UHGV virus genome: UHGV-0205834 | DNA length: 36,952 nucleotides | Source: a virus | Direction: 5' to 3' (one strand) | Shown: positions 1-36,952 of the stretch, piece after piece | How the letters are laid out: the number at the start of each line of letters is the position of its first letter | How positions within the stretch are numbered: the first letter of the stretch is position 1 | Program-made: the position numbers and the translations under genes | The notes under the pieces: model-generated | What the model saw: only the letters and a program-made list of their open reading frames with translations | Database searches by the model: none | Told to the model about the DNA's origin: nothing

Positions 1-30
1 ATTATTAATAAAAAAGGAGGAGAAAATAAC

Positions 31-870
31 ATGCCAAGAAAACCATTATCAGAAGAAGATAAAAAAGCTCGCTCCATTATCGCTAACAATTTAAAAAAAA
101 TTACGCATGGCTACACAAGAGCACAATTGTCAGATATGACAGGTATTCCTGTTACGACGCTATCGGGATATTTTACTGAAAAATCAACTATCAGTATGGA
201 AAACGCTGAATTAATAGCTAAAGCTTTTAATGTTGATAAATCTGATATAGATCCAAGATATTCCAGAGAATACAATTATTATGATTTAAAGAAAGAAGTT
301 TTAGATGAATTACAGGAAAACAATAAAAGTTTCGTTGCTGATAAATTTGTAGAGTTAGCAGAAAAAGCAAATGCAGCAGGGATGACTTTGAACAGAACTA
401 AAACTGATAGAGGAAACATTATGACAGTTCTATCAAGTGATATTCAAGAATATAACTTTTTTGACACTTCTGTTGCTGCCGGCATACCTTCTTCAGTCGA
501 AGCTTTTGATCAAGACCATATTGAGCAAATTGCTATTCCTGATTATGCCATGGGAAAATATGCAGGATATCAAGATGTATTTTTTACTAAAATAAATGGA
601 GATTCCATGAATAACGTTATTCCTGATGGATCATTAATTGCTGTAAAGAAAATAGAGAGCTGTGATGAGTTAAAAGATGGAGATATAGTAGTCTTTAGCA
701 ACGATAACGAATTTTCTGTAAAAAGATATATAAATGATCAACAAAATAATCGCATCATTTTTAGACCTGATTCTTCTAACATTTCTTTCACTGATATTGT
801 GGTTAATTATGATGATACTAAATACGTTCAAATTTATGGGAAAGTCGTTGTATATATTGTCCAACTATAA
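31..870 (+). CDS. CI-like phage repressor (XRE-type HTH N-terminus, LexA/S24 peptidase autocleavage C-terminus)
   Basis: 279-aa ORF with RBS AAAGGAGGAG upstream. HTH segment TRAQLSDMTGIPVTTLSGY. C-terminal GDSMNNVIPDGSLIAVKK carries the Ser/Lys dyad of S24 peptidases. Divergent from the cro-like gene across the window ends. Confidence 0.85.
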   Translation: MPRKPLSEEDKKARSIIANNLKKITHGYTRAQLSDMTGIPVTTLSGYFTEKSTISMENAELIAKAFNVDKSDIDPRYSREYNYYDLKKEVLDELQENNKSFVADKFVELAEKANAAGMTLNRTKTDRGNIMTVLSSDIQEYNFFDTSVAAGIPSSVEAFDQDHIEQIAIPDYAMGKYAGYQDVFFTKINGDSMNNVIPDGSLIAVKKIESCDELKDGDIVVFSNDNEFSVKRYINDQQNNRIIFRPDSSNISFTDIVVNYDDTKYVQIYGKVVVYIVQL

Positions 871-875
871 TTAAT

Positions 876-1091
876 TTGAGAGGGTATAAAATGAAAATTG
901 GAATGAGAAAACCGAGCATAAAGAAATCTATCAGCGCTAGAACAACTGGTAAAGCAAAACGTACTGTAAAAAAATCAGTTATTCCTAGTTATGGGAAAAA
1001 GGGTTCGGGATGGATCAAAGATCCCAAAAAGGCTGCTTACAACAAAGTTTACAAGAGAACTTCGTTTAGTTTTTGGGATTTATTTAAATAA
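876..1091 (+). CDS. small lysine-rich basic protein (hypothetical, moron candidate)
   Basis: 71-aa ORF directly after the repressor, RBS GAGGGT 5 nt upstream. About 30 percent Lys/Arg, no recognisable domain. Confidence 0.4.
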   Translation: MRGYKMKIGMRKPSIKKSISARTTGKAKRTVKKSVIPSYGKKGSGWIKDPKKAAYNKVYKRTSFSFWDLFK

Positions 1092-1097
1092 AAAAAG

Positions 1098-1114
1098 CCC
1101 GTGCTGGCACACGG
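1098..1114. terminator. short GC hairpin (CCGTG-N6-CACGG) after the basic-protein ORF, possible terminator (orientation ambiguous)
   Basis: 5-bp GC stem. A6 lies 5' and there is no T tract on the + strand. It would be U-tract-proficient only on the - strand. Confidence 0.25.
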
Positions 1115-1176
1115 ACTAGAAACCTTATTTCTAAGATTCTCCAATAAAATAATACCATAGAGATAAGGAGTAGAAA

Positions 1177-1617
1177 ATGAAATTTATTAAATTTGGAATT
1201 ATTGGATTATTAGCAGTGACAGTTATGGGAGGATGTGGATCATCAACAGCTGAAACAAAGGAATCAAAAAATTATAGTGAGACAAACAGTACTATCAAAG
1301 AAGTAGACTCTGATCAAACTGCTGAATTTGCAACTATTGCCGAAAAACACATTAAAGAAATATATTCGATAGATAATTTGAAGATGGATTTAAAATCTAT
1401 CAAAGTTACTCAATTTCCTGACGATAAAAATGCAGAAACTGGTGAAGAGTACAAAAATGTCTATAATGGTACTGGAGATTTTACTTGGCAAGACAAAAAA
1501 TACAACTTTTCTTTGATTTACTCAAAAAAAGATGCGACTAATTACACTGTCCTATATCTATATAGTAATTTAGACCCTAATAAAGGTATAAATACACCAT
1601 TAGAAAGTGATCAATAA
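1177..1617 (+). CDS. lipoprotein (signal peptidase II type), candidate superinfection-exclusion/lysogenic-conversion protein
   Basis: 146 aa with RBS AAGGAG. N-terminus MKFIKFGIIGLLAVTVMGGC has a lipobox Cys at position 20 followed by a Ser/Thr-rich linker. It sits between repressor and integrase. Confidence 0.7.
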   Translation: MKFIKFGIIGLLAVTVMGGCGSSTAETKESKNYSETNSTIKEVDSDQTAEFATIAEKHIKEIYSIDNLKMDLKSIKVTQFPDDKNAETGEEYKNVYNGTGDFTWQDKKYNFSLIYSKKDATNYTVLYLYSNLDPNKGINTPLESDQ

Positions 1618-1714
1618 AATATAAACGCCTACCAGCCCAAAGCAAGCGTATAACTAAGGAGGTGATGCCAGCTATTTTAGTCCGAACACTTACCCGAGCG
1701 AAAGGACGAAAAAA

Positions 1715-2863
1715 ATGGCAACATTCGAACAATACAAAAAGAAAAACGGTGAAAAATTGTGGAAGTTTCAAACTTATTTGGGAGTAGATCCCTTGACTGG
1801 CAAACAAGTGAGAACTACACGAAGAGGTTTTAAAACAAAAAAAGAAGCTCAATTAGCGCTGACCAAATTACAATTGGAATACGAAAGTAATGGTCTAAAT
1901 AAGTCTAAAGAGTTAACTTTTCAAGAAGTATACGATCTATGGATTGTAAATTATGAGCAAACAGTAAAAGAAAGTTCTTTCGTTAAAACAAAAGAACAGT
2001 TTGCGAATCATATATTACCAGCATTTGGTGCTCTTAAAATCAACAAAATATCGATTGATATAGCTCAAAAGTTCGCTAATGAAAAGGTAAAAAAATTTGT
2101 GTTGTATAGAGAATTCATCAATAATGCTTCGCGTATATGTGATTATGCTATTAAATTAGGATATCTACAAGATAATCCTTTTAAAAAAATCACAGTTCCA
2201 AAAAGAAAGGTCTCTGTTCATGAAGAAGATACTTTAAACTTTTTTAATAAAGAAGAACTAGAAATCTTTTTGAAATCAGTAGAAAAGAAAAAAGATATTC
2301 GTATGTATTCTTTTTTTCGGACACTAGCCTTCACAGGGATGCGCGTAGGCGAGCTCTTAGCTCTCACATGGAAAGACATTGATTTTAACGATAATTATAT
2401 CAAGATAAATAAAACTCTCGCCAGAGGAAAAAATAGACGCCTTTATGTAGAGCAACCTAAAACCAAAAATTCTAAGCGAGATATACCAGTCGATGATGAA
2501 ACTATGAACATCTTGAAGAAATGGCGATTAGAACAAAGAAAATGGTTGTTAACATTGGGAATTAATACGTTAAGCAAAAATCAACTGGTATTTTCTAACC
2601 AGAAAAACGAATATCTCCAATTATCTAAGCCTCGTAAATGGTTAGAAGTGATTATCAAACAAAATAATCTTAAACGTATTACTATTCATGGTCTTAGACA
2701 TACACATGCTAGTTTACTTTTAGAAGCTGGTGCAAATATTAAGGACGTACAAGAACGTTTAGGCCACTCGTCTATTCAAATCACTATGGATTTATATATC
2801 CACATTACAGACAAACGAAAAGAAAAAACAGCAGCGCAATTCGCAAAATATATCGGTATTTAA
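1715..2863 (+). CDS. int: site-specific tyrosine integrase
   Basis: 382 aa. C-terminal catalytic region R...HGLRHTHASLL...LGHSSIQITMDLYIHI matches the R-H-R-Y tyrosine recombinase signature. attP-like repeats lie immediately downstream. Confidence 0.9.
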   Translation: MATFEQYKKKNGEKLWKFQTYLGVDPLTGKQVRTTRRGFKTKKEAQLALTKLQLEYESNGLNKSKELTFQEVYDLWIVNYEQTVKESSFVKTKEQFANHILPAFGALKINKISIDIAQKFANEKVKKFVLYREFINNASRICDYAIKLGYLQDNPFKKITVPKRKVSVHEEDTLNFFNKEELEIFLKSVEKKKDIRMYSFFRTLAFTGMRVGELLALTWKDIDFNDNYIKINKTLARGKNRRLYVEQPKTKNSKRDIPVDDETMNILKKWRLEQRKWLLTLGINTLSKNQLVFSNQKNEYLQLSKPRKWLEVIIKQNNLKRITIHGLRHTHASLLLEAGANIKDVQERLGHSSIQITMDLYIHITDKRKEKTAAQFAKYIGI

Positions 2864-2865
2864 GC

Positions 2866-3135
2866 AGAACGTATTCAAAGACGTATTCAAACAAAAAAAC
2901 AGAGGCGAAAACATTGCAAGCAAATGCCTGTATATCAATGTTTTCTCCTCTATTATGAAATGTTATATAAGGAAGGTACAGGATTTATATATGACTGGTA
3001 ATAGAAGAAAATTACTAGCATAGTTTAGCGATTTACCCTAATTTTTGCTTCTAGTTATAAAATATTAGCACTAACTAAATTTCAAAACGTAGTCAAAAAC
3101 GTATTTAAAATTGTAATCGGGTAAGTGTTCGAAAA
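2866..3135. other. putative attP: two tandem pairs of arm-type repeats AACGTA(T/G)T(C/T)AAA (2868-2892 and 3088-3111) flanking a ~195-bp AT-rich presumed core region
   Basis: Direct repeats ACGTATTCAAA at 2869-2879 and 2881-2891. AACGTAGTCAAA at 3088-3099 and AACGTATTTAAA at 3100-3111. Non-coding and directly 3' of int. Confidence 0.5.
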
Positions 3136-3165
3136 CTATTATTAAACTAGATTTATCTATGTACT

Positions 3166-3197
3166 TCCCCCTCAAACTTTGAGGGGCTATTTTTTAT
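3166..3197 (+). terminator. Rho-independent terminator (CCCCTCAAA..TTTGAGGGG + CTATTTTTTA)
   Basis: Perfect 8-9 bp GC-rich inverted repeat at 3167-3186 followed by a T-run at 3189-3196. Confidence 0.6.
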
Positions 3198-3368
3198 CGT
3201 TGCGGAATATTCAAGTACCAGCGTTTATCATGAAAATCTTGTGCTCCGCCTTTAGTGTTCCCTTCTGGATCATTCGTTGCACGCATCATGCATATATTTT
3301 TCTAATAGGCTAATTACGAATTTATTTTGTTATGATAAAATAAAATTTGTGAATTGGAAGGTGAAAGA

Positions 3369-3935
3369 ATGTCAGAGGAACAACATAAATTAATAAAAAC
3401 AGTAAATAATTTTTTACATTGGTATTTAGGTAAAGAATACACACCCAAAGATATCTTAGAATTAATCTTAACTATTGTAGCTATCGTTTTTGTAATATTT
3501 GGTTTTTTAAAAAACAAAACATACTATGAAGATGTGTCTCTAGAATTCTACTCTATAGATACGCAAGGAAAATATTTCCCTCAGAATATTTATGATGAAA
3601 TAGCATTAGATGAAAGTCCCACAAAAATTGTTCTAGTTTCCCCTGCAAACGTGCCCATGAAAGTTGACATCATGAAATTTAAAGATATGAAAAACGATAG
3701 TGAACTTATATATAAATCTATGGGTTACTCTAAAACTATTAAGCCTGGTGATGCACTAAAAATTGCCTATACAGAAAGTGAAGGGATTCCTAATTATCAA
3801 CTTCATATTTCAACAGAATATGGCGAAACAGATGTACCATTGATCTATAACGGAAGATACAACAATATAAATAAAACAAAAATAAAAGCTACTAGAAAAG
3901 TTATACCATATTTTTTAGACAAAATATTGAATTAA
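3369..3935 (+). CDS. membrane-anchored protein of unknown function (moron between attP and the lysis cassette)
   Basis: 188 aa from ATG 3369 (RBS AAGGTGA). The track ORF starts at 3354. One predicted TM helix (ILELILTIVAIVFVIFGFL) with a ~140-aa extracytoplasmic domain. Opposite strand to all structural genes, with its own terminator. Confidence 0.6.
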   Translation: MSEEQHKLIKTVNNFLHWYLGKEYTPKDILELILTIVAIVFVIFGFLKNKTYYEDVSLEFYSIDTQGKYFPQNIYDEIALDESPTKIVLVSPANVPMKVDIMKFKDMKNDSELIYKSMGYSKTIKPGDALKIAYTESEGIPNYQLHISTEYGETDVPLIYNGRYNNINKTKIKATRKVIPYFLDKILN

Positions 3936-3944
3936 CTATGTACC

Positions 3945-3968
3945 GCCCCTCATCGAGGGGCTTTTTTT
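3945..3968 (+). terminator. Rho-independent terminator (GCCCCTC-ATC-GAGGGGC + T7), shared tail-to-tail with the endolysin gene
   Basis: Perfect 7-bp stem at 3945-3961, then TTTTTTT at 3962-3968. Confidence 0.7.
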
Positions 3969-5244
3969 AATATGATAGTACTTGACCTGGATAAATCAAG
4001 TTAGGATTTGATAATCCATTGCGCTGTGCCAGCGCTTGATACGTTGTGCCTAACTTAGATGCGATTGATGATAAATTATCGCCTGATCGAACAGTGTATG
4101 TTCTAGTAACATTTGCTATTCCGCTCACTTTTAGAACTTGTCCAGCATAGATCATATTCGGATTGCTTAGTCCATTTAACGAAGCAAGTGCTTGATACGT
4201 TGTTCCGTATTTTGCAGCAATCGAAGATAGTGTTTCTCCATATTGGACGATATGGGTTTGGATAGCAGCTGATGGTTTGTCTGGAACAGTTGTAGAATCT
4301 GGCAAGATTTCTACATTTGATTTTTCAATCCAAGATAAAATATTTGCAAGTAAAACTTTGTTGCCATTTATCTGTTGAACCTTGTAGCTTTCTCCTTTTA
4401 CCCATTGTGGGATTGCTTCTCCAGTTGCCCAGTTTTTCGCTGAAAAATTCACTTTCACAGTGTCGCCCACTTTAATTTCTGATTTTGGCGTATCATTAGC
4501 TTCTTCCCCTGCATCCGTTGCTGGAGTATCTGTTGCTGGTTTATCTGAACCTGTATAACCATTGTCTGTAATGCCAGTTAAATCGATATTACCATCTAAT
4601 CCACCAGCAATATAAGTTGAGGTAAATTGATAGATACCGATACCGTCCAGCGATGGAAAAATATTCCAGTTAGGAGTTAGCGTTACATTATAATCAGGAT
4701 AAGCAGAGATCCATAGCGAATCTGGAAACTCTTTGATTACTTGCTGATAATAAGCATTAGCTAATAAAAACGGCTTTCCTGAATAAAGCATTGGAGTATA
4801 GCCTGCTGCTTTAATTCGCCGCATACCATAAAGAATGGCATCCGTATTAGCTTGCTTATTAGAAGATGCCCCACCCTCGAAATCAATCGCTACAATTGAA
4901 CCTTTAGGCGTTTGAATCTTTGGCAAGAAATAATCCATCGTTTGTTTAGCAATTGCTGGGGAACCCCACACATCCCACCAAATATAGGTATGCGCTCGTT
5001 TGCCTTGCGCAATTGCAGAAGCAACTTGCGTGGAGTAGGTCCATTGGTCATATAAACCAGCTCCGTTATAACCACCAATTTGTGCAATAGCAAATTTATC
5101 ATGAGCGTACCCAAATCTTCCGTTCTCCCCTTGATAAATCGACCAATCCACACCCTGATCATTTTTTGCAGCAAACCCATTAATTGGCAATAAAAAAAGA
5201 GCCATTAATAGGCTCATCGCAGTAACAGTAATTTTCTTTTTCAT
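3967..5244 (-). CDS. endolysin: Sec signal peptide, GH25-like muramidase domain, SH3-like middle region, two C-terminal LysM repeats
   Basis: 425 aa. N-terminus MKKKITVTAMSLLMALFLLPINGFAA looks like a signal peptide. Two LysM-type repeats (…YGETLSSIAAKYGTTYQALASLNGLSNPNMIYAGQVLKV and …SGDNLSSIASKLGTTYQALAQRNGLSNPNLIYPGQVL). Last gene of the late operon. Confidence 0.75.
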   Translation of the reverse strand: MKKKITVTAMSLLMALFLLPINGFAAKNDQGVDWSIYQGENGRFGYAHDKFAIAQIGGYNGAGLYDQWTYSTQVASAIAQGKRAHTYIWWDVWGSPAIAKQTMDYFLPKIQTPKGSIVAIDFEGGASSNKQANTDAILYGMRRIKAAGYTPMLYSGKPFLLANAYYQQVIKEFPDSLWISAYPDYNVTLTPNWNIFPSLDGIGIYQFTSTYIAGGLDGNIDLTGITDNGYTGSDKPATDTPATDAGEEANDTPKSEIKVGDTVKVNFSAKNWATGEAIPQWVKGESYKVQQINGNKVLLANILSWIEKSNVEILPDSTTVPDKPSAAIQTHIVQYGETLSSIAAKYGTTYQALASLNGLSNPNMIYAGQVLKVSGIANVTRTYTVRSGDNLSSIASKLGTTYQALAQRNGLSNPNLIYPGQVLSY

Positions 5245-5254
5245 TTGTTTCCTC

Positions 5255-5452
5255 CTATTTTTTCAAATTATAAGCCGACACACCAGTGATAACGCCTAAA
5301 AATGTTGCTACTGCATTGATAGTGAGTACTGTCATATCTGTTCCATTCCATCCATACGCTTTTCCTAACGTGGCTACTAAAACAGATGCAGCTGGTAAAA
5401 CTGTTAAAACCGTCCATTTAATGATTTGATAATACTTATCTGGTAAAATCAT
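5255..5452 (-). CDS. holin (small, two-TM class)
   Basis: 65 aa with two hydrophobic segments and a charged C-terminus (NLKK). Directly upstream of the endolysin. Confidence 0.65.
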   Translation of the reverse strand: MILPDKYYQIIKWTVLTVLPAASVLVATLGKAYGWNGTDMTVLTINAVATFLGVITGVSAYNLKK

Positions 5453-5467
5453 TTCTTCTCACCTCCT

Positions 5468-5731
5468 TTACAATTTAGTCAAGAAATAGCCAATGATTGT
5501 AATGCCTAAGCCAATCATATAGCCCCAAGCCCATTTATTATTGTTCTTCATTTCCTTGATGTCTTCTGCATTGTTTAGTGCTACTGAATAGGCTTTATCT
5601 GCCAAATCTTTTGCACTATCAGCCTTTTCTCTAAGTGATTCGTAGTTGTCTAATTTTGTTTCAATTCTTACTAATCTCTCCACAACGTCTTGGAGCGCTT
5701 CTTCTTTCATGTTCCACCAACTTTCCAACAA
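5468..5731 (-). CDS. xhlA: XhlA-like haemolysin/lysis-accessory protein
   Basis: N-terminal coiled coil plus a single C-terminal TM (WAWGYMIGLGITIIGYFLTKL). The real start is probably ATG at 5710, since the track start is a TTG. Sits in the XkdX-XhlA-holin-lysin arrangement known from Firmicutes phages. Confidence 0.6.
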   Translation of the reverse strand: MLESWWNMKEEALQDVVERLVRIETKLDNYESLREKADSAKDLADKAYSVALNNAEDIKEMKNNNKWAWGYMIGLGITIIGYFLTKL

Positions 5732-5736
5732 AAAAA

Positions 5737-5754
5737 CGCATCACTTAAGATGCG
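5737..5754 (-). terminator. hairpin CGCATC-N6-GATGCG followed on the - strand by T7 (attenuator/terminator-like) just upstream of xhlA
   Basis: 6-bp stem. The A-run at 5730-5736 on + is a U-run on -. Overlaps the stop codon of the small XkdX-like ORF. Confidence 0.3.
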
Positions 5755-5882
5755 CTCTCTTCTTTGCTAATGATTTTATCTGCTTCTTCGTCTGTAATGC
5801 ATAGTGGAACGAATAGTCGAACTTGATCGTCAGTAAAACAGCCCCAATCATACATCATTTTCACATCGCTAAAACTAAACAT
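5745..5882 (-). CDS. XkdX-family small phage protein (not in ORF track, 45 aa)
   Basis: ATG at 5882, RBS AGGGAGGTGAG 6 nt upstream. Protein MFSFSDVKMMYDWGCFTDDQVRLFVPLCITDEEADKIISKEESAS fits the XkdX pattern (W-G-x-T-DDQV-x-FV-x-ITDEE-x-KI). Upstream of xhlA. Confidence 0.5.
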   Translation of the reverse strand: MFSFSDVKMMYDWGCFTDDQVRLFVPLCITDEEADKIISKEESAS

Positions 5883-5883
5883 A

Positions 5884-6339
5884 CTACTCACCTCCCTTTG
5901 AAGCTGGATTTAGTTGCTCTTTAATTTCTGAAATGTCTTTGCTATTTTGTAACGAAGCAAGCATCATTTTTGAATTGATTTGTGCTAAACTATCCGCTTT
6001 TTCTTTCAATGCAGTATTTTCCTGTTTAATTGCTACATCGCTTAGCATGAGTTTGGCATTGATCTGTTTTAAATCGCCGTTCTCATTTTCTAACGACTCA
6101 TACATTGCTTTGAGATTGTTTAAATCGTTGTGATCTAGTGCGTTCGCTAAAATAATCCATTGATTCAATTTAGGATCAAACATTTGATCGTCGATTGTTA
6201 ACGGTTCGCCATCAGCTCGAACCCCTTCAAGTGGAGGCTGATCTGTGTAAGGAACGGATACAAGCATATCGTCCAATACTTTTCCTGCGTACTCTCCGCC
6301 AGTACGTCCATATTTCCAAATGTTTTTCATTCGTTTCAC
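5884..6339 (-). CDS. hypothetical tail-module protein with coiled-coil C-terminus (XkdW-like position)
   Basis: 151 aa, between the tail fibre and the XkdX-like gene. Confidence 0.4.
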   Translation of the reverse strand: MKRMKNIWKYGRTGGEYAGKVLDDMLVSVPYTDQPPLEGVRADGEPLTIDDQMFDPKLNQWIILANALDHNDLNNLKAMYESLENENGDLKQINAKLMLSDVAIKQENTALKEKADSLAQINSKMMLASLQNSKDISEIKEQLNPASKGGE

Positions 6340-6341
6340 TC

Positions 6342-8507
6342 CTAGTCTATATAGTATTGAATTGGTGCTAAAAACAAGTTGACTGTTCCCCTAAATGAAG
6401 GTAGACCGCAAACGCCGTTCGGTCGGATATAAGCCATCCCGCCATTGTCTAAAGTATTGTTACTTTGTGGTGGTAACAAGAATTGATACTCATAATTATC
6501 AGTTGGATTACTTGGTCTAAATCCTTCTGGAATCGTACAAAAATCTTGTGTACTTAGCGTGCTACCTTTTAATGATCCACGGAACATCACTAGTTTTCCA
6601 ATTCTCCTGATTTGTCCCTGTTTATTCCAAGAGTGGCCGTTGATCGCTGTTAGATTTACCCATCCGGTATCTTCTGGAACTGTAGCAACTTCTTTACCTG
6701 CAATCTGCAACCCATCTTCAAAGTTTTTTAAACCTTCAACTGACTGTGGTTCGGTCAAACTAACCGTATTATTCAAGCCTTTTTCAGTATATTCAGGCTT
6801 GATGTCCCAACTGTAATCATTCGGATTGTTGCTGTCTTTCAATCCTTCACCAAAGTATTTATATTCACTAATATTTGGGGTTCGGGTGTCTCCTTTTTCA
6901 ATTTTTAACCAGTTTATGGTGCATGAACCTAAAGAAGTTTTTGGGCTTTGTTGAAGGTATACCGCTTTTGTGTTGTCCCCTAGCTGAGTTATTGAGACAG
7001 TGGCGACCCATGTATCAACCAATTCTTCAACTGGTTTAAAGTCACCGAATTGGTGTTGAGCTAAATAAACCCGAATTTTTTGTGAGCCAGGCTTAGTCGC
7101 TCCTATCGTCACAGTATAAGTTTCACCTAAAATGAAATCCTCTAATGCATTTTTTGCATAAATTCCCTCGCTACTACGTGTGATCGGAAACTTAACTGCA
7201 GGATCGGCAATGTTCTCGTTAGGATATTCGCGGCACATGTTATAAGGTTCTGCTAATAAGTTAGGTTGATGTGGTGTGGCTGTTGAACCACGTTCAAGTT
7301 TAATATTTTCGATTAAAACCGTTCCAACAAATGGGTCTATTGATGCTGTATTAATTGTGAAATACATTCTATCGAAAATTGATGGATCGATTATCGAACT
7401 TGAATTTGCTGTAATAAATATTTTCGTCTTTTTACCGATTTGTGCCTCTTTAGCCGTTAATCTTAATATGGTTGTTTCGGTAGGACTTATCCTATAACTT
7501 AACTTTAAATTCTCTAGTTTACCCGTGTATCCCTCAGAAACAGTAACATCTGCACTTAATGTATATTGAGTATTTGGTAATAAAACTGGCATATTTGTTG
7601 TATATTCTAAATAAGTATCCTCATTAGTTTTAGTAAAATTTATTTTTAAGCCATTCCCAACATCTTCCACAGTAACACCAGACTGCTTATTAAAACCCTT
7701 AGCTTTTAAAGCAGGCATTAAATTCGGATTCCCGCTATAATCATAGTTCCCGAAGTCGATGCTGTTACTGTACATTTTCTTCAGCTTGCCGAGATCGCCG
7801 ATTTGCTGATTGGTTTGATTCATCTTGTCTTCAACTGCTTTAAGATTGTTTTGTGCCGATGTAACGTTTTGAGAAACGGTATCAATCTTAGTTTGAGTAG
7901 CTTGTAGTTGCTCTGTTACCTCGTCAACAGTTTGATCAATTGCTTGTGTGGCTCCCTGTACAAATTCATTTATTTGTTGGTTTGCCTTTTCAATCGTAGA
8001 ATCCACATTTGTTAATGCTGCGTTAACAGCATCTGTCGCCTCTTGTTTGACCCCATCAAGTAGTTGTTGAAAGTCCTTAAAATAATATTCTCCATTCAAT
8101 TGAACATCGCCATCAATGATAGATTTCTCAATATTAAAAGTAAACGCCAAATTGTCCGTATGACTACCATCTGGAAAATCAATATAAACATTGGCATCAA
8201 CTTTACCCTCGTAAGAAAGTAACATGTCAGGAATCCGGTATTTTACAATCCCTTGCATGTAGCTTTCAGTAATGATCTGATTATCAAAAATTGGGAACTC
8301 CTTTTTCTCTTCCCCTTGATAGATGTGCATAAAAAGACGAACAGTCGCATCGATTAAATCGGTCGGACTTCCGTCTTGATTTTCAATATTAAATTGTAAA
8401 ACACCAGCATTTTTATCATAAGATTTAAAAGTAAAGCCTGTAATCTTGGTGGCACGACTAACTGGTTCTGTAGGTACGGTGATCTCACCAACTTTTCTGT
8501 CTGCCAA
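6342..8507 (-). CDS. tail fibre / baseplate upper protein (BppU-like N-terminus, central coiled coil, C-terminal receptor-binding region)
   Basis: 721 aa. Long heptad-rich segment (…LTNVDSTIEKANQQINEFVQGATQAIDQTVDEVTEQLQATQTKIDTVSQNV…). Position after the Tal/tail proteins. Confidence 0.65.
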   Translation of the reverse strand: MADRKVGEITVPTEPVSRATKITGFTFKSYDKNAGVLQFNIENQDGSPTDLIDATVRLFMHIYQGEEKKEFPIFDNQIITESYMQGIVKYRIPDMLLSYEGKVDANVYIDFPDGSHTDNLAFTFNIEKSIIDGDVQLNGEYYFKDFQQLLDGVKQEATDAVNAALTNVDSTIEKANQQINEFVQGATQAIDQTVDEVTEQLQATQTKIDTVSQNVTSAQNNLKAVEDKMNQTNQQIGDLGKLKKMYSNSIDFGNYDYSGNPNLMPALKAKGFNKQSGVTVEDVGNGLKINFTKTNEDTYLEYTTNMPVLLPNTQYTLSADVTVSEGYTGKLENLKLSYRISPTETTILRLTAKEAQIGKKTKIFITANSSSIIDPSIFDRMYFTINTASIDPFVGTVLIENIKLERGSTATPHQPNLLAEPYNMCREYPNENIADPAVKFPITRSSEGIYAKNALEDFILGETYTVTIGATKPGSQKIRVYLAQHQFGDFKPVEELVDTWVATVSITQLGDNTKAVYLQQSPKTSLGSCTINWLKIEKGDTRTPNISEYKYFGEGLKDSNNPNDYSWDIKPEYTEKGLNNTVSLTEPQSVEGLKNFEDGLQIAGKEVATVPEDTGWVNLTAINGHSWNKQGQIRRIGKLVMFRGSLKGSTLSTQDFCTIPEGFRPSNPTDNYEYQFLLPPQSNNTLDNGGMAYIRPNGVCGLPSFRGTVNLFLAPIQYYID

Positions 8508-8522
8508 ATCAATCCCTCCTTC

Positions 8523-9281
8523 CTACTTAACGCCTTCTATCTTGATGATTTGAATTTCTGCGTTTGTATTTTTGTGGTAATTCATATTTTCAGTGATTGC
8601 TACTTGGGCGGAACGAACGATCTTATAGCTTGTATCCGTCACACGTTCTAATTTCAACTCATACATTTCCATACCGCCTGCATCGTCATATAAGTTAGTG
8701 AACATGACAACTGGCCCAGTCACGTTATTTGCTTCGTACACCTGACCGCCCCAACCTTGAATATGAATGCGGACGGAACTGTAGTGTTTCATGCTATCTT
8801 TTAAGTCTATCGTCGTACCCACGCCATGTTTTTCGCCTTTGAATAGCTCGAAGGTTGTCACAACTTTTCGGAAACCCGGGCTATTATAACCGTTGTCATC
8901 GTTATGCGTACGTGCGATATAGATATTTCCACCGTAACCGTCCGAAGCCCAAAGCAGTTTCCGTTTATTGTGTTCTTGCATAACACCTAGTAACATGATT
9001 GAACCATCGCCAAACATCGTGATTTGTCCGTTTTTGAACCATTGATTAGTGGTAGCGTAAAAGCCCGGTGGAACGTCGTACACGTTAGTATACTTCCAGC
9101 CTAGCTCATTATCCTTCAAAGCAATACCACGCGCGTTCATTGCGATTTCAGGCGTACAAAAACCGGCATTTAACGGTGTAGCATCGACATGCGCTTGTTG
9201 CGGCGTACCATCGAAATGAATTGCTAATTGTTGTAAAATCCACTTGACAGATTCTTGCAATTTTTTAATTTCTTTTTCCAC
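8523..9281 (-). CDS. hypothetical tail/baseplate protein
   Basis: 252-aa ORF in the tail module, no recognisable motif. Confidence 0.45.
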   Translation of the reverse strand: MEKEIKKLQESVKWILQQLAIHFDGTPQQAHVDATPLNAGFCTPEIAMNARGIALKDNELGWKYTNVYDVPPGFYATTNQWFKNGQITMFGDGSIMLLGVMQEHNKRKLLWASDGYGGNIYIARTHNDDNGYNSPGFRKVVTTFELFKGEKHGVGTTIDLKDSMKHYSSVRIHIQGWGGQVYEANNVTGPVVMFTNLYDDAGGMEMYELKLERVTDTSYKIVRSAQVAITENMNYHKNTNAEIQIIKIEGVK

Positions 9282-9293
9282 TGATTAAACCTC

Positions 9294-11039
9294 CTAATAC
9301 GTGAAATTGCGATTAGTGTAGTGGCCCACACCTTGTACTTTGATCGTACGTTTTGCCGTATCAATTTGCACGTTTGCGAAACCCGCTTCATTCGCTGTGT
9401 TGTATTCCTCTTCGGAAGGGAAGGCTTTTGTTCCTACAATGATTTGCGTTGTACCTAAATATTTCACTGTTTCATAATGCCAATGCCCCGCAAAGATTGC
9501 CGCAACTGTTCCGCGTCCTTTTGTTGCGAAGTTGTAAGTCTTTTGCCCTATTGGGCTCGGATTGTATCCTTGCATAGAATTGTAGTCGATTGTCACGCTT
9601 GCTCCTTGTTTGAAGCCGTCTAGTAAGGTTCCTAGTTTCGTCACGTTTGCTACGTCATTTTCTCTTTCCATAGGCACGTGGCACACGATAACAACGTGAT
9701 AGCTTCTGTCAAGTTGTTCTAACCATTGTCCAAAGGCATGCAATTGGTTTTGTCCTAGTTTTCCATGAGGGAACTCAGCGCCATTGTAATATCCAGAAAA
9801 CTCGATGAATTTTCCTTGCGAGTTCGTAGCGTCTTCGAAATCGTCGGTGTCAATACGATAAATTGCAACTTTTTTACTAGGGAACAAAGTAGGACCGTAA
9901 CGGCTATCATATGCTACGGCAATATCCGAACCTGTCAACGAATCGAGCCGCGAACGTCCGTCGTTTGCGTATGGGATTTTACCTGTTTCGTGGTTACCAC
10001 GGCAAAGAATGATCGGAACTTCTGCGCCTGCTGTCGCTACGCTAGCAAAGCGTTTTAGCACGTGTAAGTTTTTCGCGCGTCTTTCTTGTTCGGTATAAGG
10101 ATAAACACCCGACGCTGTTCCTCCACTGTATCCGTCGATATTGTCCCCGCCGTACACCATCGCGTCCGTAAAGGTTTCTAGCGTTCTAAATTGTCCGACA
10201 ATGCTCCAACGACGTTCTGTTTTGTCTTTCTGGTCGAAGTGATCTAAGAATTGCTCGTGTGAATCGACGTGGATATCCGTCATGAATCCCATGTTAAACT
10301 TAGTTTTATCCGCTTGCGCGATCACTGTGTCTAAGTTAGTAGGGCGAACGTAGTTGTACGCTCCTCTGTCGTAGAAAAGTTTGTCTCTTTTGATTGGCAC
10401 TTGTTCTGCACCTTTAGGAACATTGAATGTTTTATTTTGAATATCGTCTAAGCGAGCGGCTAAACTGTAATAATCTCCTTTTGCTTCATTCAAAATGTTA
10501 ATGATCGTACCACCCGGATCGATATTTTCCAGTATTTCACGATTATCTTCTAACCACTGCTCCCAGTCATTTTTGCCCTGATCCATGTAATCTTTGAATT
10601 TTCTTAGCAAATCCTCAAAGGTCCACACATAGCCAGAATCACGTAACTGGCTTTTAGATATTCCAGAAATGACTCGGTAGGTAAAATCCTGTGTGCTAAA
10701 TTGTTCACTCCAAGTTCCATCACCATTAAGTGATCGGAAACTGAAATGTGCGGTGTTTTCACCACCCCATTGCCAGTCAGGCTCACTTAACGTGTAAATA
10801 AGCCTTGCCTGTGCTGGACTGTATTCCTGTACTTTTTGTTCAACAGGTTGGTTTTCGCCAAATTTTGTTGTATTAATAAAAAATGGCACTAGGCCATCGA
10901 ATGTTTTTAGTTTGCCATGTTCCACCACTTCAACAACGAACTTTTGGGTTAAAACATCCCCTTGCCGAATTCGAACCAAATTTATTCCGTTATTTGGTTC
11001 GGTGGTGGATAGGACCATTTTATGCTGTGTTTCTGCCAC
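9294..11039 (-). CDS. tail-module protein with calcineurin-like metallophosphoesterase domain
   Basis: 581 aa. Ordered motifs FMTDIHVD (D-x-H), GGDNIDG (GD-x-x-D), CRGNHE (GNHE) and AGHWH (GH-x-H) are typical of metallophosphatases. Confidence 0.6.
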   Translation of the reverse strand: MAETQHKMVLSTTEPNNGINLVRIRQGDVLTQKFVVEVVEHGKLKTFDGLVPFFINTTKFGENQPVEQKVQEYSPAQARLIYTLSEPDWQWGGENTAHFSFRSLNGDGTWSEQFSTQDFTYRVISGISKSQLRDSGYVWTFEDLLRKFKDYMDQGKNDWEQWLEDNREILENIDPGGTIINILNEAKGDYYSLAARLDDIQNKTFNVPKGAEQVPIKRDKLFYDRGAYNYVRPTNLDTVIAQADKTKFNMGFMTDIHVDSHEQFLDHFDQKDKTERRWSIVGQFRTLETFTDAMVYGGDNIDGYSGGTASGVYPYTEQERRAKNLHVLKRFASVATAGAEVPIILCRGNHETGKIPYANDGRSRLDSLTGSDIAVAYDSRYGPTLFPSKKVAIYRIDTDDFEDATNSQGKFIEFSGYYNGAEFPHGKLGQNQLHAFGQWLEQLDRSYHVVIVCHVPMERENDVANVTKLGTLLDGFKQGASVTIDYNSMQGYNPSPIGQKTYNFATKGRGTVAAIFAGHWHYETVKYLGTTQIIVGTKAFPSEEEYNTANEAGFANVQIDTAKRTIKVQGVGHYTNRNFTY

Positions 11040-11050
11040 GAATATCCCTC

Positions 11051-13882
11051 CTATTTCGGTGGTATGACAATGGAAGAAATTGCACTTGCACTATAATACT
11101 GGCGATCTAACTTTCCACAAATCATACCTAACTCTGTGTTTTGTTCATAAGTTTGCATACGACCATTAGCTAAGCCTCGGATAACGCCAGTATGTCCATA
11201 AGTTCCATCTGCAAACCATGAACCCACTTGTCCACCTCTTGCCCAATTAATAATTGCACCAACTACTAATTGATCATATCTAGGGTTTTGAATCACTTTC
11301 CAACCAACAGCAGACCAATCATAGGCAATACCAATATCAGATGCTGCAGAAGTATTTCCTATCACATGAGTTAAACCATATTTTGTTCCAGCACCCATGC
11401 CACAACCACCCAGATATCCTGAATATTCTGCAGACAAGCCATAACACTGACCATTACCAATTCTTTGTCCGATCAAAGATTCTAAATGTTTTAGTCCTGC
11501 TTCTCCAGTAGCTCCTCCTGGTTTTAAATCTTTAAATTTGTTATACCAGTTAACTGCATAATCCTGACGTTCAGGATGTGTCGCTGCCGGACGTTCATAG
11601 TTTCGTTCAAAAGCATATGCTGCTTGTCTTGGATCAGTACAGGCCTTAAATCCATCAACTGTCGTAGGTTGTACTACGCCCATCCATTGTCCATTTGTAA
11701 ATGTCCAAATAAGCAATCGAACTTGTGCATCTAAGCTCGTTATTGGTTCTTTAATACCTGCAGCATTAAATAAGTTTTGAACATAAACTTTTCCATCCCA
11801 TGTTGCTGGACCAACAAGAGGATATGAAGAACCATCCCACTGAACTAATCCGTATGCTGGTCCACCTATTTGAACAGTATCAGGATCAAAAGTTCCTCCT
11901 GTTTCTTGTTGAATGTTCCCCAATATTCCACATGCAGATTGTTTCGTAAATCCGTTATTACACAAAATATCGTAAATTCTCCAAGCTCTCTTTTCTGCAT
12001 CTGTTTTTAATTCACTAGGATACCCACCAGTAGATTCTCCACCTCCTGATGGACCACCACCTTGTCCAGGTATCACTTTTTGCCCATTCACATAAAGTTC
12101 TTTCACATCTAAACGTCCACCTATGGAAGTTCTTCCAATCAAGTCTATACGATCATTAATTAAATACATATTTTTTTTGCCAACGATTAATCCATGTCCT
12201 TTAACAGAACTAATAGCAATCGCTTCACCACCAGAATTCAAATTAATTTGTAAAGCTTTACCATCAAAATCTGCATACACTGGATTTCCCTGAGAGTCAA
12301 TACCAACAACCAGATCAGGAAACTGATTACCTTCGGTTCCCATTGTTCCGATAGACCTATTGCCATACCAGAATTCCATACCTTTTTTGGTTAGCTCCAT
12401 GATTTTTTTGTTTTCATTCCAAATTTGAAGCGTGCCTTTTACAAGTTTTAACACATCACCATAAGCATTAAAGGAAGTTTCGAATACTTCTGCATTTATT
12501 GTTCCTACTTTGATGAAGTCAGCAACAATTTCTCCTTTTGATGTGATAGCAATACCGAATGGGCCATTTACGCCATTATCTGAATAACCTAAACCATTCA
12601 AATTCCATCGCCAAACACGCTTTGTACTAGCCACATTATCAGTATCCATAATAAGTATTTCGGATGGTGCTTTCTCTGGACGAAAAACGACATGTCCACC
12701 AGAATTCCCAGTGATCCATGCCGTTGCATTGAGTACGTTTTGCACTAATGTTTCTGTCCGATTATCGATTTTCTTTTTGAGTTCTTGAGTTTGAGAATTC
12801 ACTGTAGAAGTATAAAGAGTTAAATCATTTCCTAATACTAGATCCTTATACTTTCCTAATGTAGGAAAGTATGTATATTCAACTACTCTCTCAGTGATTT
12901 CAATATCAAGTTGTTTTGCTCTTACACGAACAACATCACCAAAGCTTAGAGTTGAAAGCTTCCGATACATTTCTCCGTATTCCAAAGTATGTTCTAGCGA
13001 GACCATGCTAACGGTATGAGTTGCTTTAGGTTCATGAATACGATCATTTTCAAAAAGTGTATTTCCCCATTTCTTTAGTTCGTCGATTGTTTTACAATCT
13101 GAATTCTCTCTTTTACCTATGCGCCGATTTTCATCCGTTACTCCTTTTATTTCTAAAAATCCATAGGTGATAGGGTCTTTGTCTTCGTCATAATCATTGT
13201 CAGGAACACCACCAACCAGAAATAGACTGTTTACAATAGATTCTTCGTCTATTTCTTCCTCAATAGCTTCGAGATTTAAGCCGAAATCAATTCTAAATCC
13301 ATTATCAGCTCCAATTTGTTTGACTAAATTCAAATCATAGTTATTCATATCTAATTCTGCACTTGCCACACTAGCCAAATTTTCATTTCCATTATTCGAA
13401 CCAATAATAGCTTCAACTGGTGCTACTTGTTTTGCAGTGAACTGATGTGTTGTTCCAACGTTTGAAAGATAATTGAATTTTTGTGAGAATGCCAAACTGG
13501 ATTTTAGATTGTTCATGATCTGCGTTCCATTGCCATTATCTGTGAAAGACTCGATAATAAAATTTTTATTGGCCATAAAACCAATATGCCTTGCGGTTAC
13601 TGAAACAGAATTCAGATTCTTTTTGACATTGTATATCTCAAAATACTGCCATGATCCATCAGGTACTTTTGCTTTTATGAAATTTCCTTTTTTTAGGTAA
13701 GAGCGAAATTCACCCTTTCTAGAATAATTTCCATAAAAACGATATTGTCCATTCAATACACGATTGATTTCTGGCAAATCTTCCCAATCAAGTAAAGCAA
13801 TTCCATTGGTATTCAAATCGTCAGGCATTTCTTTATAAGCATAAATGAACTCCTGTTTCACAAATAAACACTCCTTCTCCAT
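11051..13882 (-). CDS. tail-associated lysin (Tal): N-terminal tail endopeptidase/tip domain plus C-terminal lysozyme-like and CHAP domains
   Basis: 943 aa directly after Dit. C-terminal ILGNIQQETGG…GLVQWDG (phage lysozyme-like motif), then Cys…His CHAP-like segment (NGQCYGL…GHTGVI). Confidence 0.75.
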   Translation of the reverse strand: MEKECLFVKQEFIYAYKEMPDDLNTNGIALLDWEDLPEINRVLNGQYRFYGNYSRKGEFRSYLKKGNFIKAKVPDGSWQYFEIYNVKKNLNSVSVTARHIGFMANKNFIIESFTDNGNGTQIMNNLKSSLAFSQKFNYLSNVGTTHQFTAKQVAPVEAIIGSNNGNENLASVASAELDMNNYDLNLVKQIGADNGFRIDFGLNLEAIEEEIDEESIVNSLFLVGGVPDNDYDEDKDPITYGFLEIKGVTDENRRIGKRENSDCKTIDELKKWGNTLFENDRIHEPKATHTVSMVSLEHTLEYGEMYRKLSTLSFGDVVRVRAKQLDIEITERVVEYTYFPTLGKYKDLVLGNDLTLYTSTVNSQTQELKKKIDNRTETLVQNVLNATAWITGNSGGHVVFRPEKAPSEILIMDTDNVASTKRVWRWNLNGLGYSDNGVNGPFGIAITSKGEIVADFIKVGTINAEVFETSFNAYGDVLKLVKGTLQIWNENKKIMELTKKGMEFWYGNRSIGTMGTEGNQFPDLVVGIDSQGNPVYADFDGKALQINLNSGGEAIAISSVKGHGLIVGKKNMYLINDRIDLIGRTSIGGRLDVKELYVNGQKVIPGQGGGPSGGGESTGGYPSELKTDAEKRAWRIYDILCNNGFTKQSACGILGNIQQETGGTFDPDTVQIGGPAYGLVQWDGSSYPLVGPATWDGKVYVQNLFNAAGIKEPITSLDAQVRLLIWTFTNGQWMGVVQPTTVDGFKACTDPRQAAYAFERNYERPAATHPERQDYAVNWYNKFKDLKPGGATGEAGLKHLESLIGQRIGNGQCYGLSAEYSGYLGGCGMGAGTKYGLTHVIGNTSAASDIGIAYDWSAVGWKVIQNPRYDQLVVGAIINWARGGQVGSWFADGTYGHTGVIRGLANGRMQTYEQNTELGMICGKLDRQYYSASAISSIVIPPK

Positions 13883-14577
13883 AACTTGATTTTTGAGAAT
13901 GAGCCACTAACCTTGATAAGATTTTTCCCTGGACTCAACGTTGGCCAATCTCCTTTTGTAAATAGTGGTAAATCCTCTTGAATTGATTTACCCAATTCAG
14001 TATCAACAGTAAATGTACTTGCCAACGTATTTAGTACAGTAAGGCTCTCGTCACCAATTGTTAGTGTGATGTCTCCCCCGCTAGATTCAATCTCAAAATA
14101 AGGATGTGCTACCTCATCGCCTGGATCGTATACCTCGATTTCATTTGTGCTAAATTCAATTGGTTGTTCATTCAGCTTTCGCTTAAATGGTTGACATCTA
14201 AACGTGACAGTAAACGTATAAAAGAAGCCCCATTCGTTTTCGAATTTGACTTCTTCACCTATATTACAAATAGCATCTAAATATTTATCTGGATCATTAT
14301 GCGTAATTAGTCTACTACTTCCAGAAAGCCACTTTTTGATCTCTCGAAGTTTAGAATGGGGAATAGTGATATTCTCAATTTTTAAGTCAAAAGATTCATA
14401 ATCACCAAAGGTTTCATTCAATTCACCATTTCTACCTTGAACAGTATATGTTTCATATCTTTTAGCTGGCATGACCTCAGGAAGTTCACTCTCGATAATA
14501 CAATTCATATCGAGAGTAGCATTTAAGTTTTTCCAGATAAAATTCGGCTCATCTGGTTTCATGAATCGTTGACTCAT
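13858..14577 (-). CDS. distal tail protein (Dit)
   Basis: 239-aa ORF immediately downstream of the tape-measure gene and overlapping the Tal start, the canonical TMP-Dit-Tal order. Confidence 0.65.
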   Translation of the reverse strand: MSQRFMKPDEPNFIWKNLNATLDMNCIIESELPEVMPAKRYETYTVQGRNGELNETFGDYESFDLKIENITIPHSKLREIKKWLSGSSRLITHNDPDKYLDAICNIGEEVKFENEWGFFYTFTVTFRCQPFKRKLNEQPIEFSTNEIEVYDPGDEVAHPYFEIESSGGDITLTIGDESLTVLNTLASTFTVDTELGKSIQEDLPLFTKGDWPTLSPGKNLIKVSGSFSKIKLWRRSVYL

Positions 14578-16877
14578 TCCGGAACACCTCCCAAATCATA
14601 AATAGCTTGTCGATTAGCTCTTGCAAATTTACGGTTCATTCGATCTAATTCTGATGGGTTATTTGCATCAACTTTTGCAATATGGATATGCTGTTCAATA
14701 TTACCGCCAGAAACTTTTCCGCCAATACCTCTACGTTTTTCTTCGTCAGATAATGGAGTAACCGTTGTTTTTCCATTCTTTGCAGTCAATAACTCTGGAC
14801 CAGCTTCTCCAACAATCGCTTGACCATTGATTAAATGACCACCTTGAGCTAAATAAGGTAGTTTAGATATAGAAAATGATTTGCCACCAATACCAGGAAC
14901 CCATTTTGGTATTTTGATATTATTCAGTCCACCAATAAAACCATTAATCAAACCAATCATGGCATTAATAGGAGCTTTTCCCACAGCAACAACACCATCG
15001 AAAATACCGCCAAAAATATCAACCAAACCTTGCCACGCTCTTGACCAATCACCTGTAAATATACCAGTAATAAAGTCAATAAATCCTGTCAGTATCCTCT
15101 TTCCTGCATTATAAAAATTCATGAAATTAACCACTATTCCTTCGAAAACGCCAGAAATATAGCCACCTATAAATTTAAAAACTTCTACGGCGACATCTGA
15201 AATGCCTTTGAAAAATGCATTAACTCCATCATGAAACCATTTCACTTTGTTATATGCCAATACAAATCCAGCAATCAATAAAGTTATTCCTGCGATTACT
15301 AAAACAAACGGATTCGTTGCAAGAAAACCAGATAAAGTCTGCCAAATCCCTATAAAAGATTTAACTCCACCAACAATTTTAGTTATTGAACCCATAAGTG
15401 TTCCTAAAATCACTAATAGTGGACCAATTGCTGCTACTACTAAAGCTATTGTTACTAACATATTTTTTTGCCCTTGATCAAGTGAATCAAGCCAAATTTT
15501 AAATCGTTGCAATGCATTTATTGCCAATTCAAAAAAAGGCAACAAAGCTATTTGTACACTTTCTCCCACAGATGCCATTGCTAATTTTGCGTTATTCATG
15601 GCCATATTTGCCTTATCAATAGGATCAAGTGTAGCTTCATAAGTAGAACCAACTACTCCGCCACTTTCTGAGGCGACTTTTGCTAAATCTTCTAGATTAA
15701 GAGTCCCCCTTTTAATTGCATCAGCCATTCGAGGACCGCCTTTGTTACCAAAAATTTCGGCGGCTGCATTAATTGCTTCAGTTTCTGAGCTTGCATTTTT
15801 AATTTTATCTTGCAATTCTCCAAGTCCTTGTGACAAAGTTTTTCCATCTTTAGCATAGGTAACTGTCGCTTTAGATAGACTACTCAAAGCTGCGCTAGAA
15901 TCAACACCAGCTTGCTCGAATTGCCCCATCAACGTAACACCTTCTCCAAAACTCAATCCTAATTGTTTGATTTGAGGGGCGCCATCAATCGCCTTTTGCA
16001 TTAAATCATCTACAGATTGTCCTGTATTTTGAGATGTCTTTGTTGTTACATCTAATACAGAATTTAAATCATCATAAGACATGTCATAAGCCTCAATTGC
16101 TTGGCGAGCAAAAATAGCCGATTGTGAAACATCTGTATCATTGATTTCAGCGTACTGTAGAAGATAATTAGTTGAATCTTCCAGTTTTTTGTCCATGAAT
16201 CCAAATTGCGTATTTACTTCACCAATGGCTTCTCCTACCGTTTGTAAAGGCAAGTGAGTATTTGAACCAACATTTTCGAAGGATTGCGATAGTCTATCAG
16301 CTTGATCACCTGTTGCTCCGGTTTTAGTAATAATAGTATCAAGAGCTTCATCTACTTCACTAAAAGCTGCTAGTCCTGCAGCACCTGCAGCAACAATTGG
16401 TGCAGTTACGCCAATAGACATTTTTTCACCGACACCTTTAACTTTTTCGCCAGCTTCTTCAATTTTTTGAAGTTTTTTTGCAGTATCAACAGAAACATTA
16501 CCCTGTTCTTTTAATGCATCATTAGTTTGCTCTAATGCAGAACGCAGTTTATTTTCTCCTGTTTCAGATTCCAAAAGTCTTTTATAGAGTTTTTGAGATT
16601 GGTCTGAATATTCACCAGTTTCTTTAACTGATTTTTCATACTCTTCCCTTAACATCTGGGTTCGCTTTTCTGCTAAAGAAAGTTGTTTTTCTAATTTTTT
16701 CTTAGCAGCTGTTAATTTCTCTGTTTGAGTTGCATCCTTATCCATGGCAGACACTTGGTTTTTGTACTCAGTAGCTGCTAAGTTCATTTCTTTATTGATT
16801 TCTTTAATTGTTTTTGAATAGCTAACTTCGCCATTCGTTTTAAAATTTAAAACAACATCTGATTCTTTCCCTGACAT
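14574..16877 (-). CDS. tail tape-measure protein
   Basis: 767 aa. N-terminal coiled coil and multiple central hydrophobic/Gly-rich segments. RBS AAGGAG. Follows the G/G-T chaperone. Confidence 0.85.
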   Translation of the reverse strand: MSGKESDVVLNFKTNGEVSYSKTIKEINKEMNLAATEYKNQVSAMDKDATQTEKLTAAKKKLEKQLSLAEKRTQMLREEYEKSVKETGEYSDQSQKLYKRLLESETGENKLRSALEQTNDALKEQGNVSVDTAKKLQKIEEAGEKVKGVGEKMSIGVTAPIVAAGAAGLAAFSEVDEALDTIITKTGATGDQADRLSQSFENVGSNTHLPLQTVGEAIGEVNTQFGFMDKKLEDSTNYLLQYAEINDTDVSQSAIFARQAIEAYDMSYDDLNSVLDVTTKTSQNTGQSVDDLMQKAIDGAPQIKQLGLSFGEGVTLMGQFEQAGVDSSAALSSLSKATVTYAKDGKTLSQGLGELQDKIKNASSETEAINAAAEIFGNKGGPRMADAIKRGTLNLEDLAKVASESGGVVGSTYEATLDPIDKANMAMNNAKLAMASVGESVQIALLPFFELAINALQRFKIWLDSLDQGQKNMLVTIALVVAAIGPLLVILGTLMGSITKIVGGVKSFIGIWQTLSGFLATNPFVLVIAGITLLIAGFVLAYNKVKWFHDGVNAFFKGISDVAVEVFKFIGGYISGVFEGIVVNFMNFYNAGKRILTGFIDFITGIFTGDWSRAWQGLVDIFGGIFDGVVAVGKAPINAMIGLINGFIGGLNNIKIPKWVPGIGGKSFSISKLPYLAQGGHLINGQAIVGEAGPELLTAKNGKTTVTPLSDEEKRRGIGGKVSGGNIEQHIHIAKVDANNPSELDRMNRKFARANRQAIYDLGGVPE

Positions 16878-16892
16878 TTTAGCGCTCCTTTC

Positions 16893-17533
16893 CTACCACC
16901 AAGGACTCTTATCCATAGTTATGGATTGAGGTGGCTCAAACTCAGTATTTTGTTGTAACCACTGTAGGTATGATTTCAGCCACAAGTTAGGCGTAGATTT
17001 CAAAAAGAAACTCTCACTCCAATTTAATAGAGTGAGAGCAACATAAATATAAAAACTCCAAGGAGTTCCTATTTCTTCCGATTCTTTTTGTTTTTCTTTC
17101 TTTTTGCTTGTGCTTTTTGAAAGTCTTGTGGCTTCTTGGATTTTTTTAGGTCTTCTACCTGAAATGTCTGACTAGCAAAAATTTCCATACAGGTACTATA
17201 AGCAGACAACACCTCTCCACTCATTCCTAAGAATTTAAAAATAGTTTCTGGATCTTCCTCTAAACCACCAGTGCGCAACATTGCATAAATCAAGGCACGC
17301 ATGATTTTTAAGTCACTAGGTGATAAGTTAGCAGAAGAAATTTTTCCTTCTTTTTTATATAGCATGGCATTCATATCAGATTCGAATTGCGAATAATCTC
17401 CACCATATACATCTGCTATAAATTCCATTGTTTGCATAGTAAATGAGATAGGTAATTCTACACCTTGAATAGTGACAATAGCAGAATTTTTTAAGTCTTC
17501 AACGTGAATTCCATAATCAGATAACCGAGCCAT
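16893..17533 (-). CDS. predicted G-T fusion product via -1 programmed ribosomal frameshift near 17081-17100
   Basis: The -1 frame is open for 58 codons beyond the gpG stop (17069-17071). It spans the entire apparent intergenic region and stops 13 nt before the TMP RBS. Confidence 0.4.
17069..17533 (-). CDS. tail assembly chaperone (gpG-like)
   Basis: 154 aa between the major tail protein and TMP. Lys-rich C-terminus encoded by an A-rich tract. The -1 frame stays open past its stop. Confidence 0.6.
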   Translation of the reverse strand: MARLSDYGIHVEDLKNSAIVTIQGVELPISFTMQTMEFIADVYGGDYSQFESDMNAMLYKKEGKISSANLSPSDLKIMRALIYAMLRTGGLEEDPETIFKFLGMSGEVLSAYSTCMEIFASQTFQVEDLKKSKKPQDFQKAQAKRKKNKKNRKK

Positions 17534-18159
17534 TAACCTGCACCTCCAACTTTAGCCAATGTTTTCCACTGTTCTTCATCGTATACAGGTTGAGCAATGA
17601 ATTTATTAAATAATTCTAGAGAAGCTCCGTCTCTATTTGAATCAAAGCTTGAATACATTACGTTGTTATACTTCAATCCAGATGAAATGAAGTTCGCAGT
17701 TACATCATCAATTTTCGTTTCATCATCAGCAGTAGCATATTCTTCATCAATAACATTGGACAACTGTGTTTTGGGATACCAAACAGCTTTCTTTCCACCG
17801 TTTTCAATATTTCCAATAAAACCAAATGCGAAATAAGGAAATTCACGAGCAGTATTTTTACCAAAGGTTACACCACTTTCAGCAATCAAACCTTTCAATT
17901 CGTCCATAACAGCAATTGGAATTCCTACATGATCCAGAGCTAACTCATGTTTTGTTTCTCGACTTACACGCCGAAACATTTTACTAGATGCCCATTTTTC
18001 AAGAGCTGTTCCATTTCCCTTTATTCCTAATTTTGTAGCAATTGGCAAACGAACAATCTCGCTATAAGTTGGTGCTTCTCCAACAGTATCAGGAGTAGCC
18101 ATCATACCAATCAATATATCGTCTAATCCTTCAAAATAGAAAGTATCTTGCTTTCCCAC
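17533..18159 (-). CDS. major tail protein
   Basis: 208 aa, immediately upstream of the chaperone pair. Confidence 0.7.
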   Translation of the reverse strand: MGKQDTFYFEGLDDILIGMMATPDTVGEAPTYSEIVRLPIATKLGIKGNGTALEKWASSKMFRRVSRETKHELALDHVGIPIAVMDELKGLIAESGVTFGKNTAREFPYFAFGFIGNIENGGKKAVWYPKTQLSNVIDEEYATADDETKIDDVTANFISSGLKYNNVMYSSFDSNRDGASLELFNKFIAQPVYDEEQWKTLAKVGGAG

Positions 18160-18164
18160 TTAGA

Positions 18165-18539
18165 TCATCCTTCCCACATTTTAATAATTTTCTTTGTCAT
18201 AATTTCTTCAATCTGTTGCTTATTTTGCTCATATGTTCCACTTGCAAAATGTTGAGCGCGTTGCTTTGTTGTCCCATTTTCAGCAAAACGCCAATAAAAG
18301 GCTGTATCTTCAAATTGGACTTTTACTCGATCATCTTCTACTACAACTTTTACATGATCTTTCATATGTTTTTTCTTTAATAATGACTTAGGTATCTTAG
18401 GCAATAGTTGCTTCATGTAAAAATTAGCAGCTTCTTCTAAAGATTCTATTGATATTTTTTTCGGATCTACCTTTGAAAGGTTTCCTAAATAATCTGCCAT
18501 GTCAGCAAATCCGTTCACATTATTGGCCATTTTCCACAC
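18165..18539 (-). CDS. tail completion / head-tail joining protein (gp11-like position)
   Basis: 124-aa ORF in the connector block. Confidence 0.45.
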   Translation of the reverse strand: MWKMANNVNGFADMADYLGNLSKVDPKKISIESLEEAANFYMKQLLPKIPKSLLKKKHMKDHVKVVVEDDRVKVQFEDTAFYWRFAENGTTKQRAQHFASGTYEQNKQQIEEIMTKKIIKMWEG

Positions 18540-18858
18540 ACCTCACATACGTGTAATAGTTAGTCACTGTCTCATCATTTTCATCACCTTGTATACCTGT
18601 AAAATCTGAATATGGAATACCAGCATTTTGTAATGCTTCTTCAATAACAGATAAATCCCGTTCTGTTCCAAGTGTGAAAAAAGAAATTTGATAATACGGT
18701 AATTTTTTATAGACTTTACCGGATGCCATTTTTTTACTATTACTCACATTTGAGTACACGATGTATGGATACATCGTTCCTAATCTGGCTTTGTCTCTGA
18801 ACACTGGTAACTTCGTTGATTTCAGAGCTGTTTTCAATTCATCAAAGCTAATAGACAT
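18520..18858 (-). CDS. head-tail connector protein (HK97 gp10-like position)
   Basis: 112-aa ORF in the connector block. Confidence 0.45.
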   Translation of the reverse strand: MSISFDELKTALKSTKLPVFRDKARLGTMYPYIVYSNVSNSKKMASGKVYKKLPYYQISFFTLGTERDLSVIEEALQNAGIPYSDFTGIQGDENDETVTNYYTYVRCVENGQ

Positions 18859-19174
18859 AAGCTAAACTCAGCTCCATTTCTCTTGTATCGGGATTCGTAT
18901 AAATGCGAGTAATGTTATACGTCACAGAATCAATTTTGAGTGCACTTAATTTCTCTGTGATGGTTTTATCCCATCTGACTTTAATTCGTCTGACAACGTC
19001 TGTCTTGGCTTGCTGTGATAAATATTTTTCTTGAGAAGTCACACCGAGTTCTTCATAGAATATTGGGCGCTTAAATTCGTAAATTGTAGTTGGACGATCG
19101 TTTCCGTCTGTTCCTGTTTTGATGTCTAGCAATTCGGCTTTCCATCTGAGATTATTAGTCTGTCTCTTCGGCAT
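18848..19174 (-). CDS. head closure / head-tail adaptor protein
   Basis: 108-aa ORF. Sequence pattern (…RIKVRWDKTIT…ITRIYTNPDTREMELSL…) resembles head-tail joining proteins. Confidence 0.5.
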   Translation of the reverse strand: MPKRQTNNLRWKAELLDIKTGTDGNDRPTTIYEFKRPIFYEELGVTSQEKYLSQQAKTDVVRRIKVRWDKTITEKLSALKIDSVTYNITRIYTNPDTREMELSLAYVY

Positions 19175-19433
19175 TTTGAATCGCTCCTTGCACGATAAAT
19201 GGCGTCATGGCATTCATAGCTTTGTCGAGTTCATCCTCTGAAACTCTATATTCATAGGCAATGCCGGCAACCATCAAAATAAGATATTCTTGTTGGCCAC
19301 CAGTTGCTGTTTTGACATAATCTTTTGCCATATTTAAATAAAAAGAGAGCAAAGAATCATCCATGCCCTCTTCAAAATGAATATGTGATTTGAATTTTTC
19401 CTCTAAAGACAATTCTTTAGTTTGATCCTCCAT
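19155..19433 (-). CDS. head-tail connector (gp6-like) protein
   Basis: First connector gene after the capsid gene. Start taken at the internal Met (MEDQTKEL…) to avoid a 74-nt overlap with the capsid gene. Confidence 0.45.
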   Translation of the reverse strand: MEDQTKELSLEEKFKSHIHFEEGMDDSLLSFYLNMAKDYVKTATGGQQEYLILMVAGIAYEYRVSEDELDKAMNAMTPFIVQGAIQNAEETD

Positions 19434-19434
19434 C

Positions 19435-20811
19435 TTAATCACCAACTGGTTTTGTAATTTCGTAGCGATATACCGCTGGTTCAAATGGAGAATAAACCAA
19501 TTGGCCATCTAGCAAGTTGTAAATTTGAAATCCAATTTGATTTTTACCAGAGAATTTTTCAACAAGTTTTTGAATTTCCAAGGCACCAATAACTTCTTGA
19601 ATTTTGAACGCAGAAAAATCACCAAAATATAAGATTGGCGTATCTGGTTCGCCTTTTTTATCTGCTGCATCTGTCCAATCCACAGGATAGCCAACTAATT
19701 GGTAACCTATTCCACCTTCTGCTTGTGTAAATGGACGCAACAAAGGAAATCCATCATCTGTTTTCATTTTTTCAATGGCAGTCAAAGCAGCTCGATTAAT
19801 AATAAAGCGTCCCTTTTTCATCACTTCTGTCACTGGTGTATTTTTAAATTCGATTAATGCATCATATAATTTTTGCCCAGCACCTGCAGCAGTTAGATCT
19901 AAAGGTTTTTCAAATGCTACAGCCTTTTTGGCTAATGCACCAGGATTTTCATTTCCAGCGTCATCACCATTGAACATATAATTGATTTCTTTACGCACAT
20001 AAGCTTTTTTCAATTCTTCCACAACAATATCTTCAACTGGAACACCAGACATTTTTAGTAATTTTTTAGTTACTGTTGCCAAAGCATCGAATTCGGCAGG
20101 ATCAAGCAAAATTTCATCAAACTGAATAGCTGTTTCAGTAATATCAGTTGAACGCTCTTTCTTGTTTACATTCGCATCTGCTTTCTTCACAAGAATTGGA
20201 TATTTGACATCTCCTGATGTTCGCACCACTGTTCCATATTTACGAAGTAAGTTTTCTTCTTGAGCATAAGTGATGACTTCAGATGCAATTACTTCTGGAA
20301 CAGTAACTGAACCATTGCCGGTTTCAATTCCTAAAGCTCGAGCTTCTGCTTCAGAAATATTTCCAACAACAAAATTAGCAAATGCTTTTCGGATTTGTTG
20401 TTCTTTTTGTTCTTTGGTCATTTTTGCACGTGCCTCCAATCCGTTCTTAATTGATCCAAGTAATCCATCTCGTTGTTGTTGGGTAATCATACCTGCGCGA
20501 TTTTCAGGATCATCTTCTCCACCTTCTCCTTTATCAGCGCCATCTCCACTAGGTTCATCACTAGAACGAGTGTCAGGGTCATCAGTGCCATTTCCTGCAC
20601 CACCATCTTTCCCATCTCCTGCATTACCAGGATCACCATTATCTGACAACGCATCTTTGATTCCATTTAATTCTTCAATGACTGCATCAATTTCTTGTTG
20701 AACGCCTTCGATGTCTGCTTCCCGTAATTCACCAGATTCGATTTTTCCACGTAACTCTTCTAATCTTTGCTCTTGACGTGCTTTCAATTTCTTTAATAAT
20801 TCTTTATTCAT
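19435..20811 (-). CDS. major capsid protein, HK97 fold, with fused N-terminal scaffold (delta) domain and acidic Gly/Asp/Pro-rich linker
   Basis: 458 aa. N-terminal coiled coil, then low-complexity DNGDPGNAGDGKDGGAGNGTDDPD…GEGGEDDPENRAG. Follows the prohead protease. Confidence 0.8.
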   Translation of the reverse strand: MNKELLKKLKARQEQRLEELRGKIESGELREADIEGVQQEIDAVIEELNGIKDALSDNGDPGNAGDGKDGGAGNGTDDPDTRSSDEPSGDGADKGEGGEDDPENRAGMITQQQRDGLLGSIKNGLEARAKMTKEQKEQQIRKAFANFVVGNISEAEARALGIETGNGSVTVPEVIASEVITYAQEENLLRKYGTVVRTSGDVKYPILVKKADANVNKKERSTDITETAIQFDEILLDPAEFDALATVTKKLLKMSGVPVEDIVVEELKKAYVRKEINYMFNGDDAGNENPGALAKKAVAFEKPLDLTAAGAGQKLYDALIEFKNTPVTEVMKKGRFIINRAALTAIEKMKTDDGFPLLRPFTQAEGGIGYQLVGYPVDWTDAADKKGEPDTPILYFGDFSAFKIQEVIGALEIQKLVEKFSGKNQIGFQIYNLLDGQLVYSPFEPAVYRYEITKPVGD

Positions 20812-20823
20812 AATGATTTCCTC

Positions 20824-21402
20824 CTAAGCTTCTAGCGCTTGATTGATTTTTTTAATTAAATTTTTTCTTTTTTCGACTATTTTTTCTAAGTCTTCCTTGC
20901 TTCTTAAAGCTGCTTCGGTATCTTCATACGCTGGTAACGGCACGATAGAAACTTCATACAATTCCACTTCGTGAATTGTTCTAAGCATTGGTGTAGAGTT
21001 GTAATCCCATGTTTCTTCAGTTGGTATGAATCCAAAACTGCATTGATTGATATCGCCACGTTCCATCGATTTGATCAAATCCCTAGCAACTGTTGTATCT
21101 GGAAGATCAACTTCAAATTTCAACCCACGTTCATCTTCTGATAAACGTAGCGTGCCGCTTTTTGTACGTCCTAAAACATTGGACCAATCATGATTGAAAA
21201 GACATCGAACATCGGAACTGCTAACAGCTCTTGAAAAAGCACCAGGTGCTATCACTTCGTCTAAGTCTTCCCATAATCTTGTTGGACTATTAAAAACTGC
21301 TGCATAACCACTAATCGTTCTTGTTTGTGTTTCTTCGTTAGAACGTGTTGAGAGATCGGTGATGTCAATTGTTCGAATCTCCTTCTTCGACATTCTCATC
21401 AC
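20824..21402 (-). CDS. prohead protease (HK97 family)
   Basis: 192 aa between portal and capsid. Confidence 0.8.
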   Translation of the reverse strand: MMRMSKKEIRTIDITDLSTRSNEETQTRTISGYAAVFNSPTRLWEDLDEVIAPGAFSRAVSSSDVRCLFNHDWSNVLGRTKSGTLRLSEDERGLKFEVDLPDTTVARDLIKSMERGDINQCSFGFIPTEETWDYNSTPMLRTIHEVELYEVSIVPLPAYEDTEAALRSKEDLEKIVEKRKNLIKKINQALEA

Positions 21403-22594
21403 CCCCCTTCAAGTTTTGGTTATTCGTAGGTAAAGAATCGTCTGTTGCATGCTTCTTGCCGATTTCTGTCAAATCATTTGATATATAAACAGCTTCAGTT
21501 TCTGGCGTTCCTTGTTTAGGGAAACCAAGCATTTCTGCCACATTATCCGGACTTGTAATCCCAGTACGAACGATGTTGTAGCCAATATTTGTTTTTGTTG
21601 AGTAAGGAACAAAATCCAAAATATTAATTTTCCATTCCACTCTATAGCCAGAATTAGGCATAAAAAAAAGAGCGGTGTAATGTTCGCTCTTGTTTTTCAA
21701 TATTGGTTTGATTGCTTTGTTGTGCAGATACATCATCGCTTTTTCAATATCTGTCTTCATCAGCGATTGATACGTATCAACATTGATTCCTAGAAATTTT
21801 CCTAAGTCTTTTTTGTAAACACCTAAATAGTTCAAAATTGCTGCATCATCAACAGGACTTTTTAATGTCTCGATGGAATATCCTTTTCCCAAAGGAATCA
21901 TCTTAACAGAATGATCAATCTCATTTTGCGTTCCTTCCAGTTGATCCAATATAGCTTTGACAATTTTTGTTTGGGCGCTATTATTTGGATTGATGTGGGC
22001 GTCTAGTTTAAGCATGAACGCAAGTAAACCGCCTTTAGTATATTTATCCGTCAAAACTTTTTCAGCGCTCAGAACGCCTTCCAGAGTGTTTCTTGCAAGA
22101 TCAATTATTCCAGCACCTTTTAATGAATCAGTTCCGATGTTCTTAATGTGTCGAATCATTTGACCAGGTATTTTTTGACCATTCATTTCAAATTCTTCTT
22201 GAAGTCGTTCATTGATCTTAGTTGTTACACCGTACGCCAAATGGAGCTGATCCCTATCCGTTAATGGGAATGTCTCACCATTGATCAATAAAGTATTTGT
22301 TTCCAATTTAGTAAATTCGAATCCGGTCAAATAATCATTTGGACTCTTCAAAATCTTTAGCAAGTGATGATCTTTGACTTCGTTGCCATCAGGACCAATA
22401 ACAATCGGTGTGGCCAATGCCACCTGATTGGATATGTCTTGAACTAATTCATAAACATCAGAAGATTCCATGATAGATGAATCCGTCACATATCTTTGAC
22501 CATAACGTGTGTAGTGTCCAAAAATATCCTCGATATATCCACGTTTTTCCATAAAAGAATAAACTGCATTCGATAACCGATCACGTAATTTCAA
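21365..22594 (-). CDS. portal protein (HK97 family)
   Basis: 409 aa, directly downstream of the large terminase. Confidence 0.8.
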   Translation of the reverse strand: MKLRDRLSNAVYSFMEKRGYIEDIFGHYTRYGQRYVTDSSIMESSDVYELVQDISNQVALATPIVIGPDGNEVKDHHLLKILKSPNDYLTGFEFTKLETNTLLINGETFPLTDRDQLHLAYGVTTKINERLQEEFEMNGQKIPGQMIRHIKNIGTDSLKGAGIIDLARNTLEGVLSAEKVLTDKYTKGGLLAFMLKLDAHINPNNSAQTKIVKAILDQLEGTQNEIDHSVKMIPLGKGYSIETLKSPVDDAAILNYLGVYKKDLGKFLGINVDTYQSLMKTDIEKAMMYLHNKAIKPILKNKSEHYTALFFMPNSGYRVEWKINILDFVPYSTKTNIGYNIVRTGITSPDNVAEMLGFPKQGTPETEAVYISNDLTEIGKKHATDDSLPTNNQNLKGGDENVEEGDSNN

Positions 22595-22615
22595 TTTTTC
22601 TCACCGCCTTTCTAT

Positions 22616-24343
22616 TTATCTATAAATGGAACTTAGATAATCATCTAACTCATCCGAATCAATATCTGTCATTTGATTCATCGTTTCCTTATGACCGCAC
22701 AAAAACGCCACGAACCCATCAATCTTTTTCTTTGATTGGCGTTTACTTGGCGCTTTTTGTCCATTGATGTTAGTAATTGCTACAACGTTTAAAGTGCAAT
22801 ATAGGAATAATGGATTATCAAATTGAATCCGTTTCTCATAAAACAACCGCTCGACATCGTCAAAAGGTGCATTCAATACTTTAGGATATTGGGCAACCTC
22901 AACGCATTCCAATCCTAAGTTTTCTAGTTTCTCAACAAGTTTATCGCTCATTGCTGGATCATAATTTACTTGCTGAATATCATATAAATCCATGCAGTCC
23001 TCTATGTACTGCAAAATCTGATCTTGATCAATCATTTTTCCATCGCAAAATTCAACGAAACCTTGTTCAGCCAAATCACTGTAAGGAACATTATCTTCTT
23101 TTTCTCGAAACTCTAAATCTTCATTCGGAATAAAATAGAGTTGCTTTACTTTAAGAACCGCTTTACCATCTTCATCCCATGTTGGGAAGTTTAAAGATAC
23201 ACAGGTCAAATCTCGTGTACGTGATAAATCTAAACCGATATAACATGGTTCGCCACTTAAATCACCAAGTTCTTGTGTGGTAACTAAACATGGCTCTACT
23301 TGATCCTGTTCAAAGAAATTATCCGCGCCGTTCACAAATACATCCAAGTGTTTCGTTAGAAATTCAGCTTTGGAATGAGCTGACCGTTGCGCTGTTTTAA
23401 ATGCCGATTCTAAAGCAGATAAATCGACTGATATTCCCCAGTTAGGATTGCACATTTCCCAGACTTTTCTATCCGTCCAATCATAATTTTTATTTGGCTC
23501 ATAGATTAGAACAAAGTTTGAATCATTATCATCGCGTTTCAACACTTCTTTTGCTTCGCGATATACACGCATTCCAACAGACGACGAACCTTTCCCAGCA
23601 GTTGAGATATTAAACATCAATGGCTGTGGTAAAGATATTTGAGCAGACTTAAAATTGTCATACTGTTCCATTTTCTCTTGCTTATGCAATTCATCATTCA
23701 ACACAAAATATGGATTTGAACCCTCAATGTTATCAATATTCTTCGTTTGAACAATAAATTTATTCGAGTAAGCCATATCTTTATGAATATAATCATAAGT
23801 GATACTAGAAACAGTTCCCTTTGGTCCTTTAAATATTTTTGTTCCTTCAAGTAGAATTGGATTGTTTAAGATGGTAGCCGCAAAAGGTTTAGCAGCATAT
23901 TGAGCTTGAGCAAAATCAGAGGCGCACGCATAACAATCGACTGATAAAGCACCTTCACCGTACATTGCATAACCTAATGAACCTACGGCAATCAATGTTT
24001 TACCATTCTTTTTTGGGATTTGAACATAAGCCTCACGAGTAACGCGAACAGTTTGCCCTTTTTCATTTTCTTTAACCCAACCATAAATCCAAGAATAAAT
24101 AAATTTTTCCCAGGATTCTAAAAGAAATGGTTTTCCTACCATTTCTCCTTTTGTGTGAACAATAAATGTTTCTACCCAATCCATCATTTCATTCGCCCGA
24201 TCTACATCAAACCAAATGTCTTTTCTTTTTTTCCACCTATACCAACGATCTATTGCTAAACGAACGGTTTTAGGATACTTCTTAGGTTTCTTTCTTACTT
24301 CTTTTGCAAATAAATCAGCATAATTTACACCAGGTTCAATCAT
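22616..24343 (-). CDS. terL: terminase large subunit
   Basis: 575 aa, translationally coupled to the upstream small-subunit ORF (4-nt overlap). Confidence 0.9.
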   Translation of the reverse strand: MIEPGVNYADLFAKEVRKKPKKYPKTVRLAIDRWYRWKKRKDIWFDVDRANEMMDWVETFIVHTKGEMVGKPFLLESWEKFIYSWIYGWVKENEKGQTVRVTREAYVQIPKKNGKTLIAVGSLGYAMYGEGALSVDCYACASDFAQAQYAAKPFAATILNNPILLEGTKIFKGPKGTVSSITYDYIHKDMAYSNKFIVQTKNIDNIEGSNPYFVLNDELHKQEKMEQYDNFKSAQISLPQPLMFNISTAGKGSSSVGMRVYREAKEVLKRDDNDSNFVLIYEPNKNYDWTDRKVWEMCNPNWGISVDLSALESAFKTAQRSAHSKAEFLTKHLDVFVNGADNFFEQDQVEPCLVTTQELGDLSGEPCYIGLDLSRTRDLTCVSLNFPTWDEDGKAVLKVKQLYFIPNEDLEFREKEDNVPYSDLAEQGFVEFCDGKMIDQDQILQYIEDCMDLYDIQQVNYDPAMSDKLVEKLENLGLECVEVAQYPKVLNAPFDDVERLFYEKRIQFDNPLFLYCTLNVVAITNINGQKAPSKRQSKKKIDGFVAFLCGHKETMNQMTDIDSDELDDYLSSIYR

Positions 24344-24792
24344 TTTTCAGCACCTGCCTTCTTACGCCATTTATTTCTGTGCGCTGCTAGTTCATCTACT
24401 GGCTTTACTTCTGGACGTGTAATTTCTTCATCTTTTCTTGCAGTCGATCCTCCAGTAATTTGTCTACCAGTTTTTGCTTTGTTCGTTAAGCCTAATAAAT
24501 CCAGAGCTTTCATCTTCTTATCTGCCCAAGTTTCTACTTGTTGCGCTAACGGATGTTTTGATTGATTAGTAGCACCTGATTTATTCGTGAATTTTTGAGT
24601 TCCTGGAAAACCTTTTTCTTTCCACAATAAATATTTATGTTGGTATATTTCAAAAATATCCAGATATGATTCAATAAGCGGATCAAGAGTGATAGTGTAC
24701 AAATCAGACTTACGCATTATTTCTAAGATACGAGCTTTTTCAGCACTTACTTTTTCATCAATAATCGCTTTACGTTGCGCTTTAGTCGTCAT
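24340..24792 (-). CDS. terS: terminase small subunit (P27-like)
   Basis: 150-aa basic protein immediately after the HNH/cos region and coupled to terL. Confidence 0.7.
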   Translation of the reverse strand: MTTKAQRKAIIDEKVSAEKARILEIMRKSDLYTITLDPLIESYLDIFEIYQHKYLLWKEKGFPGTQKFTNKSGATNQSKHPLAQQVETWADKKMKALDLLGLTNKAKTGRQITGGSTARKDEEITRPEVKPVDELAAHRNKWRKKAGAEK

Positions 24793-24901
24793 TTTTTATA
24801 CACCCCCCTTTGTTTTTGAAAAATTTGACCTAACGATGCGCGTGACTCCCCGCTACCCTATCTCCCCACGCGAAAAAATTTTGAAAATGGATAGGGGGGC
24901 T
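24793..24901. other. putative cos site / terminase recognition region (GC-rich, structured, between HNH and terS)
   Basis: Non-coding 109 bp. Contains a C7 run and the GC-rich block GCGCGTGACTCCCCGCTACCCTATCTCCCCACGCG (24838-24872). Inverted repeats CGCGTG/CACGCG and CCCTATC/GATAGGG. It sits in a ~36 percent GC genome and has the HNH-cos-TerS-TerL layout of HK97-like cos phages. Confidence 0.45.
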
Positions 24902-25282
24902 TCAATTGAAATACGAAGGGAAAACTTTTTTGTCTTCCGTTTCATTTTCAACAATTGGATGACATTTTGAACATAAAAGCATGAGATTGTTTGGATCAAG
25001 CTTAAGCAGTTCATTGTCTTTGATGGGTACAATGTGATGGACATGTGCCCTCTTGCCGAAGATGAACTGACCGCATCGCTGACAGTGTCCACCTTCTCTT
25101 TCATAAATAAATTGACGCATGTCCTTCCATGCCTGTGTTCGATAGAATGGTTTGTTCTCATGATGATAAACAGACTTTGCTTGTTGCTTCTTCTTGCGCG
25201 ATTTACTTGATCGCTTGTGTTCGGCACAATAGATCCCCTTTGCTATCTTGTTCGTGCATCCATCAAACTGACAGTATTTCAT
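24902..25282 (-). CDS. HNH endonuclease (terminase-associated)
   Basis: 126 aa. Cys/His motifs CQRCG…HVHHIVPIK…NNLMLLCSKCH. Located next to cos and terS. Confidence 0.85.
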   Translation of the reverse strand: MKYCQFDGCTNKIAKGIYCAEHKRSSKSRKKKQQAKSVYHHENKPFYRTQAWKDMRQFIYEREGGHCQRCGQFIFGKRAHVHHIVPIKDNELLKLDPNNLMLLCSKCHPIVENETEDKKVFPSYFN

Positions 25283-25665
25283 TCTGCTTCACGGATAAAC
25301 TTTAGGATGTCGCCTTTTGCACGGATAGCGCTAGGAATATCAATACCATGTTTCTTAGCATATGCACGCAATTCTTTTGCAGTCATGTTGTCCAGTTCAT
25401 CCGCTTCTTCAGCGGACTTATCATTAGTAGCTTCGTCTTCATCAAAATCAGCAGCGGTGTTTCCAGCGCTATCAAGAATTTCACTGCTATTAGTAATAAG
25501 TTCACCATTAACAGCCACAAACGTTTTACCATCGCTTAAGATTCCTTTTTCTTCCGTTGCTTCAAAATCAGGTTCTTGACCTTTCGGAACCACAACAGTC
25601 TTTTTCTTTTCTGAATCCCAATACTCCGTTCCAGTAATTGATGATCTAATTTTTCTCATTACCAT
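25279..25665 (-). CDS. hypothetical protein with C-terminal HeH/Rho-N-like DNA-binding motif
   Basis: 128 aa, acidic central region. C-terminus …TAKELRAYAKKHGIDIPSAIRAKGDILKFI. Confidence 0.4.
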   Translation of the reverse strand: MVMRKIRSSITGTEYWDSEKKKTVVVPKGQEPDFEATEEKGILSDGKTFVAVNGELITNSSEILDSAGNTAADFDEDEATNDKSAEEADELDNMTAKELRAYAKKHGIDIPSAIRAKGDILKFIREAE

Positions 25666-25993
25666 TTTGATTCTCTCCTTTGTAATTTGTACTGATTACT
25701 TTTGCACCCATACGTTTATACCAATCAACCTGTTCTTGTAAGTTCGGCAATGTTCTAGAAAGCAATGTAATAGTTAAATATGACTGACCGAGTACTCCAT
25801 TAGTAATATCAACGTTGCAATAATTACCATTCCATACTGGCTTGATATCGCTGATCACAATATTTCCATCGCCATCTTTTATTTCGTTTTTAATCCAGTG
25901 CCTACTGTTATCATCTTCAATTGCTTTTTTATAAACTTGCCCCATACCCGCTGGAACATCAAAAGTAAGTACAGCCTCATGAAAATCATTCAT
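25646..25993 (-). CDS. hypothetical protein, first gene of the late operon
   Basis: Start taken at ATG 25993 (MNDFHEAV…) with RBS AAAGGAG. The track start at 26029 is a TTG inside the hairpin. Confidence 0.4.
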   Translation of the reverse strand: MNDFHEAVLTFDVPAGMGQVYKKAIEDDNSRHWIKNEIKDGDGNIVISDIKPVWNGNYCNVDITNGVLGQSYLTITLLSRTLPNLQEQVDWYKRMGAKVISTNYKGENQNGNEKN

Positions 25994-26009
25994 AGATAAA
26001 ACTCCTTTC

Positions 26010-26039
26010 AAAATAAAAAGACCACTCAACGAGTGATCC
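26010..26039 (-). terminator. strong hairpin (8-bp stem GACCACTC/GAGTGATC incl. G-U) + U-rich tract on the - strand, immediately upstream of the RBS of the first late gene
   Basis: 26020-26039 is a stem-loop with a 3-nt loop. The A-run at 26010-26019 on + is TCTTTTTATTTT on -. Only about 5 nt separate it from the RBS. Confidence 0.45.
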
Positions 26040-26125
26040 TTTATGTACTAGACAGTAGCTATCGAAAGATAATAAGAAGATGTTTTATTTTTTGTATTTG
26101 CTACTGTCCAATCAAAGCAATAGAA

Positions 26126-26262
26126 AAGAGCCACAGATACCAATTAATAAAATAGTTGGGATATCTTGGCTCTTTCATATTTTTTTGACACTAATAGAAT
26201 ATCATGCTGCAAACAATGTTTACATAGCTACAATGTTCGAACATTTAGTGAACATTGTAATT
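26126..26262. promoter_or_regulatory. late-control region: 16-bp imperfect inverted repeat (26126-26141 / 26159-26174) plus three copies of ACAATGTT/AACATTGT (26213-26220, 26230-26237, 26251-26258) abutting the ArpU stop
   Basis: AAGAGCCACAGATACC … GGATATCTTGGCTCTT matches 14 of 16. The 8-mer recurs twice directly and once inverted within 46 bp. Non-coding. Confidence 0.4.
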
Positions 26263-26751
26263 TTAAAACAAACTGATCTGTTCAGTATCTTCTCTACGAT
26301 TGTTGTAATAATCAATCTCGCCTAATTTACTTTCTCTACTCAGTTTATTTTGTTCATACTCATCTAAGAAGTCTAAAGTTTTACGAATCTCTGCATGCCT
26401 TTGTCTAACATAAGATGCACTATAACCAATCTCTTCGGCTATTAACTCTAATGAGCAACCTTCGATATACTTCTTCCGAATAATATCATTATCAATCCCT
26501 TTAAACGAATTAATAATAGCAAGCATTTCTTTTCTTTGTTCTTCGAGTAAATCAATTTCATTTTCTATCTTTTGGATGTTTTCTTCTAAAGAAGCTGATC
26601 TAGAATTTTTTTCGATTCGGACGTCTGCTAAATCTCCATTGACCCATCGATTCAATTCAAGCTTACTTTTATTAAGATTCCACTTTAAGTAAAGAATCTG
26701 CTCATCAAGTTCTTGATAATCTTTTAACCACTGAAATCTCACAAACGCCAC
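26263..26751 (-). CDS. ArpU/RinA-family late-gene transcriptional activator
   Basis: 162 aa. C-terminal sigma-70 region-4-like HTH (CSLELIAEEIGYSASYVRQRHAEIRKTL). It is the last early gene before the packaging module. GTG start; a second GTG at 26742 has better RBS spacing. Confidence 0.7.
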   Translation of the reverse strand: MAFVRFQWLKDYQELDEQILYLKWNLNKSKLELNRWVNGDLADVRIEKNSRSASLEENIQKIENEIDLLEEQRKEMLAIINSFKGIDNDIIRKKYIEGCSLELIAEEIGYSASYVRQRHAEIRKTLDFLDEYEQNKLSRESKLGEIDYYNNRREDTEQISLF

Positions 26752-27025
26752 CCCTTATATGATAAAATAGTATTGCGCTGCTATCTCGAAAGAGGTGGCT
26801 TTTTTTATTTTTTCTTAGCCGTTCCATTCTGGATTGCCTTTTTTTCCAAACGACGTTTTTTCTTCTTGATTTTCGATTTTGTTTTTCCCATTATTTTTTA
26901 TCCTCCTCGTTACGTTGTAAATTTTTCCCAAAAGAAACGAATGCATTTCCAATATTTTCTGTCATTCGGCTAAGAGCCTTCGTGAATTCTCTAGCAATTC
27001 TTGTTTATTCATCGCTGTTCCTCCT

Positions 27026-28233
27026 TCATAATCTCTTCGCTATATCTGCTATCACTGGCACAGTCACACTGTTTCCAGCCTGCTTATAAAGCTGACTATC
27101 GCTGTTTACTTCTTTTGCTCGATCAAATGTCCAGTCTGGAAAACCTTGTAGACGCCAACATTCACGAGGTGTCAGTTTGCGGATTCTGTAATTATCCGTA
27201 ACTACTGCTTGCTCTTCGCCAGTTAACAAAGTATTTGCTATTCCCTTCCCAACCCTGCCGCGTCTTGTTTCAGAGTTTGGATGAGAAATATTCACACTGT
27301 CACCAGGTAAAGCTTCGGCGTATCCTTTTGTAGTAGCTTCTTTGATTAAAATTTTCGGTTCTTGACCTCCACCTTGCATAGTTGATAATGTGGGAGCTAT
27401 TCCTCCAGAATTGTATACTCTTGAATTTTGATCATGATTTCCAGGTAATTTCCCAGCAACCATTATTCCGTGTCTATCCTGTGCAGTTAGAGTAAACATT
27501 TCATCACCGTCATTTTTAAATCTTCTACCGTTTTGCCTTTTTTCTAAGCGATCAGGCGTAAGAACTGGTATCGCTACTTGTTTCTGCTGTTTACTTTCAA
27601 TAACGTACGATCCGACTCCCGCTGCTTCTCCATATCTTGCCGTGATTGTATTGACTGAACTTTGTTGTCTTTGTAACTCAACAAGCGGTTCGTCATTTCC
27701 TGAGAAAGGAAATATTTTTCTGGTACGTTCTCCTCTAAGATGTCCGATAATGAATACTCGCTCCCTGTTTTGTGGAACGTAGTCTTTAGAGTTAAGCACT
27801 TGCCATTCCACATCATACCCGAGTTCATCCAAGGCTCGGAGAATCGTCTCGAACGTAGCCCCTCCTTCGTGATTAAGGAATCCTGTACGTTCTCAAGGAA
27901 TAGATAGCGTGGTCTGAGAATAGATGCGAACCTTGCAATTTCAAAGAAGAGAGTTCCTCTAGTATCTTCGAAACCTTTTCGCTTTCCTGCAATTGAGAAA
28001 GCTTGGCACGGAAATCCGCCACAGATAACATCGACACTTCCGATTCCTCGAATAAACTCATCTGATACTGTTGTAATGTCATGCATTTCCACCTCTCCTT
28101 CTGTATCATGTATTGCTTTATAGCTATTTCTAGCGAATTTATCGATTTCACAGAATCCAACACATTCATGTCCAGCGGATTCCATACCTAATCTAAATCC
28201 GCCGATACCTGCGAATAAGTCTAAGAATTTCAT
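27026..28233 (-). pseudogene. C5-cytosine DNA methyltransferase (Dcm-like) interrupted by a frameshift near 27881-27888, possibly by additional compensating indels
   Basis: N-terminal piece (28233-27574) carries FAGIGG, GGFPCQ and LFLENV. After ENV the homology continues in another frame, entered after a TGA: GFLNHEGGATFETILRALDELGYDVEW…PQNRERVFIIG…RVYNSGGIAPTL…RKLTPRECWRLQGF…QAGNSVTVPV. Both frames are open across 27574-27832. Confidence 0.7.
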
Positions 28234-28433
28234 TTTTTTCTCTCTTTCCTAGTCACAATCATCGGTTCTGGCATAATCTGATCATCCTTTAGCAATGCAT
28301 CAGGATATTTTTTTCTTAGCTTCTTATTATTCGTATATGTTTTAAGCAACCATTGGCTTGCTTCACTCTTGCTTTCACCGGAAAAATAAATTTTCCCTGT
28401 TTGAATGCCTGCAAGTTGAATCATCATTTCCAC
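28230..28433 (-). CDS. hypothetical protein
   Basis: 67-aa ORF with stop-start overlap to the downstream gene. Tightly packed early operon. Confidence 0.4.
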   Translation of the reverse strand: MEMMIQLAGIQTGKIYFSGESKSEASQWLLKTYTNNKKLRKKYPDALLKDDQIMPEPMIVTRKERKK

Positions 28434-28434
28434 C

Positions 28435-28623
28435 TCAAATTAAATTTTTTTCTGATAAATGGAGCAAAAGCAATCCGACATCAAGAATCTTTTGATCCAT
28501 TATTTCAGCTACTTTGCTCGGCTTAACTCCTTGAGAAAAGAGCAAGCGTGCTTGCTCTATCTCTTCGTGAGTCCAAATAAATTTGGCTTCCTCAAGGATA
28601 ATTACTGGATCAGTTGCTCTCAT
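28435..28623 (-). CDS. hypothetical small protein
   Basis: 62-aa ORF packed between neighbours. Confidence 0.35.
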   Translation of the reverse strand: MRATDPVIILEEAKFIWTHEEIEQARLLFSQGVKPSKVAEIMDQKILDVGLLLLHLSEKNLI

Positions 28624-29195
28624 TGTTCCTCTGGAAAAATGATGTCGTCCTTATGTTTGGACCAGCTATCTGCATATGGAGCAAAGTATTGTCTAGCTAA
28701 TTCGATTTGATCAATTAAAGCAGTCTCTGATAATTCATGATCTGCAGCAATTTCATTCATACTGTCGCCTTCATCTAAACGGATAAGAACGTCTCGAATA
28801 TTTACGGTGACATTTTCTGGTAGTTGTAATGTCGTTGCTGTTTTAATAAATTCATCAATTGTTTCTTTTGATACTAGGATAGTTACATTTTCAACTTCTT
28901 CTACGCCATCGCCGACATCAAGTGAAGTCTGCTCTTCTTTGAGCATTTCGATTGTGCCATCTGAATTCACAACATATTCAATATTTGGTTTCTTCGTTTG
29001 CTTGTTTACTGGCACTGTGTATTCGATTGTTTCTGGTTGAATTACTACAGTCACAGTTGAGCCAAGAAATTCAGTTAAATTTTCAGTACTACCTCTCAAT
29101 GATCCGTTGCTAACAACTAGTAATACTTCTGTGTTCCCATTTGATTTTGATGTTACTTTCTTTAATTCTGGTCTGAAATTCACCTGTTTTGTCAT
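28620..29195 (-). CDS. hypothetical protein with C-terminal HTH-like segment
   Basis: 191 aa. C-terminal …NIRDVLIRLDEGDSMNEIAADHELSETALIDQIELAR resembles a sigma-region-4 type HTH. Confidence 0.4.
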   Translation of the reverse strand: MTKQVNFRPELKKVTSKSNGNTEVLLVVSNGSLRGSTENLTEFLGSTVTVVIQPETIEYTVPVNKQTKKPNIEYVVNSDGTIEMLKEEQTSLDVGDGVEEVENVTILVSKETIDEFIKTATTLQLPENVTVNIRDVLIRLDEGDSMNEIAADHELSETALIDQIELARQYFAPYADSWSKHKDDIIFPEEQ

Positions 29196-29196
29196 T

Positions 29197-29652
29197 TTAT
29201 TTTCCCTCCATTAATTTCTTTTTTCTTCGTTCCGTTTGTCTTTTCCGCTGCTGTCTTGCTGATTCAAAGCAGTCCATTTCAATAAACTTATTGATTTTTG
29301 AATCAAACTTAGCAAATGTCACTGGAAAGCCATATCGATGAGCAAACATCTTCATTTTGAGCATAGAGATTGCATCTTGATAACCTTTGACATCAATCAC
29401 TTTTTTCACTTGGCCATTCTCATAAATCACAAAATCAGCTCGATAATAAATCGGTGCAATCTTACGATCATTGCATAGATACCCTTCTTGCAGCAGAACA
29501 TTTTCTTGCATGGCACAGTAAGTTTCAGATAATGGCATAAAACTCATACCGTTTCGTTTTAACTTCATGTAATAACGAGCTTCTGCTTTAGAATCAAAAG
29601 TGATGCCGTCTACTTCGTGCTTTTTGTTTCCGTATTTGCTTCTTGTTGCCAT
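29197..29652 (-). CDS. DUF1064-like phage protein (putative nuclease fold)
   Basis: 151 aa. N-terminal SKYGNKKHEVDGITFDSKAEARYY and …YRADFVIYENG…IDVKG motifs, as in phage proteins commonly found beside DnaC-like genes. Confidence 0.45.
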   Translation of the reverse strand: MATRSKYGNKKHEVDGITFDSKAEARYYMKLKRNGMSFMPLSETYCAMQENVLLQEGYLCNDRKIAPIYYRADFVIYENGQVKKVIDVKGYQDAISMLKMKMFAHRYGFPVTFAKFDSKINKFIEMDCFESARQQRKRQTERRKKKLMEGK

Positions 29653-29816
29653 TTGCTATGCTCCTTCTTTAGTCTTTCGAGTCTTTCTTTCGAACGTCGT
29701 CCATTGTCATTGCATATTGGACAAGGTTCACAGGTTGACCATCCAAGTGATGTCTTATACCAAATAACTGTTTCATCGTTGCATTTTAAACAAGTCATTT
29801 TGCACCTCTCATCCAT
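29610..29816 (-). CDS. small Cys-rich (zinc-ribbon-like) protein
   Basis: 68 aa with CLKCN…CEPCPIC. Confidence 0.35.
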   Translation of the reverse strand: MDERCKMTCLKCNDETVIWYKTSLGWSTCEPCPICNDNGRRSKERLERLKKEHSKWQQEANTETKSTK

Positions 29817-30037
29817 GCTTGGTTACTTTTCGGACAACAACACTCTTTTTTCACTGGCTTTGTCTTAGGTTTTGAAAATCGGCTTTTGGGTTTAATAACT
29901 TCGACTACTTCGCCGCCACAAACACTTGCAACAAGGTCAGCCTCTTCTTTAGTCGTGTGGTGTTTAGCAAACTCGACACTGGCTTCTCCTCGTCCTCGGC
30001 TATCTAAGTAGCACATTTTTTTCACTACAAAGGTCAA
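29795..30037 (-). CDS. hypothetical small protein
   Basis: 80-aa ORF overlapping neighbours by 4-22 nt. Confidence 0.35.
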   Translation of the reverse strand: MTFVVKKMCYLDSRGRGEASVEFAKHHTTKEEADLVASVCGGEVVEVIKPKSRFSKPKTKPVKKECCCPKSNQAWMRGAK

Positions 30038-30888
30038 ACTGGATTCCTCCTTTTGTCTGTTGTTGTTTTGAATACGGCTATGTTTCCTTTTGTCCCGTTC
30101 ATTACACGAGAGAACACTCGCTCGCCGTATGCGTGTTTTAATTGCTTTGATGATAAATTGGTCGTGAATATCGTAGCTTTGTTTAGACGAGCTTCTGTGA
30201 GTGATGTGAGAACATCGACATCGTATAGTGTTGCTTGATTGTTTTCTTCCATTCGACCTAGCTCCGCACCTAAATCATCAATCACCACAAAATCCGTCTT
30301 TTTTATTTCAGCCATCAACGATCCTGTCACAGCTTTTCTTGCTTCTGGATCATTCATTGCAAACTTCAATTGCTCTAATAATTCTCGGTAGCTTATAAAT
30401 GAACAGGCAATTTTATAATTAGATGCCCTCATCACTTCTTTGATCACTGCAGCACCTAAATGAGTTTTTCCAGCTCCTGTTCTACCAGTAATAACCGCGT
30501 GAATCGTGCTACCACTTACGATTTTTTTAGCCCATTCTTGAGCCATTCCTTTTATTTGTGCTGTTTCCTGATCGACTACTTTGTATCCATCAAAATCAAA
30601 GGTCCATATGGCATCATCTGTAATCATTGAACTGTTAAGCATTCGATTGATAGCGTCCTTTTTCATTGCTTCATTCGCTTTTTGGATAGCTTCTTTTTGA
30701 TTTTTAGTTACCATTTCTCGATAACCACAAATCTTATTGATACATGTAGGACCGCAACGATCAGTACCATCTTTATTTTTTGTTTTCCAGATATACAATG
30801 GATCACCACATTTCGGGCAATTATGATCTGCTGTTTTTAATCCGCCGTAAGGTGCAGCCATTGCACTTAGTTTTTTATCCATTACCAA
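30034..30888 (-). CDS. DnaC/IstB-like helicase loader ATPase with N-terminal zinc finger
   Basis: 284 aa. Walker A ITGRTGAGKTHLGAAV. N-terminal CPKCG…C…C. Follows the replisome organizer. Confidence 0.8.
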   Translation of the reverse strand: MVMDKKLSAMAAPYGGLKTADHNCPKCGDPLYIWKTKNKDGTDRCGPTCINKICGYREMVTKNQKEAIQKANEAMKKDAINRMLNSSMITDDAIWTFDFDGYKVVDQETAQIKGMAQEWAKKIVSGSTIHAVITGRTGAGKTHLGAAVIKEVMRASNYKIACSFISYRELLEQLKFAMNDPEARKAVTGSLMAEIKKTDFVVIDDLGAELGRMEENNQATLYDVDVLTSLTEARLNKATIFTTNLSSKQLKHAYGERVFSRVMNGTKGNIAVFKTTTDKRRNPV

Positions 30889-31658
30889 TCCTCACCTGTT
30901 TCTGGTAACTCATCATTAGAAATATTTTGTTGCTTTCTTTTATTTTTTTGGATAGCCATCTTATCGAAATGCTTTCTTAAGCTAGTCGGTGATAAAATCA
31001 CTCCAGACCAAAAATCATTACTAGTAGCCCACACAATCATGTCTTGAACTTCTCTACCAGTTCGTTTGTCAGATTCAATTGTTAAACGAATCGTATTCGC
31101 CCATTTATCCAAATCAGGTTCTTTGATGTTTTGATTTTTTCGAATGAGTTTTAATAAAAGAATGGCTAATTTTTTATTTGGATCATCATCTGCGTACACG
31201 CGTTTTTTGCGTGTTGCGACATAATTATTATTCTTTTCATTCTTCTCATTCTTTTCATTCTTGTTTATGTTCAGTTCGTTGTCCTTTTGATGTTCAGCAC
31301 GTTGTTCAGTCTGTTGTTTTTTTTCTTCCGAAAACCCTTGATAAATGGCGTAGTTATTGACTTTATACGTTGTTCCATTTTTCCTGCTTTTTTCAATGCT
31401 TATCATGTCATCTTCAACAAGTAGGCTTAAAAATTTTCTGACAGTATTTCTACTTACTCCCCAACGTTCAGCCAATTTTTGTTCTGAAGTAATTCTTTCC
31501 CCAACATCAACTTTTTTAAATGAACCATTAAAAAGAATTTTCTTTTCTTTGTGGTTGGCCATTAGAATTAAATCAAGCCACCACTTTAGATATTGCGGAT
31601 TATCCCATATCCAATTTTCAGTTATAGAACGGTGAAGCTTGACCCATCCTTCAGCCAT
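30882..31658 (-). CDS. phage replisome organizer (DnaD-like) with embedded iteron origin
   Basis: 258 aa. N-terminus MAEGWVKLHRSITENWIWDNPQYLKWW is typical of replisome-organizer N-domains. Internal NEKNEKNEKN is encoded by the DNA iterons. Confidence 0.75.
   Translation of the reverse strand: MAEGWVKLHRSITENWIWDNPQYLKWWLDLILMANHKEKKILFNGSFKKVDVGERITSEQKLAERWGVSRNTVRKFLSLLVEDDMISIEKSRKNGTTYKVNNYAIYQGFSEEKKQQTEQRAEHQKDNELNINKNEKNEKNEKNNNYVATRKKRVYADDDPNKKLAILLLKLIRKNQNIKEPDLDKWANTIRLTIESDKRTGREVQDMIVWATSNDFWSGVILSPTSLRKHFDKMAIQKNKRKQQNISNDELPETGEDW
31230..31310. repeat. putative origin of replication: 4 tandem 9-bp iterons ATTCTT(T/C)TC (31230-31265) followed by 3 copies of TGTTCAG (31268, 31291, 31303)
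   Basis: Direct tandem repeats inside the replisome-organizer gene, an arrangement known for phage oris in Firmicutes siphoviruses. Confidence 0.5.
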
Positions 31659-31673
31659 ATAATCACCACCGTT

Positions 31674-32525
31674 CTATAAATCGTCCATACTAGTGAATCC
31701 AGTAATTGGAAGATTACCTCTACAGTACTCACATGTACCACAAGGCGTTGGTCTTTCTTCACCATTTTTCACTCTGACAATTCGCTCAATTTTTTCTTTT
31801 AATAAGACAAGTTCGTAATTCATTTTGTCTTGTTCAATGGTTATAAGTCTTGCTTCACTTGGTGTTTGTTTAGAAACTGCTGCAATAATCGGTGTAAACG
31901 TCTTTCCGTATTGCTGTAAAAGTAATTCCTGATATATAGCCATTTGAAGTACATATCCAAAATTAACTAGGAATGTTTCTCTTGATCCGTAATTTTCGTT
32001 CCATTTCCTCTCGTGCATGTCTTTGGTTGTTTTGATATCAACAAAATACTCATCCTCAACATTCAAGCAATCAATCTTGCCTTTCCATGTCGTTCCAAAT
32101 AGTTCCCCAGTCACAATCGTTTCCTTTTCCCCTTGATAGATGTTCATGAACACTTCTTCTTGTTTAAGTCGATCAATCATTTGTTCAGCGATCTGGAAAT
32201 CTTTCAATAATCCATAAGGCTTCCGACTAGAAAACATTTTGGATTTATTTTCTTCTTTGAACGCTTCATGTACTTCTTTTGACTCAAAATAAGAATGTAC
32301 GTAGTTTCCTACGAGCAAAGCTTTAGGATCCGACGTCGGTGCCCAATCGCCTTTCAACTTTGCTAAGGCTGCGGCTTCACATTTTAAAAAGGATTTATAT
32401 TGTGATGTTGACATGTACTGCCAGTCAGCTTCATTGGAGTAATAATTCTCATCAGAAAGGGTACTCATCGGCTTCAAATTCTGAGACATCATCTGCACCT
32501 TCCTCACGTCCGAAATCTGGAACAT
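31674..32525 (-). CDS. PD-(D/E)XK family nuclease with C-terminal Cys cluster (recombination exonuclease partner of RecT)
   Basis: 283 aa. …GKIDCLNVEDEYFVDIKTTKD… fits the D…(D/E)xK motif. C-terminal CGTCEYC. Adjacent to RecT. Confidence 0.6.
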   Translation of the reverse strand: MFQISDVRKVQMMSQNLKPMSTLSDENYYSNEADWQYMSTSQYKSFLKCEAAALAKLKGDWAPTSDPKALLVGNYVHSYFESKEVHEAFKEENKSKMFSSRKPYGLLKDFQIAEQMIDRLKQEEVFMNIYQGEKETIVTGELFGTTWKGKIDCLNVEDEYFVDIKTTKDMHERKWNENYGSRETFLVNFGYVLQMAIYQELLLQQYGKTFTPIIAAVSKQTPSEARLITIEQDKMNYELVLLKEKIERIVRVKNGEERPTPCGTCEYCRGNLPITGFTSMDDL

Positions 32526-33474
32526 CTAATAATTCTTCTTGAATCGGATCGGTATCCTCATTTTCGATTAAATGTGCTTGTTCTATTTCTGGATGGCCAG
32601 GTACGTCAGCAATTCGAGTTACTTCATTTTGGATATCATCTGGAATCACAATCGGATCTGGTTCTTTTTGTATTGGTTCAGTAATCTTTTTATTTGAAAA
32701 GAATTTTTGCTCGAGAGTAGCCACTTTTTCTGTTTGTGGCGTTACATCTTTCCGATTATTGTCAAATTCATTTTCTAACGTATCTTTTGCAGCTTGAACT
32801 AATAAATCGTTGTCGTTGCTTGTGTTGATTAATGCTTTAGCTGCCCGATTGATTACTGTCCGTTTAGCCATCTCTTCTGGAAATTCCTTTTGCGGTCCGG
32901 AACCTTTCATTTTTGACTTCGCCCAGCTTTGGTCAATTTGCTTTTTCGTCATGACTGTTGTGGTCTCTTTACCATTCGTTAACTTGATAACTACATAGGC
33001 TGCAATGATTTCATTGTCTAAATTCTCAAATTTTGTTTCATGCTTTTTGACAACCATGTTTGGTCCATCCATTGCAACTTCAAACTCATCACCTTGTCGA
33101 ACGACTACAGGCGTAATATCTGCCCCTCCAGTTACACGATCAAGGACCGCCATTGTTCCAAAATATGAACGCATTAGCTGAACTTTGTTTCCGTATTTAA
33201 TGAAATAGCATTGTTTTTTTGCTGGAGATAACCCTTGAATAACCATGTCTAAAAGTGCATTAGAAATGGAGGTTTTCATTTCTTGATTGTTTGCAGCCAT
33301 CTGCAACAAATTTCCTCCTGTATTATTAGTGAGTTCAAAAAAAGCACTTTTTAACGCATTTTGTGGACTGTAACCTGGTGGCATTTCTAAGCCCTGTTCT
33401 TGTAACCGACCAAGATTACTAATCACCTGCTCGTCTAATGAACGTTGTGTTGTTTGTGTTAAATCATTTGCCAT
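32452..33474 (-). CDS. recT: RecT-family single-strand annealing recombinase
   Basis: 340 aa. CYFIKYGNKVQLMRSYFG…VVVRQGDEFE resembles the conserved RecT core (CYLIPYGN…QIGYKG…VVYEGDEF). Acidic C-terminal tail. Confidence 0.7.
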   Translation of the reverse strand: MANDLTQTTQRSLDEQVISNLGRLQEQGLEMPPGYSPQNALKSAFFELTNNTGGNLLQMAANNQEMKTSISNALLDMVIQGLSPAKKQCYFIKYGNKVQLMRSYFGTMAVLDRVTGGADITPVVVRQGDEFEVAMDGPNMVVKKHETKFENLDNEIIAAYVVIKLTNGKETTTVMTKKQIDQSWAKSKMKGSGPQKEFPEEMAKRTVINRAAKALINTSNDNDLLVQAAKDTLENEFDNNRKDVTPQTEKVATLEQKFFSNKKITEPIQKEPDPIVIPDDIQNEVTRIADVPGHPEIEQAHLIENEDTDPIQEELLDVPDFGREEGADDVSEFEADEYPF

Positions 33475-33527
33475 ATTTTATTCTCCTTTATTTTTGCTAT
33501 ACTTATTTTGAAAGTGAGGCGATAAAA

Positions 33528-33878
33528 ATGTATAAATTGAAAAAAGACAACTATAATGAGCTTTCTGGAATATGTCGCTCAGTAATGCAGAACATTAAAG
33601 ATTTAGAGGAAGGTAGTAAAATGGACTTATTCGATCCTCGTATTAGTGATGAAGAATATCATTTATACTCATCTGTTCTTAAAAGCTATAACTCTTTAGG
33701 AAATCAGTTGCTCAGTAATTGGGAAACCTTAAAATTTTATGATATAGACGCTTTTTTCACTAAACTGAGTACGTATGTCGAATATTTGGATATATTCATC
33801 AAAGAACCAACTATAGAAAATCAGTTGAGATTAACGTCTATTTACGACAGTCTCGATAAGCTTAATCAGCGTATTTAA
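33528..33878 (+). CDS. hypothetical protein encoded antisense to the early operon (moron / candidate accessory gene)
   Basis: 116 aa from ATG 33528 (RBS AAGTGAGG). Only a 53-bp divergent gap to recT. Convergent with and overlapping the next - gene by 17 nt. Confidence 0.45.
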   Translation: MYKLKKDNYNELSGICRSVMQNIKDLEEGSKMDLFDPRISDEEYHLYSSVLKSYNSLGNQLLSNWETLKFYDIDAFFTKLSTYVEYLDIFIKEPTIENQLRLTSIYDSLDKLNQRI

Positions 33879-34461
33879 GATCATCACCTGCAAAAACAAT
33901 CAGAATCACATCTGTCAGAATTTGTCCGATATGAAAATTTTCATCGAATCCATCGGATGGAGTTTCTCTTCTAAATTCATTTAATTTTTTGTGTAAAAAA
34001 ACCAGTTCTTCTTCTTTCATTGAGGGGAGAAGTTCTTTTTTTGATGTCAGAATTTTATTGAAAAACTCTTTGCTTAGTTCCCGCAATTCTTTTTCTAATT
34101 TTCCAGGTAAATCAGGATCAATTGTTAACTCGGCACTTTCCAAATCTTCGCTTGTTACGTTGATATCTTCCTTTTTAGGTTCATTAATTGGTTCAGCTTG
34201 TTTTTCTTTAAATGGATTCTCTTTTTTCAATAAATTTTGATAAAAACTCTCATCTACCATAATGAGGGCCTTTCTCGTTTGGTCATAACTTGCCCCATTT
34301 TCTTTTACAACCTTTTTTATTTCCTTAAATAGACCTATTGTTTTTTCATCAGCGATGGTTGTTGGATTTCCTACAAGCGTACGGCCAGCGGTGAAGCCGT
34401 CTAAGTTTAATCGTTTAATATGATTCACAATATCTAAATCAATACGTGTACTTTTGCCCAT
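33862..34461 (-). CDS. hypothetical charged protein (early region)
   Basis: 199 aa, Lys/Glu-rich, no motif recognised. Confidence 0.45.
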   Translation of the reverse strand: MGKSTRIDLDIVNHIKRLNLDGFTAGRTLVGNPTTIADEKTIGLFKEIKKVVKENGASYDQTRKALIMVDESFYQNLLKKENPFKEKQAEPINEPKKEDINVTSEDLESAELTIDPDLPGKLEKELRELSKEFFNKILTSKKELLPSMKEEELVFLHKKLNEFRRETPSDGFDENFHIGQILTDVILIVFAGDDLKYAD

Positions 34462-34462
34462 C

Positions 34463-34666
34463 CTAAATTCCTCCTAGTTCAAATTTTGGATAATGTTGTT
34501 GCGCATACTCTAGAATGTCGTCTACTGGTACATAGCCTTCTTCTGTTAGATAGCAAGTATCACCTGGATACAACGGATTTCCTTGCCAATCAACTCCGAC
34601 AGGACTAGCTTCATTTGGTAGTTGCTGTCTGGCACCTAAAGAATCAAATTCTTTCATCGTGATCAC
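34463..34666 (-). CDS. hypothetical small protein
   Basis: 67 aa, start adjacent to the upstream gene's stop. Confidence 0.35.
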   Translation of the reverse strand: MITMKEFDSLGARQQLPNEASPVGVDWQGNPLYPGDTCYLTEEGYVPVDDILEYAQQHYPKFELGGI

Positions 34667-34891
34667 CTAAAATTCCCAAAATAATTTGACACTTCCATCT
34701 TCACATTGGATATTTGAAACACCTTCGCTTTCTAGTGCTGCTAGAAATGATGGTGTAAATCCTTTTGAACAAACAGTGCAACTCGTTTGTCCATAGCTTG
34801 CTGCAGTCAAGATTTTTTCTTGGATATCTTGTTGCGCTTTATTCATCATTACTTCGAATATTTCATCGCCTAGTCCTTTAACTGAGATCAT
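34667..34891 (-). CDS. hypothetical small protein
   Basis: 74 aa, abuts neighbours. Confidence 0.35.
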   Translation of the reverse strand: MISVKGLGDEIFEVMMNKAQQDIQEKILTAASYGQTSCTVCSKGFTPSFLAALESEGVSNIQCEDGSVKLFWEF

Positions 34892-35259
34892 CAGAATTTG
34901 ATACCACCTTTCTTGCGGTCCATTTTCTCTGCAAAACTAAAAAATTCCTGGCACCATTCCTCAAACTCAGCATCTTCTTCGTCAATGTCAAACATACATC
35001 TTAAAGCACTGTGAGTTTCGCAATTGCAATTATTCTTCCGCAAGTCATATTTTGTTTTTTCATATTGTTGGTAAACACTTAATGCAACCAAGCCATCGTT
35101 TCCAGCTTGAGCAAGAGCAACTTCCCCTTTTTCATCGACTACACTAACTGACATTCCTAGATCATCATTCGCACATTCATGCGCTAACTTTTTGATTAAA
35201 TTTTGGATTTTTTTATTCATTGTGATAAACTCTCCTTGATAGCTTATTTCTTTTGACAC
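34891..35259 (-). CDS. hypothetical protein with Cys/His cluster
   Basis: 122 aa. …CNCETHSALRC… and acidic C-terminus. Confidence 0.4.
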   Translation of the reverse strand: MSKEISYQGEFITMNKKIQNLIKKLAHECANDDLGMSVSVVDEKGEVALAQAGNDGLVALSVYQQYEKTKYDLRKNNCNCETHSALRCMFDIDEEDAEFEEWCQEFFSFAEKMDRKKGGIKF

Positions 35260-35261
35260 GA

Positions 35262-35474
35262 CTATGCTTGCCGGCGGTCGTGTCTTTTTTTAGTTTGATA
35301 TTCAGCTTCATCTAACCCTGCGAACATCCAAACGAGGTAGACAATTACCCCGATCAAAGCTTGTTTACTTCCCCAGACACTCAGCAGATAAATAATGATT
35401 GGCGCACTGAATACGATTGTTGTATTTAGTTTGTCCATAAATTCCCCTTCTTTACTGTCATTATTTCCGAACAC
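35262..35474 (-). CDS. small membrane protein
   Basis: 70 aa in the track. The likely start is Met13 at 35438, with RBS AAGGGG. Two hydrophobic helices. Confidence 0.4.
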   Translation of the reverse strand: MFGNNDSKEGEFMDKLNTTIVFSAPIIIYLLSVWGSKQALIGVIVYLVWMFAGLDEAEYQTKKRHDRRQA

Positions 35475-35486
35475 TTACCCGATATT

Positions 35487-35786
35487 TTATTGTGCTAGAA
35501 CCCATGCTCTACATTTTTCTTTGTCGTAAAATTTTTGATCGCCTATACGCCCGAATGGAAGTCCTTTATCTTCCCACTTACGAATAGTTGCAGTTGATAC
35601 TCCGAAGTATTTCGCTATCTCTATTTGCTTTAATACACGTTTATCAACTGAGGCATCTCTTCTTGCTTTTGCAATTTCATCAGTTATGATTTCATGAATG
35701 TAGCTACGAAGTGCTGCCTCATTTTCAGGCGTTAAGATTACTTCCATAATCCTGAACCTCCTATCGAATTTTATTTTTCTTTCCAA
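35487..35786 (-). CDS. Xis/MerR-family HTH DNA-binding protein (putative excisionase or early regulator)
   Basis: 99 aa. …KYFGVSTATIRKWEDKGLPF… is typical of excisionase/AlpA-type HTH domains. One of the three 15-mer motif copies lies 5 bp past its stop. Confidence 0.5.
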   Translation of the reverse strand: MERKIKFDRRFRIMEVILTPENEAALRSYIHEIITDEIAKARRDASVDKRVLKQIEIAKYFGVSTATIRKWEDKGLPFGRIGDQKFYDKEKCRAWVLAQ

Positions 35787-36526
35787 ACTCCATACTTAAT
35801 AGCGAAATCCTTGACTACAGATAGATAAATTTCTTTTAACCTTTTATCACTTTCGATTACATCTAACTTATTTGTCTTATCTCGCTTGGATTTTGGAACA
35901 CCTTCGCCAGCCATACGGTTACGTAAATTGGTTAATCTAGTTTTGAGAGAGGAGCCAGCTCTACGATCAACTTCTTCATATATCGCTGTTTGAATTTCTT
36001 GATAAGCACCGTATCCGCCTTGAGTTTCCGCCATTTTATTTACGAGCTTTCGACATTCTCTACGCCAGTCAGTTGTATTCAATGCCACAATTTCAGTAAT
36101 ATTCTCCATTTGTGTTGCTAGACGTTTTGTCTCTAACTCTTGCTTAGCTACTGCGTTAAATATTCCTTGGAACATTTGAAGTTCTGGACTTAGCTTTGAA
36201 GTATCAAGTAATTGTTGTTTGTATTCTTTTTCTACTTCAATAAAATATTGACGCGCTTGTTTTCCTTTTTCTGTTCGTTGAATCATTGAGATTTCTTTTG
36301 CCATGTCCAATTTCATTGCATGGTCGGTAATATTCTGAATTCCTCCAGGGGTCGGACATTTTTGGGTCACCCTTACGAAATCTATATTTTCAACAAAACC
36401 ATATTCCGCCATACGACTAAACCATTTTTTGTATTCTGTTGCCACCTCCAAAAACTCATGCAATTCTCTGCCGTTTACTAACTGCTCATTCTCCTCATTT
36501 GTTGTTACTTTGATTAGTTCTTTCAT
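35771..36526 (-). CDS. antirepressor (AntA-like N-terminal domain)
   Basis: 251 aa. N-terminal …NGRELHEFLEVATEYKKWFSRMAEYGFVENIDF matches the AntA/AntB pattern (…RDLHEFLEV…F..WI…Y.F.E..DF). Confidence 0.6.
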   Translation of the reverse strand: MKELIKVTTNEENEQLVNGRELHEFLEVATEYKKWFSRMAEYGFVENIDFVRVTQKCPTPGGIQNITDHAMKLDMAKEISMIQRTEKGKQARQYFIEVEKEYKQQLLDTSKLSPELQMFQGIFNAVAKQELETKRLATQMENITEIVALNTTDWRRECRKLVNKMAETQGGYGAYQEIQTAIYEEVDRRAGSSLKTRLTNLRNRMAGEGVPKSKRDKTNKLDVIESDKRLKEIYLSVVKDFAIKYGVWKEK

Positions 36527-36568
36527 GGATTACACTCCTTAAAAATGAATAAATACGTTTTTCATAAG

Positions 36569-36817
36569 TTATTTTATTAAAAATGAATCGTTATGAAGTT
36601 TATATCGTATAAACTCGTCTTTGCTTCCAAAAAAAATATTTGCTGTTGGAAAATGGTATATTTCTGGTATTAATTGCACATATTTTTGCTTCATTTTATT
36701 CGGATCTTGTTCCCAATTTGCTAAGGTTTGATGGTGAACATCAAAGAGTTTTGCTGCTTCTTTTAAAGAATATCCCATCATAACTCTAGCTGCTTCCAAA
36801 GTAATTTGTAATTCCAT
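36569..36817 (-). CDS. Cro-like XRE-family HTH regulator
   Basis: 82 aa. HTH SLKEAAKLFDVHHQTLANWE. RBS AGGAGG. Divergent from the CI-like gene and driven by a near-consensus promoter. Confidence 0.7.
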   Translation of the reverse strand: MELQITLEAARVMMGYSLKEAAKLFDVHHQTLANWEQDPNKMKQKYVQLIPEIYHFPTANIFFGSKDEFIRYKLHNDSFLIK

Positions 36818-36952
36818 TTTTATTCCTCCTTTCGTTTATGTAAATTATTTTATACTAGTTTATACTACCGGTCAACGATTTTTGACGTTTTTTAAATTAA
36901 AAAACACTGTTATAAAACTACTTTATACTTGTTTATGTTGATTTAATTCGAT
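36818..36952. promoter_or_regulatory. cro/cI genetic switch: - strand promoter TTGACC-17 bp-TAAAAT (36847-36875), overlapped by direct-repeat operators TTTATACTAG/TTTATACTAC (36849-36868); second pair TTTATACTT/TTTATGTTG (36922-36940) over an extended -10 (TGTTATAAA, 36908-36916) facing cI
   Basis: The hexamers and spacing were read directly. The repeats sit at 10-bp phasing. The region continues across the window boundary into bases 1-30 ahead of the cI RBS. Confidence 0.5.

Follow-up and report, generated by a model that had tools for sequence, protein, structure and literature searches.

A short repeat shared by the integrase leader, the far side of attP and an excisionase-like gene: a candidate RNA-RNA switch on integrase translation

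The integrase-attP module and three copies of a 15-mer

The window (the whole stretch of DNA that was analysed, 36,952 nucleotides of virus genome UHGV-0205834) carries a tyrosine integrase gene (int) followed by attP and, further on, a putative excisionase-like (Xis-like) gene on the opposite strand. The 15-mer CGAACACTTACCCGA has three exact matches in it, and no other site with up to three mismatches was found in the whole window. The features concerned are the following.

1656..1666, plus strand: AAGGAGGTGAT, an 11-nt perfect complement of the 16S rRNA 3' end
1661..1725, plus strand: predicted int-leader hairpin, apical loop at 1684-1703
1683..1697, plus strand: copy 1, sense in the int 5' leader, in the hairpin loop and top of the 5' arm
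1715..2863, plus strand: int, tyrosine integrase with an arm-binding N-domain (Pfam Phage_integrase, Phage_int_SAM_3, Arm-DNA-bind_4)
2869..2891, plus strand: arm-type repeat pair, ACGTATTCAAA twice, int-side attP arm
2965..2986, plus strand: attP core ATATAAGGAAGGTACAGGATTT, identical to the 3' end of the host tRNA-Ser(CGA)
3087..3109, plus strand: second arm-type repeat pair, ACGTAGTCAAA and ACGTATTTAAA, far attP arm
3117..3131, minus strand: copy 2, at the outer edge of the conserved attP module
3168..3196, plus strand: predicted intrinsic terminator, CCCCTCAAA/TTTGAGGGG and U-run, 36 nt past copy 2
35262..35438, minus strand: next early gene, predicted membrane protein of 58 aa, phrog_13092 over its full length (58/58 aa, 6e-41)
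35468..35482, plus strand: copy 3, in the intergenic spacer downstream of the Xis-like gene
35487..35747, minus strand: Xis-like HTH gene, putative RDF, 86 aa from the ATG at 35747

Copies 1 and 3 have a 17-mer in common, TCCGAACACTTACCCGA (1681-1697 and 35466-35482). The first lies between the stop of a lipoprotein gene (1617) and the ATG of int, 17 nt from the latter; the second arm-type repeat pair ends 6 nt before copy 2; copy 3 is 4 nt from the stop of the HTH gene (35487), and the ATG of the next minus-strand gene (35438) follows about 30 nt further. A preliminary description of this DNA had reported the three exact copies with these positions and orientations, all in non-coding spacers, and both points hold once the gene borders are checked for each copy. 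It had placed copy 3 in the RBS region of the next gene, while this copy lies upstream of that RBS, and it had the inverted pair (copies 1 and 2) bracketing int plus the left attP arm only: int is indeed bracketed, but the pair encloses the whole of attP with its core.

The int leader is predicted to fold into a hairpin in which 1666-1670 pairs with 1716-1720, covering the AUG, 1675-1678 with 1709-1712, and 1680-1683 with 1704-1707, covering the GGAC of the weak Shine-Dalgarno sequence (SD; AAAGGA at 1701-1706). The fold of 1660-1725 has an MFE of -17.3 kcal/mol with a z-score of -3.0, which becomes -1.2 for a slightly different slice; leader z-scores across the lineages described below are only moderate (mean -1.35). 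Conserved sequence 5' of int in relatives from IMG/VR starts at the block 1656..1666, which also stands at the start of the int leader in S. pyogenes prophage 315.4. The ATG that follows this block is an unlikely normal start, being only 2 nt beyond GGAGG, and the block may be a ribosome standby site or a uORF. No sigma-70-like promoter was predicted for int, and transcription by read-through from upstream genes is therefore assumed.

The attP core is supported by attR junctions, by attL junctions in E. ratti and E. villorum, whose prophages encode an integrase 98-99% identical to this one, and by tRNA prediction. The pattern ACGTADTYAAA has four matches in the window, every one in attP, versus 0.23 expected. 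Because copy 2 is inverted, a plus-strand read-through RNA from int would carry the complement of the leader loop, the anti-loop UCGGGUAAGUGUUCG, and no other plus-strand terminator was predicted between int and the one at 3168..3196. Folding found no local hairpin around copy 2; when the 1542 nt of 1655-3196 are folded together, the MFE structure contains the helix 1683-1697:3117-3131 with a mean pair probability of 0.98. Integration leaves copy 2 at the prophage end opposite int. The expected minus-strand early lytic transcript likewise contains an anti-loop, UCGGGUAAGUGUUCGGA, from copy 3, with the gene for the membrane protein downstream. The Xis-like product matches phrog_66 ("excisionase and transcriptional regulator", 4e-10), matches to MerR, HTH_17 and TIGR01764 being weak and under cut-off; a 99-aa ORF from a TTG at 35786 is probably too long.

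Conservation of the arrangement and turnover of the motif

All three sites are found again among some 35 related Enterococcus prophage contigs: an IMG/VR scan detected 34 copy-1-type, 33 copy-3-type and 13 copy-2-type sites there with the same flanks. The scan also gave 38 unrelated chance hits. A motif search in related phages was the check that the preliminary description had proposed; the positions are kept, and the copies are, as it had argued, beyond chance. Several relatives at 44-46% Int identity show no trace of the feature. In the relative ctekg1, cI/cro are 95-99% identical to those of the window; the int module and the module matching 35292-35756 both differ, and the 15-mer is absent. 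The window's own family is monomorphic, so that evidence on co-variation and decoupling is borrowed from relatives with ~36-47% Int identity.

Judging from sequence comparison, the same arrangement appears in many Gram-positive phages and satellites, each with different sequences. At least 15 other lineages, S. pyogenes prophage 315.4, S. suis satellites, Proteiniclasticum and Gemelliphila among them, combine the architecture with motifs of their own that are unrelated from one lineage to the next. Exact repeats of 15 nt or more that include int-leader sequence were present at 37% of 101 Int-related loci versus 2.4% of random windows. The approximately 17 unrelated motifs lie at -22 to -59 relative to the int ATG, mostly at -30 to -39. 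In 12 of 13 lineages a divergent Xis-like gene ends 2-15 nt before the second copy. This distal copy is 14-30 nt 5' of the start of the next early gene, near its RBS. Across lineages the copies are single, asymmetric and perfectly identical, with lengths of 12 to 30 nt. A third, inverted copy beyond attP, followed by an int-strand terminator, is present in the window, in lineage L253, in S. suis satellites L247 and L251, and in prophage 315.4. The preliminary description had suggested a dedicated protein-binding site coupling int with the early lytic operon. This reading is partly supported. A link of int with the Xis-like gene or early lytic operon and with the far attP side holds, given the same three-site geometry in unrelated lineages and the joint absence of modules and motif in ctekg1, but the protein-binding site does not; a host-factor site, which it had also suggested, is disfavoured by the hypervariability of the motif.

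The leader structure is shared as well. The SD is paired with sequence 5' of the motif, and the motif is inside the loop, in 14 of 15 lineages (6.6 expected, P = 4e-5), and SD accessibility is lower in motif-positive than in motif-negative leaders (P = 0.001). The identity between copies reaches into the anti-SD arm in five to six lineages and into the SD arm in none, and hairpin opening therefore fits better than RBS occlusion. Cofolding of the window's leader with the copy 3 anti-loop RNA gave a ddG of -17.1 kcal/mol, and leader and anti-loop duplexes in general gave -14 to -33 kcal/mol, in a model that forbids pseudoknots and hence forces the stem open.

A family of satellites separates the motif from the proteins around it. 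Its members, whose Int is 99-100% identical and whose leader stem does not vary, have one of two loops, A (CTGCCCCCGCACGGTAC) or B (CTGCCCCGCTCAAGG), and a distal copy that switches together with the leader loop. Motif A occurs with Xis-like types x1, x2 and x3 and with at least five different repressors, motif B with types x3 and x4. This concerted change of the copies, independent of Xis-like and repressor type, favours nucleic-acid pairing over a protein operator such as the preliminary description had considered for the Xis-like protein. Only two copies are present in complete family A satellite contigs of 14-15 kb, so the component at the 3' end of int is not universal.

A proposed switch on integrase translation and its competitors

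The position of the motif in the loop of an RBS-sequestering hairpin, its hypervariability and its decoupling from proteins therefore favour RNA pairing. We find it somewhat probable that the 15-mer gives specificity to an RNA-RNA switch on int translation, with the anti-loop RNA acting as activator. From the three sites, their orientation, conservation and co-variation, their independence of the proteins, and the structures and energies predicted for them, we infer the transcripts, the pairing in vivo and the activating sign of the following scheme. The int mRNA, probably co-transcribed with the upstream lysogenic genes, would be poorly translated by default, its SD and AUG being paired in the leader stem. 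Copies 2 and 3 are oriented such that the transcripts expected locally would bear the exact complement of the loop. In the circular genome, the 3' end of the int mRNA would include its own anti-loop, from copy 2 before the terminator, and 5'-3' pairing would open the leader so that Int is produced. Integration splits attP and relocates copy 2 about 34 kb away, which would turn Int translation off in the lysogen. Upon induction, the early lytic transcript would supply the anti-loop in trans, right after the Xis-like gene, and Int would be produced again alongside the excision factor. The motif is confined to the loop in many lineages, and forcing it to be unpaired does not by itself release the SD in the folding model, so that opening would rely on helix strain, strand invasion or cleavage.

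RNA pairing with the opposite sign or direction, in which anti-loop RNAs repress int or the leader loop regulates the early transcript, is possible though doubtful. Repression could proceed, for instance, by RNase III cleavage of the duplex, as in negative retroregulation of the lambda sib type; alternatively, the loop on an abundant cI-int lysogenic transcript would pair with the early RNA after xis and block or terminate downstream expression, as an additional layer of immunity like P4 CI RNA or P1 c4, copy 2 masking the loop in the circular genome. The complementarity supports these schemes equally, a loop-displayed motif is typical of antisense regulators, the distal copy is close to the RBS of the next early gene, and lambda sib, also beyond attP, is a negative element. 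However, a further negative regulator would be redundant given a default-off hairpin, and the complementarity avoids the SD and AUG, reaching into the anti-SD arm only. Cis repression by copy 2 would hit all int transcripts of the circular genome and leave no route to Int for integration, since no terminator precedes that copy, and the immunity scheme leaves the consistent pairing of the int SD by the stem unexplained.

A protein site in the DNA, bound by the Xis-like HTH protein/RDF or another early protein, is unlikely. Such a protein would provide directionality at the far attP arm, int regulation upstream and autoregulation after xis. In the window, L253 and 315.4, copy 2 is a neighbour of arm-type Int sites, the usual location of RDF sites, copy 3 is closely linked to the Xis-like gene in nearly all lineages, and the int and xis-like modules were swapped together relative to ctekg1. 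The mismatches between copies have no G-U preference, with about two transitions compatible with G-U pairing in the proposed duplex versus six that are not, in small numbers and with several at duplex edges; this pattern also counts against the RNA switch. RDFs that also regulate int are known in P2 (Cox) and P4 (Vis). TorI of KplE1 similarly regulates its integrase IntS (PMC2951348). Yet in the satellites the motif varies independently of Int, repressor and Xis-like protein; lineages L226 and L260 are alike in the SYNTLYKYI helix region but have unrelated motifs; and the distal copy in S. suis satellites lies 1.5 kb from the Xis-like homologue. Neither the loop position in an SD-sequestering hairpin nor the one-sided extension of identity is explained by a DNA site.

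An origin without regulatory function, as recombination scars, module boundaries, gene-conversion repeats, or Int arm-type or secondary recombination sites, is highly improbable: copy 2 and the block with copy 1 do lie at the borders of the conserved int-attP module, and recombination needs such identical short repeats, but no recombinant junctions (inversion or deletion products) were seen among the ~35 relatives, the motif resembles neither the attP core nor the arm repeats, which are confined to attP, Int is identical in motif A and motif B elements, gene conversion is inefficient on repeats as short as 12-17 nt, and a fixed geometry recurring independently in more than 15 lineages argues for selection.

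Relation to known regulatory systems

Copy 2 with its terminator resembles lambda sib as a cis element beyond attP in the 3' part of the int read-through RNA, which integration separates from int so that expression depends on the integration state. Lambda sib, however, lowers the stability of int mRNA through a local RNase III hairpin and has neither an int-leader partner nor a xis-linked copy, whereas the window combines a 15-nt long-range 5'-3' complementarity with a trans copy, in a logic that suggests activation. The P4 CI RNA (seqA/seqB/seqC) and the c4 RNA of P1/P7 acting on icd-ant likewise involve two to three short complementary repeats in operon transcripts, with a specificity given by complementarity only that varies between similar elements, as motifs A and B do. 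In their Gram-negative hosts these serve immunity or antirepressor control, by terminating transcription prematurely or by blocking translation, while here the int leader would be the target, with one partner on the other side of attP.

An SD-sequestering 5'-UTR hairpin freed by RNA pairing to its loop or 5' arm is also the principle of DsrA/RprA-rpoS and RNAIII-hla, but the activator inferred here would be a segment of the xis early mRNA and the 3' end of the int mRNA, with no dedicated sRNA gene. The IS200 tnpA leader similarly combines an SD-sequestering stem-loop with an antisense RNA limiting a recombinase. P2 Cox boxes, P4 Vis and KplE1 TorI-IntS share the coupling of int expression to an excision factor and to att-arm sites; RDF operators are tandem and degenerate, whereas the present motif is single, asymmetric and identical between copies and does not co-vary with the Xis-like protein. 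Also comparable is the "Putative integrase regulatory element 1" of Streptococcus phage T12 (NC_028700), conserved just 5' of int in S. pyogenes phages. It forms the 5' arm in a hairpin of the int leader (GTATAAGAAA...TTTCTTGTAC) and differs in sequence from the window's. We found a GenBank annotation only, and no paper, for this element, and no distal or attP-side copy was detected in the T12 parts examined.

No Rfam family or paper describing the window's element was found, and if the proposed switch is true, it would be a new form of RNA control of int, to be compared with lambda sib.

Three copies of a 15-mer around int, attP and the Xis-like gene

The 15-mer CGAACACTTACCCGA matches the window exactly at three positions, with no fourth site even when up to three mismatches are allowed, and the gene positions place every copy in a non-coding spacer, which bears out the three exact non-coding copies of the preliminary description. 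Copies 1 and 3 have in common the 17-mer TCCGAACACTTACCCGA, which extends two bases beyond the 15-mer. The genome is that of a temperate siphophage in circularly permuted form (its end joins its start), with cI, two small genes, int and attP following one another on the plus strand and the early lytic operon on the minus strand, where cro and ant are followed by an HTH gene that is excisionase-like by phrog_66 (Xis-like gene hereafter).

Features around the three copies of the 15-mer
31-870, plus strand: cI
1683-1697, plus strand: copy 1, non-coding, ends 17 nt upstream of the int ATG (1715)
1715-2863, plus strand: int (tyrosine integrase), 98-99% identity with integrases from prophages in Enterococcus ratti and E. 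villorum
2869-2891 and 3087-3109: two pairs of arm-type repeats ACGTAdTyAAA (four repeats), in attP only
2965-2986: attP core ATATAAGGAAGGTACAGGATTT, the 3' end of the host tRNA-Ser(CGA) gene, crossover placed by prophage junctions
3117-3131, minus strand: copy 2, non-coding, 6 nt past the second arm-type repeat pair
3168-3196, plus (int) strand: terminator, 36 nt past copy 2
35468-35482, plus strand: copy 3, non-coding, 4 nt past the HTH-gene stop and ~30 nt before the next minus-strand ATG (35438)
35487-35747, minus strand: Xis-like HTH gene, early lytic operon
35771-36526, minus strand: ant, early lytic operon
36569-36817, minus strand: cro, early lytic operon

Since the crossover falls at 2965-2986 and Int has arm repeats of its own that are confined to attP, the 15-mer, present once in attP, is neither a core nor an arm-type site: the tRNA-Ser 3' end that forms the core is unrelated to the motif, which also rules out a secondary att site, and the four arm repeats differ from it, the N-terminal domain of Int being moreover 100% identical across two different motifs (A and B, see below). 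According to the prophage junctions, copy 2 comes to lie at the opposite prophage end from int after integration. The terminator at 3168-3196 is the only one predicted on the int strand between int and the next gene, and no convincing sigma-70 promoter was found at any of the three copies. Two strong hairpins (1096-1117 and 1625-1649) flank the lipoprotein gene 1177-1617 and score as minus-strand terminators, opposite to the strand of this gene. A plus-strand gene of 193 aa (3354-3935) between attP and the lysin gene, with terminators on either side (3168-3196 and 3945-3961) and without a Pfam or PHROG match, looks like a moron (lysogenic-conversion cargo).

The proposed association of the 15-mer with int and xis is upheld in related genomes, where it recurs with the same flanks at all three site types: an IMG/VR scan returned 34 copy-1-type, 33 copy-3-type and 13 copy-2-type sites with window-like flanks, and 38 further matches that were unrelated chance hits. 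The conserved block upstream of int begins at TAAGGAGGTGATGCC in these relatives, and the flanks past copy 2 vary among them, so that copy 2 forms the outer edge of the int-attP module. Zero recombinant flanks among ~35 relatives speak against a substrate for inversion or deletion, and a scan with the window's 5'-arm sequence found no loop variants in the window's own family. In two relatives, IMGVR_UViG_2558860910_000003 and IMGVR_UViG_2740892508_000005 (L039 and L008), a diverged attP-like arm (..GTATCAATGTTTCTAGCTCTATTAAATTTACCTAAAAGGAAGGTACAGG) takes the place of the usual host junction on the core side of copy 2; a different context of integration, or elements in tandem, may be the reason.

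The relative ctekg1 has cI and cro 95-99% identical to those of the window and differs in the int module and in the module at 35292-35756. It is without the motif and without an analogous repeat of its own (as are the Enterococcus phages EH-TP1, vB_ElaS_B1578 and VEsP-1, which lack an analogous repeat), and because it keeps cI/cro in the absence of the motif, the latter belongs with the int and Xis-like modules. A CI/Cro operator is ruled out by the same comparison, the repeats of the cI-cro spacer (36820-36952 plus 1-30) being different as well; these are TTTATAC(T/A)(A/T)GTTTATAC-like words, unrelated to the 15-mer, and are probably the CI/Cro operators. The swap at 35292-35756 (5' end of a membrane-protein gene, copy 3 and the Xis-like gene) has the form of a clean mosaic replacement, with ctekg1 encoding an annotated endonuclease and two small genes at the corresponding 3600-4806 and the surrounding early region remaining 92-99% identical.

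Lineage-specific motifs in a shared architecture

Distant Int relatives keep this geometry with motifs unrelated to that of the window. In a Proteiniclasticum genome (Int identity 47%), CCCTCTGCCCGTGGGA is found 24 nt before int and again 2 nt past the stop codon of a divergently oriented Xis-like gene; another genome from Proteiniclasticum carries a near-identical motif pair, and a search of IMG/VR with this motif gave single chance hits only. Gemelliphila carries a pair of 30-mers, and an Int-profile search of IMG/VR yielded ~12 more motifs, most of them at about -30 to -38 from the int ATG and each repeated 1-5 kb upstream in direct orientation. Exact repeats of at least 15 nt that involve the leader are present in 37% of 101 Int-related loci, versus 2.4% of random 52-nt windows. 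In 12 of 13 lineages, the stop of a divergent Xis-like HTH gene of 59-108 aa is followed at 2-15 nt by the distal copy, the exception being a group of S. suis satellites (Javan591/556, L247) in which this copy is nearer the start of the early operon, at a distance of 1.5 kb from the Xis-like homologue. A third, inverted copy past attP exists in three other lineages, namely L253, L247/L251 and the S. pyogenes prophage 315.4; an int-strand terminator follows it in all three, and it adjoins arm-type repeats in L253 and 315.4. Whole contigs of the satellites with motif A hold two copies only, the scan for a third giving just truncated copies of the distal type.

Altogether ~17 unrelated motifs are each matched inside their own element, and the partners co-vary independently of the encoded proteins in these relatives, the window's own family being monomorphic. 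One satellite family is decisive in this respect: its Int proteins are 99-100% identical and its leader stem is identical, yet its loops are of two kinds, loop A (CTGCCCCCGCACGGTAC) and loop B (CTGCCCCGCTCAAGG), and the block change from CGCAC to GCTCAA that distinguishes them is present both in the loop and in the copy after the Xis-like gene. Loop A is found with three Xis-like proteins and at least five repressors, and loop B with one of the loop-A Xis-like types and one other type. Such IMG/VR satellites of ~14-15 kb with practically identical Int (L226-L241) differ in their master repressor (at least five unrelated ones) and in their Xis-like protein (four types), i.e. modular turnover between the two motif copies is very high. 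Two of the compared records, L226 and L260, have the SYNTLYKYI helix region in common, and their motifs are unrelated. Because each motif tracks only its own second copy, recognition by Int, the Xis-like protein or the repressor does not account for it, and the co-variation, judged from sequence comparison of the relatives, is a signature of base pairing. Partner transitions comprise ~2 G-U-compatible versus 6 incompatible changes, in a small and partly non-independent set with several changes at duplex edges.

A predicted int-leader hairpin and a candidate switch of Int synthesis

In the predicted fold of the window's int leader, the motif occupies the apical loop above three helices.

Helices of the predicted leader fold
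1666-1670 : 1716-1720, plus strand: covers the AUG
1675-1678 : 1709-1712, plus strand
1680-1683 : 1704-1707, plus strand: covers the SD

The same topology of anti-SD arm, motif loop and SD arm is predicted in 14 of 15 independent lineages, despite their unrelated sequences, versus 6.6 expected from shuffles (P = 4e-5). The SD is less accessible in leaders that have the motif than in those without it (P = 0.001, some of the latter being related to positive families), and the MFE z-scores of the leaders are moderate. The identity between copies stops sharply on the SD side in every lineage, and on the other side runs on into the anti-SD arm for 3 nt in the window, and also in L097, L203, L247/L251 and L273. 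The orientations of the copies fit pairing, with transcripts deduced from gene orientation: copy 1 has the sense orientation in the int leader, the inverted copy 2 precedes the plus-strand terminator on the int strand, and copy 3 stands in direct orientation within the divergent early operon; the orientations needed for pairing hold in all motif-positive lineages. The complement of the copy-1 loop (anti-loop) is thus expected in transcripts crossing copies 2 and 3. Cofolding of leader and anti-loop strongly favoured the duplex, with ddG of -14 to -33 kcal/mol, kissing complexes being beyond what this calculation can represent, and in the fold of 1655-3196, the whole predicted int transcript, the MFE structure contains a 15-bp long-range helix 1683-1697:3117-3131 with a mean pair probability of 0.98. 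Rfam 15 gave no gathering-score match in the window and only chance-level hits (E > 1) in 1550-3300.

The leader has a further element: the 11 nt of AAGGAGGTGAT (window region 1656-1717) are a perfect anti-16S match, and an ATG 2 nt further on (1665) starts an ORF of 41 codons over the motif; the A7 run 1709-1715 puts this ORF out of frame with int. Eight A in two IMG/VR relatives (L052, L058) bring this ORF into frame with int, and the homologous upstream ATG of 315.4 (L384, NC_004587, 1190-1260) is the annotated int start. A coding explanation of the motif through ATG 1665 is made unlikely by the SD-ATG spacing of only 2 nt and by the real Int N-terminus, which aligns with the downstream ATG; candidate roles of the element are those of a ribosome standby site, of a uORF, or of a slippery or phase-variable run.

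We propose that translation of int would be off by default through the leader hairpin, which matters because int lies downstream of cI and of a lysogenic-conversion gene and has no predicted promoter of its own. In cis, the anti-loop at the 3' end of the int mRNA would open the hairpin while attP is intact, i.e. after infection, and integration would break this link between the anti-loop and the int leader. In trans, the early lytic transcript would supply the anti-loop beside xis upon induction. A lysogen would have neither source, and Int would therefore be silent in it. As the motif is located purely in the loop in many lineages, opening of the stem would need helix strain, strand invasion or cleavage.

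The default-off hairpin suggests an activating sign of this regulation, as does the extent of the complementarity, which stays clear of both SD and AUG and enters the anti-SD arm alone; moreover, with a cis repressor that no terminator precedes, Int could not be made for integration. These arguments bear on a serious rival, in which the RNA pairing is the same and its sign or direction is the opposite, as in sib-like repression or in an antisense immunity of the P4/P1 type that targets the early transcript. Copy 2 (3117-3131) does resemble lambda sib in lying past the attP core relative to int and in being parted from int by integration, but the local RNase III hairpin of sib, which overlaps the int terminator, is absent: the surroundings of copy 2 form no more than a weak local stem of 5 bp, with a separate terminator 36 nt downstream, and the strong partner is the distant leader. 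The likeness to P4 CI RNA and P1/P7 c4 resides in specificity being set by short, repeated complementary stretches.

A DNA operator for some protein at the 15-mer is less likely. Copy 2 adjoins the Int arm-type sites, as sites of RDFs do; each location has a single exact copy, and the tandem degenerate repeats usual for RDF sites are not seen. The site sequence lacks the co-variation with the Xis-like protein expected of RDF operators. The operator of the Xis-like protein suggested in the preliminary description is likewise contradicted, as two motifs occur with a single Xis-like type and three types with a single motif, and as the distal copy of the S. suis satellites is not beside the Xis-like homologue.

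Returning to activation by pairing, it is possible, if on balance somewhat doubtful, that many temperate phages and satellites of Firmicutes carry a programmable, RNA-only sensor of their integration state, in which a hypervariable loop of the int leader must pair for Int to be made. Its complement would be provided by the 3' end of the same mRNA, available only as long as attP is unbroken, or by the xis-bearing early transcript, so that integrase would be made exactly when the element is circular or induced. Each element would have a private code of 12-30 nt, avoiding cross-talk with co-resident phages and satellites.

Known systems and implications for temperate elements

Activation of this kind would resemble the anti-antisense activation of sequestered ribosome-binding sites in rpoS and hla, and the leader control of IS200 tnpA is among the closest known systems. 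A search of the literature (full text, motif strings included) found no description of the architecture, and the sole trace of prior notice that we found is the annotation "putative integrase regulatory element 1" at 1209-1229 of the phage T12 record (L383, NC_028700). This element forms the 5' arm of an int-leader hairpin, GTATAAGAAA...TTTCTTGTAC, that is conserved in several streptococcal prophages (also L243, L246 and L255). It is an int-leader hairpin too, but different from that of the window and without a detectable second copy, no distal copy being present in the parts of T12 examined.

To our knowledge, the timing of Int synthesis in temperate phages of Gram-positive bacteria and in PICI-like satellites is poorly understood. 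In such genomes, the lysogenic transcript usually carries int after the repressor gene, and one may ask how Int is then silenced in lysogens and switched on for integration and excision. Should the model hold, it would offer a simple, protein-free answer and form a positive counterpart to lambda sib. That each lineage has its own code suggests that cross-talk between co-resident elements is selected against, and such codes could find use as orthogonal RNA switches or for locking prophages in place. Carriers of the architecture include medically relevant elements, such as the toxin-carrying S. pyogenes prophage 315.4, S. suis satellites and Enterococcus prophages, and it could therefore affect prophage stability and the mobility of toxin genes.

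What the first reader, a model, noticed from the sequence alone, without database searches (positions are those of the whole stretch)
3196..3968. Self-contained + strand membrane-protein cassette wedged between attP and the endolysin
3369-3935 is transcribed against all structural genes. It is bracketed by two strong Rho-independent terminators (3166-3197 upstream, 3945-3968 downstream) and has an AT-rich promoter-like leader of its own. It encodes an N-in single-pass membrane protein with a ~140-aa external domain and no recognisable family. After integration it would sit at the extreme prophage end reading inward. That is the typical layout of lysogen-expressed conversion, exclusion or abortive-infection genes. 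It has no obvious annotation.
Basis: partly seen in the sequence, partly recalled or inferred. Interest (0 to 1): 0.55.

Follow-up and report, generated by a model that had tools for sequence, protein, structure and literature searches.

The report
Orphan membrane-protein moron beside phage lysin
A temperate Enterococcus faecium phage carries, at the end of its prophage next to the lysis gene, a real stand-alone gene for a small membrane-anchored protein of an uncharacterised family; it most likely protects the lysogen (for example by excluding other phages), but this is an ordinary kind of phage add-on gene and its function is untested.

Summary
3369-3935 (+) is a real 188-aa gene (dN/dS 0.10-0.33). 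It has one TM helix and a ~140-aa beta-sandwich domain. It lies between two + strand intrinsic terminators, between a verified tRNA-type attP (crossover at or before 2986) and a GH25-LysM endolysin, opposite to all lytic genes.

One correction. The upstream terminator and most of the "leader" (3158-3321) are the fossil 3' end of a different, amidase-type endolysin with its terminator. Sibling phages with the same integrase and attP carry that lysin intact and lack the gene. So segment ~3322-5170 (promoter, gene, terminator, GH25 lysin body) replaced an older lysin body. The only promoter signal is a conserved extended -10, TGATAAAAT.

The protein belongs to a tiny orphan family: 10 representatives among 1.8 billion, from Enterococcus and Latilactobacillus. 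In intact prophages it always sits in the lysin-attP slot, convergent with the lysin. Pfam, NCBIfam, PHROGs, PADLOC, PDB and Foldseek gave nothing. It is not related to Sie2009.

It passes the tests for a moron: terminator, empty-site relatives, lowest GC in the genome. Best guess for function is a lysogen-expressed protein that blocks superinfecting phages at the outer membrane face (about 0.4). Function is inferred, not shown. Moderate to low interest.

The parts
2864..3157 (.). attP region. Arm-type direct repeats (ACGTATTCAAA-like) lie at 2865-2891 and 3083-3109. The crossover core ends at 2986. The core matches the 3' end of a tRNA gene.
   Evidence: Repeats. The prophage junction L040 is identical to the window up to 2986 and then continues into a host flank, GGATTTGAACCTGCG..., which is a tRNA T-arm in reverse complement. 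The left edge of the core was not determined.
3158..3197 (+). Terminator 1: stem-loop 3168-3186 plus T-run. It is the inherited terminator of the displaced lysin, and it is the left mosaic joint of the block.
   Evidence: -12.2 kcal/mol, z -3.1. The 99% identity of L015 and L017-L019 to the window begins exactly at 3155-3158. It is homologous to the terminator downstream of the intact lysA in phage 4995_2, L002, L049 and L064.
3194..3321 (-). Fossil 3' end of an amidase-type endolysin (lysA). There are 31 intact codons, MMRATNDPEGNTKGGAQDFHDKRWYLNIPQR, plus the stop (3194-3289). Nucleotide homology continues to about 3321.
   Evidence: 84% identity to the lysA 3' end in E. durans prophage L002 and in phage 4995_2. 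The peptide is identical to the C-terminus of the 339-aa lysA. The fragment is frameshifted in L006 and L020 and heavily decayed in the L002 copy, so it is not under selection.
3314..3341 (+). Putative promoter: weak -35 TTACGA (3314-3319), 16-nt spacer, extended -10 TG-a-TAAAAT (3333-3341). The -35 lies in fossil-derived DNA and the -10 in cassette DNA.
   Evidence: Read from the sequence. TTATGATAAAATAA is conserved in all diverged cassette copies: window, L006, L020 and L002. The consensus scan did NOT call it, so it is inferred.
3356..3364 (+). Ribosome-binding site GGAAGGTGA, 4 nt before the ATG.
3369..3935 (+). Gene for a 188-aa orphan-family membrane protein. It has a short N-terminal amphipathic helix, a TM helix at 29-47, a conserved juxtamembrane NKTYYED motif, an acidic beta-sandwich at 49-177, and a basic C-terminal tail and helix (TKIKATRKVIPYFLDKILN).
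3937..3968 (+). Terminator 2: stem-loop 3945-3961 plus T7. It is shared with the convergent lysin and is 97% identical to the terminator that follows lysA in phage 4995_2. The T-run is on the + strand only.
   Evidence: With 3150-3197 it forms an imperfect ~45-nt direct repeat flanking the cassette (families D3 and D4).
3967..5244 (-). GH25-LysM endolysin (lysB). Its mature part (3967-5170) came in with the cassette. Codons 1-25 (5170-5244, signal-peptide-like MKKKITVTAMSLLMALFLLPINGFA) are shared with lysA and mark the right recombination joint.
   Evidence: Pfam. 96% identity to phage 4995_2 resumes at 5171. The N-termini are identical.

Best explanation
The feature is a moron: an autonomous add-on gene in the lysin-attP slot of a temperate Enterococcus faecium siphophage.

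Origin. One recombination event put a segment (about 3322-5170) into a phage whose layout was int-attP-terminator-amidase lysin. The segment carried a promoter, the gene, a terminator and the mature part of a GH25-LysM lysin. It replaced the body of the old lysin. What remains of the old lysin is its last ~40 codons and its terminator upstream of the gene (31 codons are still an intact reading frame; nucleotide homology runs on to about 3321), plus its signal-peptide codons fused to the new lysin.

After integration at a tRNA gene, the cassette lies about 200-950 bp inside attR and reads inward. Terminator 1 would shield it from host read-through. A conserved extended -10 promoter would drive it. 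Terminator 2 would stop it before the lysin.

Product. It is a single-pass (probably N-in, C-out) membrane protein. Its acidic beta-sandwich sits directly on the outer face of the membrane, with a conserved aromatic and acidic juxtamembrane motif and a basic C-terminal amphipathic tail.

Inferred function. It is expressed in the lysogen and acts at the membrane-wall interface to block a step of infection by incoming phages, that is, superinfection exclusion at DNA entry or at a membrane receptor. This would be analogous to, but not homologous with, Sie2009 or HK97 gp15.

What is shown: the anatomy, the origin, the mobility and the purifying selection. What is inferred: expression in the lysogen, the topology and the exclusion function.
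For: Real gene:
- The ORF is kept across 47-99% identity, with dN/dS 0.10-0.33.
- The exact protein is in E. faecium genomes, and a near-identical variant is on 305 contigs.

Moron criteria:
- Terminators are present.
- Empty-site relatives exist with the same integrase and attP and an intact lysA: L049 and L064. Phage 4995_2 and E. durans L002 show terminator-lysA without the gene.
- GC is 27.9%, the lowest 567-nt window of the genome (mean 36.7, sd 3.3).
- The block has sharp mosaic edges at 3158 and at 3935 or 5170.

Slot and orientation:
- In all intact contexts the gene is convergent with a lysin 35-1500 bp away. This holds for 13 IMG/VR loci, E. hirae, E. thailandicus and Latilactobacillus phage TMW 1.46 P2.
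- The lysin types differ among these contexts.
- In relatives the same slot carries other cargo: DUF4231, a CBAH family (choloylglycine/bile salt hydrolase) protein, and in phiEf11 a membrane protein and a lipoprotein.

Architecture consistent with action at the outer membrane face:
- There is a TM helix followed by a beta-sandwich with no linker.
- The most conserved parts are the juxtamembrane and C-terminal membrane-proximal segments.
- Only about 25 cytoplasmic residues are present.
- The overall plan is the same as Sie2009.
- The domain core is acidic, unlike the basic, nucleic-acid-binding-like cytoplasmic domains of Abi proteins (PMC10127798).
Against: - There is no expression data.
- The consensus promoter scan found no + strand promoter.
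- There is no homology to any known Sie, Abi or defence family. PHROGs and PADLOC were negative. hhalign against Sie2009 gave probability 0.1%, while Sie2009 itself hit the Sie PHROG at 1.7e-79.
- The phage already has a lipoprotein in the classical Sie/Ltp slot between repressor and integrase (1177-1617).
- Topology from charge bias is weak for this sequence.
- The fold matches are generic Ig-like sandwiches, with E-values no better than 0.004-0.006, so they give no functional hint.
- A membrane-anchored ectodomain is equally compatible with functions unrelated to phages.
Confidence: 0.4

Rival explanations
1. It is a lysogenic-conversion factor unrelated to phage defence. The membrane-anchored ectodomain would change an envelope property of the lysogen. 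Examples are tolerance to bacteriocins, to cell-wall-active agents or to gut stresses, or modulation of a host membrane protein.
For: In related prophages the same slot carries non-defence cargo, such as a CBAH family (choloylglycine/bile salt hydrolase) protein. The gene is common in E. faecium and E. lactis genomes. The E. durans copy persists next to lepA without an intact adjacent prophage lysin and is still under purifying selection. No defence-family signal was found.
Against: There is no enzymatic or binding motif and no homology to immunity proteins. The domain has no linker, so it is too close to the membrane to reach the cell surface, which limits the possible targets. In all intact contexts the family is confined to the phage or prophage lysin-att slot.
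Confidence: 0.22
2. It is an abortive-infection type membrane effector, like PdpSau or AbiP. It would be anchored in the membrane, sense infection, then depolarise or permeabilise the membrane and kill the infected cell.
For: PdpSau of S. aureus prophages is also a membrane-anchored accessory protein tightly linked to the holin and amidase genes at the prophage end (PMC10127798). The neighbouring cargo DUF4231 in sibling prophages occupies the same slot; from my own recollection, not tested here, DUF4231 is a defence-associated SLATT-like membrane domain. The charge-based topology is not decisive, so a cytoplasmic C-domain is not excluded.
Against: The C-domain core is acidic (net -4 to -12 in most members) and is a beta-sandwich. 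It is not a basic OB-fold. There was no PADLOC hit. If the topology is N-in, only about 25 residues face the cytoplasm, which is little to sense with. A single TM helix shows no pore-forming features.
Confidence: 0.12
3. It is a lysin-linked function. The protein would protect lysogens from the phage's own secreted endolysin released by lysing siblings, or it would tune lysis. That would explain why the gene always abuts a lysin.
For: The convergent position next to a lysin is conserved from 34% to 99% identity and across two genera. The gene is directly coupled to a GH25-LysM lysin in the window, in E. hirae and in the Latilactobacillus phage, where the lysin is 57% identical. Gene and lysin body entered this phage as one segment. 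The lysins carry signal-peptide-like N-termini. phiEf11 lysogeny is reported to make E. faecalis resistant to the phage's own endolysin (PMC12540744).
Against: The gene has the opposite orientation and its own promoter, so it is not in the late lysis operon. The family also sits beside unrelated Amidase_2 lysins, sometimes with 1-1.5 kb of other genes in between, and in E. durans beside no lysin. The lysin-att slot is the generic cargo site of these phages. A domain hugging the membrane cannot shield a thick peptidoglycan layer. phiEf11 has no homologue.
Confidence: 0.08
4. It is a non-functional passenger: a hitch-hiking ORF carried along with the lysin swap.
For: No family, motif or phenotype is known. 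Some genomes carry truncated versions (cluster P0006 at 133 aa, and partial entries).
Against: dN/dS is 0.10-0.33 over saturating synonymous divergence. The full-length ORF, promoter -10 and RBS are conserved in diverged copies, while the adjacent lysin fossil decays. The gene is kept with three different downstream partners.
Confidence: 0.03

Closest known systems
Morons of temperate phages (Hendrix/Juhala concept; e.g. the HK97 gp15 moron, cited via PMC6356687 ref. 36)
   Same: A single gene with its own terminator and a putative promoter. It is inserted between genes that are adjacent in sibling phages. Its base composition is atypical. It is oriented so that it can be expressed from the repressed prophage. 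HK97 gp15 is also a small membrane protein, and it acts in superinfection exclusion.
   Different: No sequence or fold relation. Here the insertion did not simply separate two genes. It came together with a replacement lysin body and left a lysin fossil. Promoter activity has not been shown.
Sie2009-type superinfection exclusion proteins of lactococcal P335 prophages (Tuc2009 orf2; phrog_8545)
   Same: Similar size (173 against 188 aa) and the same plan: a short N-terminus, one TM helix and a C-terminal domain of about 110-140 aa. Both are prophage-encoded and sit on the lysogeny strand.
   Different: No homology: hhalign probability 0.1% and no Sie PHROG hit. Sie2009 lies between integrase and repressor and has a Ser/Thr-rich linker. 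This gene lies between attP and the lysin and has no linker.
PdpSau / AbiP membrane-anchored abortive-infection proteins (PMC10127798)
   Same: A prophage accessory gene physically linked to the holin and lysin genes at the prophage end, with an N-terminal membrane anchor.
   Different: PdpSau has 278 aa and a basic, OB-fold-like cytoplasmic domain. This protein has an acidic beta-sandwich that is probably extracytoplasmic. There is no sequence similarity and no PADLOC hit.
Ltp lipoprotein of S. thermophilus phage TP-J34 (cited in PMC6356687 ref. 38)
   Same: A prophage-encoded, surface-anchored protein expressed in lysogens. It blocks DNA injection by binding the tape measure protein.
   Different: From my own recollection, not tested here, Ltp is a lipoprotein with helix-turn-helix repeat domains. 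This protein has no lipobox and is all-beta. The window phage has a separate lipoprotein (1177-1617) in the Ltp-like position.

Membership tests
Moron (autonomous add-on gene of a temperate phage) | Own transcription terminator directly downstream | tested here: met
   Stem-loop 3945-3961 plus T7, -13.8 kcal/mol, z -3.9. The caveat is that it is the shared lysin-downstream terminator of this phage group.
Moron (autonomous add-on gene of a temperate phage) | Own promoter, active in the prophage | tested here: inconclusive
   The consensus scan finds none on the + strand. A conserved extended -10, TGATAAAAT, lies at 3333-3341. Activity cannot be tested here.
Moron (autonomous add-on gene of a temperate phage) | Absent from closely related phages in which the flanking elements are adjacent | tested here: met
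   L049 and L064 have the same integrase (99%), the same attP plus terminator (94%) and an intact lysA, with no gene. Phage 4995_2 and L002 agree.
Moron (autonomous add-on gene of a temperate phage) | Base composition different from the surrounding genome | tested here: met
   GC is 27.9% against 36.7 +/- 3.3%. No 567-nt window of the genome is lower.
Sie2009 family (phrog_8545) | Sequence or profile homology to Sie2009 | tested here: not met
   hhalign of A1 against Tuc2009 orf2 gives probability 0.1%. There is no Sie PHROG among the hits. As a positive control, Sie2009 hits phrog_8545 at 1.7e-79.
Sie2009 family (phrog_8545) | Gene located between integrase and repressor | tested here: not met
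   The gene lies between attP and the lysin.
Sie2009 family (phrog_8545) | Membrane protein that blocks phage DNA injection without affecting adsorption | not testable with these tools
   A TM helix and ectodomain are predicted. The phenotype needs experiments.
PdpSau/AbiP-type membrane Abi | N-terminal membrane anchor plus a basic OB-fold-like cytoplasmic domain | tested here: not met
   The anchor is present. However, the domain is an acidic beta-sandwich (net -7 in its core), and the listed top Foldseek PDB matches were generic beta-sandwich or Ig-like folds (ApaG, C2, RhoGDI, arrestin-like), with no OB-fold among them.
Known anti-phage defence systems (PADLOC-DB v2) | Match to any defence-protein HMM | tested here: not met
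   0 families at E <= 10.
Lysis accessory proteins (holin, antiholin, XhlA-like) | Co-oriented and co-transcribed with the lysis genes, with homology to holin families | tested here: not met
   The gene is on the opposite strand, with a terminator in between. It has no Pfam or PHROG holin hit. The phage has its own Dp-1 holin and XhlA.
Lipoprotein Sie (Ltp-like) | Lipobox signal peptide | tested here: not met
   There is no Cys in the protein. The N-terminus is a 28-residue polar segment before the TM helix.

The most novel reading that the evidence does not exclude
The gene is a lysin-coupled immunity factor. It would travel with a secreted endolysin as one exchange unit and protect lysogens from lysis-from-without by that lysin when sibling cells are induced. 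This would give a genetic basis for the endolysin resistance of lysogens reported for E. faecalis phiEf11 (PMC12540744). The evidence does not exclude it. The gene always abuts a lysin across two genera, and it entered this phage together with the GH25-LysM lysin body. Against it, the gene also sits beside unrelated amidases, and it occurs without a lysin in E. durans.
Probability: 0.08. Interest if true: 0.7.

Novelty: new member of a known kind. Interest (0 to 1): 0.35.

Why it matters
E. faecium is a priority target for phage therapy. Cargo genes expressed from prophages are one main reason why therapeutic phages fail on particular strains. This gene is common: the commonest variant is on 305 contigs of E. 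faecium and E. lactis. It is completely unannotated, and it sits in the slot where enterococcal prophages keep fitness and defence cargo. If it excludes phages, it would be a new Sie family for enterococci, where no Sie protein came up in the limited literature searches run here.

The locus also offers a ready-made natural experiment. Sibling phages with the same integrase and attP lack the cassette. The locus is also a clean, datable example of how morons and lysin modules are exchanged together, using the lysin-downstream terminator and the signal-peptide codons as recombination joints. If the gene has no phenotype, the finding is simply one more hypothetical moron.

Tried and rejected
1. 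Family searches of the protein and of 12 family members against Pfam, NCBIfam, PHROGs and PADLOC gave nothing significant.

2. A profile search of the PDB sequences gave only noise, E >= 0.15.

3. An AF2 model (pLDDT 79) was searched with Foldseek against PDB and BFVD. No hit was below E 1e-3. Only generic Ig-like, ApaG, C2 or RhoGDI sandwiches appeared. An archaeal pilin hit reflects helix-plus-sandwich geometry only.

4. An exhaustive HMM search of 1.8 billion representatives gave only 10 hits. One is a weak match to FN3-like repeats of a 1328-aa protein (P0020), judged to be generic beta-sandwich similarity.

5. I considered that the gene was captured from the host chromosome by aberrant excision, because in E. 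durans it lies next to lepA, just outside a prophage integrated in the lepA 3' end. I rejected this. That copy also carries the lysin fossil upstream, so it is itself a prophage remnant.

6. I considered that the flanking ~45-nt direct repeat (3150-3197 and 3929-3971) is a target-site duplication. I rejected this. Both copies are homologues of the ordinary terminator that follows lysins in cassette-less phages.

7. I considered that the 31-codon fossil ORF, or the antisense 44-aa ORF at 3179-3313, is a real small gene. I rejected this. The fossil is frameshifted in E. hirae and L020 and decayed in E. durans.

8. I considered an ECF sigma/anti-sigma pairing, because some relatives have an upstream 145-aa HTH/sigma70_r4-like gene. 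I did not pursue it. The window lacks that gene, the cytoplasmic segment is only about 25 residues, and the HTH hits are weak.

9. An Rfam scan of 2800-4100 found nothing.

10. Literature searches found no paper on this family.

11. Mahony et al. 2008 (PMC2570291) is not held, so Sie2009 properties rest on the sequence read here and on citations in PMC6356687.
Full report
**1. What is in the sequence**

The window is a temperate siphophage genome of the Enterococcus faecium/lactis group, linearised at its genetic switch.

- The + strand carries an S24/HTH repressor (31-870), a 71-aa basic ORF, a lipoprotein (1177-1617) and a tyrosine integrase (1715-2863).
- Every ORF of 90 aa or more from 3967 to 36526 that is not nested inside a larger - strand ORF lies on the - strand. 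The series starts with a GH25-LysM endolysin (3967-5244), a Dp-1-type holin and XhlA.
- ORF 3369-3935 is the only other + strand gene. It has a good RBS, GGAAGGTGA, 4 nt before the ATG.
- It is bracketed by two + strand intrinsic terminators. 3168-3186 has 8 bp and folds at -12.2 kcal/mol (z -3.1). 3945-3961 has 7 bp and a T7 run and folds at -13.8 kcal/mol (z -3.9). Both have T-runs on the + strand only.
- Terminator-like sites are enriched here: 3 against 0.9 +/- 0.9 in shuffles.

**2. attP is real, and the gene ends up at the prophage end**

- An integrated relative with a 99% identical integrase (L040) is identical to the window up to position 2986. It then continues into a host flank that reads as the reverse complement of a tRNA T-arm.
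- Arm-type direct repeats (ACGTATTCAAA-like) flank this point at 2865-2891 and 3083-3109.

**3. The 'leader' is a fossil lysin**

- Window 3158-3321 is 84% identical to the terminator plus 3' end of an amidase-type endolysin, here called lysA. lysA is intact in E. durans prophages (L002) and in Enterococcus phage 4995_2.
- On the - strand, 3194-3289 still reads MMRATNDPEGNTKGGAQDFHDKRWYLNIPQR-stop. This is identical to the C-terminus of the 339-aa lysA of phage 4995_2.
- Phage 4995_2 has the simple layout int - attP - terminator - lysA - holin. Its terminator is 97% identical to the window's second terminator. Its holin and XhlA are 96% identical to the window from 5171 onward.
- Two IMG/VR phages (L049, L064) have the same integrase as the window (99%) and the same attP region and terminator (window 2864-3321 at 94%). 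They carry an intact 338/339-aa lysA and no cassette.
- The first 25 codons of the window's GH25 lysin are identical to those of lysA (MKKKITVTAMSLLMALFLLPINGFA, signal-peptide-like).

Taken together, segment ~3322-5170 (promoter, gene, terminator 2, mature GH25-LysM lysin) replaced the body of lysA. One joint lies in the signal-peptide codons. The other is an illegitimate joint about 40 codons before the lysA stop.

The fossil is not selected. It is frameshifted in E. hirae (L006) and L020 and heavily decayed in the E. durans copy.

The ~45-nt direct repeat that flanks the cassette (3150-3197 and 3929-3971) is therefore two homologous lysin-downstream terminators, not a target duplication.

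**4. Promoter**

The consensus scan calls no + strand promoter. By eye there is an extended -10, TG-a-TAAAAT (3333-3341), 16 nt after a weak -35, TTACGA (3314-3319). The block TTATGATAAAATAA is conserved in all diverged cassette copies, while the fossil next to it decays. A promoter is thus plausible but unproven.

**5. The cassette is mobile and mosaic**

- In four IMG/VR prophages (L015, L017-L019) the block 3158-5300 is 99% identical. The identity starts exactly at 3155-3158, which is the start of terminator 1. Upstream they differ.
- E. hirae has the whole block at 79% identity, behind other cargo: DUF4231, an 85-aa ORF and a CBAH family (choloylglycine/bile salt hydrolase) protein.
- L020 shares only 3158-3935, followed by a 173-aa ORF and a third kind of lysin.
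- E. durans keeps fossil plus gene next to lepA, with or without a further prophage inserted into the lepA 3' end.
- The gene's GC (27.9%) is lower than that of every other 567-nt window of the genome (36.7 +/- 3.3%).

All testable moron criteria are met. Promoter activity is the one left open.

**6. The protein**

- AF2 (pLDDT 79, shallow alignment) gives a helix at 3-20, a TM helix at 26-47, nine strands at 49-177 forming a beta-sandwich with no linker to the TM helix, and a C-terminal helix at 178-187.
- One hydrophobic segment (29-47) is evident.
- Flank charges only weakly favour N-in for this sequence. The distant members P0013 and P0014 have strongly basic N-termini.
- The sandwich core is acidic (net -7). 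The last 28 residues are basic (+6) and highly conserved.
- The most conserved parts are the juxtamembrane NKTYYED motif, ESEGIPNYQL, and NGRY..N.TKIK..RK.IPYF.
- dN/dS is 0.10-0.33 in all informative pairs, so this is a selected protein-coding gene.

**7. Family**

- The word-indexed search found 13 clusters, all Enterococcus: faecium/lactis, hirae, durans, thailandicus and ratti.
- The exhaustive HMM search of 1.84 billion representatives found 10 proteins at E <= 1e-3.
- tblastn of 50,697 phage records found one homologue (34% identity) in Latilactobacillus phage TMW 1.46 P2. It is again convergent with, and abutting, a GH25-LysM lysin that is 57% identical to the window's.
- The exact window protein is in E. 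faecium genomes, and a near-identical variant is on 305 contigs. All are annotated 'hypothetical'.
- There is no Pfam, NCBIfam, PHROG, PADLOC or PDB-sequence match, and no Foldseek hit below 1e-3.

**8. Context rule**

In every intact phage or prophage context the gene lies between att/int and the lysis module, convergent with a lysin 35-1500 bp away. The lysin may be GH25-LysM, Amidase_2 or another type. In some relatives two co-oriented genes precede it: a 149-aa protein and a 145-aa HTH protein. phiEf11 of E. faecalis uses the same slot for an unrelated membrane protein and a lipoprotein.

**9. Mechanism**

Shown: an autonomous, exchanged, selected cargo gene at the prophage end that encodes a membrane-anchored beta-sandwich protein.

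Inferred: it is made in the lysogen and works at the membrane-wall interface. My reasoning for superinfection exclusion as the most likely role (about 0.4) is as follows.
- Only about 25 residues are cytoplasmic.
- The domain hugs the membrane.
- Conservation is highest at the membrane-proximal segments.
- The overall plan equals that of Sie2009.

It is not a member of the Sie2009 family. The phage also has a lipoprotein in the classical Sie slot.

Rivals:
- Conversion unrelated to phage defence (0.22).
- A PdpSau/AbiP-like Abi (0.12). Against this, the domain is acidic and not an OB-fold (PMC10127798).
- A lysin-coupled immunity or lysis function (0.08). The adjacency rule and the reported endolysin resistance of phiEf11 lysogens (PMC12540744) make this attractive. 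It is weakened by the variety of neighbouring lysins and by the opposite orientation.
- A non-functional passenger (0.03), contradicted by selection.

**10. Verdict**

This is a correct and well-read observation of an ordinary kind of feature: a new, unannotated member of the class of phage morons, from an orphan protein family. What the tools added is its exact origin. It arose by a lysin-module swap that left a fossil. The flanking terminators are inherited lysin terminators. Empty-site sibling phages exist. Interest is moderate to low unless a phenotype is found.

Noticed in passing
window 3967-5244 (lysin), codons 1-25 at 5170-5244; L014 4012-5031; L049 4799-5815: Two unrelated endolysins, GH25-LysM and an amidase type, share an identical 25-residue signal-peptide-like N-terminus (MKKKITVTAMSLLMALFLLPINGFA). 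This suggests Sec-exported endolysins, with the signal-peptide codons serving as a recombination joint for lysin domain swapping.
   Followed up: partly
window 1177-1617 (+): A 146-aa predicted lipoprotein (MKFIKFGIIGLLAVTVMGGC...) lies between repressor and integrase. This is the classical position of Sie/Ltp-type exclusion genes. There is no Pfam hit and only a weak match to phrog_1717 (unknown function).
   Followed up: partly
window 876-1091 (+): A 71-aa very basic ORF lies downstream of the repressor. It has strong matches to several PHROGs of unknown function (phrog_10934 at 1.5e-31), where it corresponds to the N-terminal 66 residues of longer proteins.
   Followed up: no
window 2864-3157; L040 4217-4317: The attP core matches a tRNA 3' end, with the crossover at or before 2986. 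Four ACGTATTCAAA-like arm repeats are present, and a hairpin at 2898-2954 lies just after the integrase stop.
   Followed up: partly
L064 4474-5631 (and a 316-nt insert in L049 4156-4471): In a sibling phage, a 385-aa ORF with a C-terminal CxxC...CxxC zinc-ribbon-like motif, resembling TnpB of IS200/IS605-family elements by eye (no family search was run), is inserted exactly between the integrase stop codon and the attP region. L049 has a shorter insert at the same point.
   Followed up: no
L002/L005 8185-10242; L006 3521-5578; L018 2224-3195; L020 3523-5578: Related E. hirae and E. durans prophages carry a CBAH family (choloylglycine/bile salt hydrolase) gene and a DUF4231 membrane protein in the same lysin-att cargo slot. 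A prophage-borne bile salt hydrolase could be a gut-fitness conversion gene.
   Followed up: no
L004 vs L005 (identical to 6894, inside the lepA 3' end); L011 9180-12245: The 3' end of lepA is a prophage integration site in E. durans and E. ratti. The E. durans copy of the cassette sits just outside that prophage, in what looks like an older prophage remnant with a further decayed lysin 3' end at L002 4995-5064.
   Followed up: partly
L009 5076-5975; L021 4995-5891; L028 1226-2122: In E. thailandicus-type prophages the gene is preceded by two co-oriented genes: a 149-aa protein (phrog_2277 N-terminus) and a 145-aa HTH/sigma70-region-4-like protein. They may form a three-gene operon. E. ratti keeps a fragment of the first.
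   Followed up: partly
hits H3, H7, H8 (PQ554527.1, OR846730.1, OR848098.1): Records named 'Acinetobacter phage D2SVT' and 'Listeria phage LM 4-11-1/4-14-1' are 89-91% identical to this Enterococcus phage's tail and lysis region. The host assignments of those records look doubtful.
   Followed up: no
L020 6001-6567: The L020 allele of the gene is a chimera. Residues 1-27 are identical to the E. hirae allele (P0002) and the rest to P0005. This indicates intragenic recombination near the start of the TM helix.
   Followed up: no
cluster of P0006: Several E. faecium and E. lactis genomes have only N-terminally truncated versions (119-139 aa, starting at V56 read as Met). These are either disrupted copies or gene-calling artefacts at contig ends.
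   Followed up: no
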